Positions 1 to 64,000 of a DNA stretch of 64,000 nt are shown one piece after another. The position numbers and the translations under genes were made by a program. Location of the stretch: positions 682,001 to 746,000 of the forward strand of contig OZ237766.1 of NCBI GenBank assembly GCA_965178125.1, read 5' to 3'. How positions within the stretch are numbered: the stretch's first letter is position 1; each line of letters starts with the position of its first letter. The DNA is from Bilabrum cf. latius. Taxonomy: Eukaryota. Below the pieces are notes generated by a model. That model saw nothing but the letters and a program-made list of their open reading frames with translations. It made no database searches and was not told where the DNA came from.

Positions 1-2154
1 GTCCTGACCCAACGATCCGAGCAATCGGGCGGGCCGAGCCCCGGCCTTGCCCCTGGCCCCCGGCGCGTTGCGGCCGAACCGACTCCTCTGCTTGCGCTTG
101 CCGCCGCTCGCGTGACCACCGGCGCCGCGCGACCTGCCGTGCCTGCCTCCTTCCCCATCGCCCCCCTCTCGCTCTCCCTCTTGCTCGCTGGCATCCTCAT
201 CCTCATCCTCATCACCATCATCACCGGCATTCTGCTGCTTGCTCCCCGCACCGCCAGCCGTCCACCGCTTGCCCCCCGCACCCGCCCCCCCTCGCGCTGC
301 ACCACCGTCCACGCCACCGCCCTCGCTTGTTCCCTCGGGCCCCAGCACGTCATCGAACAGCTGGAGGTATGCCCCCACCAGCTGTGCCGCCAGCGAGGGC
401 TCCGATCTCCTCAGTGGCACCTGAGACAGGAAAGCAACGGCGTAGTATCGCGCCCTCACGCGGCGCACCGCCAGACTCTCCTGTGGTCTGCCGCCACTGC
501 CGCCCCCGCGCCCCCCACCTCTACCCCTGCCCCTACCCCTACCTCTTCCCCTTCCTCTCCCCCTTCCTCTGCCCCCCGCTTCTCTCCTCCTCTCCATCTC
601 CTCCGCCACCATCCTCCCCTCATTGGCAGCCAGCCGAGCCAGCACCTGCCTCGTCTCCCTCACCACCACGGCGGCCATGGCCGGGTGCTTCTCCAGGAGC
701 CTCAAGAGGTGCTGCACCGCCCTCGAGGCGACCTTCCTGTCCTGGTCTCCGAGCCGATCCGCGAGCAGGGCCAGCAGGGGAGCCTCCCCCTCCGGTCTCT
801 CCAGGATTAGGTCCAGAGCGGCCGACATGGCCCGCTCCCGGGCCCACGCCAAGGGGTCCTTGGACGCCGACTGGAGGGAGTCGATGAGGGCGGCGAACCT
901 TCGCTTGAGTTCTTCCTCGAACACCCACAGGGCGAGATGCTGCGGGGTCACTCCGTCCCCGTCCAGCGGCCTCTCGTCAAGCCGGAACAGCCGCCTGTGG
1001 GGAGGCAGCAAGAAGCCCCCGAAGACCTCCCGTGCCACTTCTGCCGCCCTCGATGCATCTCTCCTGGCCGGCACTCGGGCCATGGTCAGCAGCTCGTCCT
1101 GCAGTCCAGTGGTTTGCACGGGGGCTCCCTGCACCAGGGCCTGGATGGCACCCAGCCGATCCGTGGCTGTTCCCTCGCCCAGCATGCGCCTGGTCAGTCG
1201 CTCGTCAGCTGACCCCGGGCTCGTCTCCCAAGCCCTGCCCTCTGCCTGCAGCATCAATCGACCGGCCTCCCGGCACTTGGCCACAAGCTCAAGCGTGCGA
1301 CGGACCTCGGCGGGGCGCGGAGGACGCTTGCGCTTTCCCGCGCCCGCGCGGGATCCAGACCCGCTGCCGGCCTCCTCCTCCTCCTTTTTCTTTTTGTCGG
1401 CCGCCTCAAGCGCCCTGGCCCGGAAGGTCTCCGCCTTTCCAGTCTCTCCCTGGGCCAGCAGCTTCCTAAGCTTGCGCTTCTGCGTCTTGGTTAGCTTGGA
1501 TTCGGCAGAGGCGCCGGCGGATTCCTCTTCACCTGCAGCGGCGCCTGCTGCACCTGCTCCCCCCTTAGCTGATTTCCGGCTGGCGCTCCGGGCCCGCTTG
1601 CGCTCTGCGATGGCGTTTTCAATGGATCGCACCGGGTCTCCGTCGATGCTGGCAAGAGAGGCCTCCGCCTCGAACCAAGTCTCCCCGGCGGATTTGGCTA
1701 GTTTGCCGTCGCTGGCACTGGCGGCTTCTTGGCAGGCAGACAAGAGGGCTTCCACGGCTTCTACGTTGCGAATCGTGTGCCGCTGCGTTGCAGGAGATGC
1801 AGACGACCACTCTGGCTCGGGCGCTGCCGGTGCCTCGCCGCCAAAGGGCTGGGACGGTTGGGACTAGTAGCCGCCGGATGCTCCGTACCCAGACTGGGGC
1901 CCAGCCGGGCGATCCCGGCCGCCTCCTCCAAACTTGCTATCACGAGTGCCACGGTACGAATCTGTTCGAGGAGCTTTGCCTCGCATAAGCTTGGTCGGCT
2001 GCCATGATTGCTGGTTCTGGTCACGGTTGCCGTACGAGCTTTGCCCCGATTGCGACCCGCTGCCCTGAGCCTCATCGGTCTGGTCTCTCTTGCGCTTCCT
2101 ACCACGCGACCGTCTTTGCGATAACTACCTTTCTGGCTGTGCTGCACTACTCAT
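1..2154 (-). CDS. CEBPZ: CCAAT-binding factor / ribosome biogenesis protein Mak21/Noc1 (CEBPZ)-like, 3' end runs off the window
   Basis: ATG at 2154 (MSSAAQPER*LSQRR...), with in-frame TAGs at 2125-2127 and 1864-1866. The translation includes GTATDRLGAIQALVQGAP, LALWVFEEELKRRF, PEGEAPLLALLADRLGDQDRKVASRA, KHPAMAAVVVRE and RARYYAVAFLSQ, which match the Mak21/CEBPZ N-terminal region. It is absent from the ORF track because no stop falls inside the window. Confidence 0.85.
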
Positions 2155-2346
2155 TTTGAGCGGCAACTGCCTTAAATCAGGCAATTGGAAAATAGGAGAA
2201 CAGGTCGCCATCCGCGAACGTTCCACGGTGACGAACGAACCAATCTACGGCAGGGTGCAGCATCCATTGGAGTGCGCGCAAAACAACTTTTTGTGAATAA
2301 CCTTTACCCGGAGAGCTATCTGGGCATATTTCGCGCACCGTTCGTC

Positions 2347-4324
2347 TCAGTCCATCCAGGGTGCCCAGTAGCCCCCTGTCTCGTTGACTTTGGCCAAAGC
2401 GCCGGGCAGGTCGGCGGAGCCCCCCGCATCTGACTGGAAGCAGTGCCGGCCCAGGGCATGGAACCTTCGCTGGAGCCTGTCTGCCACCTCCGGCAGCTGT
2501 TCCTTCAGATCCACGTATTCCGCGGGATCAGCCGTCACGTTGAAGAGGCAGCCTAGGGGACACCCGGGGGCGTCGAAGGGCAGCTTCGCGGTGCTGTTGG
2601 GGTAGTTGGGGCTCCACCAGTACCCGGAGCCGGATTGTGTTCCCTGGACCCACTTCATATCCCCCTGAATGAACGCGCCGTCGAACAGGCCCGTCGCTCC
2701 CTGGGTCTGGGTCAGCCCCCCTTCCTCCTCCCCTGCTGCTGCTGCTGCTGCTGCTGGTGCTGCTGGTGGTGGTTCATCGGGGTCCATGGGCATCCCCCCC
2801 GCCGTGCTCCTGGACCATACAGTGTAGTGCCCCGTGCGCTGGGAGGGGCCCGAGGGGGCCGCGAGTGAGCTCTCGTTGCCTGGCCTGCACGCCCCCGTGG
2901 CGGCATCGAAGTTGCGGTAGGACAGCAGCAGCTCCCTCCGAGGGGACTCTGTTCCCTGGGTCATGGACCCCCACATGTCTAGGGAAGTGGAAGGGGGGAG
3001 ACCCCGCGCCGTGGTGTTGTCCCCGCAATAGCCAGGGGTGCCCCCGCCTCTCTGGCACAGCGTGCGGTACCAGTCAGACACGTGGATCGTACCGTCGTAC
3101 GCAGTGCCCCTGGCGTCCTACGGCACGGCCCCGCCGGTCACCATGGCCACCGTCCTCACTCCGCCTTCGAAATCGTTCCCTTTGCCCCCCCTCAACGGAT
3201 AGTTGTTCGCGTTCGACGGGCCGCCCACCAGCGACGGGCCGCCGTTGTCGCTGCCGAACACCAGCAGAGTGTCTTCCCACAGACCCAGGGACTGCGCGGC
3301 GCCGGTGATGTTCCGCAAGGTCTCGTCCACGGCGCTGGCCATCCCGCTGTAGACCCTCCTGCCCTGGACCCAGTCCTCGGGGTACTGGTCCACCAGCCGG
3401 TCCGGGGCCTCGACTGGCTCGTGGGTGTCCTGCAGGGCCAGGTAGACGAAGAGCTTGTTCCGGTTTGCGGGGAGGCGGCCCTGGGCGAGGGCCTGGAGGG
3501 CACTCGTCACGCTCTGGACGGCGAGCGCAGCGTTCCAGGTTCCGTTGGCGCCGCGCGCGGGCGCGGTGGAGTTGTAGATGTCCGTGTGTCGCTGCGTGAT
3601 CTGCGTGTAGTGCTGCTCTCCCCCAGATAGGTAGCCCAGGCTCTGGTGGAAGCCCCTGCCGACCGGGGTGTAGTTCTGATGCGCGAGGCCCTCGTGCCAT
3701 TTCTGCACCAGGGGGGCGGGGATGGGGGGGGGATGGGGCGGGTGGGCGGGCGGGATGATGGAGAAGTATCCAAGAAGCTCAAAGTGGTTATCAAGATATA
3801 AAATATGGCGTTTGGAGTGACCAAGGTCGCATATTATGCTATGCTCACCATGACCTGCATGGAGTGGTACCCGAGCCCCGACATTTTGTGAGCGAGCGTG
3901 GTCATGCCCGGGTGCATGGCAGGGAGCGTCCATCCCCACTTGGCGTTGTTGAACTGGTTCACGAACGGAGGCAGACGTCCTGTTAGACTGCGCTATTAGC
4001 GGGTAGACAAACCACCCGATGCGCCAGTCAATCGAGAAGGGGGATCGGCAACAAGGTTGTTGGGTCCCGTGCCACATCCGGCCAAGCTCACAGTGAGGCC
4101 CGTGTGGGGCTGCAGAACTAATATGTATAGTGACGGTTGAGACGAATGCCATTCTTGAGCAAGTCATTCATGAACGGTGTCTTAGTTTCCGGATTGGTCC
4201 AGCCTATGTTGTAGTGACCCTAATCGTCGCTCAGGCACATGATAATGACTTTCGGGGGGGCTTGGGCCCATGCAGAACACACCAATGTGGCTGCAGCTAG
4301 AACAGACACATGCAGTCTCAGCAT
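2347..4324 (-). CDS. Arylsulfatase B-like secreted sulfatase; exons 4324-4092, 3987-3849, 3702-2347
   Basis: Signal peptide, then MCLSDD*GHYNIG, HYTY*FCSPTRASLLTGR (CxPxR formylglycine motif), KWH, SDNGG, NNYPLRGGK, FEGGVR and HVSDWY. Introns are 3988-4091 (GTGAGC...GCTAAT...CAG) and 3703-3848. In-frame TAGs at 4220-4222, 4118-4120 and 3118-3120; ends TGA. Confidence 0.9.
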
Positions 4325-4455
4325 GGCACGGCACAGTGGCTGCATATTCGGCGATCTTGGACTTCGGTTCGCATCGAACCCGGAACGTTCAGCAAGACAA
4401 ATAGACTAGTGCAGGCATCACCCAACGGAGTTCAAGTGCTAAAGTGCTTGATTGC

Positions 4456-6225
4456 ATGCCCCAAAATCATGTGGCCGTAGTGGTGCTAGGCGATTTGGGT
4501 CGATCGCCTCGCATGCAGTACCACTGCCTGTCGCTCGCCCGCGCTGGTGCCAACGTTTCGTTCATCGGGTACGACGAGGAGAAATGCACGCAGGAACTAG
4601 AAAGCAGCCCACGAATCACCAAGCACGGCCTATCAACGCCGTTTAATGGCTGCAGTCGCAAGCTATTCCTGCTCTGGGCGCCATTCAAGGTCCTCTTTCA
4701 GATTTTGCAGCTGCTATGGGTGTTGCTCTTCGCCATCAAGGCCCCCTCGGCTATTTTGGTGTAGAATCCGCCGTCAATACCGACCATGTTTGTAGCCTTT
4801 ATTGCCAGCAGGCTCCGCGGCGCTCGTTTCGTCATCGACTGGCACAACTTCGGCTACACTATCCTGCAGCAGACGGCCGGCGGAGGGCGAGCCAGCCACC
4901 CGCTGGTGCAGGCCGCCCGCGTGTACGAGCGTGTCCTGGGGCAGACCGCGGATGGCGGCCTCTGCGTGACGCGGGCCATGCAGGGCTGGCTGCGTGACGA
5001 GTGGGGCGTGTCCGCGCATGTGCTCCACGACAAGCCCCCGGCCTTCTTCCGGCCCCTTGGGGTGGACGAGGCCCACGAGCTGTTCCTTCGGCTGCAGAGG
5101 GAGGGAACGTTCGGTGCGAAAAGCTTCGAGGCGCTAGTGGAGCAGGGGGGGCCTGGGACAGGCGATAGCAAGGACCAGGGGGTGGAAAAGGGGCGACTCG
5201 ATCGAATGGAGGAGGAGGAGGACGAGGAAGACGATGGGGAGGTGACCATGTTCACGACATCATCTTCATCTTCATCTTCTTCATCGCAGGTGGAGGCCCC
5301 CCATTGGCGGCAGGACCGGCCGGCCCTCATGGTGAGCGGCACCAGCTGGACCCCGGACGAGGACTTTGGGCTGCTGCTTGAGGCCCTCGTGCTGTACGAC
5401 AGGGCGGCGGTGGAGTCGAGGGGCGCAGGGGGGGAGCCAGGGAACAGCGATGCAGGGGGTGGGGAACAGGGGCAATAGGAGGAGGATGCACAGAGAGACG
5501 GTTAGAAGCAGAGCAGGAGACGCAGGCGGGGCAGCAAGGACCTTAGCAAGGACCTTAGCAAGGGCAATGCAAAGAACAAGGCCAGTGGCAAGGGCAGACG
5601 GCTCCCCCGGCTGGTAGTGGTTGTTACCGGCAAGGGACCGCAGAAGGCCATGTACGAGCAGAAGATCCGGAATCAGAAGTGGACGCACGTGCAGGTCCGC
5701 ACGGCCTGGCTGGCCTCTGCAGACTACCCCCGGCTGCTTGGCTCCGCAGATCTCGGGGTCAGCCTGCACACCAGCAGCAGCGGGCTTGACCTGCCCATGA
5801 AGGTGGTGGACATGTTCGGGGCCGGGCTGCCGGTACTGGCGGCCCGGTTTGCGTGCGTGGAGGAGCTGGTGCGGGAGGGCGAGAACGGGGGTTTGTTCGA
5901 GGACGCCGATGGGCTGGCGGGGCATCTCGTGCGCCTGCTGGACGGGTGGGGCGGAGGGGGTGGTGTGACGAGTGATGGGGTGACGAGTGGGGGTCCGCTG
6001 GACCGACTCCGTGCTGCGGTGCTGCGGGCCAGGGAACAAGATGGCTGGGAGGAGAACTGGGTGAGCAACGCGAGGCCGGTGCTGCTGCCGGGGGGGATGA
6101 GGGGGGGAGGGGAGCACGACGACGAGTCCATCGTGGATGGGCCGGGTGAAGGGGAGGAGGCAGGGAGTGGAGCAGGGGAGACACCCGGCCGTGCACAGGG
6201 AAGAAGAAAGAAAAAGGATGAGTGA
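4456..6225 (+). CDS. ALG1: Chitobiosyldiphosphodolichol beta-mannosyltransferase ALG1
   Basis: Motifs VVVLGDLGRSPRMQYH, ILV*NPPSIPT, IDWHNFGY, SGTSWTPDEDF, VTGKGP and HTSSSGLDLPMKVVDMFG. One continuous frame across TAGs at 4762, 5476 and 5503; ends TGA. Confidence 0.95.
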
Positions 6226-6368
6226 ACGATACATGGCGCGTTGGCGTGTGGGCTGTTGCGCGACCCACGGAGAGTCAAGTCACGATAGCAAGCAAGCACC
6301 ACTGACACCGCTGCTCTACACTGCGATGCTGATTGGTCTAACTCCCGGCACTCGTCACTCATTACTCG

Positions 6369-7160
6369 TCACGCGCTATCCACGGGCGCCAGGCAGGGCA
6401 CCCCAGTGGCACCTGCTAGGCTGATGTGCCCGTCTCCCGAATTGTACGCCCAGTCAGGGAGGAATGACTCGGAGCCGGATTGAGCACCGTTCGATGCTCC
6501 TGCCGCTTTTGCCCACAATGACGACGACAGCGACCGCGACTCGGAGCTGAAATCTGTGGGCGCGGCGTGGTCGCAGGGCCGCAGCACGACCGGCTCCTTG
6601 GTGCCTCCTGGGGCCGCCGCGGCGATGCAGAGGGCGGGGGCCAGCTGGCTCTGGAGCTTGAACTCGTCGGGGTAGTTTCCCTTGATTTGCTTGAACTGGG
6701 TGGCGGTGGGGCACGCCGATCGTGGGGATGCTCGGTTCGCGGCAGAGGTTGCGTTGGGCTTGGTGCACTCTGCGAAGGAGAGGCCGGTCCCGGCCGACGG
6801 CGAGCACGAACTGACTGCGACGCACTGATTGTTGCCAATATTTAGGATCTGTCCGGGTGCCACCGTTGCGTTGTCGAACTGCCAAGTGTAGAGCAGCGAA
6901 CCGAACCCGTGGAAGCAAGCATCTACTCCGACTGCAGCTACCTAAGACGAAGTTTCTGCGCGAATAGACCACGAGATTGGATATAATACTACTATTTTAA
7001 AAGTGTTGTTCCGTTTGCATGCAATTGTACTCGAGATTAATGAAGTTCAAGATCTAGGAAGTGTAGTTGCAGTTGGCAGCTCACCATCCAATAAATGTCC
7101 TTTCGTGGCCACAATGACGCACGAACACACAACAACTAGAATACGAGATACCCGCTCCAT
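6369..7160 (-). CDS. Small secreted Cys-containing protein, ricin-B lectin-like; exons 7160-7085 and 6955-6369
   Basis: Signal-peptide exon MERVSRILVVVCSCVIVATKG, a phase-compatible GTGAGC...CGCAG intron (6956-7084) and a TAG at 6942-6944. Segments such as NQCVAV, ALCIAA and VVLRPCD resemble beta-trefoil repeats. Ends TGA. Confidence 0.6.
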
Positions 7161-7501
7161 TATATAGAGCTATCCGCTCTTGTGTGGCAGGAATGGCCAG
7201 CATTTGCCCGTGGGCTCCGGATTGTCCACTGCAGCAGTCGTTCAACGCGCACTATCCCAATGAAGTGGGTAACAAATGCATCTTCATATCACAAGTGGTC
7301 AATAAAGAGCTAAAATTGTGTGATCAAAGCAAGCTAGCAATGAAGCAAACGCTTCAGGGGGGGCATCTCCTCAATGAGATACGCGACATCCTACATGTCA
7401 AATGGACAACCACGTCGTGCTTTTGCAAAAGCTCGTGGTGACCGCTCGAGCCAAGACCATCGCTACTCCACCAAAAAAATGACTCTAGGAGCACACCAGG
7501 A

Positions 7502-8884
7502 TCAGCTCCCGCCACCAGGAGCAGAGGAATCACCCTCGGCAGAGCTGTCCTGGCTGCTGGAAGCAGGAGCAGTTGCTGCGCCTTGCCCGCCGGCCGGTGC
7601 AGGTCCGGCTGCCTGGGTGCCCGGCAGGATGGGAGGGTGCTGTCCGCCGGCTGCCGCCGCTCCTCCGGTCGCAGCTCCTCCTACTCCGGGGGCATCGGGT
7701 GCAGGTACACCCATCCATGCCGGCCTCGGTGGGATCGGCACGTTCATGCGGACATGTTGGTCGAAAAGGACCTGCACACAGCTGCCATGGCCTCTGTGCC
7801 ATGCGGTCCAGTAGGGCGAGGCCACCTGCCCTGGGCCACTGACGCACTTGGCTTCTAGAGCACCGGCTAGTGCTCCAAGCTTGGTAAGCTCAGAGAGTCT
7901 TACTGAGTCTCCATCTGTAGCAGCAGCACACACGAGCTGAGCGTTACGGTGGGCATCGAAACCCTGCCTCCACTTCAATGCTGCCATCTGGCCGAGGCTT
8001 GGCTGGGGACCTGCCTGCTGCTGGGATTGCAAGGCCGAGTAGCACTCCAGCAGAACATTCAGTAGTGTTCCACGTGAGTCTGGGTCACGAATGCATGCGT
8101 AAAGCTCATCAATCTTTGGAATGAGTTCAAGGTCCTTGGGTTTCAGTTCTGGCTCCCACACGTACAGCTATGGGTCAGGGCCGACGTTCCGGAGTTCGGC
8201 CACCTCGGGCAGCAAGCCGAGCTCGACCCCGATCTTCACGCCTCGTATTGCACCGCGGATGCTGTTTCGGTCAGCGCCTGCTTCCTTGATGTCTTTGACT
8301 TCATCAGCTGCAACTCGTTCGAGAGTCGCAGGGTCTAGTGCTGACACCCAGCGAACGAGGATCATGCCGTTCCGAACTTTCCGATCGGCATTATGGATGA
8401 GTTCAGGCAGCCTAGGCCTTGGCTCTCTCTACGCAACTTCGGTAAAATGAATCAAACGTTTCTGCCACTTGACAATTTTGAGAATGTCAACTAGTGTGTT
8501 GCGTTCCACGGCTGAGACAACCGATGCGTCCTGCGGTCCGATAGGCGCTGTAGGCCGAACTTCCAGCAGTGCTGCGACCATGTTCACAGAGCCCATATCA
8601 GATGCGATCTGCAGCCGATCAAATGCAAGGGAAAGGTGTTGTACCTTAGCCGTATCATGCTTCTCTCAAGTCTAGAAATCGAACTTGAGGCCGCCTCTGC
8701 GCTGCCTGACGGTCATGCTACTGACATCGACGGCCACCCAAGGTCCAAGATTGGTTGCAGCAACCTCGAATCCATCTGTGCCGATCTAGATATAGACATC
8801 CTGCCCAAGTGGATCGGACGCCTTCAACGTTGGCCTGGATGCGATGGCTTCCAAGGCCTCTTCCGCTCGAGCTCTTGTCATCAT
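7502..8884 (-). CDS. Hypothetical protein with C-terminal ankyrin-like family module; one in-frame TGA at 8666-8668 (possible intron or pseudogene)
   Basis: Single frame from MMTRARAEE with TAGs at 8786, 8672, 8429 and 8168. The C-terminal AHRNAQLVCAAATDGDSVRLSELTKLGALAGAL...GHGSCVQVL is similar to the modules at 10.7, 30.5 and 44.9 kb. Confidence 0.55.
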
Positions 8885-9022
8885 CGCATGACGTCGGCTT
8901 CCCCGAACTCGAGCAAACCCACTCTGAACCGTGCAGTACCAAAGTGCAAGTATGAGCTAAACTTTAACTAGCATTGCGCTGCTGCTTACTGACTGTAGAT
9001 TAGTGTCGGTTTCTCCCGCCGA

Positions 9023-10897
9023 ATGAAGTACATCCCGAACGTCTCAACGAACGTTCCCTGTTCTTGTCGATTTCGGATTCCGTGGTGGTTAGCCCGCTTC
9101 CCAACGCCCCCACCGTATTTAGCCAGATACCATTTGATCATACAGTTTGAAGTTCTATGTCAGGTTGGCAAGGCTCAACAAGTCTCCTTGCAGGGTAAGA
9201 CAACTCGGTATTGCCATGAATGAACATCAAGAGGATCCCGTACACGTATCGTTGCGCTTGTGTTTTACATGCGATATGTAGTCTAATTTACTGTGTGTTT
9301 GTAGGGAGTGTGAAGATGCCAAAGACGCCAAAGATGTGCATCAGTGTCTTGACTGGATGCCTATCAAGAGCGACAGCAGCAACGGCGGTGGATCATACAT
9401 AGTAAGATCACACCGGAAAAGTTGGGATTGGAAGGTGCATACGCTGTAAAATGTGATTGTGATATGCACGATTTCCGTGTCCAATACAGCAGGTTGAAAC
9501 ATTAATCTTGAAGAAGGATCCTGATTTGACTGCTGCTGCGTTGCAGCGTGGCTTCGAGGTGCAAGGCCGGCGATTACTTGAGTTTGAGTAGCTTGATCAG
9601 CCTTTCTCAGAGGAAGTGAGTTCCCGATCTGCTATATCTCGTCTAGAATTGGCTTTCCCCGTGCGCACACCAGTTCGTACCTGCTACTACTCGCAAGTCA
9701 TCACAGACTATGAATCCATCTCTGTTTTCAATAGCCGCGTACCCAAAAACTGCATGCATGCAATCCATCAGGCTTTTAGCAAAGCATGGTGGGGATGCCT
9801 CAATGGATGACGATGACAGCATCGTGAGAGTGGGGCGGTGGCCCCACCGTGGAATTCCATTCAGGCCTTTGTTGCGGACGTTAAGTTGCCGTATGTGCTT
9901 TGTAGTTGTTGGCATGCGTCCGACCACGCAGCGTTAGCGCCCGCTAGCTTGCGTGTGCGACCCCGACTGCGTGCGCATGCTGCTAGAACTGGGATGCAGT
10001 GCAGCCCTCCCCATCCCACGGCGATTCAATGAACTCATGGATCCAGACTAGGTAAGATTGTCCACCTCAACAATCTTTATTAAGCATCCCTCTTATGGTA
10101 TGACCACTGCAATGATTTCTGCCTGAGCTTGTGCCATCGTAGCTGAAAGGATTAAGGTATTTTGAGAGGATGGGCAGGCCGGAATGGTACGGGTAGAAAC
10201 CCGAAATTAGGCCAGCAATAGTAAGTTGGCAAACCTAGACCTATCGCAATTGTTGTACAGATCCTTTGTCATACTCCTATTCATGTTGCTCTGCTCAAAC
10301 TTGCAGACACTGGCGACCCCGCTACACGCCCAGATCTACCACCTGTTCCTCGACCAGCACCACTACGAGAACACAGAAAAGGGACCCAAATCGACAGTGC
10401 AGTGCTGTGCAGAACTGCTTGCCGCTGGAGCGGATCCGATCGCCCGCAACGGAGAAGGCGAGACTCCGCTGGATGCCCTGCGACGCCCCGTATGCCCCGA
10501 CATCCCGGTCCTCGAGCACGCTCTGGATCGATGTGGAGGGGATGCCCGCAGGTGTCTGCAGCTGCTCTTTGACCACGACTCGGACGGCTGGCTGGCACGG
10601 AGGAGGCTGGTGCACCCGCGAGTGCGGGCCATGCTGGATCACAGGCGGGCCCATGAGGCGCACAGGGATGCAAGGCTGCTGTTCCAGGCAGCCGCGGAGG
10701 GGAGGCCCATGGAGTTGGCCAAGCGACTGAGGCTGGGCAAGCTGGCGGGGGGGCTGGATATGGATGAGCCGGTGGAGGACGACTGCGGAGTCAAGCACTG
10801 GGTGACGGCCCTGGAAGCAGCCCGCATGGGGGGCCACGAGGAGTGTGCCAGGATCGCTTCTGATGCGCTGTGCCTGATGGGCAGGGGGAGGCTGTGA
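9023..10897 (+). CDS. Multi-exon ankyrin-repeat protein with family C-terminal module (5' exon structure uncertain; last exon about 10307-10897)
   Basis: Last exon has TPLH...CAELLAAGADPIARNGEGETPLD and TALEAARMGGHEECARI. Upstream GTAAGA/GTGAGT/GTGAGA donors bound short open segments such as LLAKHGGDAS. Confidence 0.6.
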
Positions 10898-11080
10898 TCC
10901 GGATGATCCGGATAGGATACTACTTTCGGTTGTGCGTTTTTGCGATGTTGAGATGTTGCTGTGTAAGGGTAATCCCATCGGATGCTGTGTCCACTGTACA
11001 ACCTGCATGATCCGATCCTCTTCTGTACGTCTAGTCTAGCCTGGGCTGAGGTCCCTCACTAGCCCTAGGTCCTCTCGGCG

Positions 11081-12514
11081 TCACCTCAGCTCGGCCCCCA
11101 GCTCCTCGCTGGTTCTCCTCCTCACTTCCTCCTGCAGCCTGTCCACCTCCTCATTGGTCAAGCTCCTCTCCATGGACCGGTAGGTCACCCTATAGCAGTG
11201 TGAGAGCCTGCCCGTCTTTGGGTGCGTGAAGGAATCGATCAGATCCACACGCTCCGCCAGATCGCCCGCCACCTCGCGCACCAGCTCGAAGAAACTGTGC
11301 GCGTGGAACTCGGTCGTGGCGGCCCGCAGGTCGTCATCGTCTCCGTCTGGCGCACTCGCCGCGACTCCCTATCCCGCATCGGCTGCATCCACTTCTTTAT
11401 CGCCGCCGCTGCTGCGGCCGCTGCTGCCCGCCACGATCGCCTGACCAGGCAGCCAGAACGTGATGTCCTTGAAACAGGGCGGGTACTTGGAAAACGGCTG
11501 GAACCGGACAGCCAGGTCCCCCTCTTTGCCCCTGAACTGCGACAGGAACCGCTCGTCCTGGCTCCAGAACAAGCGGATGTCGGGAATCTCGAACAGCCGC
11601 ATGGCAAGGCGGTCCAGCCCGAGCCCGAAGGCCCACCCGGGCGTGTTCCCCAGCCCGCACTGCTGCATGATACCCCCGTGCACCATGCCGCATCCCAGCA
11701 CCTCCAGCCACTCGTCCTCGTGCCACACCTCCAGCTCCAGCGAAGGTTCCGTGAAGGGAAAGTACGCGTCTACCCACCTCATCCGAACGTCTTGCCCGAA
11801 CAGCTGCCTCGCCATGCCCTCCAGCCCCGCCCGGAGGTCGCTGACCACCGCCTCTCGCACCTCCTAATTGTTCCCTGGATCTACCCCCGCGGCCCTAAGC
11901 TCTTGTTCCCCGAACACCCTGACACCTTCCATCTGGTGGAAGACGGGGTAGTGCGTCTGGTCCACGGTGTCGCGGCGGTAGACGTCACCAGCCACCAGGA
12001 AGCCTTGTTCCCCCGCCCGCAGCAGCTGTGTCTGGTGGGCCGAGGTGTGGCACCGCAGCAGCCGCTCGTTATCCACGTAGAACGTGTCCGTGGGCGAGCG
12101 GCTGACGTGCGTCGAGGGAATCAGTAGGTCGTCGAAGTTCTGCTGCACCGTCACGATCGGGTTCAAATCCTAATAGAGCTTCAGGGGACGGCCTACCTCT
12201 AGCTACTTGCCGCTGGCGTCTACCATTGGTATCGTTGCTTGCGGCTGCTGCCAGTACTCCGAGGCGATGCGAGCAATAGAACGAAGCGGATGGTCCTGCA
12301 CCTCCAGCAATCGCCTGCCAACCCGGTCTATGATACCGTCAGGGACATTATTGCTATCATGCTTTACTTTGAGCTATCGCTTCACTTCGGTAATGTCGTA
12401 TCCCTGCTGCACGCCGACTGATGCGGCCGTGGCGCATCTGCGGCTCAATAGCGCTGATTGTGGCGTCGCCACATTCCATGCCCTGCGTCCTTGACGCAAG
12501 CACCGCTGTAGCAT
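11081..12514 (-). CDS. FARS2: Mitochondrial-type (monomeric) phenylalanyl-tRNA synthetase
   Basis: Arg-rich transit peptide MLQRCLRQGRRAW, then NFDDLLIP, LLRCHTSAHQ, GDVYRRD, HYPVFHQMEG, YFPFTEPSLELEV, GWAFGLGLDRLAM and a C-terminal FDX-ACB (SHCYRVTYRSMERSLTNEEV). In-frame TAGs at 12374, 12203, 12170, 11864 and 11369; ends TGA. Confidence 0.95.
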
Positions 12515-12674
12515 CAACAAATAAAACAACCTTCGCGTTGGATTGCGCCACTGCAATAGAGGTAAAGATGTATTCGCATTTGTTGCAGGCACATTGCTGA
12601 CGAGTGCACAAACGATAACACGCAGCTGCCCACAGCAAAGCAGAAGCTACATATTGCAGTGCGGAAATGTTATC

Positions 12675-15600
12675 ATGAACTTCGTTTGTTTGTTGCAGGT
12701 TCTGGTCGCTTTGTGTACGCTGCAAGCCAGGGACGCGGCGGCGCGCGGCAGCACTCGTGGTAGCTCAATATCGCTACAGCCCGGACAGCTCCTTGCAAGA
12801 TCTGCGAATGGGCCCATGAAACTGTATGCACTCGAACCAAAGTACCATGCGACCGCATGGTGGCCTCGCTTTGTGCAAGCTGCGGAGATGCTAAAGATTG
12901 GTCGTAGTATCGAAGCCGAGCACCTGTTTCGAGGCGCTCTGCAGCAGGGAGGCATCCCAGACGACGCTGCGGCGTTTGCACACGGCATGCTCGCATCATT
13001 ATTAGCGTCGAAGTTGCAGCTGGAGGAGGCCGCGACGCAGTGGCACCTGTCCGCATCACACTGGCGCGCGGCAGGCCCGGCGCGCTTCCACTCGATGCAG
13101 AGAGACAGAGGCGGTCCCGCCAGCGGTGCAGCGGCACAGCGCAACCGCCAGCATCACATAATTGCATCGGATTCAAGCGATAACCCCCCTCCCGCTCGGC
13201 CCAGGCAGCTTGCAGCGGACCCGGCCCGTCACTCGATGGCCGCTGCCGCGCTTGCGCAGGAGATGCTGGGCAGGCAGGCCGAGGCCGGGGCGGCGCTGCG
13301 GGAGGCGACGGACGAAGAAGATTCGGAGCCGGAATTCGGATCGGGTTGGGAACGGGGGTCCTCTTCCCCCTCCAGCGCGCTTGCACTGCACTGCAGGGCC
13401 GGGATGTCCCTGCGCGATGCGGACTTGCAGGCCTTCGCCTCCTGGGGTAGGCGGGCGATCGAGGCGGCGGGGGCGGCGGGTGGGTTCCGGGCGAGGAGCA
13501 GGGAGGGGGCTGGTGAGGGTGCATCGCATGCAGGTGCGGGTGGGAGGTATCCTGGTGTGACGAGTGGTCCCAGTCCTGGGTCACGGCTTGGGCGTGGGCG
13601 TGGGCGTGGGCGTGGGCGGGGCAGGAGCCATCACGGGAGGGGGAGGGGTGCGAAGATGCCGGTGACATTGGAGGAGGGTCCATTGCATCCTTTGGGAAAC
13701 AGGGGTGCGATCGATGGCGTGACGAGTGAGGAGGAACGCGCCGGTAGTGTGACGAGCGGGGATGCCATCAGCAGCAACTCCAAATCGACCCCAAGCACGA
13801 GTAAAAGACAAGAACTACGACAAGGACAAGCAGAGGAAGCAGCCCCAGTCTGCGAGGAGGACGGTCGCGGGCGCATCGCGGTGGTGGAGTGCCTGGCCTC
13901 TCGCGTGAGGCATCGGTTCAGGGCTCCGATCGATCTGATCCCGTGGGTCATGCGCAGCGTGGCGCTGCGTGGGATGCAGAGGCGCCCCCCAGCGGGAGCG
14001 TTGTTCCCTGGGGGCATGCGGGCCGCGGAGGAGCTGGCAGTGGCTGGGGTAGCGAGCGGGCTGGGGGGCGGGGCGGCGACCGTGGGAACACATAGCGGTG
14101 TGACGAGTGATGGCGGCGGCGCATCGCATGGTTATGACGTTGACGGCGGTACGGGTGCACTGCATGATAGTGGGAGGGATCCGATGGCGGCGGGCCGTCT
14201 CGATGGCGGCTGGTGGTGGGGCGGGCCGCATGCGGGTGCATCGCACGGTGGAGCAGGTGCATCGCACGGCACTGAAGTGAACGCGACTCAGCTGTGGTAG
14301 GAATCAGTGCACGCGTCCAGGTCGCATTGGACGTCTTTGGCCTCCTGCGTGCTAGCTGTGGAGAGGGGGGAGTGGGAGCGGGGGCTGTGGGCTCTGCACA
14401 TGCGGCTGGGGTAGTCCCTGCAGGACGTGGGGCTGCCCCTGCAGGCGGGGAGGCACTTTGGGAAGGTGCCTCTCGCGGCCAGGATTGCGGATCACTCGTC
14501 ACACGGTGGTGGTCACTCGTCACACCGGGAGGAGGCGTCCAGGCTCAGCGCGTGGACGCAGATCCACGCAGCCCTATCCCTGCCCCTCGTCCATTCGTCA
14601 CACCGTGCGATCCAGGAGGCCCGCTCCAGCCTGGTCCGCCGACTGACGAGTGCACTGGGCGAGGGGACCCGCATGCACGACGTGCACCGCGCGCCTGACC
14701 TGTATGCGACCTTCTTCGCCCTTGGGCACGCAGGCCCCTCTAGCTCGAGGCGGGTGATGGAGGACGCGGGGAGGCTGCTGGGGCGGGCCCACAGCCCGGT
14801 GCTGGGGTGGGAGGCGCCCTGGGTCAGGGTGGTCAAAGACGCGGTGGAAGGGGGAGGGGTGGCCAAAGGGACGGCCGCATTGGAGCCAGAGTCAGGAGTC
14901 GGAGGGATCGGTGGGAAGCATGCACCGCAGGGCAGTGCAGGCAGCGCGGGCCACGGAGCCAACGAATGGAAGGCACTGCGGTGGCTCTACGGGCTGTCTC
15001 TTAGACCCAGTGTGACGAATGGCGGGCAATCAGCCGCCTCCCTGGCCCGCCGCCCGCTGCCCCGCGAGGCCAGGCGGGCCCTCGGGAGGTGGATGGGGGC
15101 GCAGGTGCTGGCGCCGGCGGGGGCGAACGGCACGGCGGGAGCACACACGGGAATGGGCGGGATCGGTTCCGCGGGACCAACACTCTCCGTGCCCCACACC
15201 CCGCCCCCGCCCCTCCGTGTGGGGGTGCTCTCGACCCAGCTGCGGGACGGGCCGGAGGGGCACTTCCTGCGGCGGCTGGTCCAGAGGCTGGCGGTTGCAA
15301 CCGGTGGAGAGGTTGCAACTGGTGGCGGGTTGGAGTGCAGGTTGGGCAGCCGGGTGGCGGCGGCGAGGGAGGGCAGGAGGGCGGGCGTGTCCTGCCAATG
15401 GGTCAGGAAGGGGGGGAGGGAGGGGAGCAGTGGTGGTGGGGGCTTGCAGCATGCAAGGCAAAGCTCACAATCCCCTGGACTTGGTGTTCCCCCGGAGATC
15501 CAGGTGGTGCTGGTGCTGCCCCGACCAACCGGTGACGCGGTCACGAGGGCGGCCATGGGGGCCGCGCACACGGTGCTGCGCCTGTACGACCACTCGTCAC

Positions 15601-17873
15601 ACAAAGGACACTCGTCACACCGAGTTTGGACCCTGGAGGCCAGCCGGGAGGCCGTGGCCCGGGAACAGCTGGACGTGCTCGTGGTCTCTGACGGCGGCTT
15701 GGACGCCCGGATCTACGCTCTCCTGCACGCCCGGATGGCCCCGGTGCAGGTGCTGCTTCTCGCGGCGCAGTCCTCGCTCAGCCTTACTTCCGGTTTGCCC
15801 CACTCCGTGGACTACGTGGCGAGCGGGGACGGGCTGGCGGGTCTCGGCTGGGACGGGGCAGTGTCTGAGCAGAGCCTGCGGGTGGGTCCCCTGGGTCTCC
15901 TAGCCGCGCCACTTTAGCCACCCTCTGCTGGGGAGCACTGGGAGGCCGTGTCAGGCGCCGGTCTGCTGGACGGAAGGAGGTACGTGCTTGTTCCCCGGCC
16001 TCTGATGGCGCTGCACCCTGCCATGGACGAGGCCATCGGGGCGATCTTGAGGGTGGCCAAAGAGGATCCAACGGAGGTTGGTCAAACTCGCGGCACAGCA
16101 CAAGGCGTGGGCAGCTCTGGCAGCAACTAGGACAAGACGCAGGCAGACCTCGTGACGAGTGGCAAGCTCCATCCACCGGTGGACTCCCAGCCTCATCAAC
16201 CCCTTCCAACCAGCAGTCCGACTCCTTCCCCTCCTCTCCCCCCGATCGAGCTGCTTGCGATGGGGGAACAAGGTCAGGGGGCCTGGCTCTCGCGGGCCAT
16301 CGCGCGGCTGCGGCACTCGCCACACGTGGGTGCGGAACTCGCAAGGAACGTTCGTTTCCTGGAGCAGGGCCCGAGGCGCCGCTTCTGGGCGCTGCTTCGG
16401 GCGGCTGACGTGGTGCTCGACTCGTTCCCTGCGGGCGGGGGCGCATCGGTGCTTGAGGCGTATCTCCTGGGGGTGCCCGTGGTGAGCTGTCCCCGGTGCG
16501 GGGGCCCCGGGGGTCAGCGGGGTCATGGGTCCCCTGGGGGTGGGTCTGGGAGCCGGAGCGTGGGTCGCGCGCTGGCAATCGCGCTGGACAGGAGACTGCA
16601 AGGAGTGTTGCTGTCAGGGAACAATGGAGGTAGTGTGACGAGTGATGGGCTGGACCTGGAGAGGGCGGCGAGTGCTGTGCAGCGGGCCGTGCAAGGTGCC
16701 AGGCCGGCAGTGCGCGAGAACACGGTGAATGCAGGGGCAGGGAAGAGGCACGAGGTGCAGGTGCAGGAGGAGGAGGAGGTGCAGGGACATGGGAAGGAGA
16801 AGCAGAAGGGAGCTTACATCAAGAAGGATAAGGGTGGCAGCGAAGGTTCCAGCAGCAAGAACGCAAGTGGTGGGGTCGATGCCCTCGATGGTGGACAGCA
16901 GGTGGCTGCACTGCCGGCAGCAGATGGGGGAAGTAGCCCAGGGCACGCAGAGGCTCGCGCTGCAGTGCAGTGCGCCCGCGCCCTCGGCCCCGGCGCCCTG
17001 CAGAGCCACCTGGTTGCGACCAACATAAGCGGTGTGACGAGTGCGGTCCGCGCTCTCCTGCGCAGGCCGGGTCCGTCCCGGTTGGCTGGCTCTGGTGCGG
17101 GCGCGCCAGGAGTCGGTGGGTCCGGGTCCGATTGGGGGAGGGCTGGGCGTATGCAGGATCCGCCCCTGCGCGTATGCTTGCGGGCGGTGCTGCGGTGCCT
17201 TGGGCCCCCCTTGCTGGTGTGGGGCGGGGACTCGCAGCTGGGCCACACGAAGAGGAAGGGGGGGGCGAGGCAATCGGAGGACAGGGGTCCGTGGGTTGGG
17301 GTGCCTTGCGCCCGGGCGGCAAGGGCGATGGTGGCTGGGTCCTCCACCTCTGGACCGGGGGCTGATGCGGGGGATATTACCGGTGCCGCTGGTGGCTTGC
17401 TAGAAAGCGGCGATGATGCGGAGGTGCAGGTGCAGGCGCAGGTGCAGGTGCAGGTGCAGGAGCAGGAGCTGGATGAGTGGGTGGAGCTGCTGGCCCGTCT
17501 GGGGAAGGGGTGGAGGGGTGCGCGGGCGGGTCTGGAGCACTTGCCACGCTTCCAAGAGGCGGTGGCGGCGCTTGAGAAGAAGAAAAGTGCCAGTGGCAGT
17601 GCCAGTGCAAATGGGGGTGGTGCCGGGTCGAAGTCAGTCCAAAGGAGCAAGAGACGAAAGAAGAGCGTCACTGTTTCCTCGGGGGAGAAAGCGTCGGGAC
17701 GAAGAAGAAATACTGGCAATTTTGCGGATGCAAAAGATGGTGCTGGTGGCAGTAAAGCCCACTATGCTGCGCACGCAGGCGAGGGCGAGAGGCAATTGGA
17801 GCCGAGCAGCACGAGGAAATCGGCGGCGGAGGATCGCGGTCCACACCGAAGGCGAAGGCGCCGCGGGAGCTAA
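12675..17873 (+). CDS. TPR + GT41 (O-GlcNAc transferase/SPINDLY-like) glycosyltransferase with signal peptide and long low-complexity inserts (about 1730 aa)
   Basis: Motifs LRVGVLS, QLDVLVVSDGGLD...ARMAPVQV...TSGLPHSVDY and ADVVLDSFPAGGGASVLEAYLLGVPVV. One frame across TAGs at 14298, 14412, 15915 and 16128; ends TAA. Confidence 0.8.
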
Positions 17874-18049
17874 TGTGTGCCATGATATTGAATTAATGTT
17901 TGCAACTGAATTAAATCTATACTGCAATGGTTATATTGGCAGCCAGTATCCCAGCATTCAATTTAAACGTGTGCGATAGGTTGCGACCGGCCCGTGGACC
18001 GTTTAAATGGCCCGTCGGCGAGCAGGTGTTTGGCCATTCAAGGGAGGCA

Positions 18050-21000
18050 ATGGAATCTCGTTCCGAATCAAATGCGGTCCCCATGGCGACTAGAGATGAC
18101 TCTATCAAGTTCTATCTGCAGACGCCGGTGGAAGTGCTCGAGTCGAAGCTGGAGGCGGCAGAGATGAGCCTGGTCCAGGACGCAATGGCAGCAACGCCAC
18201 CTCACCGAGGATCAGGGCTTGAATCGCTCGCATTTGCTAGCAGCTGCAGCTCGGACGATCGTGAGACCTCCTTACACAGCCGAACAGAATCGTGCCGCGT
18301 TATCGAATGTCGTAGAAGGACAGCCCGCCGGGCCGGAACGAGTTGCACCACCTTGAATCGACGGTCGAGATGCGGCGAGGTATACTCACGTTTCGCAGCC
18401 CAATTTTGCATACCAATCGATATCGCAGTATTGAATTATTATGATGTAACGTGTTCGAGTCGTTCCACAACCGAGAGCCACGCATCGACGCTGGAATTGG
18501 CAAGTGCAGCCTCGTCTTGCGCAAGCGAGCAGGAGCGCGCATCGGAAGCGAACAGCCCACCGGTGCTACAGCTGGCCTCCCCGATGAGCGTGCGATCCAT
18601 GTCATCCATTTCCTCCGCGTCGCGCTCTCCCAACTGCGGAACAGCTTCTCGAGGCGGACGCTCGGCCGGCAGCCCGCCAGCCGTGGCCAGTGGATCCCCC
18701 GTGGGGACAGGTGACACCCCGGGGCCCAGGCGAGGGATTCGGTCTCCACCACTGCACCCGCGGGGAAGGATCGGATCATCCGCCGCCGTGCACGGGCAGG
18801 GGCACACCCGAGGCAGGACAGCTGCCGCCGGCGCCCCACGGCTGCCACGCAGCCGCTCCCTCTCCCTGGCCTCCGTGTCCTCCCTATGCTCGGACGGTGT
18901 GACGAGTGAACATTCCCACTCGTCACACCATCATGGCACACCAGACACGACCGCGCTGTTCCTCGTGCAGCGGGCCGCGCTATTGCAGCTCCGGGTCCGC
19001 ACCCCGGCCCCCGCCCCTGCCGAGGGGCTTCGGCTGCGGGCGGCGCACGGGCGGGCGCTGGGGCTGCTTGCCGAGCTCCAGCGCAGGGAGGGCCGGAGGC
19101 GGGCGCTGGGGAACAGGGCCGCCATCGCGCTGCGGGGGGCGGCCGCGGGGCTGCAGCAGCGGGTGGTTGCAACCGCCCCTGGGCAGGGCGGGTTCGAGTG
19201 GGCGGACCAGCGGCCCTGGGTGGAGCGGGAGGCCGCGGTGCTGCGGTCGCTGGTGGCCGCCCTGCATGCATCGCACGGTGGTGCGCCCGGGGTGGACGCC
19301 AGCAACGAGGTCCTTGGCCACGAGCAGCGGCTCCTGCTCGTCACACCTCCCCTGCACCCCGCTGACTCGCTCCTGTACGCCCGAGACCTCGTCAGGCACG
19401 CGGAGCTGTGCAGGGCCCCGGGGCAGTCGGACAACGACTCGGCCAGGCACGCGGGGAGGAGATCACTGGCGCAGGCAGCCGCGGTGGCGGCCGCGGTGCT
19501 GGAGTCGCTGTGCCCTGGGGTCGTGGCGGAGGCGTCCGGGGTCGAACCCGGGAGCGAGGGCGACGTGGCGCGGGCGCTGTGCGATTCATTTTCGCTCTGC
19601 CGACGGGATGCCGACGCGCAGGAGAAGGAGGGTGAGGCACGGCTCCGATCGACAGCCGCCTCCGGTCATCATCGTCACGACGAGGAGCAGCAGCAGGTCC
19701 AGCAGCCGCTGGGTGAGGCACAGCTCCGATCGGCACAGCAGGCCGCGTTGTGTCTCGCCGACGCGCTGCTGGAGCTGGCCTGCGATTACGGGGCCAGGAG
19801 GGCTGCGAGGGCTGCCCGGCGGGGAACAACGGGAGTGTAGGTCGTCGAGGCGGTTGCAACCGCAAGTACCGGTGCTGGTGCTTGTGCCGGGGGTGTTAGC
19901 GGAACCGGGCCCCAGCAGCCGTGGCGCCGCGCCGAGTCGTTGCTCAGGGGGGTGCTCCGCAAGGAGGCCGCCAAGCTGCTGGGGCACGTCGCGGGGGGTC
20001 TGCCCGCGACTGGTGTGACGAGTGGTGGGGCCGGTGGGGCTGGTGGTGCGGCTGGACTGCGGCTGCAGGAGCGGCAGCAGCGGGCGACTGCCGCGTGCCC
20101 CGCCGTGGGGTCATTCGAGGGGATGGCCAGGGCGGGGACGCCCCTCCGGCTGCTCGACTCGTTCCTGGTCCTGTGCGGCGGGGGTGCATCGCACTGCAGC
20201 GGCACCTCGGAAGCGGAGGTGCATTTGGCCGCGAGGGCGGCGGAGGACTCGGAGCTGAAAGGCATGCTGCTGCGGGCGGGGCGCGTGGCAGCCCGGGGTG
20301 CGGCGCAGCTGGGGGCCATGCCCCCGCACTGGGGTCTGGTGCTGACCCCTGAGGGGCGTGACGAGTGCGGGGCGTTGTCCCGGTCTCTGTTCTTGGCTCG
20401 CACGGTGCTGCGCGCGGCGGGGCGCGGGCACGCGCAGGGTGGGTCCGTGGCTGGTGTGACGAGCGCGTGGGCCCACACGGGCCGCGCGCGTGCCGTTGTG
20501 GAGGCGACCCGGAGGGGCGAGGAGGAGGCGTGGGCGGCGTTCTGCGCGGGTGCATCGCACGGTGGTGCAGGGCACGGTCAGGTGCACGTGCAGGTGGTGG
20601 AGCTGGACAGAGACTCGGAGGAGGGTGGGAGCGATGGGGCTGACGTGGTGGATGACGTGGATGACGTGGTGGCACCCGCATCCCCGGACCTCCGGGCGCT
20701 CCCGAACAGCCCAGTGCAGGAGCAGGAGCAGGGTCAGAAGGAGGAGGAGGAAAGGGGAGCTGAACCCGCCGGCCGCATCGACGTGGGGAGCTGCGCGGAC
20801 GCAGTCACAGCCAAAGGCACGGACTGTGTGGCCCGCTCGCTCGCGGCTGCCTTTGAGGGGGAGGCACGGGGTGCATCGCACGGTGGCGCGCAGGGCATGG
20901 CGTGCCGGTCGCAGCGCAGGCGCAGTCCGCCGGCCTCTTCACCCGGGTCCGTCAAAGAGGCTCTGCCGGCCCCCGCCGCATCCGCATCCGCATCCGCGTC

Positions 21001-21805
21001 CACCGGTGGATTTGGATTGCCCCCCCGCGGGATCCTCCGGCGCCGCCGCTCCGACTCGTCGGCGTGCTCAGAGACTGGGTGTGGGTCCGAGGGCACGCCC
21101 CTGCTGGCGTGCGCGGCGCCGTCCACCTGGAGCGGAACCTCGGTGCGCGGCGCCGGGTCACGGTCCGTGTGCAGCGACCCCTCGTCCTCCTCCTCCGGGC
21201 CCCGGTCGCCCCCCCCGCGTGGATGCTCCCTGCCGCGGTCCCTTTCCGGCTCCGGGTCTTGCGCATCCAGCGTGGATGGGTCCTTCGGCGGCGAGGCAGG
21301 TGTGGGCTCGGGCATGGGGCTGGGTGTGGGGTCTCGCCCCCGGGGGGGAAGTAGGGTGCGGTTCTGTCCGCCCGCTGTCCTGCTGGTGCGCGGGCGGGCG
21401 GACGGGGGCGAGGGCGAGGGAGGGGAGGCGCTTAGCCCGAGTGTGAGCGTGCGGGAGGGGCGCCGCGGCGATGAGGACTCGGCCTGCCAGTGGGGTGGGT
21501 TTGGTGTGACGAGTGAGGACCGGGAGGGGGGTTCCTCGTCGTCGTCGGAGGGGGAGGGGGCTGGTGGCCTGTCGGTGGCCAGTGCGCTGGAGGAGGCCAG
21601 GGCAGAGCGGTGTGCCGAGGCCGTGGCGGAGTTGTAGCGTGTGCTTTTGGAGGCGAGGAATAGGGCTAGGCAGAAGGAGATGGCTGGCGAGGGGTTCGGC
21701 GAGCACGGCGGCTCGGCCGTGGCTGCTGGTGCGCTCGCTGAGGCAGGCTTGAGCGTCCAAGGAGGGAACGAAGAGGCCCGGGAGATGGGAAGGGCCGGTC
21801 TATGA
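18050..21805 (+). CDS. Hypothetical Ala/Gly/Ser-rich protein
   Basis: ORFs 17927..19840 and 19940..21637 share a frame, joined by TAGs at 19838 and 21635; ends TGA at 21803-21805. A small intron near 18380-18450 is possible. Confidence 0.6.
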
Positions 21806-22225
21806 GCCCCCGACACTAAGTAATTGTAAGGACTTGCGTATTTCTATATAATGGTACAGCTTACATAGCTACGAGGCGAAAAGCCACGCATTGCCGTAAA
21901 GCCGACTGAACGACTGGCCTTGGCCTGTTGCGATCCATGCTGATGGATCGATAGGCGTACTAACATGCAGATTTGCCTCCTATTTGTCCCGCAGGTAGAT
22001 GCATTCGAATTAATGATGGCGCATTTCGGCTACGTTGGGCAAGGGTAGCACGGCATGAGTTTAGCTCTTGCCCTGTGGTGAACCGCCCAAGGAAGAATAT
22101 GAGAGCAGAAGTATAGAACTATACTGAAAGTGAATACAAAAGCAGCAGTCCAGTCCAGTCCAGTCCAGTCAGTATCCATGACGAATGGTCAAGTAGCTCG
22201 GCCACGACCAACGAACCGAAACGAA

Positions 22226-23896
22226 TCACACCTCGGCGGCCTTGCTCGTCCCGGTGACGTCGTTGTCGTGCGAGGACGGGATCCCCGGCGCTCCCCCCCT
22301 CCTGGTCTGCACCGAATCATCGATCCCATCCACGTCCTCGTCGTCCTCGGGTGCCAGCTCCTCGGCCCCCTCGGGCACGTACAGCTTCCCTTGCGCCCTC
22401 TGCAGCAGCGCCTGCTCGTACAGGGCCTGGATCCGCTCGAAGGTCTCCCACTGCAGGTCCTCGGGCTGCAGCACGGGGGCCAGCTGGGCCTCCTTCCTAA
22501 TCTCCCACTGCTTCTGCTTGAAGGTCCGGGCGTCTGCCCTCTTCCGCCTAGAGAGCCGCTTGTGGATGACGTCGTCCTCCTCCGGGGTCTGCCCGCAGGG
22601 GGACTTGAGCCAGAGCCAGGCGAAGCCAGCGAGCACCAGAGCACCCGCCACCGCGATGCCGGCCACGATGGCCAGAGAGGCCAGCTGGCCCTGCAGCGCG
22701 GACACGTCCGTGTTCTGCTGCCCCTCCCCCTACCCCTGGCCCCCAATGTCGCCGAAGTACTTCTCGTCCAGTGCCAGCTGGGCGTCGGTTCCGTAGAACT
22801 GCAGGATGGAGCGGGAGATGGTGTCCTGGAGGCCCGTCCTGGCCTTGTGCGGCGCAATCGCGATGGCGTACTGCTGCGCCAGCACAGTGTCGCCCACCAC
22901 CGTGTACTTCTTCTCCCCGTCATTGGCCTCCTCTGCCTGGATCCAGTTGAGGAGGACGGGGCGGTCGTACAGGAAGGCATCCCCCGTGCCGCTCCTGAAA
23001 GCGTCGAAGGCAGCCTCCACGCCTTCCGTGTACTCGATCTTGACCCCCACCACGTTGGAGAGAAGGTACTGCTGGGCGGAGGTGCCCCGGGGGCACACCA
23101 CCGTGCGGCCCTGCAGGTCGTCCACCCCCTGGATGTCCGTGGGGTTGTTGGCCGCCGCGATTGCCACGGTGGCGGAGGCGGTCAGCAGCACCGTGACGAT
23201 GGTGTTCGCCGCGGTGCAGACGTTGGCCACGGGCTGCGAAAGGGCCCCTGAGGGGAGGCGCACCCTCGACCCGAAGAGGAGGCTCGAGGTGAGCATCATG
23301 GAATCGAGGATGCCGCGGAGACCTTCTCGGAACACGGGCCGGGGCCCGGGCATCACCTCCTCTAGAACGAAGATGACAATGCCTCCCGCAAAGGAGAGCA
23401 TTGCGATTAGCATCACGAAGAGAAGCACGACACCTCCCATCGTTGCCACGAGGTGAGAGATCTGGTCCGAAACATCGGAGCTCGTGCGCGTCATCAGGGC
23501 CAGCCCCGTGTGAAAGAACGCCAAAGAGAAATCAACAATGAGCTCTCTTTGCGCAGTTGCGGTCATGGCGGCCAGGCCGATGTCCACAGTGCCGTTTCGA
23601 GCCGCGTTCAGGAGATCGACATTGGTGTCGTATCCGATTACCTCGAAGCTTGAGTAGTTCGCGCTGAGCCCGTTGCGCTGGGCCGCGGGCCAGACATGCT
23701 ACACCCACATATCGAACGAATACCCTCCCCATCCGTTCGTCGAGGAATCTGGAACCGGGTCCTAGTTCTCGATCGCCTCATAAGCAAAGGGCCGCACAGG
23801 CTTTGTGCCGACGCGAAGCACTCCCTGCTGCGCCAATGTAATAGATGCGGTCATCACTGTAGATAACATACATATCTTTGCCGGTGCTAGCTGCAT
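22226..23896 (-). CDS. Compact ionotropic glutamate receptor-like ligand-gated channel (S1-TM-pore-TM-S2-TM)
   Basis: Signal peptide, LRVGTKPVRPFAY, WEGYSFDMW, VDIGLAAMTATAQRELIVDFSLAFFHTGL, TM helices, IQGVDDLQG, DAFLYDRPVL, QYAIAI and a final TM. TAGs at 23762, 23699 and 22730; ends TGA. Confidence 0.85.
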
Positions 23897-24039
23897 GGTG
23901 CGAGCTGCCCCCAAACTAGTGCCGGAATAGTGGGGTTATCTGGTGGAAACCCCCGAAGTCTGCGCCAAAAATAACCTCACGCAACAATACAAAAATGTGG
24001 TTTGTTCATTTTACCCAATCCGATTAAGGCGCTAGCCCC

Positions 24040-27000
24040 TCACCACAGGAACCTCTGCCACAGGGTTTTCTCCTTGTCGTCGCCTTGCCCCTGCCGCCTT
24101 AGTCTACTGCCGTCTCTCGCCCGCCCGCCCACTGGCGTCCCACGACCCGCCGACGCACTCGCTGCCGCCCCGCTCCTCGCTCCCTCACTCGTCACACTGC
24201 CTCCCACCCTGGACCTAGCACGGGGACTTGCCCCCATGGGCCGCTGCACCTGCATGCGCTGCACCTGCTCCTGCATCATGGCAGCCATCATCACGTGCGA
24301 CCGGGTCACCCCTGCATATCCGATCCCGCGCCCGAGCCCGAGCCCGCCGCCGGTCGCAACCAGCGGACTTTGCCCCCCCCGGGGGCGCCCCACCATGCTG
24401 TTGGCCGAGCGTCGGCGGTGCCGTCCCACCGGAACCACCGAACTGCGCGGCGCCACGGAGGAGCTGAGCGAGCGGGCGTGTTGCGGCGGACCAGGCGTAC
24501 GCGGACCCACCGCACTCGTCACACTTCCAGCGCCACTGCCGCTGCGAGGCCTCTCCGAGGGGGTACTCACAGCGGCATCCACAGCGGCTCCCGCTGCATC
24601 GCTCGTCACACCGGGGATCCACCTCCCTTTCCCCTTGGTCCCATCTACGCCCACGACCCCCGCTGGGAGGCTGGTCACGCTGCCCGACCTGGACAGCCGG
24701 CCCCCCACCACGCTCCCAGGGCGAGAGGCGCGAGGAGACCGCACGTCCACGTCCACGCCGAGGTGATTTTCGGCTCCGGATCCCGGCCCCGTCTCTGCCT
24801 CTCGCTCCCCAGCAGCCCCCGCCCCGCTGGCCCCCCTGCTCCTCGTCGTTTTCCTCCTCCTCCTGCCGGGCGTGGTACCGCCGTGCAGTGCATCCTCGCC
24901 GTCCCTTGAAACATGCGAGTCCGCTGCGGTCCAGGCCAGGCTGCCCGCGTCCGTTTCGGTGGGTGCGTTGTTCCCCGGGCCGGTTGCAACCTCCTACCGA
25001 ATGGCACTCACCTGTCCCCGCCCTCCCCTGCCCATGTCGCCCATGCCCAGCCCATGCCCCTCCCCGGCTACAGAGCCATTCATGCCCTCACCCGCGCCAT
25101 CCATCGATCCTCGGTCATGAACGTTGCCTCTGTTCCCTGCATCGGCCCTACGCAGCAAGTTGGACCCTCGGCCGAGGCTGTCCCCTGCATGTGCCCTTCC
25201 TGCCCTGGGTACTCTGCCTCCTGCATACCCATGCACATGCAAGCCAGCATCTCCGCCCTACTCCCGCCGCTGCTTGCCATCCAACGCGCTGGGCCCCAGC
25301 ATCCTCCCAAATCCTGATCCTGATCCAGATCCAGATCCAGATCCAGATCCTGAGGTGAAACTGACGTAGCCCCCTTCGCCCTCCCGACTGCTGAACCCCA
25401 CCACGAGGCCTGTTTGACCACCCACGATACCACTCTGACCACCCTCACTCACGAGATCACCAGGTGGACGCTGCCCATCCCCTCTGCCCACCCCTCCCGG
25501 CAGCAGCCTCGCACCCCTCCCATCCCCCCGATCCCCTCCGCTCCCCGGGGTGATATCGCCATCGTCGTCATCATCGTCATCCTCGAAGCTTGAGTACCCG
25601 CCATCTCCGACCGCCTCACCCAGGTCATCCCCCTCATCCCCCATCCCCAGCCCGGCAGTCAGGAACATGACCCCCATGTCGATGCTCACACTCGCCCTCC
25701 TTGCCCTCGCCCGGGGCCTCCCACCCTCACTGCCACTGCCACTGCCACTGCCACTGTCCCTGGATGCAACGGGCCCCGCGCCTCTGCCACTGACTAGGGA
25801 CGATTGACTTTGGCCACTCTGGCTGCTCGACTCGCTGCCCGGGAGGGGCGGGCTACGGGGAGCCAGCGCCAATCCACCGGTGGTAGCCGACACTACCACG
25901 GGCTGACTGGCCCGTGAGCCATACCGATTCCCACCCAGCTCCGAACGGATGCTTCTGTGGTAGCCTGTCCGACTGCCAGCCACCGCCTCGCCATTGTGCG
26001 ACATGGTAACGGGCAGTGTCGGTGTGATGGATCTCAACCCACCAGTGCTACTAACACGACCATCCGAGTCACTTGCACTCTCCGACTGAGGCAACAGCCC
26101 ATCGAATGCATCTAAACTAGATGCCTAATACCTTGATATGCCCAAAGGTGGTGAACCACTGACCTCTGCCCCACCCTCGGACTGCACGCCATCCACCTCA
26201 CCATCCACCTCTGCCCCACCCTCGGACTGCGCGCCATCCACCTCACCATCCACCTCTGCCCCACCCTCGGACTGCGCGCCATCCACCTCACCATCCACCT
26301 CTGCCCCACCCTCGGACTGCGCGCCATCCACTTCATCCTCGGACTGCGCGCCATCCACCTCACCATCCACCTCTGCCCCACCCTCGGACTGCGCGCCATC
26401 CACCTCACCATCCACCTCTGCCCCACCCTCGGACTGCGCGCCATCCACCTCACCATCCACCTCTGCCCCACCCTCGGACTGCGCGCCATCCACTTCATCC
26501 TCGGACTGCGCGCCATCCACCTCACCATCCACCTCTGCCCCACCCTCGGACTGCGCGCCATCCACCTCACCATCCACCTCTGCCCCACCCTCGGACTGCG
26601 CGCCATCCACCTCACCATCCACCTCTGCCCCACCCTCGGACTGCGCGCCATCCACCTCACCATCCACCTCTGCCCCACCCTCGGACTGCGCGCCATCCAC
26701 CTCACCATCCACCTCTGCCCCACCCTCGGACTGCACGCCATCCACCTCACCATCCACCTCTGCCCCACCCTCGGACTGCGCGCCATCCACCTCACCATCC
26801 ACCTCTGCCCCACCCTCGGACTGCGCGCCATCCACCTCACCATCCACCTCTGCCCCACCCTCGGACTGCGCGCCATCCACTTCATCCTCGGACTGCGCGC
26901 CATCCACCTCACCATCCACCTCTGCCCCACCCTCGGACTGCGCGCCATCCACCTCACCATCCACCTCTGCCCCACCCTCGGACTGCGCGCCATCCACCTC

Positions 27001-28608
27001 ACCATCCACCTCTGCCCCACCCTCGGACTGCGCGCCATCCACCTCACCATCCACCTCTGCCCCACCCTCGGACTGCGCGCCATCCACCTCACCATCCACC
27101 TCTGCCCCACCCTCGGACTGCGCGCCATCCACCTCACCATCCACCTCTGCCCCACCCTCGGACTGCGCGCCATCCACCTCACCATCCACCTCTGCCACAC
27201 CCTCGGACTGCGCGCCATCCACTTCATCCTCGGACTGCGCGCCATCCACCTCACCATCCACCTCTGCCCCACCCTCGGACTGCGCGCCATCCACCTCATC
27301 ATCCACCTCTGCCCCACCCTCGGACTGCGCGCCATCCACCTCACCATCCACCTCTGCCCCACCCTCGGACTGCGCGCCATCCACCTCACCATCCACCTCT
27401 GCCCCACCCTCGGACTGCGCGCCATCCACCTCACCATCCACCTCTGCCCCACCCTCGGACTGCGCGCCATCCACCTCACCATCCACCTCTGCCCCACCCT
27501 CGGACTGCGCGCCATCCACCTCACCATCCACCTCTGCCCCACCCTCGGACTGCGCGCCATCCACCTCACCATCCACCTCTGCCCCACCCTCGGACTGCGC
27601 GCGATCTCCCACTGGCTCTTCACTTGTTGCTGCCTCCTTTACCATTAGTTGTTCAACTGCTGAACCCGTTCTATCTTGTGTGGGACAATCACTTACTTGA
27701 TCCCGTATTGGTGGTTCAGCTGATACTTGTTTTGCATCCAGTCCGGTATTGCTACTTGTTAAACCTCCGAGAGCACTCTCCAACAGTTGATGCAACTCGT
27801 TTGCACGTGTGCCTGGTCCAGGCGGTAAAGATGCGTGATGGGGTAAGGCTGCCTCTTTAATGCGTAGCTGTCCATTTGACAATATTTGGGAACTTTGTGC
27901 TAATGGACCGCTGGCACCTTGCTCATGTGATCCAGATGCCCTTGGCTATCTGGCCCGAGGTGGGCCTCCAGGTCTGACGACTACCTGCTTGTCCCCGCAA
28001 GGTGGTGCTGTCCCATTGTGCACGCACATAATTTCACTCTTTGGCTATGGAGGCCTCATACCTGACCAAGCTGGAGTTTTATGTGCCTCGTGCTCTTCCT
28101 CGTTCTGTGTGAACCGTTGCGACTCGCCACCCAATGCAGCGAGTGTCTCTCCTGTCTCTGACTAGTTAGCCTACCCTGGATATTGAATGCAAGAATTTCG
28201 GCCGTCATTTACTGCGGCACTATCGGCAAATTGAGAGCTGCTTTGGCCGATGCCGGTATCTCTTGCTGCTGCAGTGGCCGGGCACCCAGGCCTGAGAGTA
28301 CTGTGACCGGCAGGTTGTTCAGACTACGAGGTTACCTGACCAGAGCCCGTGGAATCCAACTAACCGCTCCTCTTGGTATCGGCATGAAATGATACTGCCT
28401 CTCTGTGAGGCAATGACGGCGCCTGCCATTCATCAGCATCGGCTGTAGTGAGAATGCGTGCCTAATCGCGACTGGCCGTCGATTTGTTCAAATAAAGCTC
28501 TTTGGTGCATACAGCATCCTTACGGGAAGCTACCGCAACTGGCAAGGTGTCGCATGCATACTGAGTCGTCCGGTTCCCACGACGCACGACACTGCCGCTG
28601 TTTCCCAT
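24040..28608 (-). CDS. 1522-aa disordered protein with N-myristoylation-like start (MGNSGS) and central acidic 15-aa tandem repeat
   Basis: Single frame with no TAA/TGA but 10 TAGs (28462, 28360, 28324, 28171, 28162, 28045, 27946, 26125, 25258, 24994); ends TGA after KTLWQRFLW. Confidence 0.75.
26162..27602 (-). repeat. Coding minisatellite: about 30 x 45-bp unit (GAQSEGGAEVDGEVD) with four interspersed 27-bp units (GAQSEDEVD)
   Basis: Unit CCATCCACCTCACCATCCACCTCTGCCCCACCCTCGGACTGCGCG is near-identical throughout. Confidence 0.95.
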
Positions 28609-28871
28609 GAAAATCACCCAAACACTATAACTTCAACAGTAGAACTACCACAATTTGACGCCCTGCTGCCGAGTATCGTTCAAGTGGTTCGCGCGGGCCT
28701 ATTCGTGTATCGAAGCCAAACAGAAGTACAGCGGAGCAAAGCTCTACGATTCGCCCTGTGCAGGGTGCCGCGCATCGTGTGAGGTTCCGCAACGCAGATC
28801 GGATGAACCCACGGACAACCAGCAGTGTACTTGCCCCCGCGCCAGCAACTAATCGTTTGCAGTAGAGCATA

Positions 28872-29882
28872 TCACCGCCGGCTCCTGCCCCTTCTCTTCT
28901 TACTTTTACCCTGCTTTGGGCCGGAGCCAGCCCCTTCTTTACCCCCATCCCCATCCCCATCCCCACCTGGACCACCCCCCCCATCCCCATCCCCCCCTGG
29001 ACCACCCCCCCCATCACCCCTCAGCATCCCCCCGCGACCCCGGCTCAGCGATCGGCCGTGCCCACCCCCCCTCTCCCTGGCAGCATGTGTCCTCCTCCCT
29101 CTGCCATCGTCTCCACGAGCACTAGCACTAGCACCCGCCCCGTCCTACTCCTGCTACTCGACCTCTCCAGTATCGACTCCGAGTCCCGTGGCTTCCCCCA
29201 AGACCCCAACACTGCCATCACCACCACCACCACCACCACCACCGTCGTTGCCAGCTGCACCATCATCATGCTTCACCTACGGCTCCTACTTTCCAGGGCC
29301 GCTTCCGAATAGCCCACCAAAGAAGCCTCCAGCGGACTACGACTGGGCCCTCGCACCGGCTTCTTCCTTGGCCCTCGCATCGGCTTCCTCTTTGGCTCTC
29401 GCATCGGCTTCCTCTTTGGCTCTCGCATCGGCTTCCTCTTTGGCTCTCGCATCGGCTTCTTCCTTGGCTCTCGCATCGGCTTCCTCTTTGGCTCTCGCAT
29501 CGGCTTCCTCTTTGGCTCTCGCATCGGCTTCTTCCTTGGCTCTCGCATCGGCTTCCTCTTTGGCTCTCGCATCGGCTTCCTCTTTGGCTCTCGCATCGGC
29601 TTCCTCTTTGGCTCTCGCATCGGCTTCCTCTTTGGCTCTCGCATCGGCTTCCTCTTTGGCTCTCGCATCGGCTTCCTCTTTGGCTCTCGCATCGGCTTCC
29701 TCCTTGGCTCTCGCATCGGCTTCCTCTTTGGCTCTCGCATCGGCTTCCTCTTTGGCTCTCGCATCGGCTTCCTCTTTGGCTCTCGCATCGGCTTCTTCTT
29801 TGGCTCTCGCATCGGCAGCATGTTCACTGTGCAAGGCTTGCTCGGGCGACACTACTGCGTGTTTCCCCTGAAAAAATTGCAT
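28872..29882 (-). CDS. Charged helical repeat protein or exon (ARAKEEAD x19) with Gly-rich tail; probably has an upstream exon
   Basis: The ORF continues through TAG 29337 and further TAGs to TGA at 28872. TTTTTTCAG near 29868-29876 looks like a splice acceptor. Confidence 0.55.
29355..29815 (-). repeat. 24-bp coding tandem repeat, 19 copies (ARAKEEAD)
   Basis: Unit GGCTCTCGCATCGGCTTCCTCTTT with synonymous-site variants. Confidence 0.95.
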
Positions 29883-30413
29883 ATCAGCCTAGTATTGCAA
29901 GTTAGGCAACATTCACCAGCCTGATGTGATTGTGCGCATGATTCGATTTTAAGCAAGCAAAAATAGGCACAAACCACAGAAGAAAAATAAAATTGCACTA
30001 ACAAGGATTCCTCGGTGCATAATATTTGTTCTAACTACTTCTGCGACGTATGATTCAGTACTTGAACGATTTGCTGGCAACTGGCTCTGCAAGTTTCGCG
30101 TTAGTTCCATCGAAATAAGCGGTAGTATGCAGACATAAGGCCAGCCATACCAGTCGAGATTAATTTGTCACTGTTTCGGTTAGCCATCTCACGATGCTGA
30201 CGCGCTGCTTGCGACACCGATACTCTCGAACGCATAATTCGATGTCAACGTTCCCCTCCGCCTCCCAGCAGGTCTCGAGACCTCGTTGCCCATAGTAAAT
30301 TGCTTCAGTTAATGAACTACAGGCAATTGTTCAAAGATGACGGCAGCGCTGGATTGAATGGCACCAGCCACATGGTCCAGGACGCAGTGCAAACTTCCGG
30401 TGTACGCCGGCTG

Positions 30414-30770
30414 TCAAGCCGCGATCCTGGCGCCGTGGCACTCCTCTTGACCCCCCATGCGGGCCACCTCCAGGGCCGTCTCCCAGCGCTTGACCCTGCA
30501 GACGTCCTCCACCGGCTCATCCATAGCCAGGCCCCCCGCCAGCTTGCCCAGCCTCAGTCGCTTGCCCATTTCCATGGGCCTCCCCTCCGCGGCTGCCTGG
30601 AACAGCAGCCTTGCATCCCTGTGCGCCTCATGGGCCCGCCTGTGATCCAGCATGGCCCGCACTCGCGGGTGCACCAGCCTCCTCCGTGCGAGCCAGCCGT
30701 CCTAGTCGTGGTCAAAGAGCAGCTGCAGACACCTGCGGGCATCCCCTCCACATCGATCCAGCACTGCCAG
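30414..30770 (-). CDS. Inverted near-identical duplicate of the ankyrin-like C-terminal module at 10523-10860 (gene fragment or last exon)
   Basis: Translates as LDRCGGDARRCLQLLFDHD*DGWLARRRLVHPRVRAMLDHRRAHEAHRDARLLFQAAAEGRPME. The DNA is about 90% identical by eye to 10523-10860, with TAG at 30702 opposite TCG in the paralog. Confidence 0.55.
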
Positions 30771-30819
30771 CAACACCACGTTGGCAGCCGTAACCGTATC
30801 GCAGCGAGGGCCCATTGTT

Positions 30820-31068
30820 GCCGCCTGCTATCGTGTACCCAGGTCGGGGCAGACCCGGTGCCGCCTGCTATCGTGTACCCAGGTCGGGGCAGACCCGGTG
30901 CCGCCTGCTATCGTGTACCCAGGTCGGGGCAGACCCGGTGCCGCCTGCTATCGAGTACCCAGGTCGGGGCAGACCCGGTGCCGCCTGCTATCGTGTACCC
31001 AGGTCGGGGCAGACCCGGTGCCGCCTGCTATCGTGTACCCAGGTCGGGGCAGACCCGGTGCCGCCTGC
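30820..31068. repeat. 40-bp tandem repeat, 6 full copies plus a partial copy
   Basis: CCGCCTGCTATCGTGTACCCAGGTCGGGGCAGACCCGGTG at 30821, 30861, 30901, 30941 (one substitution), 30981 and 31021; no spacers. Confidence 0.95.
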
Positions 31069-31090
31069 TCGACCTGCAGAGATTCTATGA

Positions 31091-31744
31091 TCATTTTCTT
31101 GAATTTGGCTTGCGTTTTTTGTGCTATTTCATGTGCTGCTTGTGTCCGCTGGTCTTGGGCTATGCCCCCACGCCGCAGAGAAGCGAAGCCGAGTTGCTCG
31201 CTGCTGCCAGTGGCTGCAACGACTGGACAGACGGCCGGGTGGTCTCTCCCCTGCTGCGACTGCCACTGCCGCTGCCCCTGCCACTGCCACTGCCACTGGA
31301 ATTAGAGAGGGCGCCCTGCCCCGGGTTCTCCGGAGCCCAGGTTGCAGTCAGCACCTTCGTTTGCGCGACTCGATCGACTAAGCCGTGATCCATATTAGCA
31401 GATCCTGTGCTCTCGATGCTGGCTGGCTCAAGCGAGACGCGCTGGCCCGCTGAATTCGTATCTTCGGCAGCAGTCGCAACTTCGGGTTGACTGTGCTTTT
31501 CCTGTGCTCCTATGCTCTGTGCAAGCTGCTCACCTCTGCTCCTCTCCCTGCAAGGAAGAGCCTCCTTACTTATCTAGTGCTATGATGATGCCACCACTTT
31601 TCTCGATGCGTTTGATTTCTCTTCGATCTGGGATCGGCTGTGGGATGACATCGCCATACTGTCCGTGACGTAGCTCGTGCACCGATCCCCTCGACGGCGT
31701 GCGTATGCGCATGGTTGGTGCTGAGAGCTTTGTCCCTGCCCCAT
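31091..31744 (-). CDS. Hypothetical low-complexity protein with N-myristoylation-like start (MGQGQSS)
   Basis: ORFs 31580..31903 and 31160..31393 are in one frame joined by TAGs; ends TGA at 31091-31093. Confidence 0.4.
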
Positions 31745-32055
31745 GGCAGGCGAGCAGTAGGAATGAAGTCTCCGATTAATTCGATGAGGCCTTGAACGAA
31801 TGGACTGCACTCGCTTCTTGACCCCAACATGGGGTCGGTCAACTGCGGTACAGAAAGTGCAATGCACTGTAGGGGGGCCAGAGTCTGGACCCCAACGAAG
31901 CATTCACAAATTGCACTGTAGCAAGGTTTGCTTGTAAATTAATTGGTTCAAAAAGTTGAAATCCGCGTATTGATTGACATTTTGTCAGTTTAAGCGCATT
32001 CAGATATTGTGGAGCAGCTTACCTAGCAGACTACGAGTCTGCCGAACCGTTCACA

Positions 32056-35000
32056 ATGGACGACGAACCACCGGAGCAACCAGGATTCCATCGTTTGCTT
32101 CGACTGGCAGTTCAGTTACCGGAGTACGACATTTTTCGTTTGCGCCTGCACAATTCGACCTGGGACGCCTCCCCACTTCTGCTACAGCTCGACTCGGACG
32201 ACCGAAAGAACCTGCTCCGCGATGTGCCCCGCTCTGGTATGAGCCCAGAGGACGAACCAGTGCCCGGATTACCAAACACCGGAGACACGAGCATCCCCCG
32301 CGTTAAGGTGTTCCGCTATTTGCTGGCCCTATGCGCGGTGGAGAGCCTGGAGGGGTACTACCAGGGCCTCAACCTGGCGCTCGGGAGGCTGCTGCCACTG
32401 GCGCTCCTCGACTAGGAGGCGGCGGGGGATGGTGAGTCGGGGATCAGGGCACAAGGGGGCGCGCGGGAGGGTGCCGGCGGAGGAGTGACCCCTTCTTCTG
32501 CTTCTTCTGCAGACCCTACCAGTACCAGCGGGGGTGGTGCACCATCCCTGCCTGTGGTTGATCGGCTGGCGGGGATCTCTGCAGTGGTGGTGGCACTCTC
32601 CAACGGCGGCGGGGGATCGATGCTGGTGAGGGTCAGGAGAGATGGGGGGGCGGGTGCTGGGGGGGGAGGGGCGCGGGGGGAACAATTGCAGCTCCGGGTC
32701 GTCGGAGGCAGGCGCACGCCGGTGCGCGTGAACAGTAGGGGAGGGAGAGGGAGAGGGGGAGATAGCGCCGACTCGGAGCCGGTGGACCCAGCCGCTTCGG
32801 CGAGGCTGTGCGAGGATCAGGTGCTGCGGCTGTGCGTACGATCGTGCAGTGCATCTGGGGCCGTGGTTGGTCTTGATCTGGAGGGCAGGCGAGCGGCCCT
32901 CCGCCGGGTGGTGCGCATGCTGCTGGTGCCCCTGGCCGTGCCTCTGTTCTCCACCATGTGTTCCCTGGAGGCTGCCCTCGAGATGTAGGCCGCCATTGTG
33001 GGCCTGCTGGCCTCCAAGGGGAGCACAGGTGTGACGAGTGAGGTGCCCCCCGTGTGCATTGGCGCGGCGGCTCTCCTCTCGCTGGGGGTGGAAGAGGTTG
33101 CCGGGATGCTGCCCAGGGACGACGGCTTACCGATTGACGGTGTGACGAGTGAGGGCATGGGATCCGAGAAGAAAGGGGAGGGTGAGCCCGACCCAGACTG
33201 GTTCCTGCGGGCCGCGAGTGCCTGTCGGGCCAGGATCAGGGGAGTCGCGCGGGAGGAGGCCGCGGCGGCGTGGGTCATCTGCGCCCGGATGGCAGGTGTG
33301 ACGAGCGGCGGATCGCCCGGCCGCCGCGCCGGTGGCAACCCCCTCACCCCGCCCCTGGTTGCATCCCTCCCCACCGCGGGGGTCGACCCCTGGGCCATCA
33401 CCGCCGCGACCCGGAGCCACCCCCTGGCGGTGCACGTGCAGGTGGGGGGCCCCAGGGAGCAAGGAGGAGTGGCCTACTTCCGGGTTCGCTGCCGGCTGGC
33501 GGCCCTAGACCGGGAGTTCATCAGTCTCCGGAGGTACAGCGAGTTCCTCGCGCTGGACCTGTCCATCCGGTCGGGGCTCAGGCACGTCCCCGTGAGGGGG
33601 GTGGCGAGCGTGCTGCCCCCCTGGCTGGGGGGCTGGGACGGGTGCGAGGAGCCGGAGAGGAGGGGGGAGCGGGGCGGGAAGGGGCCCCTGCCGCCCCACG
33701 AGCAGGTGGTGGCCGTGCTGCGGGCCACGGCCACTGCCACTGCCACTGGGTCATCGGCTGCAGCCGGAATGGGCCCCGGCAGGGCAAGAGGCAGGAGCAG
33801 AGGTGCGGGCACGGGCACGGGGCCGGGGCCGCGGGAACGCTCGTTTTCAGGCGCTGCTGGTTCCCCGTCCAGAGAGTTGCCTCGGAGGGGGAGGATGAGC
33901 TTCTCGCAGCTGGAGAGCAACGGGCAGCTGGGGAGGGCAGTCACGGGTGTGACGAGTGCTGTCCCCGACCTGCTGCTGGATACCAGGCCCGCACTCGCCC
34001 GGAGCCAGGACGAGGACGACGAGCTGCAGACGGGTGGCCAAACGAGCCCTGGACAGGCGGGTGGCCAAAGCAGCGGCGACACCATCGGCTCACAGGATAG
34101 CCCCCCCTCCTCCCCCTCCCCCTCCCCTCTCTCCCTCTCCCTCGAGCAGTGGTCCCCCAGCGCGCTGCCCCCCAAGACCTGGCAGCGGTCCATGGACCCC
34201 CTCTTCCTAAGGGAAAGGGCCATGGCGCTGGAGGGGTACCTGCAGCGCATTGCAGCGGTGCCCTTCCTTGTCTTCTTCCCACCCTTGAGGGATTTCCTGG
34301 GGCTGGGTAAACCTGAGGGTGGTCAGAGTGGCACCGGGGATGCCTCGTAGCCTGACGCGGCTGGTGCTGGTGCTGGCGCTGGTGCTCGCGGGGAAGATGC
34401 TGGCCTGCTTCTCCAGGCCGCGGCAGCACGCGCGAGGCAGGCGTAGTCCTACTTGCAACACGCCGGTCTGCTGCTCGATCCCGAAGAGGTGCATCGCATT
34501 GCGCGGGAGGGGCTATCCCGCAGGAGTGCAGCGCTGGTGGGTGTGGTGCAGGGAGTAGAGGTGGACTCGGATTCGGAATCGGATTCGGAATCCGAATTGG
34601 AATCGGAATTCGAGTCGGAATTGGGAAGATCTGTGGGAGAATACGAAGCAGAAGCAGAAGCAGGGCAGGGCCTCCTGGGTCTCGGTCAAGGTGCACAAGG
34701 CGGGGTGATTGCAGGAGGAGGCCCAGGTGCGGGTGCGGATGCAGATGCAGGTGAGGATGATGATGATGGTGGCAGTTGGAGTGCTGGCAGCGTATCGCCC
34801 AGGGAACAGTCCGGGGAACAGCCCGGTGAACAAGGACCGGAGAAGGACACGTTGGAGCCCCCACCACGCGGGCGATCCAGTCCCCACCATGGGCGGGCAG
34901 CTGGAGAACACTCGTCACCCAACGACAAGCCAGGTGATGATGAGCCCCAGGGAACAAGCACCCGTGACTCCCTGCGATTGTACGTCGATCAGCCGGCCCC

Positions 35001-35898
35001 CACGGACCCGGGCCCCAGACGGCGGGACAGCGTCTCTTCGCAGGCAAGCGCCGCCAGTTCCGGCTCCGGATTCATGCACAGGGGCTCCTGGGCGGTGTCC
35101 CCAGCAGGGGGGGGGCTGACGTTCCTGAACGGGATCCCCACCACCGGTGAGGCTGCAGGTGCACCGCACGATGGTGCAGAGAGGAGGCGCGGCTCCCGTG
35201 CGTCCCTGCAGGGGATCGCCTCCACGCCCAAGGGGAGGAGGGCCGGGCGCGGCGGGGGTGTGACGAGTGCAGCGAGGACCAGATGGCTGCGCGCCGTGGC
35301 GAGCACCAGGGCAGGAGGCGCCAATTCGGGTCCAGGCTCGAAGATGAAGAGCATGGGAGACGTGGCTGTCAGCGCCCTGGCGATGGGTCCCACGCGGCGG
35401 GCGGGGCCCCTGTCGCCGCAGATGCAGGAGGAGGATTCGAGTGACTCGGAATCGGAATCGGAATCGGGGTAGGATTCGGCCGTTCAAAGGGGTGGACGCG
35501 ATGGTGGTGGCAGTGCCGCGCGGTCTGCTACTGGCACTGGCCTTGGTGACTCTGGCGCAGGTGCTGGTGCTGGTGCTGGTGCTGGTGCTGGTGCTGGTGC
35601 TGGTTCTGGACAGGAGGGTGCATAGGGCGATGGACAGGCGGAGGGTGAGAGCGATGCAAGGCCGGAGGTGAGAATGTCCACCACTCCACGGGTGGAGTCA
35701 GAAGGTGGCGAATCAAGTCGGTCAGAGCTGGAGTCCCAGCGCGGGGTAGAAGGGGAGGGGAACCAGAGAACAGACGACGGGCCAGAGGGACCAGAAGGGG
35801 CGCGGGGGACAATTGCGTCTGCCTCTGTGGCATCAGTCGCGGGTCTGGAGCCAGTTGCGGACAGTGAGGCGGGCGCTTTGCGAGACTCGGGGTCATGA
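32056..35898 (+). CDS. TBC (Rab-GAP)-like + PX domain protein
   Basis: LLRDVPRS and GYYQGLN resemble the TBC DxxR and YxQ fingers. PX motifs are SLRRYSEFLALD and LPPKTW...FLRERAMALEGYLQRI...LRDFLG. TAGs at 32413, 32986, 34348, 34444, 35470 and 35623; ends TGA. Confidence 0.75.
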
Positions 35899-36057
35899 TT
35901 TAGCCGCAAAGGGTGTGGAAGCGGCTGGGTCTCAGTGTCTCTGGTGCAAGCACGGTGTTGTGTTTATTGGATCATACCGGGTATACATGTTTACAACTTA
36001 CGCAATTTGAACTTCAGCTGCAACGAAAATGTGCCCCAAGGTGCACCTCTATCAGCC

Positions 36058-39000
36058 TCACTCCATGACGAGGCCAGCAGGGGCTGGGGCAGACACGGTG
36101 TACCGGCCCCCTGCAGTAGTCCCGAAGGAGAAGCAGCCCCCACATGGACCCGGGCTCACTTTCAATGGGCGCCCCTCCCCATCCACCACTCCGGGCGTGC
36201 CCTGGCCCCACGGATCCTCGAACACGAAGGGGCTCGTGCCCTGCTCGGACACCACCTCGAACGGCTGCACCCCGGTCTCTTTCTCCACCCGGGCAGAGAT
36301 GAGGAACCCCCCTTGCGCCCGAAGCGACATGAATGATGCAGGACCTCCAACGGTGGGATCCCACACCGGGAACAGAGAGATCTTGCCTGCGTAGCTCTGC
36401 AGCAGCATCTCGTTGATCGCCTGCGTAGCCCCGATGTTCTCAAGACAGCCCCCGCCCGTCTTTACGATTCCATTCGCACCGGCCTGGTGCTGGGCAGCGT
36501 TCGCCAGCAGCGGCAGCAGCGTCGCAAGATCGCTCCTGGACGACACACGCACCCCCGGGGGCCAGCTGAGTCCGAACCCGTTGTTGTTGGCCCACGGGGT
36601 CTTTGAGCCCGCGAACACGAAGCCAGTGTATCGGTTGAGTCCGTACACGGTGGTTTTGGCAGCGTCCTCGAAGCCCTGCTGCCGGCTGGCCGCGTGCGGC
36701 AGCTCGGCTGTGGGCCACATGGCTGCGAAGTTCGTGATGGGGTACTCCACGTTGCAGGTGGGCCAGACGATGGTGCTGCACGGCGGGTGGGCGCACTGGG
36801 ATCCACCGGTGGAGTTGATCCCTCGGGTGGCGTTCTGCATCAGGGCGGGGGTCGAGGCTGCCTGGGCCTCAACCAGCATGGGCTTGCCCGAGAGCTCCCG
36901 GCCCACGACCACGTTGGTCCCGTTTGGTTTGACCCAGTGCAGCGTCTGCATGGGATACGCGGGCATGCGGGCGAGGACCTTTTCCCATACGGTCCTCTTG
37001 TCTTCGTCCACGCCCAGCCTCTGGCTGTACTCGATGGCCTTGCGGAGGGACTGGCTCGCGAAGGCAATGTCGACGTGCGCGTTGTGCTCGCCCTCCTCGG
37101 TCTGCCACACGCCGTTGCCGCCGTTGGAGTGCATCTGGTCCACTGTCTCGACCGTCATGTTAGGCAGGGGCATGCCCACGTGGTTGCCCCACCGCCAGTA
37201 CCAGGACAGCCCGTTCCTGCAGTCGCACGCTTCCTGGGCGCACGTGTACGGCAGGCTGAAAGGGGCGTCGCTGTCCACCTGGGTCACAGCTTCCGCTGCC
37301 GGTCTCCCATCCTCGTCCATGGCGTAAGACGCGTAGAACTCGGCGTTGTCTCTGACGATCGGGTACACGGACAGGTTCAGTGCCACCAGGTCCATCGTGT
37401 GGTCAAAGTACTGGATCAGAGGAGTGGCCACCAAACCGCCCACGAACCTCGTCCCCAGATCAGTGGGGGCGGGCCGCCCGTCCCCCAGCGGAAACGCAGT
37501 CGAGGGCCACGAGGCCCCTGAGTAGCCGCCGCTGTGGCCCATGTCCAGCTCCGCGTGGCACACCCCGCCATCGGCTCCCCCGCACTGCGCCTCAGCGGTC
37601 ACCTGCCCCACTACCCCCGGCCAGTGCACGGAGGGCGGGTCATTCCACACCCCCGGGTTGGTGGCCCGCTGTCGCACTGCCTCTAGCAGCCCAGGATTGC
37701 TGACCGTGGCCATGTACGGCTTGATCAGCTCCGGTCGGTTGGAACTTGCCGCCCCCCAGTAGACGCTCTCGAGGTTGTAGTCCAGCGTCAGCTGGTCGTT
37801 CCAGTCGATTGGCTCCGTCACCGCCAGCAGACCGAAGAGGGAGGGCGTCACTGCACCCTGCCGCACGTTGGCGCCCATCGCGTACTGCATCCCGTAATAG
37901 AAGCGCTCCAGCACCGTGGCATTCCCGGCCCCGGCCGCTGACCCGTTCCCACCGGCGATGTCGATCGAGGACGCATTCCAGTACGCCTGCCAGAAGGCGT
38001 CTCGTCCCTGCCGCGCGCGGGCCGTGCTGGAGGGCACTGCCATGGCACGGGCCCGGGCCTGCGCCTGGGACTGGAGGGTGCCCCCGGCGCACCGGCCTGT
38101 TTGTTCCCTGGTGCCCGCGCATCCCATGTCTCGCAGGGTCAGTGCGCTGAGCGCTACAGTGTACTGCACCCCGGGGGTCAGGGACAGGGACAGACGCACG
38201 CCCTCCCCCGGCACCGAGGCGTTCACGGGGGCCGCCGGGCCTAAGGCGCGGGCGGGTGCCCCGCTAGAGGCCTGCACTACGGTGGCGGCGGCGGCCAGCG
38301 TGTTGTTCGTGTTGTCCGGCACCGCCATCAGGCAGGATCCGGAGCCGGAACTGCCCCTTTCGCGGAGGTACCCGGTCGCCACTGCACTCGTCACACCCTC
38401 CATCAAGGGCTTGATGGTTCGGTTGGCGAGAATCGTCCACTCGCTTGCTCCAGCCCCGCATGGTGACAGCCCCGCGATGCCCTGGCTCTTCGGGGACAGG
38501 CACCAACCGGAGGGCTTGCCTGCAGGGTACCATTCCGCCGTCCCGTTGATTGCATCCGAATCGTTCGGTGGCGAGGATGGCGTCGATGACCCGTTGGTGG
38601 CAGGGAGCCAGGCCCACTGCCCCTGTGGCTCGTCACACGGGCCCACTGCAATGGAGGACTGGGCCGGGCCAGTGGCGTTCAGGACCCACAGGCAGGAGCC
38701 GTTGGACATCTGCAGCCATGGGTGCTGGGTCAGGGCCCCTCGCTCGCTGGGGGAACTTAGGACGAACGTTCGCTCGGTTCCGTAGAACAGTTCGCTGCGG
38801 CTGCAGGTCACCATGTGGGCGGGGTTCGCGGCTTCATGAAGGTTCTCCTTGCGGATCCACAGCGACGTCGAGTCGCCCCCGACGCCTCCTGTACTGGGGA
38901 CAAGCCCCGTGGGCTTGCAGCACTCGCGCAGGGTCAGATCCAGCTCGCAGGTAGACTCGCCGTCGGACCGCAGGCACGTCACGCTGGCGTAGATGCCGCT

Positions 39001-39534
39001 GTCCTGGCCCTCCCCCACGAATACGCTCATCGTTACATTCGCCCCACCATCGGACCGGATCAGATCCATGGAGGCCCCGGCCTCTCCATAGGAGAGCGAG
39101 GCCTTGCCATTGAACGAAGTGGAAGTGGAAGCTGCGCTCGCCTTGCCATTGTGCCTGGTGGATGGCCCCATTCGGGAGCTGCTCGCCAGGTTGGTCCAGT
39201 TGAGGCTGAGGGTGGGTCCGGCAAGGTGCGTGAAGTACGTCTTGCCCTCCGATCGCCAGAAATCGTTCTTTCCCACGGCGATGAGGAGCTCTGCTGCCTG
39301 CTGCTCGCCCCTGCCGGCCCCGATCTTGCCGCTGCCGAGCACGGCTCCCACGTTGCCGTTCCCCACGTACGGAGAGGAGAAGGAAGGCTGGCCAGGGAGG
39401 TAGTCCCATTGCATGGAATACCTGTCGACTGGTCGATCTTCATCTAGCTGTGTGCCAGCAGCAGGGTGCACGCAGAAACCAAGCACTCCACAAAGTGCCA
39501 CTACTAGAATACACCCTAGTTCGGATGGCTTCAT
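36058..39534 (-). CDS. Secreted glycoside hydrolase, GH95 (alpha-L-fucosidase)-like, with a lectin-like insert
   Basis: Signal peptide, SPYVGNGNVG, GKNDFW, DWNDQLTLDYNLE, INEMLLQSY...LFPVW and FMSLRAQGGFLISA. 1158 aa, no TAG; ends TGA. Confidence 0.8.
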   Translation of the reverse strand: MKPSELGCILVVALCGVLGFCVHPAAGTQLDEDRPVDRYSMQWDYLPGQPSFSSPYVGNGNVGAVLGSGKIGAGRGEQQAAELLIAVGKNDFWRSEGKTYFTHLAGPTLSLNWTNLASSSRMGPSTRHNGKASAASTSTSFNGKASLSYGEAGASMDLIRSDGGANVTMSVFVGEGQDSGIYASVTCLRSDGESTCELDLTLRECCKPTGLVPSTGGVGGDSTSLWIRKENLHEAANPAHMVTCSRSELFYGTERTFVLSSPSERGALTQHPWLQMSNGSCLWVLNATGPAQSSIAVGPCDEPQGQWAWLPATNGSSTPSSPPNDSDAINGTAEWYPAGKPSGWCLSPKSQGIAGLSPCGAGASEWTILANRTIKPLMEGVTSAVATGYLRERGSSGSGSCLMAVPDNTNNTLAAAATVVQASSGAPARALGPAAPVNASVPGEGVRLSLSLTPGVQYTVALSALTLRDMGCAGTREQTGRCAGGTLQSQAQARARAMAVPSSTARARQGRDAFWQAYWNASSIDIAGGNGSAAGAGNATVLERFYYGMQYAMGANVRQGAVTPSLFGLLAVTEPIDWNDQLTLDYNLESVYWGAASSNRPELIKPYMATVSNPGLLEAVRQRATNPGVWNDPPSVHWPGVVGQVTAEAQCGGADGGVCHAELDMGHSGGYSGASWPSTAFPLGDGRPAPTDLGTRFVGGLVATPLIQYFDHTMDLVALNLSVYPIVRDNAEFYASYAMDEDGRPAAEAVTQVDSDAPFSLPYTCAQEACDCRNGLSWYWRWGNHVGMPLPNMTVETVDQMHSNGGNGVWQTEEGEHNAHVDIAFASQSLRKAIEYSQRLGVDEDKRTVWEKVLARMPAYPMQTLHWVKPNGTNVVVGRELSGKPMLVEAQAASTPALMQNATRGINSTGGSQCAHPPCSTIVWPTCNVEYPITNFAAMWPTAELPHAASRQQGFEDAAKTTVYGLNRYTGFVFAGSKTPWANNNGFGLSWPPGVRVSSRSDLATLLPLLANAAQHQAGANGIVKTGGGCLENIGATQAINEMLLQSYAGKISLFPVWDPTVGGPASFMSLRAQGGFLISARVEKETGVQPFEVVSEQGTSPFVFEDPWGQGTPGVVDGEGRPLKVSPGPCGGCFSFGTTAGGRYTVSAPAPAGLVME

Positions 39535-39994
39535 GGCAACTACTAATGACTGCGGCGGAATTTATTGTTACGAAAGTATATGTTTGCATTTCCCAAATGC
39601 ATTCGATGGCCTGGCAGACGTTCAACCTGATTAAATGAATGTTGCAAGTAAGAGCATCTGCTCTGCCTCAGTACCTTAGAACATCCACCAGATGCAATGA
39701 AGGTCGCATCGAGCGCCAAATGTGTATAACCACCAAATTCTGGGCTCACACGTTGCGGTAGTTTCCTAGCTATACGGCAATACGATAAAAACAAAACAAA
39801 ATTATCATGAACTGCACCTGCAGCGCATGAATCTGCACTCTGGCGGATTGCGCATGCGCACGGCGAACGTCGACTAAAAATAGCAGATTGCATTATTCGT
39901 CTTCCTCTTATTTACCTTGCTGAGCTGTGGTGACTGCACGCGTTGGTTTCAATCATCGCATCTCGAAGTGCATTCGTTGTGACTCTGCAAGACC

Positions 39995-40906
39995 ATGTCA
40001 ACGCTTCGTGAAATACTGTTGCCGGCCAGGCTGGACGCTTAGTAGCCCCAGGCTCGTGAAAGTGATCTGCTACTGAGCGGAGAGATATATCGCACCGGCA
40101 CGGTGGTTCGGCGCCACGCGCGATTAGATGAGGATGTGAAAAATATACTTGCAAGAAGACGGCAGCGAACCGCGGCAAAGCGCAAGCCCGTAGATCCACG
40201 TGCAGATCAAGAGGATATTAGTAAAGCGCCCAATGGTGGTCCAGATTTCGGTGCTGGAGACGTGGACAACACAGGCAGCACCCGCATGCTGGAGCGAATC
40301 GCCCGCACGATGAGGCGAGCACTGCAGCCGCCCGCCGAGCCAGAGACAGAAATCACGGAAAGCAAGGATGCAGTGCATACAGAGGTACCTGGTGAAGCCG
40401 TTGCATCCTCACCCTCTCGCTCCCGATAGGATAGCCGGCGAGGCGAGCACTCCCCTGGCCGCCACACGCCGGAAGGTCCGATCGAACACTTCAAGCTGCC
40501 TGCACAGGCGGAAAATGCGGAGACTGATGCTGCAGCAATTAGTAATGCAGACAATGCGATTCACACTGGCGATTCGACACCTCGATCAGTCATGGTAACT
40601 GGGGTGGGGACGGAGGCCGGGGCGGCAACGATTGCAAGGCAACGGCCTGGGAGTGGAAATGCAAAGCAGCCCCACGCTAAAAGAACAGCCACTCATCACA
40701 CCAATCCACCGCATAGGCGAGGGCGCGTTCTTGCCACCCCCGGTGCATCGCCTGCAGGTAGGCCACCGCTGTCTCCTCGCCTGGCTAGCGCACGCAATGG
40801 CAAGGCAGAGGGCACGGGCACTGGCACTGGCATAGCGCAGGCCCCACTATCAGCATCAGTGGCAGGTCATTCCCGCCATACCGATGGAGGATTGTCACAG
40901 GCCCAG

Positions 40907-40975
<69 letters not shown>

Positions 40976-43747
40976 TCCCGCGACACATCGTGGCAGTGGG
41001 GTCAGTTGCACTGGCACGCCGGACTCAGGGCATACGGGAAACACCCGCCCCTGGGAACACCGAACGAACAGGAGAGCTCTCGCCCGCACAAACCTACGCC
41101 TAGCAGATATACTGGCCGCACCGAGCTCCATGGAGCCGAGCACTCGTCCCTGGACCTAGACCGGCAGGGTGCTGTTGCTGCTGACAAGGCCACCGGCAGG
41201 GGCAGGGGCAGGGACAAGACCCGCCCGCCACCAGCAGGACATGCCCATCACGCTGCCAAGGCACCCAGTGCTGGTGAAAGGCCACTTAACGCTTCACTCG
41301 CTAGACAGCCGCCTGTTCGCGGTAGGACAGCGGGGAATCGGGGTGGAGTGGCTGAGACAAAAGGGATGGGGAGGGGTCCTCCCCACCATGGGGGGGGCAG
41401 GGGCACTGCCAGGCCCATTGCATCACATGCCGCAGCCATGCCAAGGGAACAGGAGACGATGCAGGTGCACCTACAACAGTAGCACAGGCCAGTGCAGCAT
41501 CAACAGTAGCACAGGCCAGTGCACCTACAACAGTAGCACAGGCCAGTGCAGCATCAACAGTAGCACAGGCCAGTGCAGCATCAGCAGGCCGGGCATCCAC
41601 GGCTAGACCAGGGGCATGCGGGGCGAGAGACATGGCAGGGCCCTGCCTCAAATGGGCTCGCTTCTAGCGGTGTGACGAGTGTATCGGAGCTGGCCAGCAC
41701 GGTCGCCAGCGTGCAGCAGGAAGCGGTTGCAACCATCGAGAAGGCCCGTAGGCTGCTTGACAGGAGCGAGGGGTCCGAGCATGGGGCGCAGCAGAGGGTG
41801 ATGGGTGGCAGGAATGGATTGGGACAAGAGTAGGGACGGGGACGGGGACATGGATCTGGCGTTGGGTATAGTCCGCTGGAATCAGGTGCTACAGGGTAGT
41901 ATGCCGGTGCTGCACCTGACATTGGTGCTGATGCTGGTGCTGGTGCTGGTGCTGGTGCTGGTGCTGGTGCTGGTGCTGGTGCTGGTGCTGGTGCTGGTGC
42001 TGGTGCTGGTGCTGGTGCTGGTGCTGGTGCTGGTGCTAGCCGAGGTGGAAGTGGCGCATGGACGACGGCTGGAGTTCGGTCCTTCGTGAACGGAGATGCG
42101 GGATTGATGGGCGCGAGCAATGTGACGAGTGGATCTCGATCGGGATCGATCCTGCGGCTGCCCCCTGCCTCCCCGCGGGGCAGGATGCAAGGCAATTGGA
42201 GCGACTCGGGAGTATGCGTGGCCCCAGCCGAAGGAAGTGATGATGCTGCCGGACAAGCGCCCGGGGGGACACACGTGCTTGCTAAGTTGCGGTCGAACGG
42301 CGGCAGTCCACCGGTGGACTGGTGGGGCATAGATTCTCCACCCGCTGCTGCTGCTGCTGGAGCTGCACCCCCCCTTCAGCATCGGTCGAGCGTCGGGGCC
42401 GGAGGCAGTGCGGATGGTGGCAGTGCAATGCAGGAGGGGTCGAGCGTCGGGGCCGGAGGCAGTGCGGATGGTGGCAGTGCAATGCAGGAAGGGTCAGATG
42501 GTGGCAGTGCAATGCGGGAGGGATTGAATGGTCAAGCGCGTGTGAAGCACCACCCTGCAGTGCACCTGTCCAGCAGGCCCGCCTCTCCCCCGCCGCAGCC
42601 CATCCGACTCAGCTAGGTCCCACTTGGCCTGGACTTCCTGCGGAGAACGGGTCACGACAGGGGCGAGAGACTAGGCCGGGCAGAAGGGCACAACTCAGGC
42701 AATAGTCGCGATGCACGAAAACCGAACAGGGCGGCAGCAGCGCCAGGCTGGGAGGTGCAGTACCATGCGGAGCCAAGGTCCGATGGGCAGCAGTGGTAGG
42801 CTGGGGCCCTCCTGGATCTGGCCATGGATCACTCGTCACACCTAGATACACCACAACAGGCAGCAGCCGGCCGCAGTGCAGCATCATCGCCCTCCCCGTT
42901 CGACTCCCCCGTGCCAGTTCCAGACCGTGTGACGAGTGCATCGGGAGGGGCATAGCTGCTGCCTGCTCCCCGCGGCCCAGGCACTGCATCGGCCCCAGCC
43001 ACTGGTCCTGCGGTGGCCTCTGCGTAGGCGCATGGCCAGGCGCATGGACGTGAAGTTCTGAGGTATGCCAGCCCGTCGGCGGGTGGGAGCCGCGCTGCCA
43101 GTGGGGTGGTGGTGCTGTCGGAGCCGTTGCGCGCGATCTCCAGTAGCAGCGGCAGCGGGGCTATGAGCGGGAATGATGGTACATAGAAGACCGGGAATGG
43201 CGACAGGTCTCTATCCCAAGGGGGTGCCTTCACCGGCGAGCAGACAGAGCTGCAGGAGACCGTGGCGGCCATGGTGCGCGGGTGCGACGCGGTGTACCTG
43301 GATATGGGTGCAGCGCATGGTGGTGCGGGGGCCCGGTACCGCGTTCGTCTATTCGTGCTGCCAGACATGAGCGCCGTGGCGTGGGTGGGCAAACCGGAAC
43401 TGGTGGGCGGTGATCTTGGTGCATCGCACGGTGGTGCGCATGGGGGGCGAGCGCTCGAGGCCAGTAGTCACCATGGGGCTAGCAAGAGCTTGGATGGGAG
43501 CGGGAACGAAAGCAGACAGGAGGACGAAGCCGTTGGGGCGAGCTATCCCCTGTGGCAGGTGGGCATCAATGACATCGAAGGCGTGGACCCGCGAGGGTGG
43601 GAACAGCGAGGTGGAGCAGGTGACGCTTGGCCCCTGCAGATCAGGAGCGGCTTGTACTCTGCCCCGCTTCGGTTTGAGCTCGGGTCGGAAGGGGAGAGGC
43701 GCCGGTGGACAAGCGGGCTAGAGGTGCTGCGGAAGATTTCATTGTGA
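39995..43747 (+). CDS. 1250-aa low-complexity protein with C-terminal PH-like domain
   Basis: One frame with 14 in-frame TAGs and no TAA/TGA. The C-terminal RVRLFVLPDMSAVAW...LRFELGSEGERRRWTSGLEVL is PH-like. Confidence 0.7.
40906..40975 (+). repeat. (GCTCCT)n coding hexamer run (Ala-Pro); similar runs at 41925-42037 (GGTGCT), 51328-51397 (CAGACC) and 62998-63052 (CCCTTG)
   Basis: Perfect hexanucleotide arrays visible in the sequence, all frame-preserving. Confidence 0.9.
41468..41587 (+). repeat. 27-bp coding repeat x4.5 containing CAA CAG TAG (QQQ)
   Basis: Unit (CACCTA/CAGCAT)CAACAGTAGCACAGGCCAGTG. Confidence 0.9.
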
Positions 43748-43958
43748 GAGTGTGTTGAATAATAATGTACATGTGATTTATACCACCCGATCATGGCAAT
43801 GGATGGCTCGGATCCAGAGCACCCCGGATTCTCGCATAAGTACAAATGAGCGAGCTTGGCAACATGAATTATAACTTATTTACTGTACAGTGTACACAGC
43901 AGGTACGGGTACAGAGTAAGAAGGTACCCTTGTAACTGGCCGTCAGTCGCATCATGAG

Positions 43959-46314
43959 TCATGACCCGCTACCGCCCCCGCCAGCCTTGGGGCTTCCACT
44001 CTCACCTACCTTGCGGGCCTTGCCCCAGTCCACTCGATAGGACCGGGGTGCGCGCTCGCCACCCCTCCCGCCCGCCCGCTTCACCACCCCTCCGCCCGCG
44101 AGAGCCGCGTTGTGCAGGAACCGCTGGTCCCACACTGCCGTGCCATCGCTTGACGCCGATTGAATCGAGTGCACTCCGCCTGCGCTTGCAACCCGCGGTC
44201 CCCCGATACCGGCCCGGTAGGACTGCGGCACGCGATGCACCCCATCTCCCCGTCCAGTGCGCCACCTGGCCCCGGTGATAGTGTCCTTCCGCTCGGCAGC
44301 GGGCCCCTAGCCCATCTGCTCCCCTGCAGCTCTATCGAGTGCGGCAGGCTCCTCCTCCTCATCTTCCTGCCTGCGCACGTGGGAGACGTCCCCCAGTTTG
44401 CGCCCCCTGCTCCAGTCTACCTTGTGCCTACCCATTGCTGCCCTCTCCTTTGCCCTCCTAACCAGAGCAGGGGACACGTCGCCGTCTCTGTTCCTTGGTC
44501 TTGCTCTTGCTCTCTCATCGCCGTGTGGGCGGCTTTTCGTGTCTCCTACTTTGCGACCCCTGGTCAAATCTACCCGAGCCCGTGTGTCCCGGGGATCAAA
44601 CCCGTGCGCTCCGAACACCGTGTGCAGCTTTTTGCGATGACTACTCGCATCAGCATCGAAGCCAACGAATGTTCCCTTAGGGTACATACCCCCCATGTAC
44701 ACCTCAGGGTGCCACTACTCCCGAGGCAGGTCTTCAGGCAGCACATGGCGTGCCCCGCTGTCTCCAACAGCCCGCCGCCTCCCTTCCCTACGCGCCAGCC
44801 GATGCTTCCACTCCGTCTCGATGTGCTGAAGCACGGCCACGCACTCGGTGTGCCCCCCCCGCTCGGCAGCCTCCAGGGCGGAGATGCCTCCTATAGAATC
44901 TGCACAGATCTCCGCGCATCCCTTGATCTCCAGCCCACCTGCCAGCACGCCTAGCCTCGCCCGCTTGGCCAGCTCCATGGGCCTACCCTCCGCGGCTGCC
45001 TGGAACATTAGCCTTGCATCCCGCTATGCGTCGCATGCGGTGCGATATCGGACGATTTCCGACGACCGAAGCATCCATGGGACGAGGCCACGGGCCTTCG
45101 CCACCATGTAGTCGCTAGCTCTGATCCTCACCTTGAGGTAGTGGATCCAGTCGTTGCGCGAGGCACCCCGGGGTGGCCCTGGAGTGCGCCTGGCTGCGTC
45201 ATTGATGCCTCTTCCCCAGCGCTAAGCGGCAGTTTCGCGATGCTGTGGTGCGAATGGAGAGCAGCCAGCGTGCATGTGACGGTCACGGAGGAACTGTTCA
45301 GATAGTGCCTGGGTGTTACGCAGGTACACGCCACTTAAGGGATAAATAAGGGGCTAGTGTTGACCCCTGTGGATCTACTCACGAGCCCCTGCTCCCTGTG
45401 CACATCGACGCCTGCCTCGATGAGGACAGCGCATGCTAGCACGTGGCAGTTTTCAGCGGCGGCATGCAAGGGACTCCACTAGGTCTGTGCTAGCGAAAAG
45501 GAAGGGAGGGGGCAAACTACGAGTGCCAGTCATTACCGAAGCACTGATCCTGGTTTAACCCAGGACTGCTGACGCCTCACGGTGTGCACAGCTTTCTCGT
45601 TCAGCAGCAGCTTGCATACTTCCGCATGCCCGTTGCTAGCAGCAACGAAGAGTGGTGTGCGTCCTCGCTGCGAGCTAGAGGTTGGGGGCAGAACATGAAT
45701 CGATCCAAGATACGGTATCCAGGCATCGTCGCTGGATCCTGGGCTTCGGGTGTTAGCGTGCAGGCTGCTCACCTTATCCGGTTCGTTCTTATCTGCGCCA
45801 TGCTTCAGAAGAACTTTAGCAGTCTGGACGTGCCCTTTGGAGCAGGCTGCCAGCATCGGGGTACTGCCGTCCTGCGACACCGGATGGGCACACACACCGA
45901 GAAGAAGCTGTTTGGCCAAGCAGCTACGCGCGCAGTCATCCATTTACCAACTTCCTTACATGATCTTTGAAGGAAACACTCGCTCCAGCGTCCAGTAGCA
46001 TATCGCATATTTCTTCGTGGCCACAAGACGCAGATTCCGAAAGGACCGTGCTTGACTTGCCGTCCTGCGGTTTCACAGCTGGTACTACTAGTACTGGAAG
46101 GTTACCCGGGTAAGTCCTTGTTCACCTATTAATTGCCTCGAATCTTTAATCTCACTTTCTCAAACACTTTGTTTAGTAACGTCGAAAGTGCCCCTTTGTC
46201 CCGTGGAGTGCGCAGAACATGAAGAACAGTATCATTTTCACCCTTGCTTGAGGCTTGGAACAGGCGTGCAAATCTGAAAAGGCAATGATGAAAGATAAAT
46301 GCGACATGCCTCAT
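43959..46314 (-). CDS. Multi-exon ankyrin-repeat protein with family module (5' end uncertain)
   Basis: Motifs DGSTPMLAACSKGHVQTAKVLLKHGADKN, GRTPLFVAASNGHAEVCKLLL and RDARLMFQAAAEGRPMELAKRARLGVLAGGL. The last exon is joined across TAGs at 44715 and 44307; ends TGA. Confidence 0.7.
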
Positions 46315-47091
46315 ATGAACAAGAAAATCGAAGCCAGTATTTTCGACCGCGACGCTGACACTGGCAGGGATCCCTGCCAGGCTCAACAATAGGTCTATTC
46401 GTCCGTCCAAAAGCTACGACCAGAAAACATCTTATTTAAAAATCTCACTCTCTGCTTTCCATCGGCTAAATAACACACACAAGGTCTTGTTCTGTCTTGA
46501 AACTTGAGGTCTGGCTGGTCAGGTCACTTCTAGCGCACTCAAGTGCACGTAACTATACCGGGGAGCTCGGCTCACCGGCACTCACAAATGATAGCAAAGA
46601 AGCATACAATGGTACCAAGTGAGAGCTTCCTAGCAAGACAATTGGACCAGATCAGTTGATCTAATCCGCCCACCATCCCAGCCTGCGCCGGATCATGCTG
46701 GCGCGGCAACCCCTGTCCCCCCCACAAGTCCAAGGCCATGCTGACAGACCCCGAAGGGCAATCAGCACGGCCGTTGCGGGCCTGCAAGGGGGGCCATCAA
46801 GCAAGACTACCCCCTGGGATGATGGGTGGAGGTGGGAAACCACCACCACCTTGAGTAGTAAACAAGTGCAACCTAGAATGTGGTGAGCCTCTATTGATGA
46901 TGACGAGTGCTAATCCGCACGATCTGAAAATTGGCTCCATTCCAAATACTACCAGCGGGAGTGTAGCGCGTGGTAGACCATAAATTGAACATCAGTTTAG
47001 CATGGATAGTGCATGGCGCGGTACACAAGCAACAGCAGTGCATGTTCCGAGCAACGGTCAAGGGTGCAATCGCTCCAATCCGATGCGAGTA

Positions 47092-48678
47092 TCAGGAAGC
47101 CATGGCAGCTGCGCCCCCACTGCTGCCCTTGGCACCACTCCCTTCCTCCTCCACCTCCTCCCCTACACCCGCCCCACTTGCACCTCCATCCACCGGCAGC
47201 CCGTTCCCGAGCCCGTCATCGGACCACACACGCACGGTGGGATCCAGGTCCAGTCCACCAGAGGCCAGGGCGTCGTACTTCGTGCTGGCATCCACCGCCA
47301 GCACGCTGTCTCTGTGCCCCGACAGCACCGCCGCGACCGCCCTGGACTGCAGGTCATAGGCGTACACGAGGTTGTTCTCGCTGCCAGTGATCACCCACTG
47401 GCGCCTGGGCTGGGTCACGCTGAATGCGCAGAACCCGCAGAAACGACTGGCCTTGTGCTTGTCGTATGTCTTCACGGGCTTGCCCCTCTGCAGCTCCCAC
47501 AGCCTGACCCGGGAGTCGAGCGTGCCCAGCAGCATGAACCTCCCGTTGGGGCTGAACCGCACGCAGCCCACGCACGGGTTGCTGTCGCTCAGCAGAGTCC
47601 TCACGTGCGTCCCCCGGGCCGTGTCCCAGACCCTGGCCATCCCGTCAAAGGACCCAGAGGCCAGGTGGGACCCGTCCCTGTTGAAGTCCACGGAGGTGAT
47701 GGGGTCTCCGTGGGCTGCCAGGCGGTACACCTCCCGCGCCGCCCTCACGTCCCACAGGCGCAGAGACTCGTCGTACCCGCCCGATGCGACCAGGTTGCCG
47801 CGAGGAGACCACGCAGTGCAGAAGGCAAAGTTTTTGTGCCCGCTTAGGCAGCGCGCCTCCTTGCCCTGCGGAGATGGTGGGAACAGGGGCGATCGTCGAC
47901 AGAGCAGAGTATGGAGCACCGAGAGAGGCAGCAGCTCAAGATCGGTTTGCGGCCGATTCACTGATTGCGAAGTTGAACATGATACCGACGATACACGAAG
48001 CTTCGACGAATTCGGCTAGTCATCCGCCAAAGTTGCTTCCAGGCTCACCGTTGTCACATCCCACAATCGGACCGTGCAGTCATCCGACGCCGTAGCCAGC
48101 AGATCGCCGGTGGGTGCCCACGCGCAATCGTTTAGACCATGCCGATGCCCCTTGAGCGTCGTAAGGGCGACGCCGGTGCTCGCATTCCACAGTCTAGCCG
48201 TCTTGTCAGCAGCTGCGTGAGCTCGGAGTGCAACAGAGAACGACGCGTTGGATGACGGATGCGCCATGCCTTGCTTGACTGGCAGCATAAAGCAACTGAT
48301 ATAAAATGCCGCTTCCGATCCAGATTGTACTTATTGGCGCGCTTGGTACACCCCGCGCGACTGGTTTCACTCGGAACAGCAAGGAGAACTGCAAGCCCAC
48401 TCACATACACTAGCAAGGATCACGTCATTGGGCTTGTACTTCACGCTAGACACAGCCTTTGTATGGCCACGTAACTCGAACCGCTACCGAAAGCGCGGAC
48501 GCCTTGTGGTTGGGCCAGGTGAGTCTTTGGTCGGGGCACTGTTGCCGTCACTTTTTGAGTGATTGCTAGCCGCCACGCCTGTTGGTGTGCTGGACGGCAC
48601 ACCCCTGGCCTGCGAAGATGCTTCGGTTGTTGTACTACTCTATTGCGAGGGTGCTTGCAATCCGGCGGCCGAGGACAT
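47092..48678 (-). CDS. WDR5: WDR5/Swd3-like WD40 protein (COMPASS subunit), spliced
   Basis: Motifs PRFR*RFELRGHTKAVSSVK, ADKTARLW, GHRHGLNDCAW, AHGDPITSVDFNRDG, VRFSPNGRFML and FSVT...WVITGSENNLVY. ATG at 48678, at least two introns; ends TGA. Confidence 0.85.
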
Positions 48679-48809
48679 GTACCCCGGTCCGAAAGTGGGC
48701 AAAAATCCACAGCAGATCATCGAGGGAAGACTCCACGATCCAGCTCCGATCGTTTGAGGCATCTAGCCGTTCCGTCACTTCGATTCCAAACAAAAACGAT
48801 TCAAATAGC

Positions 48810-49580
48810 ATGGCAGCTAGCTCTGGAGCCGCGCATTCTGCCGCCGGTGGTGGTGCAGAGCCAAAAGATGTTACGTAGGATGAAAGCAAGCAGCTCAGGA
48901 GGGTATTCGACTACTTGTGCGACTATGCTGCCAAGAGCAAGCTGGAACGCGAACGACAGCCAAAGTTAGAGCGAAAGAGTAAAATTTTGGCATACAAAAA
49001 GAATCCTGATGCAGTAAAAATTGTTGATGATACGGGCCGAGAGCTCACTGCTGCCTAGATTGATGCAGAGCTGCGACGAATAGACGAGGAGTGCGAGGCG
49101 ATCACGTCGAGCATTCGGGAGATCGAAGACAAGGCAGACAAGAAAATCCACCCACGGGATCTTATGGAAGCGATCGCAAAGCTAGGAAAGCGCTCATCGA
49201 AGAAGGAAATCGAAGACATGATCTGGGAGGTGGACGAGAACCTGGACGGTTGCGTGGACTGGGACGAGTTCCAGCTCATGTTCGAGCGCAACGTGAAGGA
49301 CACGACCGGCCTGGAGCCATACCACCTATTTGCAGTCGTGCAGTTCATGATGTACGACAAGGACGGGGGCGGGGAGGTGAGCGTGGACGAGACCATGCAC
49401 ATGCTGTACGCCCGGTACGGCAGGGAGCGGCTGTAGGAGGAGATGAAGGCGCTGTTCGGGGACGAGCTGAATGCCACGGGGGACGCCACTCTGACCTTCA
49501 CGGATTACCTGAAGGCAGTGGAGGCCAGACTGCCCAAGAGGAAAGGCAAGCCGGGGGCGGGGTCTGTTGCGGGCAAGTGA
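48810..49580 (+). CDS. Calmodulin-like EF-hand protein
   Basis: Motifs VT*DESKQLRRVFDYL, EIEDMIWEVDENLDGCVDWDEF and MYDKDGGGEVSVDETM. TAGs at 48876, 49056 and 49434; ends TGA. Confidence 0.9.
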
Positions 49581-49738
49581 CGGCCAGTGGGGAAGCAGTG
49601 CGGGCGAGGCCGCCGGGGAGGCGCGCTTTCTTCCTGTTCCAGATATTCTTCTGCGTATAATTTACCCTAACACAACAACCAAACAAAGCGTTCGCATCAT
49701 CGAGCTAATGCGCATCATCTCCCCCATCCCCCTCCCCC

Positions 49739-52700
49739 TCACTGCCCTTGCCCCCGCCCTTGCACGCGCACCCCAATTGCCCGGGCCCGCTGCAGCACCG
49801 CCTCATGAGCCGCCCACAGGGATTCGACCCCGGGATCTCGAGGGACACCAACATTCGATGCACCCTACCACAGCCTATTCGCGGGTCCAAATCCCTGTGC
49901 TTTCGGTGCTGCAGTGTACTGCACCCCTGGAGCCACATCCGGAACAAACGCGGGCTCATGGTTTCGGTAGGCTGGTCGCTGGCCGGCTGCAAGGTACCCC
50001 GCACCACCATGCGGTGCACCCAACCCAGCTTGGCCCCCAAGACCTTGCCCTGCGCTCCCAAAGTCCATGGGCACCCGCCCCCACGCACCGGGGAGCTAAC
50101 CTCCGGCCCCTCCACGGCCCCATTCTCCTGCCCGACCCCATTCCCCTGCCCGACCCCAAGACGGGGTCGGTTGCCCAGGAACGCCCTCACCATCTGTGGG
50201 ACGCAATCCAACGTGGACCACGTGTGTACCGCCAAGCGCACCGTCGAACCCAGACGGCGCATCGGCAACCGCTGCCTCCTTCGCATGGACAGACGGCGCA
50301 TCGGCAGCCGCTGCCTCCTTCGCATGGACAGCCTCGATGCCGCTGGGACGCCGCGAGTGAGACATATACCCAGCGGCCGGGCCTCGGCCTGGGGCTGGGG
50401 CACTATCAGGCGAGGCATAGCCGGTGCTTGCATGATTGCCAGCTCCCGGCCGTGCTCCAGGCCCACCCCCCATCCCCAGGCCCATGCCAGTCACCCCCAG
50501 CCCCAGATAGGGCTGGTGCGACGGGCTCCACTCGGCCCGCTGGCCGAATCCAGGCTGTGCTCGAGCCGCTGCCGCTCTGGCCATGGTCAAACTGGCATCT
50601 GCCACCAGCCTCTGCAACCACTGTCCCTCTGCGTCTCCCTGCCTGTCCTACTCCCCGCCCTTCCCCTCGTCCTTCTCCCCGCCCTTCCCCTCGTCCTGGG
50701 TCTGTGACTGGGTCTGTGACTGGGACTGTGACTGGGACTGTTCCTGGCCACCACTCACAGGTGCACCTTGTGCATCCGATGGTGATGCTTCTTTATCATT
50801 AGGCCCAATCCCCCGTGCATGGTCCGGGGCTAAAGCCCCCCCCAGCGTCTCGAATACAGTGGGCTGCCCCGGTGGAAGCGCATGAGCAGGGGCCTGTGGA
50901 GCCAGCATGCCGGCCCCCTGCACCGCCACCCCCGGGGCACTCCCCCTAGCCATCGCCTCCCTCGCCCACTGCACCGACAGCTCCCGACGGCGAGCGGCGT
51001 CGCCCCCCGGGTCAGCCACCCCCTCCGGCTGTTCCCCGAGAGCAGCGGCAGCGGCCTGCTGCCACCCCTGCGCCATCCTGAAGGTCGCGCCCTCTGCAGT
51101 CGCAGGGTTGCCCGCCCCCGGCACGCCCAGCGAGGCACCCGCCGCGGCCAGCGCCCCCCTCACCTCCGCCTCGCGAGCAGCCCCCGCGCCCCATGCGTCA
51201 GAGGCAAGTCCCAAGGAGGCGCCCAGAAGGCGGTCTGCCTGCCGCCCCGATTCCTCCGCCGCGGCATCGTGGGCCCCCCCCTGCATCCCCAGCTGTGAGG
51301 GGGAGGGCCCGTCCAGCAGCGCGTCAGCAGACCCAGACCCAGACCCAGACCCAGACCCAGACCCAGACCCAGACCCAGACCCGGACCCGGACCCGGACAC
51401 AGGCTGGCTTCCCTGGTCCAGTCCCTCGCCCTCGCCCTCGCCGTGTTCGCCCGCCTGGATCCTCTCTTGTTCCCCGGGCCCACTCGACCCGACGAGTGGC
51501 TTGAACACGGTGGGATGAGCAGCCGGGGCGGGATACGTCGAGGGCCCCACCCCAGCTGCGAGCAAGGCAGCGGCGAGAGGGGGGCCTGCCTACGCGCCCG
51601 CCCCCTTCTGCTGACCTGACAGCGGTGGGACGGACACGGCAGGTGCACCCGGCTGCTCGGGCGCTGGCGGCGGCCTGGGCTGCCTCACGGCCGGCAGCGC
51701 CCGAGCCCACTCCCTGACCTCTGCTGCCTTGTCCTGCACCCCTGCACGGGCCCCCTCTGCAGCCAGCAGCCCAGCTGCCACCTGCCTGCGGTAGCCCTTG
51801 TTCTCCAGCAAGGGGTAGGCCCTCGGCAGCAGCCGCGCCGCTTTGGCCACGTCCTCCGCGCTATCCGACTGGGCCAGACCCAGGACCTCCACCACACCGG
51901 GGCTTTCTCCCAGCGGATCAGCGCCGCTCCCACCACCACCACCATCCCCATCCCCATCCCCATCCCCGCCTGCCGCCGCCCCGCCCCCACCGAGCCGCCC
52001 CGTCCCCCGCAGCCTCTCCAACGCCACTTTCCCCCTCCTGCGCCAACCCTCCGTGGCCCGAGCAGCCGCCGCCAGCTCGTCCTCGAGCTCCCCACCCGCC
52101 TCCTCCTTGGCATCCAGTGCGGCCTGCTCCTGCGCAGATGGCACGCACAGCCCCGGGGGCTCCCCGCTGCCGCTCCCATGCGCCGCCCATGCCTCCTGCA
52201 GCGTGGGCGGGTCGTCTCCCTCCTGCACCCCCGGGGGGATGCTCGCGCCGCCCTTGCCATCGAGACCACCCGCTCCACCGCGGCCATGTTCCTCCTCCTC
52301 TTCCTCCCCCTCCTCCTCTTCCTCCTCCTCCACCGTGGTGTCGACTGCCACGGCCAGAGCAGGCACCCCCGAGGGCAGCAGTCGCACCCACAGGGGCTGC
52401 CGCTGGCCCCTCGCCCTGGCCAGTGCCATGGATGCCCCCTCCTCGGGGGTCCCCGCGCTGGAGGGGTCCTTCCAGGGGTCCTTCAGGGGCAGGCCGCGCC
52501 GACGGGCAGCCTTGCGCTGGGTCCACAGAGAGGCCAGGGCGGGGGCGGGCAGCATGGCAACCGGCCACCCCCCCGGGGCAGCGCCGGCGAGACAGGCCAT
52601 GGCCCGGGGAGGAGGGGGCCTGCGCGCGGGAGGGCTGTCCCCTTTCTCTTCCTCTTCCTCTTGCGCTTGCGCTTGCACCTCGGATGCCGCTTTAGCTTCG

Positions 52701-54974
52701 GCTTCCGTTGATCCCTAGGCTGTCTCTTCCGTCTACTGCTGCGGTCCCCCGTCACCCGCTTGTTCTCCGTCCTCGGCCGGGTCACGCTCACCCTCCAGTG
52801 TGCATGCCTCCCGCACCAGGTCGGTGAGGGCAGTGGCCACGCTGCACCGACCCACCCCCTCCTCCACTCCCAGGGCACCACCCCACGCCTCGGGTCCATT
52901 GGGATATGGAGCATCCTCTCCATCCCCTTCGCCCTGTTGGTTATGCCCTTTGGCTGCACCACCACCACCACCACCTCTCCCGCTCCCGCTGCCTCCAGCC
53001 CCTTTGCCCAGGTCAGCACCCCTAGCCTCTAGACCCTGGCTATTGTCGCGCCCCGCCCGGCCCCCACTGTCCACCTCCACGCCTTGCCGCAATGCTCCTT
53101 CCTCTCCTGTGAACGCGCCGGTGCCAAAGGCCCCAGCAACCTCCTCACCCCCTTGCCACCTAGCACCAGCACTACCGCCAACCCGCCGCTGCAGCCCGGC
53201 AGGCACCAAGTCGCTCCTCCGGACCCTGCCACGCGCCAGTGCCGCCCGCTGCCCCGCTCCCTACACCTGCGCCACCAGCCGCCCCGCCATCTGGGCCCTC
53301 TGCTGCTGCTCCCTCAGAGCTCGGATGGCCCGCGCCTCGGCCGCGGAGTGCTCCTGCCGGGCCAGCTGCAGCCGCCGCTGGAAGGACAGCATACCCGTGT
53401 CCAGCGCGTCACCGATGCGCCGAGCCGCCTCCCGGACACCCTCGCCAGCCATTCTTCTCCCCACCCCCGGCACCCCGCCCATCCCGCGCCCCTCCACCTC
53501 CCGCAGCACCTCCCGGGCCCCCGCAGGCACCTGCAGGCCCCGCATCAGCAGCCACTTCCTCCCCAGCCCGTGCCCCGGCCCGTCGTTTACGTCCTCATCA
53601 GCCACCGCCCCTGAATCCTCCTGCTCTTCGTCGTCCTCGTACTCATCCTCGAAATAGTCCTCGTACTCATCCTCATCCTCGTCCCAGTCGCCCGTGCCGC
53701 CTCCGTACGTGTACTTCTGTCCTGCGGCCGCCCCCGAGCGGGATATCCTCCCACCGATGCCCCCACCATCGCGGTCCACCCGTCTCCCGAGCCAGTCTCG
53801 GCTCGAGTGCGGGCCCGGGGGCAGAGGCGGGTGCACGCGCCTCGCCGACAGCCTGTGTCCGGCCCTTGCCCTGGCAGCCGCGACCGTCTGCTCGTGAGGA
53901 GGAGGCAGCGGGCGGGCCGCGCGCGCCTCTGCCGACAGTTCCCCTTGTTCTCCGGGTGCACTGCCTTGCAGCGCGCCCACCGCCCTCTCCAGCACGGGGT
54001 CCATCCCGCGGCCCCTCCTGCTCCTCTCCGCCGCCCCGGCAGCCGCCCGCCCCACCGCGGCCAGGGCGCCATCCACAGAGGCAGCCACGCGAACACCGAT
54101 CGACCGCCGGGGGGAGGGGGGTCCGAACCCGGCTTCCATCCACCCGCCCCGGCCCCGGCCCCCGCCCCCTTCCAGCCCCAGCCCCAGCTCTGAGTCCTCG
54201 CCCTGCTGGAACAGCCCTTCACCCACGGCACTGGGCAGCGAGCCCGCCGCCTCCATGGCCCCCGACAGATTCCCCTCCTCATCTTCTTCGTCTCCATGCC
54301 CCGTGCCTTGTTCCCCCAGGCTGGCCCCGATGGCCGAGGCCCGCCGCCGGGCGGCCTGCAGCAGGGCAGCCACGGAGGCGCTGGCCACGCTGTGGGAGAG
54401 AGAGGCCAGGCCGGGGGCGTGCACGTCTGCGGGGCCAAGGTCTGTGTCTTTTACACCGGAAGGCGGGCGCAAGCGCGCCTGAAGCCGCCCGCGCGCCCCT
54501 GTGGGCTTGTTCGGTGGTACAGCAGGCCCCGAGGTCGATGGCTGAGCAGGCTGGCTATCTCGGCTGCGATTCAATAGACTGACATACGTGGGTAGGTCTC
54601 AGATGCGAAAAGGAAACGAATGATTTGACCGGTATCGGGTTGTTCATACGCTGTCTGCGTTTGTCTCACAGCGAAGGCTCGCTCAAGTCATCGCTCGGTC
54701 GCAGTCCAGACGCACGGACTGCCCCTGCACGGCTTCGTGGGGGGCGGCTAGATGTGTTTTGCGTTAATTTACTTGCAATGGATTCCATGCCAGGGTCACC
54801 CGAGACAGGCTGTCCAAAATCTCGAGAAGAAGGCGGATCGATCGGCGCTACCGGGGACGGATGCAGCCACCATGGTTCTTTATCCTCTGTCTTTTCCGTC
54901 TATGATTGTCTAGATTCTCGACTTTGGGCAGCCCCTTCCCTAAAACGCTTGATCAGCTCCTTAGCGGTCGCCAT
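49739..54974 (-). CDS. Large low-complexity protein with PROSER3-like N-terminal motif; intron 54579-54669
   Basis: Starts MATAKELIKRFREGAAQSRESRQS*...PWWL, followed by a phase-compatible GTGAGA...TCAG intron. Six ORF-track fragments lie in one frame joined by TAGs; ends TGA at 49739-49741. The family resemblance is from recall only. Confidence 0.6.
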
Positions 54975-55100
54975 TTCCGTGTGAATAGCTTTGAATTGCC
55001 GCAACGGCTGGAAGTTCGCTACGATGTCACGAACGTTCTGTGTGGCTGCGTAAACATCAATACCATTGTCCGGTGCGGTAGCAAGAGACGTCTGATATAC

Positions 55101-56393
55101 ATGAAGCTTGTTCTGACAAAAACTTTGTGGGGGTGCGATGAGGTAGCACATCCACAAAAATGGGCCGGCTTGCTCGAGCGTGTGGTTGCACAAGGCTTCA
55201 ACGCGATCGAAATCGCGGCTGCTGGTCTTCCCGGTGACGGAGCTCTGGACAAGAAATGGGCGGAAGCCGTGAAAGCGAGCGGTCTCAAGCAAGTTGTGCA
55301 GCTGCACACTTGCGGCTACGTGGCTCGCCCAGGTGCGGCGGCCATGAGCCACGGCATCTTCGCGCAGGGCATCGTTGGGTCGGAGGACCCCAAGGACCAC
55401 CTCCGCTCGTTTGAGGAACTGACCAAGCGAGCCATGACGATGGGAGCGGATCGAATTAACTCTCACTCGGGTCGGGACTCGTGGGATACGCCTACGGCGG
55501 TCGCATTCCTGCGAGATGCGATCGCAATCTCGACACGACTGGGCGTGGCCGGCATCACGACCCACGAGACGCACCGCCAGCGCATCATGTGGAATCCCTT
55601 TTAGGCCATGGCTGTCATGCGGCAGATCCCTGAGCTGCGAGTCACCGCCGACCTGTCCCACTGGTGCTGCGTGATGGAGCGCGTGCCCGACACCGAATCG
55701 GACAGAGCGTGGGGCACGGGTGAGAGCAAGGGCGAGAGCAAAGATTCGGAGCCAAAAGGATGGGCCGCCATGCTGGAGCTGCTCGCAGACCGGGTGGACC
55801 TGATCCACGCGCGAGTGGGCGGGGCCGAGACCCCCCAGGTGGGGCACCCCGCCTCCCCCGAGGTGAGCTACGAGGTGCAGGAGCACGAGGGGTGGTGGGC
55901 CCGCATCCTGCGAGGGATGAAGGCGAGGGGGCTGGAGGAGGCATGGGTGGAGCCGGAGTTCGGAGCACCCGGGTATCAGCGCGTCACCCCCTTCACATGC
56001 ACGCCGGAGGAGGACCTCTGGGAGGTGAACGGATACATGGCGGGCCGGGTGGCTGTGCTGTACAGCAAGCTGCACCTCAATGAAGATACCGAAGGCAGCG
56101 ATGCAGGCAGCTTGAAGGCGGGAAGTGCGAAACAAGCCACTGGCAAGGGGGTAGGCGGCATCCCGGCGCCTCTGTTGAAGCTGTACAAGGATGGAGAGGC
56201 AAGGGGGGAGGTGGCTCGCAGGAGGCTAGCGACAGGGGGTGCAGAGGTAGGGAAGCCCCAGGATAACTTGAATTGGAAGGGCGGCGTGGTTTTGCTCAGC
56301 GTTGGGCTGGCGATAGGTTTCTTCGCTGGAATCGCGCTTAAGCCGACATTGGAGCGAATGATTCGAAGCAGTGGCCGCAAATCTACCAGTTAA
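55101..56393 (+). CDS. Xylose-isomerase-like TIM-barrel sugar phosphate isomerase/epimerase with C-terminal TM anchor
   Basis: Motifs KTLWG, INSHSGRD, HETHRQRIMWNPF*, LRVTADLSHWCCVMER, IHARVG and PEFGAPGY. TAG at 55602; ends TAA. Confidence 0.85.
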
Positions 56394-56756
56394 TGACAGC
56401 TGGGCCTTACGGTGTCCATATTTCGATTGCAGTCTTTTGGCCAGCGTGTACTATGTTCCGCAAGTGATGGTGGAGAGCGCGGCGCCACTGTGTCGTGCAG
56501 GCGTTGAGAGCACGGAATCATACTTGTGCATCCGCTTCGTGCTGTCTGCCTGCGTAAGTACCCGGTCAAATGATCTCGACTTGCAAGCTTCATGCATCCT
56601 CTCCCAAGCTTGAGATAATTTGCTAGACTCCATCGCCTGAATTGCCCGTTTCGGTTTCGAGAAAAGAATACAGTTCCACTGCACCGATTCACCTGTTGGC
56701 GCAGCATGCAAAAAGAAAAAGTTGTGTTCGATTCTGCCGTAAGTGGTTCCAATCCT

Positions 56757-59496
56757 ATGCACGAAAAAAAGCCAACGCAGCAGTCTGCAGGGGGCTAGAA
56801 AGCCATGTGCTGCGGGCTGGGCCTAGGAGGTGCGATTGGTCTCAGCGTGGTGGCAGGTCTTATTTTTGGAGGGGCAATCGTTGGAATAGCTATGAACTCT
56901 CTTATGGATGATGGCGATGAAGGTGAAGCAGCGAGGCCCTCACTCTCAAGCACTTCTGCGTCCACGGAGTTTGCTGCCAGCACTGCTGACAGCCTTGCTG
57001 CAAACGCATGCCCGAGCGAAGGACAGGCAGCGGCTCTAACAGGCCCAACTGAGTATTTTGCAACCACATACATCGACATTGCGGGGCCTGCGCTTTCCTG
57101 CGATGAAGCGGGGGCGATCGGTGACGCGACGGCGTCTACGCTCGGCGTAGCTGCTAATGCTACCTTCGTTGGCGTCCTGTCGATTGGAACCAGGCGAATG
57201 TCAACGGTTACGACCAGCGCCAGCAAGCGCCCTGGTCATCTGCGGCAGTTGTAGTCCGTGTCGCGCATCGAGCAGACGATCCTCGCCCGCGACATTTCGC
57301 AGCTCCAGTCGATCGAAGCAAGCATGGTGCAGGCCTACAGCGACGGCTCCCTCGAAGCTAGCATCCTGGCAGCCGCGCCCGCCGAGTCCACGGGCGTGCT
57401 TCTGCCCCCAATTGAGTCCCTCGTGCGGGTCGGAAGGCTTGCCAACCCATCGACATCGCCGACTGCATCAGCCTCGCCGTCGCCGTCCACCACCGGCACG
57501 CCAGGCCCTTCATCGTCTGCTTCCCCGTCCACCACGGCCACACCCTCGACCACTGCAAGCGCTTCCCCCTCCACAACAGCTTCGGCAGACCCGACAACGA
57601 CGGCCACAGCCACGGCGTCAACCACTGCAAGCGCTTCCCCCTCCACAACAACGTCGGTCTCACCAACGCCGTCTGCAACCAGCACCGCCACCGCCAGCGC
57701 CAGCCCCTCGCCTGTCGCCACTGTCGTTGACCTGAAGCTGGTCGACATCGTGGATGACACGGCCATCTCCACGCTGAACGCGGAAGTGGTGCTGCGCAAC
57801 GAGCGGACGGGACAGGTCTCTGCAGCGGGTTGGATCCTCTCTGGGAGCGATACCCTGCGTGTGACTATGCCGGGCACCGACCTGCACGCCATCGAGGCCA
57901 GGGGAGAGGGCTTCGTGCAGGTGCTGCCCGCCTACTTTGACAGGGCGCAGGCCGGGCTCTACTCGGATGCAGTGTCGTGGTTCCCAGTCTACGTGGCCAA
58001 GCTGAGCGATTAGGACGAGGAGACCACCCGGGTGTTTGCCACGAATGGGCGCAGGCCCGGCGACCCTGAGCTGGCTGCACTCATCGGCAACACCTCGAAT
58101 TCGCTGGTGCACGCATCAGCAGGGACGAAGCGCGGCAACGGCGACAGCCCCGAGTGGTGCAAGGCGCACCATGATACATCCGATTGCTCCTTTGGGAGCA
58201 CGTCCATGGTCTCGTTGAGGGATACAAGCGGCTTGAACGGGTGGGGATCCGAGATGGTCACCATCACGGACGGGAATTCTTCCTGCAGTTTGGGGCAGGT
58301 GGACGGCACGTTGGAGGCGATGACGTGCAGGGTGCGAATCATGGTGAGCATTTCGTCCAGTTTGCCTTGGTTGTGCTTCAGCTCTGATTGCTCACCTCAT
58401 ACCGCCTGCTTGCGCTCTCCCCCCCAAGATGTCTCACCTGTGCCACCCAATAATTGGCCTGGCATTCTGCTCACCGCAGCTGGTTGAGTACAGTCCTGGC
58501 GGCGTGTATAACGTGGACGATCCCACCGATGATTCCGAAGAGTATTACATACATGATCCCTCGGAAGTGGACGAGACCTTCGTCCCGCGTGTAGTGCTAG
58601 GGCCCAACGGATACAACGCCACGATGCGGCCGTCCCTTTTCCACTACATCTCTAGCCCCGCCGTGGCAGTCGTGGGTGCCAACAGCAGCGCCGGCGTAAT
58701 CCGCATCTCGGCACGGGAGGCTGTCACCCAAGAGACGGTCGATCACGTAGCTAACACGGGAGCGTGGTGCAGCGAGTGGTTCGTGGGCACGTACGACCTT
58801 GCAAGCAAGCAAATGTCCGAGTACCGCGACAATGGCGTCTCCTGGGTGCTTGACGAGTTCTTCATGACCAATTGGTGGGAGGGGTACGTCTGGGATGCGG
58901 AGGAAGGGACGGTCACGGCTCGTAATGCCAGCTTTGTGCCTTCCAACGTGTCGACCTACCCGTTCCTGTGCTCCTTGCCCCCATACGTCCTGGGTGACAC
59001 CTTTGCGAACAACCTGTACGACGACGACTAGCTCTACGAGACGTGGAAGGGATCCTACCTGGCCCAGTACATCGCCATGTTCCTCGAGCCTGACCTCTTC
59101 CGCACAGCAGACGATGACACCAGCATGGTGGACGATCCGGACTACCAGGTGCACACGTACAACCTGCGCCGGGTGGACCGCTCCCGCAAGGTGGGATACC
59201 GCCGGCTGCTGGAGGCCGAGGGGCGGGCAGAGGTGGACGCCGACTTGAGGCTGAGGGTGGAGCGGCTGCTGGAGGCCGAGGGGCGGGCAGAGGTGGGCGC
59301 CGATCTGAGGCTAAGGGTGGAGCGGCTGCTGGCCAACCAGGACCCAGAGAGCGGGGAGCCGCTTGCAGAGGTGCGGCACGTGCCTGACTACATCCCCGAG
59401 GAGCTGGCAGAGGACCTGAAGCGCAAGAGCTTGTTCCAGGGGAGGGACCACAGCAGGCCATGGCTGCTGTCGGATGGGCGTCCGCTGCTCTACTGA
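56757..59496 (+). CDS. Membrane-anchored surface protein with Ser/Thr/Pro-rich stalk; intron about 58344-58480
   Basis: N-terminal TM segment and a mucin-like region at 57440-57720. TAGs at 56796, 57252, 58011 and 59029; a GTGAGC...CCGCAG intron restores the frame. A 60-bp internal duplication lies at 59203-59332; ends TGA. Confidence 0.65.
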
Positions 59497-59693
59497 CTGT
59501 ACCCGTACTGAGCAAAGTAGACCAGGCCAGGCCAGGCCAGAAACAGAAGCAGAAGCAGTGGCACGGGGTGTCTTGGACGGCCTGGAATGCCACAGCTGTC
59601 GGCCAAATATACGCTTAAGAGCGTCTGTCGCAATGATGATGGTTGATTACATATCCGGATCGTTGCAATTAACCTAGGCTCAGTTCTATGTCC

Positions 59694-61115
59694 TCATGTA
59701 CTACCACCACTGGCTGCCTCAGCTGCCTCGCTGTCCCCTCCCTTACCCTCCGCTTGCGCGCACCTCCGCACATGCCGGATCACCTCCGCGTGCACCTCTC
59801 TTGGACCAGCTGAGGCCACCACTCCCAGCGAGGTGGGCAGCCGCCTCCCGTGCGAGAAATCAAGCTCCCTCCCCTCCCCGTCCGTCACGCAGCCGCCGGC
59901 GGCCTGCAGCACGGCAGCCCCGGGCGCGTGGTCCCACACCTTCTCCCTGTATCCCGCCTGAGGGAAGCGCAGGTACAGCTGGGCCTGCCCCCGGGCCAGC
60001 AGCCCGTACTTGGCCATCGAGTCGATCCGGACGGGGGCCTGCTCCTCAGCCGGTGGGAGGCCAAGTGAGGTTGCGACCGCCTCGCTGAGCCCGTGTGACG
60101 AGTGCCCCGACTCGAAGGACTCGACCAGTCGGAATGCGGAGAGAGGGCACGGGCTCGGGCTCGGGCTGGAGCTGGAGGGGAGGGGGGCGCAGGACTGGCC
60201 GCCGGGGAGCATCGACACCAGGTCATCCGAGTGCGTGCTGTCACCCTTCAAGTTGATTGTGCCCGCCGCAGCCAAGCCGTCCTCCTATTCCTTTTCCTCT
60301 TCGTCACCCCTGCCGGCCGTGGAGGCGCGCTTCCTCTCGGAGGCAGGCGCCACTGGCACTGGCACTGGCACCGGGAGCAGGGAGCTGCCCACCTGGCTGG
60401 CCTCGAGAGTTGAGGCGATAGGGAACTGTGCGCACTGAGGGGTGCCACTAGCAGTGGCCAAGCTGCCTACAAACAGCGTCCCGTTGCCCTCGCCACCGCC
60501 GGCTGTGTGCTCGCCGTGGTCGAACCCGAGGTTCGGACACGCTATCACCCCTGCGATTGCCCGAGCCCCGTCCACAAACCCCAGGCCAATAGAGTACTGA
60601 TGATCTTTGCCGCGAAGGAATCCTTTCGTTCCATCAATAGGATCTAAGCAGAAATATCTTCCCGCGTACTCTTCCGAAGCGGTGGGATCAAATGTGCCAG
60701 CATCGAGAGCCTCACACACAGACACTTTGTCGACGGCCTTCGCATCAAGATATGTGCACCCCGCAGCCCCTTGCTTGATTGCATCGATCACAGCAGAGCA
60801 AACCGATCCATTCTCCCGAACCGCAGAAGAATCCTCCTCGCCAATGACAGGCAGAGCCGCATGCCCGCCTTCGAGCAACTCGGGATCCCGCTTGAGCAAC
60901 ATAACTATAAGAGCCTGCACAGCAAGGTCTCCAATCGTAACGGGTGACAGATCATCTTTCGACAGACTAAACCCTGCACCAGCAGAGCCTGCGGTCGCAG
61001 GTTGAAGCCTACGAGTGATGGTTGCAGCTCGCAGAACGGCTCTAGAAGCCGCTCGAATGTAGGCCATGTGTAAGTGATCTGCACTTGAATCTGATTCGTC
61101 GGCAGCTGCAGCCAT
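59694..61115 (-). CDS. 3'(2'),5'-bisphosphate nucleotidase (HAL2/MET22/SAL1 family)
   Basis: Motifs KDDLSPVTIGD, GEEDS, LDPIDGTKGFLRG, GVIACPNL, ESFESGHSSH, RIDSMAKY and YREKVWDHAPG. TAG at 60285; ends TGA. The start could be slightly upstream. Confidence 0.92.
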
Positions 61116-61392
61116 GTGGGCTCGCAGTATGCCCCGATCGGGTAGATCTAGAGTTGCACACATCTCACTCTTCTTCTTCTTGGAAGTCGCACGCACGGTA
61201 GGTGCAGCCGAGTGCGGTGTACCCTACAAGCAACTCATATAGACTGTGCTCTTACACTCACAGACGGAAGCATGTTTGCAGAAAGTGCGCCAGGGTATCG
61301 CAGGCAGGCCTGCGAATCAAGCATTGATGGCGACGTGCTGTATTCGACAGCCCCTCAGGCTGTTTTGCGTTGTTTTGTCCACCAGCGGCGGC

Positions 61393-64000
61393 TTACCCGG
61401 TCCCCTGCTCCGCCAGTCTCGCTCGGATGTGCTGCACCGTGTCAGCGAACTCCTCGCTCGTCACACCCGATACCTTGGCCGCGTCCTTCGCTGGGATGAC
61501 GGTCCCCCCACTCCCTGCGACCCCTCCCTCCCCCTGGGCCTGCTCCCCACCTCGTGACCCCGCCCCCATCCGGTGCACCCCTGCAACCCCCCCGCCTCGT
61601 GACCCCGCCCCCATCCGGTGCACCCCTGCAACCCCCCCGCCGCGTGACCCCGCCCCCATCCGGTGCACCCCTGCAACCCCCCTGACATCGTCTGATGACA
61701 CGCTCATATCCCCCCGAGCCCAGTCGCTCCCCAGGCTCCTGTTTCCCTCCCCCGCCATGGGGTCACCCCCGCCCCCCCTGCTCCCCCCCGCCAGCCCCAT
61801 GAGCCCCCTCATCTCAAGCAGGTCGCTCACGCTATACAGGCTCTGGTTTCCCTCCCCCGCCATGGGGTCATTCGGGTTTGTGCCGGGCACGTGGTGCATG
61901 GCGCTGCTGTCGCCGAGCCCCGCCCGCAGTCGCTCCATGTCCGCCACGCTAGCAGGTCGGTGTGCATGTGCAGGCTGCGAGTCGGACTCCCCTGACCCTT
62001 GCTCGAGAACAGCGCTGCTGATCCGGCCCCGGCCACTGCCGCCGTGCGGATCCTCCGAGACGGATGACGACGAGGAGGAGGTGATGTTGCCAGGCGCCAT
62101 ATCACTGCCGTGCAGTGCACCAATTCCCAACCCCACAGCTCCACGGGCCCCTGGTGTCCCCGGGACGCTCACGCTGCCTGCAGATCTAGCCCCCAGCCCC
62201 CCGTGCACGGGGCCCGCCCCCGCTTGTGCCCCGACCTCAGCCCCTGCCCCCCGCTGCTGCCCCTGCCCGTACATGCTGCCCAGCGACTGCGCCCCGATGG
62301 ACAGCGCGCCCAGCCCCATGAAACCCCCTGCTGGACTACTCCCCCCCGGACTCTGGCTATGCTCCTGCACGTGCCCCTAGCCTTGATGCAGGCGCAGGGT
62401 GTGCTGGGGTGCCCCCGGGGGTGTATCGCTGGGCATGGTCATCATCTGCTGCCTGTGCTCGTCCTTGATGTCCCGCTGATGCTGCATCATTTCAATGCTG
62501 TTCTGCATCTGCTGTAGTGCGAGCATGCGCTGCATGTGCAGTGCACGGTGGTGGTGCAGCTGCTGCTCCCTGTAGGCCTCCGCAGGGCCGGTCATCCCAT
62601 GCACGCCTGCATACCCCTAACCCCAGCCGGGGGACGATGCGGGGTGCCCCGGGGGGTACGAGGGGGCGCCAAAGGCCCCTTGGGCGGCCGCCGACAGACT
62701 CTTCAGCCCCTCATGCCTCGAGCTGTGCGAGCTGGCGGTGCTGCGGTTGGACGAGACATGCTGGCTTGCCGGGCCAGTGTTTGGCAGGACGCCGCCCATG
62801 CGATCCGGTCGGCGACCTGAATCATGGTACGACTGCCCGGGGCCCCGCCCGTGGAGTCCTGGAGCAGCAGGTGGCAGGCTGGGCGGCACCGGATGCAGAC
62901 TGAACTCGGAGCCCTGTGAGTGTGACGAGTGTGCCGCCGGAGCGACGGGTGACTCGGGCCTGGAGCCGACTGCCACCCCATATCCCATGCCATGGGCCCC
63001 CTTGCCCTTGCCCTTGCCCTTGCCCTTGCCCTTGCCCTTGCCTTTGCCTTTGCCCGCTCTCCCCCTGCTTGACCCAGGCCCTGCCCTCGGGGCCCTCCCC
63101 TGCAGCGTGGCATCCGCGGCCCAGTCAGACACAACAGTGGGTCCGCCCAGGCCCAAATACTCCCGAAGGTGCGGGGGGACTGCAGGGCCCTGCTGGCCTG
63201 CCTCTGCTCCGCTTGGGCTGGAGCCATCCCCCCCCCTGCCTGCACCCTCGGCAGGGGGGGGCAGCACGGGGATGGCAGAGCACACGAACATCTGCGCCTG
63301 CCCGTCGCTTGCCCGCAGCAGGGACATGGACACCAGCGAGGACACGGTCCCTCGCCTGAACTTGCACAGCTTGCGGAAGCAGTGCACCATCGGAGTGCCG
63401 CACCCGTCCTGCCCCACGGTGCCAGCCAGCGGCCTGGACTGCGCCGCCACCATCATGGCAGCCCTGGCGTCTTCGCACGACTCGCAACTGTGGCGGGAGG
63501 CGTCCTCGGCCGATCCCTTTCCTCTTCCATTGCCTTTCCCCTTCCCCTTTCCTGTACCTCTACTTCGATCACTGCCCGCACTGATGCTTCCCTGTCCTGC
63601 CTCCGCTCCGTCACCACCGCCATCACCACCGCCATCACCACCGCCATCGCCACCGCCACCCCCATTTACCCCCCTGCCTTCCTGCTTGCCCTGGTGAATG
63701 AGGGAGGACACCACGTCGAACATGCTGTCCAGCTCGCTCTGGGGGGTCAGCGAGAACACGCTAGAGGCGCGGAGCTGGTCTGCCGTGTACCCCGTGAGCG
63801 CCCTGAACAGGGCGTTCGTGCGGCGGAAGGAGCCGTCCGGGGCTGCCACCGCCATGGCCACGGGCGCCAGTTCGAACACGCAGGGCAGCGGCAGGGGGGC
63901 GCCGGGCAGCGGCAGCAGAGCGCCGGGGGCAGGCACGGGGGTGGGTCGCACGGGGACTGGGGCGGTGTAAGAAGGGACTCCCCCTTGGGAAGGCAAGCCG
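61393..64000 (-). CDS. PAS-domain protein, probable bHLH-PAS/bZIP-PAS transcription factor; 5' end is outside the window
   Basis: Contains VFELAPVAMAVAAPDGSFRRTNALFRALTGYTADQLRASSVFSLT...FDVVSSLI and a later VSMSLLR...MFVCS. TAGs at 62617 and 62377; ends TAA. Confidence 0.75.
61553..61682 (-). repeat. 45-bp coding repeat x3 (GVAGVHRMGAGSRGG)
   Basis: Units start at about 61553, 61598 and 61643. Confidence 0.85.

Follow-up and report, generated by a model that had tools for sequence, protein, structure and literature searches.

In a 64-kb stretch of GC-rich (63%), intron-poor nuclear DNA, referred to here as the window, UAG very probably functions as a sense codon, most probably for glutamine, with UGA, the usual stop, and UAA terminating translation. 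We counted 85 in-frame TAG codons over 23 long ORF segments in the window, in keeping with the original prediction of more than 80 across about 20 genes. The ORFs were delimited by TAA and TGA, and any gene ending at TAG is invisible to the ORF list. Some of the counted TAGs lie upstream of likely start codons, for example those at 48411, 48447, 48567 and 2247. Under the standard code the window holds a single ORF of at least 1000 aa. Reading through TAG raises this number to seven, while reading through TAA leaves it at one and reading through TGA gives three, although the TGA trinucleotide is 1.7 times commoner. Across 11 homology-supported segments (5,236 codons), the coding frame contains 19 TAG, 0 TAA and 0 TGA codons; the two non-coding frames of the same segments contain TAG, TAA and TGA in numbers of 39/11/111 and 22/12/67. 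TAG usage in these codons (3.6 per 1000) is similar to that of CAA (4.6 per 1000). That TAG is a sense codon is firmly supported.

TAGs fall within conserved genes, and in four of these, encoding PheRS, ALG1, a sulfatase and a DC3-like protein, homology is continuous and gap-free across the TAGs. The mitochondrial-type PheRS (11081..12421, reverse strand, ending in TGA) had been credited with five TAGs, and we find all five (first bases 12376, 12205, 12172, 11866 and 11371), spanned without frame change by an alignment to human mitochondrial PheRS (E=2.7e-103). The three expected in ALG1, a beta-1,4-mannosyltransferase (4456..6225, forward strand, Pfam GT4/GT1, TGA end), were located at 4762, 5476 and 5503. 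In the sulfatase gene, exon 1 (4094..4345, reverse strand) extends from the signal peptide to the CSPTRAS motif, carries TAGs at 4222 and 4120 and is followed by a GT-AG intron; the last exon (2347..3711, reverse strand, Pfam Sulfatase; E=3e-45 against ARSB) carries TAG 3120 and ends in TGA. The outer-dynein-arm docking complex DC3-like EF-hand protein (48870..49580, forward strand; E=3e-31 against DC3 in the PDB) has TAGs at 48876, 49056 and 49434. Further TAGs occur in a glutamate-receptor-like or solute-binding membrane protein (22226..23860, reverse strand; Pfam SBP_bac_3 and Lig_chan-Glu_bd; TAGs 23764, 23701 and 22732), a xylose-isomerase-like TIM-barrel protein (54906..56393, forward strand; Pfam AP_endonuc_2; TAG 55602), a HAL2/SAL1 3'(2'),5'-bisphosphate nucleotidase (59694..61130, reverse strand; Pfam Inositol_P; TAG 60287) and the N-terminal part of a MAK21/CEBPZ homologue (1..2160, reverse strand), a gene that extends beyond the window and has TAGs 2127 and 1866 in its disordered N-terminus. 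HAL2 TAG 60287 lies in a lineage-specific insertion, as do the ALG1 TAGs 5476 and 5503, and the alignment of HAL2 to SAL1 in the PDB is broken around query residues 205-333.

The original prediction rested in part on TAGs in essential genes. The identities it gave to ALG1, PheRS, HAL2 (SAL1/HAL2 structure matches) and CEBPZ (yeast MAK21 in the PDB, E=8e-25) stand, but its use of WDR5 does not. WDR5 (47092..48330, reverse strand, Pfam Beta-prop_WDR5) has a single TAG, at 48018, within a 183-nt stretch (~47866-48048) that has no counterpart in WDR5 structures: the PDB alignment passes directly from WDR5 residue 99 to 100 and leaves query residues 95-155 unmatched. This stretch is therefore an in-frame intron, and TAG 48018 is no evidence for recoding. 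The intronic TAG, together with the several that lie in insertions or upstream regions, is what could be expected if the TAGs were untranslated, belonging to pseudogenes or missed short introns, arising from assembly or sequencing errors, or being restored to CAG by U-to-C editing. We regard this as very improbable. TAGs occur in ungapped conserved blocks in which the orthologue has a single sense codon at the same place, and the frames are interrupted by TAG only, never by TAA or TGA. Editing would have to hit dozens of positions in 64 kb, and no nuclear editing system of this kind is known to us.

The trait is also present in an independently assembled relative, found in two metagenome records (L001 and L002) that are identical over 5,559 nt. 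L001 has a GC content of 55%, shares the gene order of the window (big ORF, PheRS, ALG1, sulfatase) and shows 67-77% protein identity to it. It has in-frame TAGs of its own, six in PheRS, three in ALG1, three in the sulfatase and two in the big ORF, and all but one of these sites differ from those of the window. Between the two, pN is 0.15-0.23 and pS, at saturated synonymous sites, 0.74-0.77, indicating purifying selection on the genes of both species. A relative with in-frame TAGs of its own and pN far below pS excludes pseudogenes, introns and assembly error. Of 80 metagenome PheRS loci inspected as a control, 72 were free of in-frame stops within the HSPs and a further six had one or two mixed stops; only L001 and L002 had six, all of them TAG. 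In the sulfatase, the relative has CAG opposite 4222 and TAG opposite 4120, the latter being a TAG common to both species. The change is old; the diverged relative has it too, with at least one TAG site in common.

TAA and TGA terminate translation, the support for TAA being modest and drawn from few cases. In PheRS, ALG1 and the sulfatase, six C-termini are comparable between the window and the relative, and each of them ends in TGA or TAA; none of these ends has TAG after a conserved C-terminus. At the end of PheRS (ELGAELR), the relative has TAA exactly where the window has TGA. The last sulfatase exon, 68% identical to its orthologue, shares the C-terminus PWMD, followed by TGA in both species. 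A code in which both UAR codons mean glutamine (NCBI table 6) was rejected on three grounds: the 0 in-frame TAAs, the TAA that ends PheRS in the relative, and the fact that TAA readthrough barely lengthens the ORFs. The first of these is weak evidence, since at the observed CAA:CAG ratio a glutamine TAA would be expected only about 2.5 times in 5,236 codons; TAA is rare at 63% GC, which limits power.

The same C-termini bear on whether UAG might have a dual or ambiguous meaning, either through near-cognate readthrough inserting a mix of Gln, Lys, Tyr or Glu, or as a terminator near mRNA ends. Codes of the latter, Condylostoma or Blastocrithidia type use a codon as sense inside genes and as a terminator near mRNA ends. 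Poorly conserved genes might end at TAG, the ORFs having been defined by TAA and TGA, and the mixed orthologue partners described below, with glutamine conservation under expectation (4/13), are compatible with ambiguity. We nevertheless consider such a meaning quite unlikely: with up to 14 TAGs per ORF, and five to six in the PheRS of each species, decoding would have to be near-complete for any full-length protein to be made, none of the six comparable ends is a TAG, and TAG is about as frequent as a rare synonymous codon would be.

As judged from alignments, glutamine is most likely the amino acid specified by TAG and is the best-supported reading, although the case is less clear-cut than originally held. 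Of the evidence first put forward for glutamine, only the QNPP motif of ALG1 is diagnostic. The column at TAG 4762 has Q in 120/120 homologues listed (E down to 1e-132), with E, S, K and L absent, and the relative has CAG at this site. The sulfatase contexts DD-TAG-G (4222) and TY-TAG-FCSPTR (4120) do occur in the translation and splice reading of exon 1, but solved relatives have L/M in the DDxG column and P in the YxFC column. In favour of glutamine, the Pfam score for this exon was reported for the Gln reading only. Two other conserved columns among deep homologues are acidic, splitting this class of evidence against ALG1: at PheRS 12172 the residue is D in 102/120 and Q in 1, and at DC3 49434 the 150 aligned representatives have E 96, D 21 and Q 2. 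At DC3 48876, Q is present in three of the four closest homologues. Codon-versus-column analysis had been expected to map TAG mainly to Q columns. Our profile-based, Codetta-like emission sum over 11 match-state sites instead ties Glu with Gln (E -24.8, Q -25.1, K -27.8), with E marginally ahead.

These results raise the possibility that TAG is a sense codon for another residue, namely Glu, Ser, Lys or Leu; UAR codes for Glu in some trypanosomatids and ciliates. Alongside the acidic columns and the profile sum, two TAGs of the relative lie opposite GAG-Glu in the window in well-conserved contexts (LF-x-IPD and PE-x-AP). Pfam scores are nearly equal for Q and E in the xylose-isomerase-like protein (27.3 bits for Q, 27.4 for E, 25.2 for S) and in the relative's sulfatase. 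Repeat and paralogue partners of TAG are mixed (Q 1, K 1, S 1, H 1), one repeat unit having AAG-Lys opposite TAG. We still hold another residue to be unlikely, given the invariant ALG1 column and the orthologues. The PheRS orthologue in L001, at 77% identity, has Q, S, K and T opposite the four alignable TAGs, and over 13 reliable TAG sites the partners are Q 4, E 2, K 2, S 2, G 1, A 1 and H 1, with no Leu. The four Gln are all encoded by CAG, which a single transition separates from TAG. For the receptor-like protein, a close relative (P0241, 76% identity) has V, Q and T at the three TAG sites, the Q standing in the context DMWV-x-(H/Y)VWP.

By log-likelihood, glutamine ranked first by 6.7 nats with a matrix built from all columns and by 2.3 nats with one built from reliable columns, or 5.0 nats once the V, Q and T of P0241 were added; under the strictest filter, which kept 9 sites, it was ahead of Glu by only 1.8 nats. 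We also drew 13 sites at random from true Gln, Glu and Ser sites. Four or fewer Gln partners were obtained in 10% of draws from true Gln sites (p=0.10), real Gln sites being 51% conserved, so that 4/13 is on the low side. True Glu sites gave at least four Gln partners in 0.3% of draws and two or fewer Glu partners in 0.01%, and true Ser sites gave at least four Gln partners in 0.01% and two or fewer Ser partners in 0.07%. The draws thus reject Ser as well as Glu, the latter at a p of about 0.003 or below. The same classifier assigned the right residue to 57/58 real codons at n=13. CAG-Gln stands opposite four of 13 TAG sites, which is compatible with real Gln sites but not with Glu or Ser sites; the orthologues decide for glutamine, and in this respect the original assignment holds up.

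With UAG as glutamine, cytoplasmic translation would read the codon with a tRNA-Gln carrying a CUA anticodon, and eRF1 would probably have lost recognition of UAG through changes in its motifs for stop-codon recognition (GTS, NIKS, YxCxxxF). No anticodon other than CUA reads UAG without also reading UAA. The 64-kb window contains no tRNA gene, no Rfam match was found in the window or L001, and the eRF1 gene is absent from the window.

Nuclear code changes are rare, and a split between UAG and UAA is rarer still; the code in which UAG alone becomes Gln is NCBI table 15. Split codes are named in PMC11687900 for a fornicate, a rhizarian, a single genus of green algae and a few ciliates. Those described in PMC5304391 and PMC11687900 as reassigning only UAG to Gln, with UAA kept as a stop, are found in Iotanema spirale (Fornicata), Protocruzia tuzeti and two phyllopharyngean ciliate lineages. 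The code of the window resembles the Iotanema type in that UAG is best read as Gln and UAA and UGA are stops. It differs in its lineage, for which two single-gene trees point to bicosoecid-like stramenopiles, in its GC-rich genome, where the dominant stop is UGA and not UAA, and in being present in a second, diverged species as well. Many ciliates, hexamitid diplomonads, some Ulvophyceae, Streblomastix and Amoeboaphelidium use table 6, in which both UAR codons mean Gln. As in those codes, UAG here most probably stands for Gln, and the tRNA-Gln that reads it presumably goes back to tRNA-Gln(CUG), but unlike them the window has no in-frame TAA in 5,236 codons and its relative ends PheRS with TAA at a conserved C-terminus. 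Other changes of UAG alone, as reported in PMC11687900, are to Leu in the rhizarian exLh, to Ser in Scotinosphaera and to Glu in an uncultured ciliate. Here as in these lineages, UAG and UAA no longer share a meaning, but Leu, Ser and Glu fit our orthologue partners poorly.

Two single-gene trees place the organism near bicosoecid-type stramenopiles. The window and its relative may, tentatively, represent a new bicosoecid-like (Bigyra) stramenopile clade in which UAG alone was reassigned to Gln before the two species split. If true, this would be the first instance of a stop codon reassigned in the nuclear code of a stramenopile, and a natural test case for how UAG is freed while UAA remains a stop in a GC-rich, UGA-dominated genome. 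A further independent case would be one more data point on stop-codon capture; this one seems to belong to stramenopiles, with a GC-rich genome and with two diverged species that have the change. Under the standard code, gene calling cuts short most proteins of the organism and its relatives, and such truncated calls are probably the reason that the lineage is nearly invisible in protein databases. Its annotation, phylogenomics and metagenome binning need code 15.

Further TAGs are found in long ORFs. A low-complexity ORF (39983..43747, forward strand), repetitive by self-BLAST, has 14 in-frame TAGs. It contains the predicted CAA CAG TAG run, in four copies with four TAGs at 41465-41577, and the alternation of TAG and CAG in a QAHG repeat, which we confirmed at 43025. 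A repeat-rich ORF of 1530 aa (24040..28632, reverse strand; tandem repeats at 26162-27606) has 10 TAGs, an ORF of 1619 aa (49739..54598, reverse strand) has seven, and a PX-domain protein of 1306 aa (31978..35898, forward strand) has six. A 1782-aa ORF (12525..17873, forward strand) has four TAGs and ends in TAA; the L001 orthologue of its N-terminus carries two TAGs of its own. As a contrast, the ORF of a GH95-like glycoside hydrolase (1167 aa; 36058..39561, reverse strand) has no TAG.

The window has a G+C content of 63% across its 64 kb, and Pfam domains and PDB matches reveal a gene set typical of a eukaryotic nucleus: an ALG1 mannosyltransferase, a mitochondrial-type PheRS, an arylsulfatase with GT-AG introns, WDR5, a MAK21/CEBPZ homolog, HAL2/SAL1, the flagellar docking-complex protein DC3 and a GH95-like hydrolase, along with a number of very long ORFs of low complexity. 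Seven sequencing runs from three studies were listed as containing the stretch, none of them recorded as RNA. The standard code gives a single ORF of at least 1000 aa. Reading through TAG gives seven such ORFs and reading through TAA one; TGA is the most frequent stop trinucleotide of the window, yet its read-through yields only three. The coding frame of 11 homology-supported segments, 5,236 codons in all, holds 19 TAG, 0 TAA and 0 TGA codons, while the corresponding counts for the two non-coding frames are 39/11/111 and 22/12/67. In the alignment to human mitochondrial PheRS, the TAGs of the window's PheRS are crossed without a change of frame.

The original prediction had claimed many in-frame TAGs, and we counted 85 in 23 long ORF segments, part of them upstream of probable start codons; every TAG site that it named individually was found in the sequence. 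The TAGs it cited in HAL2 and ALG1 are present, but the one in HAL2 and two of those in ALG1 lie in lineage-specific insertions. The TAG in WDR5 has to be withdrawn as coding evidence, as it sits in a 183-nt in-frame intron: the PDB alignment places query residues 95-155 between WDR5 residues 99 and 100. This intron (about 47866-48048, minus strand) is a multiple of three in length and contains no TGA or TAA, so the ORF reads straight across it. Introns of this type can pass for coding insertions under a code in which TAG is sense. The GH95-like hydrolase (36058-39561, minus strand; 1167 aa) contains no TAG, where about four would be expected at the window's TAG rate, and few of the long ORFs match its GC3 of 0.81. 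Possible reasons for the absence of TAG are a high expression level or a recent horizontal gain of the gene.

Scanning metagenome contigs with the window's PheRS protein returned 80 PheRS loci. Two of these come from a relative of the window organism: L001 (7,413 nt, 55% GC) and L002 (5,559 nt, identical to L001 over its entire length), whose PheRS is 77% identical to that of the window. L001 is syntenic with the window, carrying the N-terminus of the large ORF at 12525, PheRS, ALG1 and the sulfatase in matching relative order and orientation. The genes of L001 have in-frame TAGs of their own (six in PheRS, three in ALG1, three in the sulfatase and two in the large ORF), nearly all at sites that differ from those of the window; the one site common to both is TY-TAG-FCSPTR in the sulfatase. 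The 80 loci also provide a control. Within the HSPs, 72 are free of in-frame stops and six carry one or two of mixed type; six stops per locus are seen in L001 and L002 alone, and every one of these is TAG. Between the window and its relative, pS is saturated at 0.74-0.77 and pN is 0.15-0.23, so the genes are functional in both species. Taken together, the relative's TAGs, the locus control and the pN/pS values show that the TAGs cannot in general be put down to pseudogenes, hidden introns or assembly error, and they place the origin of the TAG trait before the divergence of the window organism and its relative.

Outside these shared genes, about 5 kb between ALG1 and PheRS in the window (6300-11080) is absent from L001. 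This extra stretch contains a ricin-like ORF, an unknown ORF (7502-8665) and an ankyrin-like gene with paralogs at 30414-31301 and 43959-45452. In more distant organisms, two pairs of ALG1 and PheRS homologs with roughly 35-52% identity (P0122/P0028 and P0162/P0106) are reported on contigs that match in size within each pair (68,508 and 38,028 nt), and the ALG1-PheRS neighborhood may therefore be conserved well outside the lineage.

The orthologous genes of the relative allow the residue inserted at UAG to be assessed. We used TAG sites of either species that lie in ungapped blocks with local identity of at least 50% and that face a sense codon in the partner (n = 13). The partners encode Q at four sites (all CAG), E, K and S at two each, and G, A and H at one each. 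Likelihoods were computed with empirical substitution matrices derived from the same window-relative alignments. With all aligned columns, Q scored best over the 13 sites (-31.5), followed by S (-38.2) and E (-38.3); with reliable columns only, Q (-38.1) was followed by E (-40.4). Adding partners from P0241, a protein 76% identical to the window's glutamate-receptor-like protein (22226-23860, minus strand) with V, Q and T opposite its three TAG sites (23764, 23701 and 22732), gave -46.7 for Q and -51.7 for E in the reliable columns. When the classifier was checked with 13 sites per codon, it named the true residue for 57 of the 58 sense codons; the one miss, CAG, is an artifact of omitting nearly all Gln data.

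Glutamate is the main alternative to glutamine, and resampling agrees with the likelihoods. Draws of 13 real Glu sites rarely mimic the observed partners: four or more Gln partners turn up in 0.3% of them, and two or fewer Glu partners in 0.01%; the counterparts for 13 real Ser sites are 0.01% and 0.07%. Real Gln sites, 51% of which are conserved between the two species, give at most four Gln partners in 10% of draws of 13. The columns of deep homologs do not all agree with glutamine. At TAG 12172 in PheRS, 120 homologs have D 102, S 6, E 4, N 4 and Q 1, and at TAG 49434 in DC3 (48870-49580, plus strand) 150 homologs have E 96, D 21 and Q 2, with 23 gaps. These acidic columns remain an unexplained wrinkle. 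The relative carries Lys at PheRS 12172, so this position is relaxed in the lineage. When log emissions of HMMs built from the homolog sets were summed over 11 match-state TAG sites of the window and its relative, Glu and Gln tied (E -24.8, Q -25.1, K -27.8, D -29.1); deep-column scoring of this Codetta-like kind does not separate Q from E.

The case for glutamine in the original prediction leaned mainly on the ALG1 QNPP motif, and all 120 homologs do have Q in the TAG column here. Its further argument, that the sulfatase DDxG and YxFC sites tolerate Q, is not supported by solved sulfatase structures, where these columns are L/M and P; at DDxG the relative has CAG, which supports Gln. Minor support comes from TAG 48876 in DC3, where three of the four closest homologs have Q, and from a Pfam match to sulfatase exon 1 that is listed under the Gln reading only, while in two further Pfam comparisons Q and E score almost alike. 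Overall, the orthologue comparison is more telling than the deep columns, and from these alignments we consider it highly probable that UAG encodes glutamine. Two sets of internal comparisons were set aside. The Ank-like paralogs (10166-10897, 30414-31301 and 43959-45452) place TAG opposite S and H and were judged uninformative because one copy looks degenerate, and the repeat-unit pairs, one TAG/CAG and one TAG/AAG, are mere mutational neighbors.

The long ORFs of the window end mostly in TGA, with a few in TAA. The relative's PheRS has TAA exactly at the residue (after ELGAELR) where that of the window has TGA, and the sulfatase ends PWMD-TGA in both. Reading through TAA merged no ORFs in the window, and no in-frame TAA occurs in the supported codons; since the CAA:CAG ratio predicts only about 2.5 if TAA were Gln, this zero is modest evidence. 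On this evidence, the code looks like one in which UAG is glutamine and UAA and UGA are stops. A tRNA that decodes UAG but not UAA needs the anticodon CUA, as argued for Iotanema (PMC5304391). UAG would thus be decoded here by a tRNA with this anticodon, derived most simply from tRNA-Gln(CUG), and eRF1, with the motifs GTS, NIKS and YxCxxxF in its N-domain, would be expected to have lost UAG recognition; in Iotanema a change at the Thr of GTS is reported (PMC5304391). No tRNA gene turned up in the 64-kb window, and scanning the window and L001 for tRNAs and Rfam families gave no hit in either.

Maximum-likelihood trees were built for PheRS (20 rows) and ALG1 (21 rows). They recover the window and L001 as sisters (100/100), grouped with Cafeteria and environmental sequences; the ALG1 tree nests the pair within a supported group that also includes Blastocystis and oomycetes. 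This suggests a placement near bicosoecid-like stramenopiles, which is tentative because it draws on two single-gene trees with few named sequences. The same UAG-only change to Gln is described for Iotanema spirale, Protocruzia tuzeti and two phyllopharyngean ciliate lineages, and reassignments of UAG alone to Leu, Ser or Glu have been reported in other lineages (PMC5304391, PMC11687900). Our search of full-text literature, with subscription journals and supplements outside its coverage, returned no report of nuclear stop-codon reassignment, UAG included, in stramenopiles. Given this partial coverage and the recent date of the assembly, a description of the code may exist elsewhere.

The window also contains recurrent words. 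The 12-mer GTGTGACGAGYG occurs in 30 copies over the two strands, where shuffles predict 0.02, at sites that include 5963, 13555, 14098, 18897, 33029, 41670 and 62920. Almost all copies lie within long ORFs, coding for GVTS when read on one strand and for HSSH on the opposite one. ALG1 has an exact copy at 5963 and the shorter GTGACGAGTG 15 nt downstream, neither of which is in L001. This distribution is suggestive of recent 12-nt insertions that kept the frame, or of a DNA word that is strongly favored. A second word, GGTGCATCGCACGGTGG (peptide GASHGG), has four copies in different long ORFs (14235, 20549, 20870 and 43418). Two long tandem arrays are near-perfect: one at 26162-27606 with a 45-nt unit, inside the 24040-28632 ORF and encoding the peptide GAQSEGGAEVDGEVD, and one at 29346-29816 with a 24-nt unit.

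Follow-up and report, generated by a model that had tools for sequence, protein, structure and literature searches.

A short DNA word over-represented in the genes of a GC-rich microbial eukaryote

Why does one short word recur, on both strands, in gene after gene of a 64-kb window (the whole stretch of 64,000 nucleotides analysed) from the GC-rich DNA of a microbial eukaryote? The core GTGACGAG/CTCGTCAC was found 42 times (25 on the plus and 17 on the minus strand), compared to a mean of 2.42 in 100 dinucleotide-preserving shuffles (sd 1.64, maximum 9), none of which reached 42. The first-pass annotation had listed about 41 copies and estimated that 2-3 would be expected; the shuffles agree with its estimate, and all 41 positions were recovered, although 14496 and 14517 had to be corrected to 14495 and 14516 and a plus-strand copy at 4994 had been omitted. 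The enrichment persisted in the codon-preserving shuffle which that annotation had proposed as a check. In 12 ORFs (18,039 bases) holding 33 cores and 20 exact 12-mers, synonymous-codon permutation with unchanged protein (300 runs) gave 4.94 +/- 2.10 cores (maximum 12) and 0.41 12-mers (maximum 3), while whole-codon permutation gave 0.96 cores (maximum 5) and 0.007 12-mers. Allowing up to two mismatches, the 13-mer GGTGTGACGAGTG occurred at 43 sites (17 exact, 17 one-off and 9 two-off), compared to 2.00 expected (largest 9). A logo of these 43 sites displayed twelve near-invariant positions, GTGTGACGAGTG, preceded by G in 27 of 43 and flanked by random sequence. This word, (G)GTGTGACGAGTG, is non-palindromic, is present as 25 exact 12-mers, and had no match in the published literature searched. 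All sites taken together number about 45 (approximately 0.7/kb, very patchy); the combined list holds the following 46, with mismatches counted against GGTGTGACGAGTG.

3501..3513, minus: 2 mismatches; sulfatase ORF 3121-4167(-), sense, QSVTSAL
4991..5003, plus: 2 mismatches; ALG1 N-terminal ORF, sense, WLRDEWG
5962..5974, plus: exact; ALG1 C-terminal ORF, sense, GGVTSDG
5977..5989, plus: 1 mismatch; tandem partner of the 5962 copy, 15 bp on, DGVTSGG
6349..6361, minus: 2 mismatches; downstream of ALG1 ORF, outside the ORF set
6363..6375, minus: 8-mer core only, more than 2 mismatches; 14 bp from partner 6349
13554..13566, plus: exact; ORF 12525-14297(+), sense, PGVTSGP
13716..13728, plus: 1 mismatch; ORF 12525-14297(+), sense, DGVTSEE
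13746..13758, plus: 2 mismatches; ORF 12525-14297(+), sense, GSVTSGD
14097..14109, plus: exact; ORF 12525-14297(+), sense, SGVTSDG
14493..14505, minus: 1 mismatch; ORF 14415-15914(+), antisense, DHSSHGG
14514..14526, minus: exact; ORF 14415-15914(+), antisense, GHSSHRE; partner 21 bp away
14592..14604, minus: 1 mismatch, core GTGACGAA; ORF 14415-15914(+), antisense, VHSSHRA
15009..15021, plus: 2 mismatches; ORF 14415-15914(+), sense, PSVTNGG
15591..15603, minus: 1 mismatch; ORF 14415-15914(+), antisense, DHSSHKG; loop differs in P0184
15609..15621, minus: exact; ORF 14415-15914(+), antisense, GHSSHRV; partner 18 bp away; loop differs in P0184
16149..16161, plus: 8-mer core only; ORF 16131-17870(+), sense, DLVTSGK
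16314..16326, minus: 2 mismatches; ORF 16131-17870(+), antisense, RHSPHVG
16632..16644, plus: 1 mismatch; ORF 16131-17870(+), sense, GSVTSDG
17031..17043, plus: exact; ORF 16131-17870(+), sense, SGVTSAV
18896..18908, plus: exact; ORF 17915-19837(+), sense, DGVTSEH; left arm of inverted pair
18917..18929, minus: exact; ORF 17915-19837(+), antisense, SHSSHHH; right arm of inverted pair
19335..19347, minus: 2 mismatches; ORF 17915-19837(+), antisense, LLLVTPP
20012..20024, plus: exact; ORF 19841-21634(+), sense, TGVTSGG
20355..20367, plus: 1 mismatch; ORF 19841-21634(+), sense, other frame, EGRDECG
20453..20465, plus: 1 mismatch; ORF 19841-21634(+), sense, AGVTSAW
21503..21515, plus: exact; ORF 19841-21634(+), sense, FGVTSED
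24186..24198, minus: 1 mismatch; ORF 24043-24993(-), sense, GSVTSEG
24513..24525, minus: 1 mismatch; ORF 24043-24993(-), sense, GSVTSAV
24600..24612, minus: 1 mismatch; ORF 24043-24993(-), sense, PGVTSDA
33028..33040, plus: exact; PX-domain ORF 32989-34347(+), sense, TGVTSEV
33139..33151, plus: exact; PX-domain ORF 32989-34347(+), sense, DGVTSEG
33295..33307, plus: 1 mismatch; PX-domain ORF 32989-34347(+), sense, AGVTSGG
33946..33958, plus: exact; PX-domain ORF 32989-34347(+), sense, TGVTSAV
34909..34921, minus: 2 mismatches; ORF 34447-35469(+), antisense, EHSSPND
35257..35269, plus: exact; ORF 34447-35469(+), sense, GGVTSAA
38385..38397, minus: exact; GH95-like single-exon gene 36058-39534(-), sense, EGVTSAV
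38627..38639, minus: 8-mer core only; GH95-like gene, sense, GPCDEPQ on conserved Cys column
40690..40702, minus: 1 mismatch, GTGATGAG; ORF 40430-41479(+), antisense, TATHHTN
41669..41681, plus: exact; outside the ORF set
42119..42131, plus: 2 mismatches; outside the ORF set
42830..42842, minus: exact; outside the ORF set
42926..42938, plus: 1 mismatch; outside the ORF set; inverted, 97 bp from the 42830 copy
60092..60104, plus: 1 mismatch (exact 12-mer); bisphosphate nucleotidase ORF 59697-60284(-), antisense, GHSSHGL
61455..61467, minus: 1 mismatch; ORF 61396-62376(-), sense, SGVTSEE
62919..62931, plus: 1 mismatch; ORF 62620-63999(-), antisense, AHSSHSQ

Other uncultured eukaryotes have contigs with the word and with two companion words. 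One metagenome supplied 14 such contigs (85,190 bp), whose eukaryotic proteins are encoded in long exons and which have no DNA in common with the window. After removal of every multi-copy cluster that may have caused these contigs to be selected, they retained 11 solo exact 12-mers (0.01 expected), and the companion words GGTTGCAACC and CCAGGGAACA occurred 13 times each (0.08 and 0.16 expected, respectively). The companion word CGGTTGCAACCG is a palindrome. Sixty metagenome copies were examined, 36 of them within ORFs of at least 150 codons (19 sense and 17 antisense, two loci being duplicates of two others) and 24 outside such ORFs; the word also heads tandem arrays with differing spacers and periods of 14-21 bp. 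This recurrence suggests that some factor reads the DNA itself. Moreover, since these contigs were independently assembled and frames stay open through 40 sites of the window, it is very unlikely, with a probability close to nil, that assembly, adapters or polishing produced the word; 69% of the sampled words from positions 13001-22000 also occur in sequencing runs with a different study and organism label.

Within the window, 40 of the 46 sites lie inside long ORFs, and core density was approximately 4-fold higher within ORFs than outside (36 of 42 cores in about 60% of the window, counting ORF 12525-14297 among the ORFs). The word had been described as lying in unrelated genes in both orientations: both strands are indeed used, even within the single ORF 17915-19837, but copies strongly favour certain genes, leaving a stretch of 17,166 bp without any, and the frames are not arbitrary. 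By reading, the 40 ORF sites comprise 25 x-V-T-x, 10 H-S-x-x, 3 x-D-E, 1 L-V-T and 1 T-H-H, so that two frames account for 35; the main readings are x-V-T-S from sense and H-S-S-H from antisense copies, and the stop-containing frame (GTG TGA) is missing. The readings proposed earlier (GVTS, HSSH, LVT and CDE) thus all occur, albeit very unevenly. The two-frame preference and the excess of sense over antisense copies (28 versus 12) could reflect a constraint on RNA or peptide, not on DNA alone. For RNA, the sense word in mRNA would be bound by an RNA-binding protein or small RNA, antisense copies being incidental, which fits a sense excess attained despite one stop-closed sense frame. However, ORF 14415-15914 carries five antisense copies and one sense copy, the metagenome ORF copies show no such excess, no Rfam family matched, and only one pair is hairpin-capable (the perfect 13-bp inverted pair 18896..18908/18917..18929, 8 nt between arms), making an RNA-level signal decidedly unlikely.

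Codon use bears directly on the peptide. In 23 ORFs (10,155 codons), GVTS occurred 17 times and HSSH 8 times, compared to 0.32 and 0.07 expected from amino-acid composition. GVTS was encoded exactly GGT GTG ACG AGT in 12 of 17 cases (0.0017 per site expected from codon usage), the others deviating solely at third codon positions, and HSSH exactly CAC TCG TCA CAC in 7 of 8 (0.0094 expected). The main frame includes rare codons (GGT, 0.109 of Gly codons; AGT, 0.061 of Ser codons). Given that the same, partly rare codons are found at nearly all sites, the constraint acts on DNA rather than protein, as the first-pass annotation had held, and the G/S-V-T-S or H-S-S-H peptide that results from translation is secondary. 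Selection on protein function for a short linear motif (G-V-T-S or H-S-S-H) would account for the excess of both peptides and for the finding that 12 of the 17 one-off 12-mers vary where the GVTS frame is synonymous. Yet a selected peptide would draw on many codons, one word here yields two unrelated peptides, depending on the strand, and copies also lie outside ORFs (6 of 46 in the window, besides the 24 of 60 in the metagenome). This explanation is already contradicted by the codon counts and is scarcely tenable.

The family is tight. Copies of the 12-mer with 0, 1, 2 and 3 mismatches numbered 25, 17, 5 and 38, compared to 0, 0.35, 5.25 and 57.8 in shuffles; there is thus no excess of near-words at two or three mismatches in the window. 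We infer from the lack of excess in the two-mismatch class that steady neutral birth and decay, which would fill it, is probably not at work. T at letters 2 and 11 of the 12-mer tolerates C, and the word's edges are sharp on both sides. Six neighbour distances do not exceed 35 bp, the sequence between the copies being unrelated, and 6 pairs fall in the 0-50 bp bin, where 2.2 are expected.

Comparison with homologues revealed two origin modes. On conserved peptides, copies align without gaps: the exact 12-mer in the 3'(2'),5'-bisphosphate nucleotidase encodes a conserved GHSSH, gap-free against all three solved homologues listed and found in yeast HAL2 (1k9y) at the position matching copy 60092..60104; the one-off 12-mer of the sulfatase lies on a conserved block (QSVTSAL, ungapped against QYITDAL of sulfatase 6b0k), as does that of the ALG1 N-terminal copy 4991..5003. 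The word thus also arises by substitution. Other copies lie in lineage-specific loop segments, namely copy 38385..38397 of the GH95-like gene (within a 14-residue segment missing from all three homologues), the ALG1 C-terminal copies 5962..5974 and 5977..5989 (in a loop segment that the closest homologues do not have), and those in a variable loop of a TPR-glycosyltransferase gene. In the close relative P0184, whose cluster mate P0127 is 81% identical over the conserved part, the orthologous loop is longer, different and without a copy, indicating that positions are not conserved at this loop, the sole orthologous one compared.

These loops raise the possibility of a mutational process without function, in which the same 12-nt (four-codon) oligonucleotide enters the genome again and again, e.g. 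when repair copies a conserved template, or is locally duplicated, and survives only where the frame stays open. The invariant unit of exactly 12 nt with sharp edges, the insertion-like appearance of all three loop cases, the absence of copies from the P0184 loop, the tight pairs, the metagenome arrays and the missing stop frame are consistent with it. Gap-free copies on conserved peptides, however, cannot be insertions, target duplications and a tail of decayed copies are absent, the five open frames are used very unevenly, and the higher density inside ORFs is the opposite of a neutral-insertion expectation; we regard this process as possible but doubtful. It is quite improbable that the copies are relics of one family of DNA transposons or binding sites belonging to it, be it as solo terminal repeats, as subterminal sites for a transposase or as footprints of excision. 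In CACTA (En/Spm) elements, the terminal repeats and the subterminal motifs bound by transposase are 12-13 bp long, non-palindromic, in both orientations and often in close pairs, all of which the window word matches, and some copies are spaced by approximately 350-450 bp, an excess partly due to non-independent tandem pairs. But self-BLAST of the window found no extended similarity around any copy, together with an inverted-repeat search it revealed no related interiors, the latter yielded nothing past the word itself, which is non-palindromic, no target-site duplications were found at the copies in the window, and, differing from CACTA, there is no element body and copies sit on conserved host peptides. 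The earlier statements that flanks are unrelated and that the word is not a simple transposon therefore hold.

The enrichment, DNA nature, two origin modes, family tightness, short-range pairing and presence in other genomes are observed. We propose, with about even confidence, that a protein reads the word in the DNA and that selection or a transmission bias maintains it, much as for the uptake sequences of bacteria. (G)GTGTGACGAGTG would be a DNA-level recognition word of the host's eukaryotic lineage, favoured in the form of double-stranded DNA, whichever strand carries it, presumably by a putative sequence-specific DNA-binding factor, and would build up in gene bodies where the protein tolerates it, either through base substitutions where conserved peptides have compatible codons or inside short lineage-specific loop segments. 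The favouring force could be selection for many binding sites that serve to organise, pair or repair chromosomes, or else the word could bias transmission, as in uptake sequences. Against this proposal stand the P0184 loop without a copy, the two-frame preference with its sense excess, the rare codons of the main frame, unlike uptake sequences, and the lack of a near-word excess in the window that stepwise substitution would perhaps produce.

The analogy with uptake sequences and HIP1 drawn by the first-pass annotation is apt with respect to preferred frames, poorly conserved loops and some indel-free copies on conserved peptides. Uptake sequences (USS of Pasteurellaceae, DUS of Neisseriaceae) are likewise words of 9-12 letters on both strands, vastly over-represented and largely in genes, with raised peptide frequency. 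PMC2817400 describes an over-represented word in genes, with preferred frames, poorly conserved positions and genes, and commoner encoded peptides, USS frames going with preferred codons. The window word differs in its eukaryotic host, its rare-codon main frame and its very patchy distribution. To our knowledge, no DNA uptake machinery exists or would be expected in this eukaryote, and we know of no uptake-sequence-type drive in eukaryotes. HIP1, the highly iterated palindrome of cyanobacteria, is a word found genome-wide within coding sequence, and its function is under debate; it shares the embedding in coding DNA but is a bacterial 8-bp palindrome, whereas the window word is non-palindromic and 12-13 bp long. 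Clustered 11-12 bp pairing-centre words of Caenorhabditis elegans recruit the zinc-finger proteins ZIM-1/2/3 and HIM-8, according to PMC11605055. They resemble the window word in length, short-range clustering and patchiness, but are concentrated in chromosome-end regions and bound by dedicated proteins, while the reader here is putative. We know of no case in which they are written through coding sequence. The hypervariable minisatellite core and the human 13-mer recombination hotspot motif are short cores common to dispersed, otherwise unrelated loci, and hotspot motifs tend toward loss by conversion, not gain. In the window the word is, in contrast, mostly solitary or paired, Tandem Repeats Finder detecting no array built on it there; in the metagenome contigs, its arrays with different spacers resemble those of the minisatellite core.

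The over-represented word in the window is genuine: its action is at the level of DNA, it is conserved in the lineage and the family of copies is kept tight. Its core GTGACGAG occurs 42 times on both strands, against a mean of 2.42 and a maximum of 9 in 100 dinucleotide-preserving shuffles of the 64-kb window, none of which reached 42. The 41 places listed in the first-pass annotation were all genuine, two of them displaced by one base, and one copy had been overlooked (4994, plus strand). With up to two mismatches allowed, the 13-mer GGTGTGACGAGTG was found at 43 sites (2.0 expected), and their alignment shows twelve almost invariant letters, GTGTGACGAGTG, preceded by G at 27 of the 43 sites and bounded on the left and right by background-like sequence. 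The flanks had been called unrelated, and self-BLAST indeed revealed no similarity past the word at any copy. The enrichment also withstood codon-preserving controls, as called for in the first-pass annotation: 18,039 bases of open reading frame (ORF) hold 33 cores and 20 exact 12-mers, compared with 4.94 +/- 2.10 and 0.41 when synonymous codons were permuted with the proteins unchanged, and with 0.96 and 0.007 when whole codons were permuted.

Copies of the 12-mer with 0, 1, 2 and 3 mismatches number 25, 17, 5 and 38 in the window, versus 0, 0.35, 5.25 and 57.8 in shuffled sequence. The classes are not equally filled, unlike what we reason steady birth with neutral decay would leave, and decayed copies are therefore missing. 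Twelve of the 17 one-off changes fall on the two end T positions, mostly as T to C; in the frame read as GVTS these changes are synonymous and lead toward preferred codons.

To place the word in reading frames, the 43 sites and three further cores (46 sites) were compared with 19 long candidate ORFs, predicted from sequence alone by length, codon score or homology. Forty sites lie within these ORFs and six outside. Twenty-five of the 40 are sense-strand copies translated as x-V-T-x (chiefly GVTS or SVTS), and ten are antisense copies translated as H-S-x-x (chiefly HSSH); the remaining sites give x-D-E (3), L-V-T (1) and T-H-H (1), and the stop-containing frame of the word is used at none of the 40. 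Across 23 ORFs (10,155 codons), GVTS occurs 17 times and HSSH 8 times, with 0.32 and 0.07 expected from composition. GGT GTG ACG AGT encodes 12 of the 17 GVTS, the other five showing third-position differences only, and CAC TCG TCA CAC encodes seven of the eight HSSH; codon usage in this genome gives these codon strings probabilities of 0.0017 and 0.0094, respectively. The codons of the main frame are rare (GGT, 0.109 of Gly; AGT, 0.061 of Ser). The earlier proposal that the constraint is on DNA rather than protein is upheld by these identical codons, and the codon-permutation control agrees: the GVTS and HSSH peptides follow from the DNA word and not vice versa. An intron or splice-site reading, suggested by the initial GT of the word, was rejected, because the word does not interrupt the reading frames, a single ORF contains it in both orientations and the sequence after it is random.

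Along the window, 36 of the 42 cores lie in the approximately 60% covered by coding-like ORFs, with ORF 12525-14297 counted among them. No copy was found between 42929 and 60095 (17,166 bp), despite GC-rich ORFs there and about 11 expected at mean density. Neighbouring copies are no more than 35 bp apart in six cases, namely five direct and one perfectly inverted pair, with mutually unrelated spacers, and the 0-50 bp distance bin holds 6 pairs versus 2.2 expected. Neighbours show no significant runs of orientation (24 of 41 alike, permutation P = 0.19; with tight pairs collapsed, 17 of 34, P = 0.66). Spacings of 350-450 bp are seen for 13 pairs versus about 4.3, but we do not claim this excess, the best bin (P = 0.002) being uncorrected for 30 bins and the tandem pairs partly non-independent. 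Two local arrangements were observed:

18896-18929, two exact copies within an ORF, 8 nt apart, that make up a perfect inverted repeat of 13 bp and are read GVTSEHSHSSH; the sole hairpin of this kind in the window.
5962-6375, two tandem pairs in inverted arrangement about 385 bp apart, around the last ~80 codons of the ALG1 gene and its 3' flank; considered as a MITE and rejected, as the interior is genuine ALG1 sequence.

The word is not a transposon, satellite or structured RNA family, and an artefact is very unlikely. That it is no simple transposon had been argued from the flanks and was confirmed here: self-BLAST found no related bodies, no inverted repeats surround a related body, and target-site duplications at the copies are at chance level (k = 3, 1 versus 0.8; k = 4, 0 versus 0.16). 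None of the 21 rows reported by Tandem Repeats Finder in the window is built on the word, and Rfam gave no match at gathering score in the window. The word also differs from minisatellites in that true arrays of it occur only in metagenome contigs, while the pairs in the window have unrelated spacers.

Whether copies arise by insertion or by substitution had been left to orthologues in the first-pass annotation, and comparison with homologues separated them into two classes, copies in loops and gap-free copies on conserved peptides. To the first class belongs an exact copy in the GH95-like gene, within a 14-residue segment missing from all three homologues, and a tandem pair in ALG1 (GVTSDGVTS) within a glycine-rich loop from which the two closest homologues lack 8-9 residues. 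A pair in the TPR-glycosyltransferase gene (HSSHKGHSSH) occupies a loop of variable length, one homologue having a short version and another a long one; in the closest available relative, P0184 (63% identity over 134 residues, loop included), a different, longer sequence replaces it, and P0127, a cluster mate of P0184, shows 81% identity over the conserved part. To the second class belongs an exact 12-mer encoding GHSSH of a 3'(2'),5'-bisphosphate nucleotidase in a gap-free alignment, where yeast HAL2 has GHSSH and plant SAL1 has AHSLH. A one-off copy in the sulfatase encodes SVTS, gap-free, where sulfatases have YITD or MYST, and another one-off copy in ALG1 encodes LRDEWG in a block gapless in all six aligned ALG1 sequences. 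Both one-off copies are counted as family members because 17 one-off 12-mers are present against 0.35 by chance. Since gap-free copies on conserved peptides are family members, base substitution also makes the word, which pure insertion cannot. The word has thus been gained both on tolerant codons and within loops.

The main rival explanation is that short templated insertions, a function-free process, scattered the word. This would account for the loop copies and for the missing positional conservation; it fails on the gap-free copies at conserved peptides, on the absence of decayed copies and on the greater density within ORFs, and we regard it as rather improbable.

The host of these sites is, from the Pfam protein content, GC-rich nuclear DNA of a eukaryote (window GC ~63%). 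Domains found are PX, GH95 catalytic, sulfatase, a PheRS core fragment, a WDR5-like propeller, an inositol-phosphatase-fold protein and an ALG1-type mannosyltransferase in two halves; no tRNA gene was found in the window. The GH95-like gene at 36058-39534 (minus strand; 1,158 codons) aligns over its full length with homologues of 1,024-1,092 residues and is therefore a single exon; other genes are split. The nearest relatives found for the GH95-like gene share 46-47% identity, two choanoflagellate transcriptome proteins among them. By best named relative, ALG1 points to green algae, the WD40 protein to diatoms and an oomycete and the GH95-like protein to choanoflagellates; the differing affinities of the GH95-like and ALG1 proteins would reflect either a poorly sampled taxon or transfer of the GH95-like gene. 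At 12525-21634, five consecutive plus-strand ORFs have 500-641 codons each, lengths that are not due to chance because by our arithmetic about 2.4% of codons are expected to be stops at this composition. The first three match long proteins whose N-terminus is TPR-like and whose C-terminus is glycosyltransferase-like, and for ORF 17915-19837 the only match in the Protein Atlas search was 0.75.

Metagenomes were scanned for the 13-mer followed by a second core within 30 bases, which yielded 69 loci. Many were set aside, being unrelated satellites or heptamer repeats that have the core by construction of the scan pattern (for example L002, L003, L021, L058; L042, L049; L036; L045, L048, L056; L005, L050), as were bacterial-looking GTGACGA repeats; five viral-contig matches were of the same unrelated kinds. 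The 12-13-mer itself is part of the satellite units of these loci, whose periods are 11, 9-13, 30, 34 and 31 bp; this was treated as a coincidence of a GTGA-rich repeat style and the scan pattern, although it is odd for so many unit types to have the word in common. Only contigs with dispersed copies were kept for comparison. In one metagenome, fourteen contigs (85,190 bp, GC 55-61%) carry scattered copies on both strands, their flanks unrelated, as well as tandem clusters of the word with periods of 14-21 bp, and a few contigs from two other metagenomes behave like the window. After removal of every multi-copy cluster that could have caused selection, 11 solo exact 12-mers were left in the 14 contigs (0.01 expected). 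Their long ORFs encode coronin-like, IMPDH, PI3K-related kinase, GH59 and PQ-loop proteins. The window shares no DNA with the 14 contigs, one weak WD40 protein match being the only resemblance, and no orthologous overlap with the fetched contigs was found.

Sixty copies were examined in 20 such loci, two of which duplicate two others from a second sample. Twenty-four lie outside ORFs of at least 150 codons, and the remainder are read as GVTS (15), LVT (8), HSSH (5), TRH (4) and CDE (4). In these contigs the word is common outside coding frames too and has no strand bias relative to ORFs. A reading of the word at the RNA level is favoured by one observation, the prevalence of sense copies in the window (28 of 40), and we consider it very unlikely.

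Companion words accompany the main word in the window, where GGTTGCAACC and CCAGGGAACA are likewise over-represented:

(C)GGTTGCAACC(G), palindromic, five loci (twice at the first): 15293-15320, 19165-19176, 19852-19863, 24982-24993 and 41725-41736; always read V-A-T in the ORFs translated.
CCAGGGAACA(A), 14 places, with copies on either strand and several reading frames used, for example 5438, 6030, 14003, 16615, 34948 and 38103.
GGTGCATCGCACGGTGG, a second dispersed word with four exact copies and about 15 with up to three mismatches: 13518, 14235, 14256, 19265, 20183, 20549, 20870, 43418 and others; read G-A-S-H-G-G, mostly in genes also carrying the main word.

In the 14 metagenome contigs (85 kb), GGTTGCAACC occurs 13 times versus 0.08 expected and CCAGGGAACA 13 times versus 0.16 expected, the latter in eight contigs; GGTGCATCGCACGGTGG is rare in metagenome contigs.

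Bacteria have genome-wide words that run through genes and shape proteins, and for some of them DNA uptake is a concrete drive. HIP1 is the palindromic octamer GCGATCGC of cyanobacteria; the word described here differs in being 12-13 bp long, non-palindromic and in a eukaryotic host. It resembles uptake sequences (USS/DUS) in lying far above composition on both strands (42 versus 2.42; with synonymous codons permuted, 33 versus 4.94), in the two frames that hold 25 and 10 of the 40 ORF sites and in its loop positions, a few copies lying on conserved peptides. Uptake sequences are reported to come with a doubled frequency of the peptides that they encode, to be biased in frame and to lie preferentially in genes and at residues of low conservation (PMC2817400). 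In the same report, frame choice goes with preferred codons (PMC2817400); the main frame of the word, in contrast, uses rare ones (GGT, AGT), and its host is not a naturally competent bacterium, the window encoding PX domain, ALG1, WDR5-like and GH95-like eukaryotic proteins. Pairing-centre motifs of C. elegans are described as 11/12 bp long (PMC11605055), and the twelve invariant positions, close pairs and patchy density of the word are similar. That type is confined to one chromosome region and bound by a dedicated zinc-finger protein; in the 64 kb covered here the density of the word is patchy, with a 17,166-bp gap.

We favour, at about even chances, a putative sequence-specific DNA-binding factor that would read the word, its sites being kept by selection or transmission bias, because the pattern closely matches that reported for uptake sequences (PMC2817400). 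A wider version is put forward tentatively, as less likely than not: GGTGTGACGAGTG, the palindrome CGGTTGCAACCG and CCAGGGAACAA may form a small vocabulary shared across species, which would be the equivalent in eukaryotic nuclei of the uptake-sequence or HIP1-type words of bacteria. Each word would have its own putative DNA-binding factor and would have spread through gene bodies by biased transmission or repair, or because dense binding is selected for, with an effect strong enough to rewrite codons and add residues to otherwise conserved proteins. Literature searches, with supplements outside their scope, returned the word and its companions only within primers or unrelated sequences and not as motifs, and topic searches of the same scope found no eukaryotic counterpart of such words. 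Genome-wide words read by proteins are a known kind, and there is a real chance that the mechanism here is new.

If the favoured reading is true, some eukaryotes would have an undescribed sequence-specific process acting across gene bodies, with a signature (identical rare codons, preferred frames, conserved-peptide copies, a tight family, close pairs) shared with other uncultured eukaryotes. The word offers a precise 12-13 bp bait for the putative factor, and gains by substitution together with transmission bias are a testable prediction. For annotation, recurrent GVTS and HSSH in these proteomes should be taken as DNA footprints and not as protein motifs.

Repeats of other kinds were also observed in the window:

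26162-27606, 33.7 tandem copies of a 45-bp unit, with a higher-order period of 342 bp; the array lies in a 606-codon ORF with a strong coding score that may encode a repetitive protein.
29346-29816, a 24-bp unit in 19.6 copies, in a lower-GC stretch.
30819-31069, a 40-bp unit in 6.3 copies, in the same lower-GC stretch.
10523-10845 and 30439-30761 (inverted), a 323-bp dispersed repeat, 94.7% identical, with a partial copy at 44926-45022.

The 323-bp repeat overlaps an ORF with a weak ankyrin match. It probably represents a mobile element or a recent duplication and has no connection with the word.

Follow-up and report, generated by a model that had tools for sequence, protein, structure and literature searches.

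The DNA analyzed here, a stretch of 64,000 nucleotides referred to below as the window, appears to come from the nucleus of a GC-rich eukaryote that has GT-AG introns and polyadenylated transcripts, and in which cytoplasmic translation would read UAG as sense, most likely as glutamine. UAA would not be decoded as sense in this system, and termination would fall mainly to UGA with UAA probably acting as a minor stop. We consider this combination as a whole to be moderately probable, but its parts differ in strength: UAG is well supported as a sense codon, by the frame counts, by its presence in conserved genes and by spliced RNA-like contigs in which it stays in frame; UAA does not behave as an ordinary sense codon; and genes end mainly at UGA. 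Such decoding would involve a CUA-anticodon tRNA and an eRF1 that has lost recognition of UAG. The 64-kb window contains no tRNA genes, and none of the 25 ORFs searched gave a Pfam match to a release-factor family.

Frame statistics of the three stop triplets

In the 17 long ORFs (15,819 codons, from a 64-kb sample in which the ORFs are partly delimited by TAA itself) the triplet TAG occurs 73, 75 and 99 times in frames 0, 1 and 2, whereas the corresponding counts are 0, 32 and 37 for TAA and 0, 210 and 269 for TGA. If TAG is freed as a sense codon the longest ORFs grow from 1167 aa to 1782, 1619, 1530, 1306, 1296 and 1254 aa, a lengthening that neither TAA nor TGA produces in the window when treated in this way. 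All but one of the 17 long ORFs carry TAG, uninterrupted by TAA, TGA or a frameshift, and the density of TAG varies between genes from 0 in 1,158 codons to 14 in 1,250. The mean coding score over the 40 codons past a TAG is 0.19 as against 0.25 in ORF interiors, and the scores past the 17 TGA ends lie between -0.29 and 0.10. The first-pass annotation, made from the sequence letters and their open reading frames, had pointed to seven TAGs in a stretch of lower GC content; these are present on the minus strand (Table 1), in an ORF of 1530 codons that contains no in-frame TAA or TGA. Its more general statements that UAG is sense and that TAA is missing from the reconstructed exons are likewise borne out by the counts given above.

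Table 1. Positions in the window of the genes, codons and introns discussed in the text
Feature	Position	Strand	Details
TAG in ALG1-type beta-1,4-mannosyltransferase gene	4762-4764	+	motif LV-x-NPP; homologue alignment
Mitochondrial-type PheRS gene	ORF 11081-13153	-	PDB 3cmq, E=2e-103; TGA 11081-11083
TAA	17871-17873	+	first non-TAG in-frame stop of ORF 12525-17873 (1782 codons, 4 TAG)
TAG cluster, 7 in-frame	27948-28466	-	lower-GC 5' part of ORF 24040-28632
GH95-like gene	36058-39561	-	1,158 codons from first ATG, 0 TAG; TGA stop
WDR5 gene	47092-48684	-	intron joints 47865-48047 and 48213-48404
EF-hand protein gene	48810-49580	+	TAGs at 48876, 49056, 49434; TGA 49578-49580
TAG in TIM-barrel gene	55602-55604	+	motif WNPF-x-A; homologue alignment, RNA-like contigs
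TAA TGA tandem	56391-56396	+	end of xylose-isomerase-like TIM-barrel gene, ORF 54906-56393
Gene with two RNA-supported exons	exons 56705-58342, 58479-59496	+	RNA-supported; TGA stop 59494-59496
Candidate in-frame intron, 87 nt	61310-61396	-	donor/acceptor likeness by eye
TAA	61393-61395	-	end of ORF 61393-63999; inside GG/GTAAGC

Conserved genes and the residue encoded by UAG

In-frame TAGs fall inside the homologue-aligned regions of four genes, namely those for PheRS, ALG1, the EF-hand protein and the TIM-barrel protein, the last being labelled from a sub-threshold AP_endonuc_2 match (27.3 bits, cut-off 31.1) together with 443 homologues at E<=1e-10. Compared with their homologues, the conserved genes are of full length, and both PheRS and the EF-hand protein continue past their TAGs into conserved domains to reach a TGA at the homologous C-terminus. 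As PheRS is a housekeeping gene and has six in-frame TAGs, five of them within the 439-residue part searched, the decoding of this codon must be efficient. Two further TAGs lie in the first exon of the WDR5 gene (48640-48642 and 48484-48486), the second of which faces a leucine of human WDR5.

Glutamine receives the highest likelihood of the 20 residues over eight TAG columns. Over these eight columns it is ahead of aspartate by about 4-fold (0.6 log10 units) and of glutamate by 7- to 40-fold (0.9-1.6 log10 units, depending on the pseudocount), with serine ranking third and leucine outside the top six. The lead over aspartate is this small because two of the TAGs sit on E-rich and D-rich columns. 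From these alignments UAG probably stands for glutamine, the reading with the best support though not a secure one.

The chief competitor retains the same decoupled code and lets UAG encode another residue, such as glutamate or aspartate. It draws on two conserved columns, namely column 209 of the EF-hand protein (TAG 49434), where glutamate is found in 47/50 homologues and glutamine in one, and column 77 of PheRS (TAG 12170-12172, minus strand), where 56 of the 61 homologues have aspartate and none glutamine. In addition, a Glu codon immediately precedes six of the 73 TAGs. At the first of the two columns the near homologue P0242 (71% identical) has glutamine, and at the second the nearest homologue has threonine. 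Against the acidic residues stands the ALG1 column, which is glutamine in 63/63 aligned homologues, with glutamate, aspartate, leucine and serine all at zero. The TIM-barrel column is glutamine in all six nearest homologues, and over all rows with a residue glutamine is its commonest state (13/49), with glutamate at 0/49. Column 23 of the EF-hand protein (TAG 48876) has glutamine in 19/49 and neither acidic residue, while the column of the remaining TAG of this gene (49056) is mixed. We accordingly regard a residue other than glutamine as unlikely on the whole, though the bolder variant, in which UAG is Glu or Asp, may yet be correct; in the literature searched, within the portions of the sources available, no lineage combining such an assignment with UAA as a stop was found.

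Absence of in-frame TAA and the ends of genes

Of the stop triplets TAA is the least frequent in this DNA, the genome having a GC content of 63% and GC3 lying at 0.7-0.8. This composition could be invoked in favour of the ordinary code in which both UAA and UAG are glutamine (NCBI table 6), with TAA being rare merely through GC-richness and the apparent TAA ends being C-terminal glutamine codons or part of an intron. Codon bias is indeed strong, as indicated by the GH95-like gene with CAA/CAG at 3/44. The expected number of in-frame TAAs was obtained by scaling the TAG count by the ratio of A-ending to G-ending codons in 13 other codon pairs. If TAA were synonymous with TAG, between 6.7 and 55 occurrences would be expected against the zero observed (P(0) <= 0.0012). 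The CAA/CAG ratio of 128/550 predicts 17 TAAs (P = 4e-8), and even GTA/GTG, the most skewed pair, predicts 6.7 (P = 0.0012). The absence of in-frame TAA beside 73 TAGs therefore makes the table 6 code very unlikely. When ORFs are delimited by TGA only, all 12 in-frame TAAs lie within 113 codons of the 5' edge or within 45 codons of the 3' edge.

Among the 20 gene ends tabulated, 17 are TGA, three are TAA and none is TAG, though the ORF table was built such that TAG ends could not appear in it. This agrees with the first-pass annotation, including its placement of the three TAA ends, each of which is the first in-frame non-TAG stop of its ORF. Its names for two of the genes involved fared less well: Pfam at E<=0.001 lent no support to the label 'GT41', yielding only a sub-threshold Glycos_transf_1 match, and returned no family for the supposed 'PAS' protein. 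UGA ends are backed by both homology and RNA. Nevertheless, the sequence 'G TGA G' is found at 4/17 TGA ends, and since only five introns have RNA support and the gene models are otherwise ORF-based, a splice donor could pass for a gene end in some cases.

The three TAA ends differ in their surroundings. At 17871-17873 the context AGC TAA TGT is not donor-like and the next in-frame TGA follows four codons on (17883-17885). Right past this TAA the GC content drops to 0.41, with a coding score that falls to -0.25, which speaks against its being a glutamine codon. The TAA of the TIM-barrel gene is directly adjoined by TGA (56394-56396); the nearest homologues of this protein likewise end a few residues past the C-terminal hydrophobic helix, and an RNA-like contig (record 11 of the run X5) is unspliced over this end, across 55078-56485. 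The third TAA lies in a context that, judged by eye against the five introns, resembles the donors of RNA-supported introns. An acceptor-like TTCGCAG/G ends at 61310, 87 nt downstream of this site, and beyond the candidate intron so defined the minus-strand frame reaches a TGA at 61258-61260. With a TGA nearby at two of the ends and the third being donor-like, none of the three separates termination at TAA from termination at TGA by its position, and each is compatible with a table 6 reading in which a TGA stop follows 1, 4 or 45 codons on.

By our own arithmetic, if TAA were sense at no more than 3/15,819 codons, two TAAs within the last four codons before TGA in 20 genes would be very unlikely (P ~1e-4). 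If TAA is a stop, two cases with a second stop within four codons have P ~0.04, such a second stop being found past 2/17 TGA ends. The resulting likelihood ratio favours TAA as a stop by a few hundred-fold, from three TAA ends only. Taken together, UAA probably acts as a terminator that is minor beside UGA, and we give the table 6 code very little credence. The decoupling of UAA from UAG that the first-pass annotation had proposed accordingly stands with respect to the zero in-frame TAAs, while a role of UAA as a retained stop is only weakly supported, given the TGA one or four codons on and the one donor-like site.

A context-dependent or leaky code, in which UAG is both terminator and sense or read-through codon in the manner of Condylostoma or Blastocrithidia, appears to be just as improbable. 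In a window of 64 kb some genes ending at TAG remain conceivable, and the uneven density of TAG among genes might be taken to point the same way. However, the in-frame TAG nearest to any of the 20 ORF ends, admittedly a small sample, is at least 42 codons away, and the passage of PheRS, with its six TAGs, and of the EF-hand protein through this codon to a TGA at the homologous C-terminus is not what such a code would lead one to expect.

Introns and RNA-like contigs

Twelve in-frame TAGs lie within exons covered by spliced RNA-like contigs of the runs X5-X7, whose RNA nature is an automated guess backed solely by their splicing and a single poly(A) end, X5 itself being flagged 'probably DNA'. 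The splice joints in these contigs are of the GT..AG type, and the records listed have no differing letters at the TAG sites. As the TAGs are kept unaltered in them, splicing does not remove these codons and the dominant RNA is unedited there. The five RNA-supported introns begin with GTGAG or GTAAG and end with CGCAG, and the GT-AG introns span 106-192 nt. An example is the gene listed in Table 1 with two RNA-supported exons, which has in-frame TAGs at 56796, 57252, 58011 and 59029 in a spliced frame that was checked: X5-X7 contain both the 56553/56705 and the 58342/58479 joint, each bounded by GT..AG, and a loose poly(A) end occurs at 59672. RNA-like contigs also span the EF-hand protein gene (48797-49642), and the RNA-supported spliced coding sequences contain no in-frame TAA.

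That the TAG-bearing ORFs are an artefact, being pseudogenes or having their TAGs edited out or lodged in unrecognised introns, is hardly credible and is largely refuted already by these unaltered spliced contigs, by the full length of the conserved genes and by 16/17 long ORFs carrying TAG without any other lesion, even if some ankyrin-like paralogues do look decayed (a TAG being opposite S in a near-identical paralogue and opposite H in three others).

Comparison with known codes and lineage

The preferred reading, with UAG alone as sense, recalls the nuclear code of Iotanema spirale, described by Panek et al. (2017, PMC5304391) as having UAG for glutamine, termination primarily at UAA and UGA as an additional stop. 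Both have UAG as sense, probably glutamine here, and an unreassigned UAA, so that the two codons are decoupled in a nuclear genome. In contrast to this metamonad, the present DNA is GC-rich, uses UGA as main terminator with UAA at most minor, and finds its best matches in stramenopiles. The first-pass annotation had listed Iotanema, a rhizarian and some ciliates as UAG-only lineages; this list is incomplete, as the accessible part of PMC11687900 also records Scotinosphaera (Ser), Protocruzia tuzeti (Gln) and several phyllopharyngeans (Leu once, Gln twice). The UAG-only ciliates similarly have UAG alone reassigned, with glutamine among the outcomes, UAA as a stop being only probable here. They differ in that our sequence is not ciliate by best matches or by a single-gene tree and has long GC-rich genes with introns of the size given above. 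The code proposed here would fit NCBI table 15, as do those of Iotanema and the UAG-only ciliates.

The rhizarian exLh (UAG=Leu) and Scotinosphaera, as far as the available parts of PMC5304391 and PMC11687900 go, share the decoupling of UAG from UAA; unlike the situation in these lineages, leucine and serine fit poorly here, both being absent from the ALG1 column. Table 6 codes, recorded in the portion of PMC11687900 at hand for many ciliates, ulvophytes, hexamitin diplomonads, Streblomastix and Amoeboaphelidium, resemble ours in a UAG that is probably glutamine and in UGA as main stop, but not in the absence of in-frame UAA.

The UAG-only code belongs to a rare but already described kind, and the lineage that carries it looks new and, by its sequence matches, stramenopile-like. 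No report of a UAG-only code in such a lineage turned up in the literature searched. We advance tentatively, as a real possibility that falls somewhat short of an even chance, an independent and unreported UAG-only nuclear origin in a stramenopile-like, bicosoecid-related GC-rich protist with UGA as main stop and without AT pressure. AT pressure is the usual explanation for the loss of stop codons.

Implications

If this genome were annotated under the standard code, most long genes would be truncated at TAG, with 16/17 long ORFs affected here; it is best annotated with TAG as sense. Given GTAAG and GTGAG donors, what is called as an ORF end on the DNA sequence by itself can be a splice site. 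If the proposed origin is true, no earlier nuclear code change would be on record for that supergroup, as far as the literature searched shows. Independent splits between UAG and UAA test how eRF1 distinguishes both codons and how stop codons get captured; a GC-rich example that ends its genes mainly at UGA would contrast usefully with those already known.

Nuclear DNA and affinities of the organism

The window has a G+C content of 63%, and in the part spanning 44001-64000 it is covered by contigs of three public sequencing runs (X5-X7). These contigs contain five joints, each skipping 106-192 nt, and the skipped stretches are bounded by GT..AG (CT..AC on the minus strand), with GTGAG or GTAAG at the 5' end and CGCAG at the 3' end. 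One of the contigs additionally bears a loose end of 23 A residues at 59672, whereas X1, a DNA-like run, is continuous across all joints. Therefore, the window is nuclear DNA of a eukaryote having ordinary spliceosomal introns. The RNA nature of X5-X7 is a guessed label ("RNA?"), with no run being on record as RNA and X5 also being labeled "probably DNA"; stretches devoid of RNA cover, i.e. the 3' end of WDR5 and the region around 61310-61396, were left out as evidence. A search with ARAGORN recovered no tRNA genes in the window.

The same contigs reveal that two convergent genes almost abut at 59672-59679, with the poly(A) site of the plus-strand gene at 59672 and the contig of the minus-strand SAL1 gene stopping at 59679, 15 nt beyond its TGA. 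On the minus strand at 61146-61168, an exon ends at 61168 in all three runs, where the genome continues with GTGAGA; the contigs run on from this point for at least 211-255 letters foreign to the window, and the SAL1 contig starts at 61146. A 30-letter loose end at 61168 in X5-X7 had no match within the window with up to three mismatches allowed. This join to sequence outside the window could represent divergence between strains, splicing to a distant exon or a chimeric assembly.

The best named matches of three window genes are from stramenopiles, namely Cafeteria, Blastocystis, oomycetes, brown algae and Hondaea, at about 45-55% identity, and their nearest relatives are environmental sequences. 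In a quick single-gene tree of ALG1 the window sequence adjoins Cafeteria with weak support (SH-aLRT 82). These affinities offer a lead only, pointing to a possibly stramenopile-like organism. ALG1 as a query retrieved no match from PDB. The alignment of the sulfatase ORF to human arylsulfatase B begins only at residue 101 of that protein; judging by this alignment, the N-terminal part, including the catalytic-site region, must be encoded by exons farther upstream or else be absent.

Genes, repeats and codon sites in the window
Feature	Position	Strand	Best structural match
Arylsulfatase	2347-4167	minus	
ALG1-type mannosyltransferase	4249-6225	plus	
Ankyrin-like ORF	7502-8665	minus	
Ankyrin-like ORF	10166-10897	plus	
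Mitochondrial-type PheRS	11081-13153	minus	PDB 3cmq, E=2e-103
Ankyrin-like ORF	30414-31301	minus	
GH95-like gene	36058-39561	minus	
Ankyrin-like ORF	43959-45452	minus	
WDR5	47092-48684	minus	
EF-hand protein	48810-49580	plus	
Xylose-isomerase-like TIM-barrel protein	54906-56393	plus	
SAL1/HAL2 phosphatase	59694-61316	minus	
Contig-covered in-frame TAGs	48484, 48640, 48876, 49056, 49434, 55602, 56796, 57252, 58011, 59029, 60287 and neighbors		
13-mer GGTGTGACGAGTG, example sites	5962-5974, 13554-13566, 14514-14526, 33028-33040, 60092-60104		

UAG is a sense codon

When TAG is read as sense the longest ORFs grow from 1167 aa to 1782, 1619, 1530, 1306, 1296 and 1254 aa, and no such lengthening results from freeing TAA or TGA instead. 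Total ORF length was dropped as a criterion, as it rises most when TGA is freed simply owing to the abundance of that triplet, the highest of all three. Codons were counted in 17 long ORFs cut to their first ATG (15,819 codons). Across frames 0, 1 and 2 of this set TAG occurs 73, 75 and 99 times, i.e. it is as common in frame as outside, as against 0, 32 and 37 for TAA and 0, 210 and 269 for TGA. TAGs are also found within the homologue-aligned segments of PheRS, ALG1, the EF-hand protein and the TIM-barrel protein. Twelve in-frame TAGs lie within exons covered by the spliced contigs of X5-X7; the listed contig records have no letters differing from the genome, and the whole 20 kb has only four such positions, all in 46582-46699. 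Therefore, in the dominant RNA, which is what contigs show, the TAGs are retained through splicing and left unedited, and minor variants at these sites could escape the contigs. The 40 codons past a TAG have a mean coding score of 0.19, versus 0.25 for ORF interiors, and those past the 17 TGA ends score from -0.29 to 0.10, which is not coding-like. The frame counts, homologue alignments, spliced contigs and coding scores thus bear out the proposal of the first-pass annotation that UAG is sense, and establish it as a real, non-chance feature of the window genes.

None of the 20 ORF ends has a TAG within 42 codons, and both PheRS and the EF-hand protein stop at a TGA at the same place where their homologues end. 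Hence, in this small sample of 20 genes there is no sign of TAG also acting as a terminator.

The GH95-like gene differs in having no TAG in its 1,158 codons, versus about 5 expected at the window-average rate. It has a CAA/CAG ratio of 3/44 and a GC3 of 0.81, and the absence of TAG could stem from marked codon bias or from a history of its own.

The residue encoded by UAG

To assign the residue we used a simple column-frequency likelihood over the eight TAG columns in which at least 70% of the homologues have residues. Glutamine is favored by the LV-x-NPP column of ALG1, where Q is present in 63/63 homologues. In the WNPF-x column of the TIM-barrel protein the six nearest homologues all have Q (13/49 overall, with no E), and column 23 of the EF-hand protein has Q in 19/49, with neither E nor D. 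Column 83 of the latter holds several residues at similar frequency (V 12, Q 11, E 10, D 8), and two further PheRS columns are variable. A residue other than glutamine is favored by column 209 of the EF-hand protein, with E in 47/50 and a single Q from a near homologue, and by column 77 of PheRS, with D in 56/61, no Q and T in the nearest homologue; set against the ALG1 and TIM-barrel columns, such a reading appears unlikely. The likelihood ranks Q first, though it is ahead of D by no more than 0.6 log10 units and of E by 0.9-1.6. Among sites outside this set, the TAG of WDR5 falls in an N-terminal tail of low conservation, opposite an L in the human protein, and was given no weight. The four ankyrin-like paralogues are uninformative, with TAG opposite H, H and H at one site and S at another. 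The sulfatase TAG is in a gapped region of the alignment and that of SAL1 in an insert. Glutamine is thus the best reading of these alignments, though not a secure one.

UAA is excluded from coding frames

If TAA were synonymous with TAG, as in the ordinary table 6 code where UAA too encodes glutamine, scaling the 73 TAGs by the ratio of A-ending to G-ending codons in 13 other codon pairs predicts between 6.7 (GTA/GTG) and 55 (GCA/GCG) in-frame TAAs, with 17 from the glutamine pair CAA/CAG. The observed count is 0, a result with P no higher than 0.0012, or 4e-8 when scaled by the glutamine pair. As the 17-ORF set had been delimited by TAA, the TGA-only ORFs of the same genes were also inspected. 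These sum to 16,572 codons and contain 12 in-frame TAAs, none of them interior: all are at most 113 codons from the 5' edge or 45 codons from the 3' edge, and the edges bearing them are short, AT-richer and in part overlap a neighboring gene. Therefore, table 6 is very unlikely, and the earlier statement that coding frames are free of TAA holds, with 0 in 15,819 codons of 17 ORFs versus 73 TAGs.

Termination at UAA

The companion claim, that UAA remains a stop, stands on weaker ground. The 20 tabulated gene ends comprise 17 TGAs and 3 TAAs. At 56391 the TAA is directly followed by a TGA; an RNA-like contig spans the two codons with no splice and the nearest homologues of the TIM-barrel protein likewise end shortly past the hydrophobic tail, but neither observation tells the TAA from the adjoining TGA as terminator. 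At 17871 the next TGA is four codons on, and the GC content falls to 0.41 directly after the TAA. The third, at 61393-61395 in the 61393-63999 gene, lies within GG|GTAAGC, with TTCGCAG|G 87 nt downstream, and the two match the splice sites seen at the five supported introns; past this candidate acceptor the frame continues for 17 codons to a TGA at 61258-61260.

In-frame TAAs number two among the final four codons across 20 genes versus none in 15,819 interior codons, and by our own arithmetic the probability of two such near-end TAAs is about 1e-4 if TAA were a rare sense codon. With TAA as a terminator, another stop up to four codons on would be nothing unusual, given that 2/17 TGA ends show the same (6/17 within eight codons), and the probability of the observed tandem pattern is about 0.04. 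A study of tandem stops among ciliates whose codons are reassigned (PMC6879139) suggests that back-up stops may be under selection in organisms of this kind. The comparison of about 0.04 with about 1e-4 favors termination at UAA, which would be represented by two or three ends. What survives of the claim is therefore the 3/20 ends and the likelihood; it is weakened by the nearby TGA at two of these and the donor-like context of the third.

Recurrent motifs and repeats

The 13-mer GGTGTGACGAGTG, allowing at most one mismatch, occurs at 34 sites on both strands of the window, versus 0.06 expected from shuffles. Its copies are mostly within long ORFs, and read G-V-T-S, or H-S-S-H in the opposite orientation. 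The copy in SAL1 encodes the conserved HSSH motif, common to yeast HAL2, and for this reason it is more than a plain insertion. Another word, GCATCGCACGG(T/C), which translates as A-S-H-G, occurs six times, with one near-copy at 14121. A metagenome scan with the doubled core of the 13-mer retrieved 120 loci. The motif-rich ones (L004, L043, L044, L097, L110 and others) are GC-rich, with intergenic (GTGACGA)n heptamer microsatellites, and many of their ORFs, when inspected, had TAG as the last codon, consistent with the standard code. They were rejected as relatives of the window, as none has a blastn match to it.

The four paralogous ankyrin-like ORFs have in common a block RDARL(L/M)FQAAAEGRPMELAKR, with the copies at 10166 and 30414 being near-identical across about 100 residues; they may constitute a dispersed gene family or repeat. 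Within the minus-strand ORF 24040-28632, the region at about 26100-27650 contains dozens of tandem copies of the 15-residue unit GAQSEGGAEVDGEVD, and all six frames are open there. The possibly coding plus-strand ORF 28659-29924, situated in a lower-GC intergenic stretch, contains some 20 GSRIGFLF units in tandem and matches the glycine zipper family (Pfam PF13488, E=2e-13).

Relationship to known genetic codes

UAG-only reassignment, with UAA retained as a stop, was initially demonstrated in a rhizarian (Leu) and in Iotanema spirale (Gln) (PMC5304391), to which PMC11687900 adds Scotinosphaera (Ser), Protocruzia tuzeti (Gln) and, with Leu as well as Gln, several phyllopharyngean ciliates. Like the glutamine variant of these codes, the window combines in-frame UAG with exclusion of UAA from coding frames and stops at UGA. 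The putative mechanism of the first-pass annotation, with eRF1 discriminating UAA and UGA from UAG, is reasonable. A search of the full texts of published papers recovered no stramenopile or bicosoecid with a changed nuclear code, and to our knowledge none is on record. Most likely, the window comes from a new lineage carrying an already known kind of code, in which UAG would encode glutamine and UGA would serve as the principal stop, with UAA in a minor role. This finding is of moderate to high interest to specialists.

Follow-up and report, generated by a model that had tools for sequence, protein, structure and literature searches.

Nuclear reassignments of stop codons are rare. Rarer still are those in which UAG and UAA have been uncoupled, for which the part of a 2024 survey available to us names few cases (PMC11687900). 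In that part of the survey, reading of UAG alone as glutamine is given for the fornicate Iotanema spirale, the ciliate Protocruzia tuzeti, and two phyllopharyngean ciliate lineages. UAG alone is assigned to other residues in the rhizarian exLh and some ciliates (leucine) and in Scotinosphaera (serine). Reading of both UAA and UAG as glutamine (NCBI table 6) is given for many ciliates, Hexamita, Streblomastix, ulvophycean green algae, and Amoeboaphelidium (PMC11687900).

The stretch of DNA analyzed here in its full length of 64 kb (the window) is eukaryotic nuclear DNA with a GC content of 52 to 72%, about 64% overall. The high GC proposed from the letters alone holds over positions 48001–64000 (0.57–0.72). 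We consider it very probable that this is GC-rich nuclear DNA of a stramenopile, likely from within or near Bigyra/Opalozoa, in which UAG encodes glutamine and both UAA and UGA are stops (NCBI table 15). The evidence supports a known type of code, UAG as glutamine only, in a new lineage.

In-frame TAG and the genes of the window

When frame ends are set by TAA and TGA, and TAG is left open, 21 long frames (16,715 codons) contain 77 in-frame TAG codons, an abundance far beyond chance. Counted together with CAG (565) and CAA (125), TAG supplies about 10% of the glutamine codons in these frames. TAG is nearly as frequent in frame as off frame across the window (74 versus 95.5), and the longest frame delimited by TAA or TGA reaches 1,782 codons. 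UAG is an ordinary sense codon in this organism.

Contigs from three studies bear on the same sites. They comprise DNA contigs (X1) and transcript-like contigs (X5–X7, whose run type is a program's guess, with X5 flagged as "probably DNA"), and they agree letter for letter with the window at TAG sites. The transcript-like contigs join exons across GT..AG gaps, and the X1 contigs retain these introns. Nine in-frame TAG codons are covered by transcript-like contigs and are unchanged, with no other letter at any of them. We also identified a sister species, represented by two metagenome contigs (L001 and L002), whose EF-hand protein is 95% identical to that of the window.

The single-exon gene for this EF-hand protein (48810..49580, plus strand; Pfam EF-hand_7, E=2.9e-14) has in-frame TAG at 48876, 49056, and 49434 and a TGA stop; X5–X7 contigs over 48797–49642 show no other letters. 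On the minus strand, a low-complexity frame of 1,619 codons (49742..54598) contains seven in-frame TAGs and neither TAA nor TGA. At its 5' end is an intron (54564–54669), and the corresponding joint, 54563/54670, was found in X5 only. The gene at 55101..56393 (plus strand) encodes a TIM-barrel protein that resembles xylose isomerase and has a hydrophobic stretch at its C-terminus; the TAA stop is directly followed by TGA. The protein's Pfam match to AP_endonuc_2 (E=3.7e-6) is under the family cut-off, and contigs over 55078–56485 show no other letters. The next gene (56706..59496, plus strand) has two exons (56706–58342 and 58479–59496) separated by an intron at 58343–58478, a further 5' intron at 56554–56704, in-frame TAG at 56796, 57252, 58011, and 59029, and a TGA stop. 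Joints and contig pieces for this gene occur in X5–X7, again with no other letters, and X5 has a poly(A) loose end behind position 59672. No Pfam family was found for the encoded protein.

A 3'(2'),5'-bisphosphate nucleotidase of the HAL2/SAL1 type is encoded at 59694..61115 on the minus strand (TGA stop; Pfam Inositol_P, E=1.1e-30), and its solved matches include SAL1 (8f9y, E=7e-51) and yeast HAL2 (1k9y, E=7e-40). The TAG of this gene (60285–60287) lies within a lineage-specific insert. An X5 contig covers 59679–61146 with no other letters and no gaps. The gene also holds, at 60093–60104, one copy of a 12-base motif that is scattered through genes and is frame-locked, with one reading phase per orientation. 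A palindromic 10-mer considered as the source of the repeated peptide GVTS had no matches, and the 12-mer was read from the DNA instead; our search of the literature for the 12-mer returned primer coincidences only.

The last frame (61393..63999, minus strand; TAA stop) continues beyond the window's end. It has in-frame TAG at 62617–62619 and 62377–62379 and contigs over 63064–64000. Near its N-terminal part is a weakly PAS-like segment (approximately 63,680–63,880, minus strand), for which Pfam PAS (PF00989) scores 18.2 bits against a cut-off of 22.6 (E=0.0026). In an ESM-Atlas feature search the segment scores 0.97 to PAS clusters that are all bacterial, the nearest of them being PAS fragments. 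A likeness of this segment to stramenopile bHLH-PAS/bZIP-PAS factors, suggested by an earlier sequence-only reading, is therefore not established.

Three genes from elsewhere in the window are informative as well. A partial WDR5 gene (47095..48669, minus strand; introns 47865–48047 and 48213–48404; Pfam Beta-prop_WDR5, E=7e-77) has its joints in X5–X7, its TAG at 48018 is intronic, and the orthologous exon in L001 is 86.6% identical. The single-exon gene for ALG1 beta-1,4-mannosyltransferase (4456..6225, plus strand), identified by Pfam glycosyltransferase domains, carries one TAG (4762–4764) at an invariant glutamine position and two more within an insert. The single-exon gene for a mitochondrial-type phenylalanyl-tRNA synthetase (FARS2; 11081..12514, minus strand) has five in-frame TAGs and a TGA stop. 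It joins in one chain the class II core tRNA-synt_2d (PF01409, E=1.4e-51) and FDX-ACB (PF03147, E=3.2e-15). Among solved structures, the human mitochondrial enzyme matches best (3cmq_A, E=4e-103), in agreement with the mitochondrial PheRS named in the sequence-only reading, and an enzyme of this type implies a translating mitochondrion.

The sulfatase (E=1.4e-16) and GH95-like catalytic domain (E=1.9e-9) that had also been reported are present, both outside 48810..64000. Introns are likewise present, all GT..AG on the gene's strand, but with lengths of 106, 136, 151, 183, and 192 nt they are somewhat longer than the proposed 90–150 nt. Searches of the window for rRNA (Rfam) and tRNA (ARAGORN) found none, as did a search for tRNA genes in seven related loci (ARAGORN), and an eRF1 gene is absent from the window.

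UAG could be ambiguous, being read through in some contexts and terminating other genes. Frames delimited by TAA and TGA would hide genes that truly end at TAG, and about 22 genes were examined. We nevertheless regard such ambiguity as unlikely, given the near-equal counts of TAG in and off frame and the nine TAGs within transcript-like contigs. Orthologous frames have TGA or TAA as their terminators in both the window and L001, and the EF-hand genes stop at the identical residue (TGA in the window, TAA in L001). In addition, contigs end 15–176 nt past the TGA or TAA stops of four genes (EF-hand, TIM-barrel, HAL2, and 56706–59496).

The host lineage and the distribution of the code

Three single-gene trees, for which SH-aLRT is the sole measure of support, were used to place the host, with taxonomy checked. 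In the ALG1 tree, the window protein falls in a clade of 70 rows (SH-aLRT 97) that contains all named stramenopiles (Cafeteria, Blastocystis, and 10 oomycetes) and leaves out all named plants/streptophytes, fungi, and the rhizarian Amorphochlora. ALG1 also groups with Blastocystis and Cafeteria in a set of 27 rows (SH-aLRT 84). The FARS2 tree places the protein with Cafeteria in a group of 31 rows (SH-aLRT 91), a loose grouping with weak agreement, and in the EF-hand tree a clade of 32 rows is sister to Cantina (SH-aLRT 81). None of these Bigyra-type groupings (84, 91, and 81) is starred.

The EF-hand family has 319 matches. Among the best 120 the organism is readable for 10, and all 10 are stramenopiles: Hondaea, Cantina, Tetraparma, two Triparma, Chrysophaeum, a pelagophyte, Ectocarpus, Chrysoparadoxa, and Sphacelaria. 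The nearest labelled relative, at 67% identity, comes from a EukProt transcriptome (GenBank TSA prefix). The family had been described as of oomycete/ochrophyte type; the link to stramenopiles stands, and the oomycete part is not supported, there being no oomycete among the 10 readable matches. Overall, the marker proteins most likely branch within the stramenopiles, nearest to Bigyra/Opalozoa, in line with the stramenopile host that the sequence-only reading had proposed.

This signal could instead arise from sparse labels and long branches, with the true host lying outside the stramenopiles or in a lineage already known to read UAG as glutamine. Only about one quarter of the matches are named, the query branches are long (0.83–0.89), and most tree neighbors are environmental proteins without an organism name. 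FARS2 matches also include green algae at similar identity (48–51%). We judge a different host to be quite improbable, in view of the strongly supported ALG1 clade, with named stramenopiles in and other named groups out, and of the uniformly stramenopile EF-hand matches. Ciliates and metamonads do not occur among the named best matches of the three proteins, there is no sign of a ciliate or fornicate affinity, and the mitochondrial PheRS argues against a fornicate.

A stramenopile host in which UAG is read as sense has close relatives that can be compared. In the sister species, TAG is again about as frequent in frame as off frame (48 versus 49.5 in L001 and 12 versus 16.5 in L002), and the EF-hand orthologue has four in-frame TAGs of its own. 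The low-complexity frame at 49742..54598 aligns with L001 positions 8370–13262 over 1,439 residues, 690 of them identical, and the L001 frame contains 27 in-frame TAGs. In control stramenopile loci, by contrast, counts range from 0 to 7 in frame versus 10 to 52 off frame: 1 versus 10 in L004, 0 versus 30.5 in L013, 7 versus 52 in L020, 1 versus 38.5 in L043, 0 versus 38.5 in L051, and 0 versus 26.5 in L068. Nearer relatives offer few sites (4 versus 5.5 in L031, 4 versus 3 in L054, and 5 versus 3.5 in L045), and in L031 no TAG lies within a recognizable coding part. Gene linkage is conserved in L004, where homologues of CEBPZ, the EF-hand protein, FARS2, and ALG1 occur inside 7 kb.

The code is common to the sister species, and more distant relatives avoid in-frame TAG. 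That the sister shares the code and a linked distant relative does not is consistent with a change that arose separately and fairly recently within the stramenopiles. The origin would be separate because the published lineages with UAG as glutamine only are ciliates and a fornicate. The independent origin suggested by the sequence-only reading gains support from the stramenopile-like markers and from the contrast between L001/L002 and L004. Its further statement that stramenopiles have no well-established UAG-only code agrees with the literature: we found no nuclear code change for stramenopiles in open-access papers or preprints, although the runs date from 2025 and a description may exist. 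The accessible parts of the Incisomonas and Halocafeteria genome papers contain no mention of a variant code.

The meaning of UAG and the remaining stops

Several comparisons bear on the amino acid. At the TAG of ALG1, the homologues have glutamine in 120 of 120 cases. Between the window and the sister species, TAG interchanges with CAG or CAA at orthologous codons. In the EF-hand gene, the window's TAGs at residues 83 and 209 are CAG in L001, a TAG at residue 50 of L001 is CAG in the window, and the TAG at residue 23 is common to both; the TAG at 55602 in the TIM-barrel gene is CAA in the L001 orthologue. Residues opposite TAG in 21 pairs from six orthologous frames were Q (7), R (3), A (3), E (3), H (2), G (1), M (1), and S (1). 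A likelihood test on these pairs gave lnL values of −47.4 for Gln, −63.7 for His, −64.3 for Arg, and −64.6 for Glu, and favors glutamine as the probable residue, with the runner-up 16 log-likelihood units behind.

Another residue, chiefly glutamate, might be proposed from individual columns. Homologues have E in 109 of 120 cases at the TAG of EF-hand residue 209 and D in 103 of 120 at FARS2 residue 115, E is the commonest residue at FARS2 residue 217, and 3 of the 21 orthologous partners are glutamate. At EF-hand residue 209, however, one close homologue has Q and the sister species has CAG. Together with the invariant ALG1 column, the 7 of 21 partners that are glutamine, and the far lower likelihood for Glu, this makes a glutamate reading very unlikely.

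UAA and UGA behave differently from UAG. With TGA as the sole stop, real frames are extended by short flanks only, and the 21 long frames are free of internal TAA; if TAA followed the proportion of CAA to CAG, about 17 should be present. TGA occurs off frame 232 and 292 times in the 16,715 codons, yet frames of up to 1,782 codons are open. UGA is not a sense codon, and UAA is not a sense codon and terminates genes.

Could UAA have been reassigned together with UAG, as in table 6, and be too rare at high GC to be seen? TAA is indeed rare in the window (184 + 186 sites), and TGA ends 17 of 20 frames, which is not above the expectation from base composition. The deficit of TAA in the long frames speaks against this reading, as does the less GC-rich L001 (55% GC, 92 TAA on one strand), in which the two longest frames delimited by TAA or TGA (1,631 and 1,104 codons) contain 46 TAGs and each end in TGA. 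Since the EF-hand gene of L001 moreover has TAA exactly at the position of the window's TGA, we assign joint reassignment the same slight probability as a glutamate reading. That the in-frame TAGs might reflect pseudogenes, assembly errors, or U-to-C RNA editing, and so not be translated in this form, is exceedingly improbable, as we found no support for it, the X1 and X5–X7 contigs carry the same letters at TAG sites, the frames are long, and the sister keeps them open with TAGs of its own.

Glutamine for UAG, with UAA and UGA as stops, is the pattern that is supported. By analogy with published cases, in the part of the literature available to us (PMC5304391), the decoder of UAG would be a tRNA-Gln whose anticodon, CUA, differs by a single base from the CUG that reads CAG. 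Such a tRNA would be incapable of pairing with UAA. Recognition of UAG by eRF1 may have been lost or weakened, with that of UAA and UGA kept (PMC5304391).

Comparison with described codes

On balance, we lean toward the view that this is the first nuclear code change in stramenopiles, in a bigyran lineage that is GC-rich and comprises two species or more, with UAG captured by glutamine after the split from syntenic relatives that use the standard code, and with a phase-locked 12-base motif scattered through genes that is explained by no known process. If true, this would be a young, datable stop-codon capture for which both reassigned and standard-code relatives are in public data. Because the code occurs in the sister but not in syntenic relatives, one could put dates on the steps and compare them, from the new tRNA and the change in eRF1 to the entry of TAG into genes. 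The evidence that capture can affect UAG alone would grow by one more independent case, from a third supergroup lineage. There is also a practical consequence. Gene callers using the standard code would break about every gene, with the EF-hand gene cut at codon 23, so that public catalogues probably lack this organism's proteins or list them as fragments.

In table 6 codes, as described in the accessible part of the survey, glutamine captures the stop codon as it does here. UAA is also reassigned in those codes, whereas here it is a terminator without in-frame use. The codes of exLh, some ciliates (leucine), and Scotinosphaera uncouple UAG from UAA as in the window, but the amino acid differs, glutamine being favored here by 16 log units. 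Protocruzia tuzeti and the two phyllopharyngean lineages have, according to the same portion of the survey, a codon table identical to that of the window (table 15; PMC11687900). Those ciliates are alveolates, whereas the window has ordinary chromosomal gene order, about 64% GC, introns of 106–192 nt, and proteins that group with stramenopiles. The window resembles Iotanema spirale in that UAG alone has become glutamine and UAA is still a stop, as reported in the available part of its description (PMC5304391), and for both a tRNA-Gln(CUA) together with an eRF1 that recognizes UAG less well would be expected. Iotanema, an anaerobic metamonad, lacks a classical mitochondrion (PMC5304391), unlike the organism studied here, with its mitochondrial-type PheRS and its stramenopile grouping. 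The present case also offers genomic DNA, together with introns and a sister species.

Reading frames and their stop codons

The window shows a GC fraction of 0.52-0.72 across its 64 kb (2 kb steps), and searches for tRNA, rRNA, and other Rfam families found none within it. Once stops are limited to TAA and TGA, very long reading frames appear, the longest having 1,782 codons. The Pfam matches in these long frames represent an ordinary eukaryotic gene set: a sulfatase, an ALG1-type glycosyltransferase (4456..6225, +), a mitochondrial-type PheRS (FARS2; 11081..12514, -), a glutamate-receptor-like protein, a PX protein, a GH95-like protein, WDR5 (47095..48669, -), an EF-hand protein (48810..49580, +), a TIM-barrel protein (55101..56393, +), and a HAL2/SAL1 nucleotidase (59694..61115, -).

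Codons were counted in 21 long frames bounded by TAA and TGA (16,715 codons in total). TAG is unconstrained in these frames, which remain open without TAA or TGA for as many as 1,782 codons: it occurs in frame 77 times, and the two off-frame phases of the same stretches contain 85 and 98 TAG, 36 and 40 TAA, and 232 and 292 TGA. In a control comparison across loci, the window gave 74 in-frame TAG versus an off-frame mean of 95.5; six stramenopile metagenome contigs with a homologue of the EF-hand gene gave 1 versus 10, 0 versus 30.5, 7 versus 52, 1 versus 38.5, 0 versus 38.5, and 0 versus 26.5. Long frames can also include non-coding TAG: the one at 48018, in the WDR5 frame, is intronic.

UAA and UGA behave as stops. 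No in-frame TAA lies within the genuine long frames of the window, where about 17 would be expected from the CAA:CAG ratio if TAA encoded Gln. With TGA as the sole stop, genuine frames lengthen by short flanks only (among them 4 codons beyond 17870, 45 beyond the PAS-like frame at 61393..63999 (-), and 1 beyond the TIM-barrel gene). TAA is frequent in L001, a metagenome contig from a sister species (92 on one strand), and frames of 1,631 and 1,104 codons in that contig, bounded by TAA/TGA, contain 46 TAG and both end in TGA. In the EF-hand gene the stop falls at the identical residue in both sequences, as TGA for the window and as TAA for L001. Overall, 20 frame ends in the window comprise 17 TGA and 3 TAA.

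Window DNA is present in seven public sequencing runs (X1-X7), four of which (X1, X5, X6, and X7) were compared with positions 44001-64000. Contigs of X1 are colinear with the genomic DNA. Those of X5, X6, and X7, from two studies other than that of X1, skip gaps of 183, 192, 151, and 136 nt, and a 106 nt gap is joined in X5 only. Every joined gap starts with GT and ends with AG on the strand of the gene, and a poly(A) run terminates one X5 contig behind 59672. The X5-X7 contigs behave as spliced transcripts, the run type being a guess and X5 being flagged as probably DNA. Nine in-frame TAG (48876, 49056, 49434, 55602, 56796, 57252, 58011, 59029, and 60285-7) are covered by these contigs with no other letter at any of them, so that editing, pseudogenes, and misassembly are disfavoured as explanations. 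Exact matches to the window (44001-64000) turn up in contigs of runs that belong to three studies and bear three different organism labels; the source organism may be carried along in cultures or samples of other organisms.

The amino acid read at UAG

The ALG1 TAG at 4762 falls in an alignment column that is Q in 120/120 homologues, and Q is the most frequent residue opposite the TAG at EF-hand residues 23 and 83 (27/120 and 25/120). The column is E in 109/120 homologues at EF-hand residue 209 and D in 103/120 at FARS2 residue 115. Given these acidic columns, distant homologues by themselves do not separate Gln from Glu.

Scanning metagenome contigs with the EF-hand family alignment yielded two contigs from separate metagenomes, L001 (15.3 kb) and L002 (5.5 kb). 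They represent the sister species (GC 55%), with an EF-hand protein 95% identical to that of the window, and share with it WDR5, the EF-hand gene, the low-complexity gene, and the TIM-barrel gene in that order. The sister has in-frame TAG of its own: its EF-hand gene contains four, and the two frames of greatest length contain 27 and 19. EF-hand residues 83 and 209 are TAG in the window and CAG in L001, residue 50 is TAG in L001 and CAG in the window, and residue 23 is TAG in both. Across six aligned window/sister frame pairs, counting positions with local identity of at least 0.5, 21 residues face a TAG: Q 7, R 3, A 3, E 3, H 2, and G, M, and S 1 each. Scoring these partners by how each amino acid is substituted within the same alignments gave an lnL of -47.4 with TAG taken as Gln, compared with -63.7 (His), -64.3 (Arg), and -64.6 (Glu). 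Together, the orthologous codons and the likelihoods indicate that UAG is glutamine. UAG accounts for 77/767, about 10%, of Gln codons in the 21 long frames.

Recurrent motifs and tandem repeats

The 12-mer GTGTGACGAGTG, mostly with G before it, occurs in the window in 25 exact copies and in 42 at one mismatch or fewer; about 0.01 would be expected by chance. Exact copies are at 5963, 13555, 14098, 14493, 14514, 15591, 15609, 16633, 17032, 18897, 18917, 20013, 21504, 24186, 24513, 33029, 33140, 33947, 35258, 38385, 41670, 42830, 42927, 60093, and 62920. All 25 lie within long frames, on both strands; the sense copies translate as x-V-T-S-x (17/17) and the antisense copies as H-S-S-H (8/8), and flanking sequence is not conserved. 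The motif was searched for in L001 and is absent. The HAL2 copy, retained in an X5 contig, encodes an ancestral H-S-S-H also present in yeast HAL2, and those in ALG1 fall within a loop insert specific to the lineage. A second motif, approximately GGTGCATCGCACGGTGGTGC and read G-A-S-H-G-G, has about seven copies (13521, 14238, 14259, 19268, 20552, 20873, and 43421) in three of the low-complexity genes that bear GTGTGACGAGTG.

Three tandem arrays were identified. The first (26162-27606; 45-nt unit, 33.7 copies) lies inside a 1,530-codon frame (24043-28632, -) and yields a 15-residue acidic repeat. The second (29346-29816; 24-nt unit, 19.6 copies), read on the + strand, matches Pfam Gly-zipper_Omp (E=2e-13), and the third (30819-31069) has 6.3 copies of a 40-nt unit. 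Three frames with a common conserved block (7505-8665, -; 10166-10894, +; 43962-45452, -) look like a small paralogous family. The block reads R-D-A-R-L-x-F-Q-A-A-A-E-G-R-P-M-E-L-A-K-R in two of the three and adjoins a weak ankyrin match. Among these frames, TAG in one copy faces His in another.

Lineage, age of the change, and known codes

The sequence-only reading assigned the host to the stramenopiles partly from a PAS domain and an oomycete/ochrophyte-type EF-hand protein. The PAS segment is below the Pfam cut-off (E=0.0026), its nearest Atlas clusters are bacterial, and it carries no lineage information. The EF-hand argument holds in that the family appears to be stramenopile, but no oomycete occurs among matches with a readable organism. 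This family has just 319 matches among 5.8 billion proteins, and the organism is readable for 10 among the best 120 of these, all ten stramenopile (lineages checked). In its tree, the query pairs with L001 (96), then joins three other proteins (100) and a 24-row clade (98); the next, 32-row clade holding the query is sister to Cantina (81).

Best FARS2 matches are only 48-54% identical, and named ones are mixed (brown algae, Cafeteria, Tribonema, a diatom, Platysulcus, and green algae). In the FARS2 tree, the query and Cafeteria belong to one group of 31 rows (SH-aLRT 91), separate from the ochrophyte and green clades. For ALG1, the best named matches are Cafeteria and Blastocystis (47%), followed by oomycetes. 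The ALG1 tree, built without 12 redundant oomycete and plant rows, unites the query with every named stramenopile in a 70-row clade (SH-aLRT 97), outside of which are named streptophytes and plants, two fungi, and Amorphochlora; within it, the query groups in 27 rows with Blastocystis and Cafeteria (SH-aLRT 84). Together, these proteins indicate a stramenopile, probably within or close to Bigyra/Opalozoa and lacking close named relatives; the placement comes from trees of single genes in which all support values are SH-aLRT and the query branches are long. The PheRS matches solved structure 3cmq (E=4e-103), and its mitochondrial type fits a translating mitochondrion.

By sequence comparison, the code is common to the window species and its L001/L002 sister. 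In the distant relative L004, homologues of CEBPZ, EF-hand, FARS2, and ALG1 (from a 39 kb contig) lie within 7 kb (8017-14423); CEBPZ-like, ALG1, and FARS2 genes are likewise close together in window 1-12514, so this linkage is conserved. Matches to both ALG1 and FARS2 also occur on two further JGI contigs (68,508 and 38,028 nt). Because L004 avoids in-frame TAG (1 versus 10 off-frame, P=0.0005), the code change looks younger than the divergence of its lineage. Three other contigs, with best-segment EF-hand identities of 80% (L031), 73% (L054), and 67% (L045), each have few TAG, and both long-frame TAG of L031 are upstream of recognisable coding parts. Two distant EF-hand homologues from metagenome contigs have in-frame stops within the aligned gene: in L080 (GC 0.33), TAG aligns with D and E and TAA with gaps; in L065, TAG aligns with K and G. 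These may be introns, or the contigs may derive from other organisms with variant codes.

Decoding machinery for UAG (tRNA, eRF1) is absent from the 64 kb window. By analogy with cases treated in PMC5304391, a tRNA-Gln with anticodon CUA, which differs by a single base from the tRNA for CAG, would read UAG yet not UAA, and an eRF1 N-domain change would weaken UAG recognition. No report of a stramenopile nuclear code change was found in the full text of open-access papers and preprints, and one may be described elsewhere; the matching literature concerns mitochondria, viruses, or other groups. Sections of PMC11687900 list UAG=Gln only in Iotanema, Protocruzia, and two phyllopharyngean ciliate lineages, UAG=Leu in a rhizarian and some ciliates, and UAG=Ser in Scotinosphaera. 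The type of code described here is already known, and the lineage would be new.
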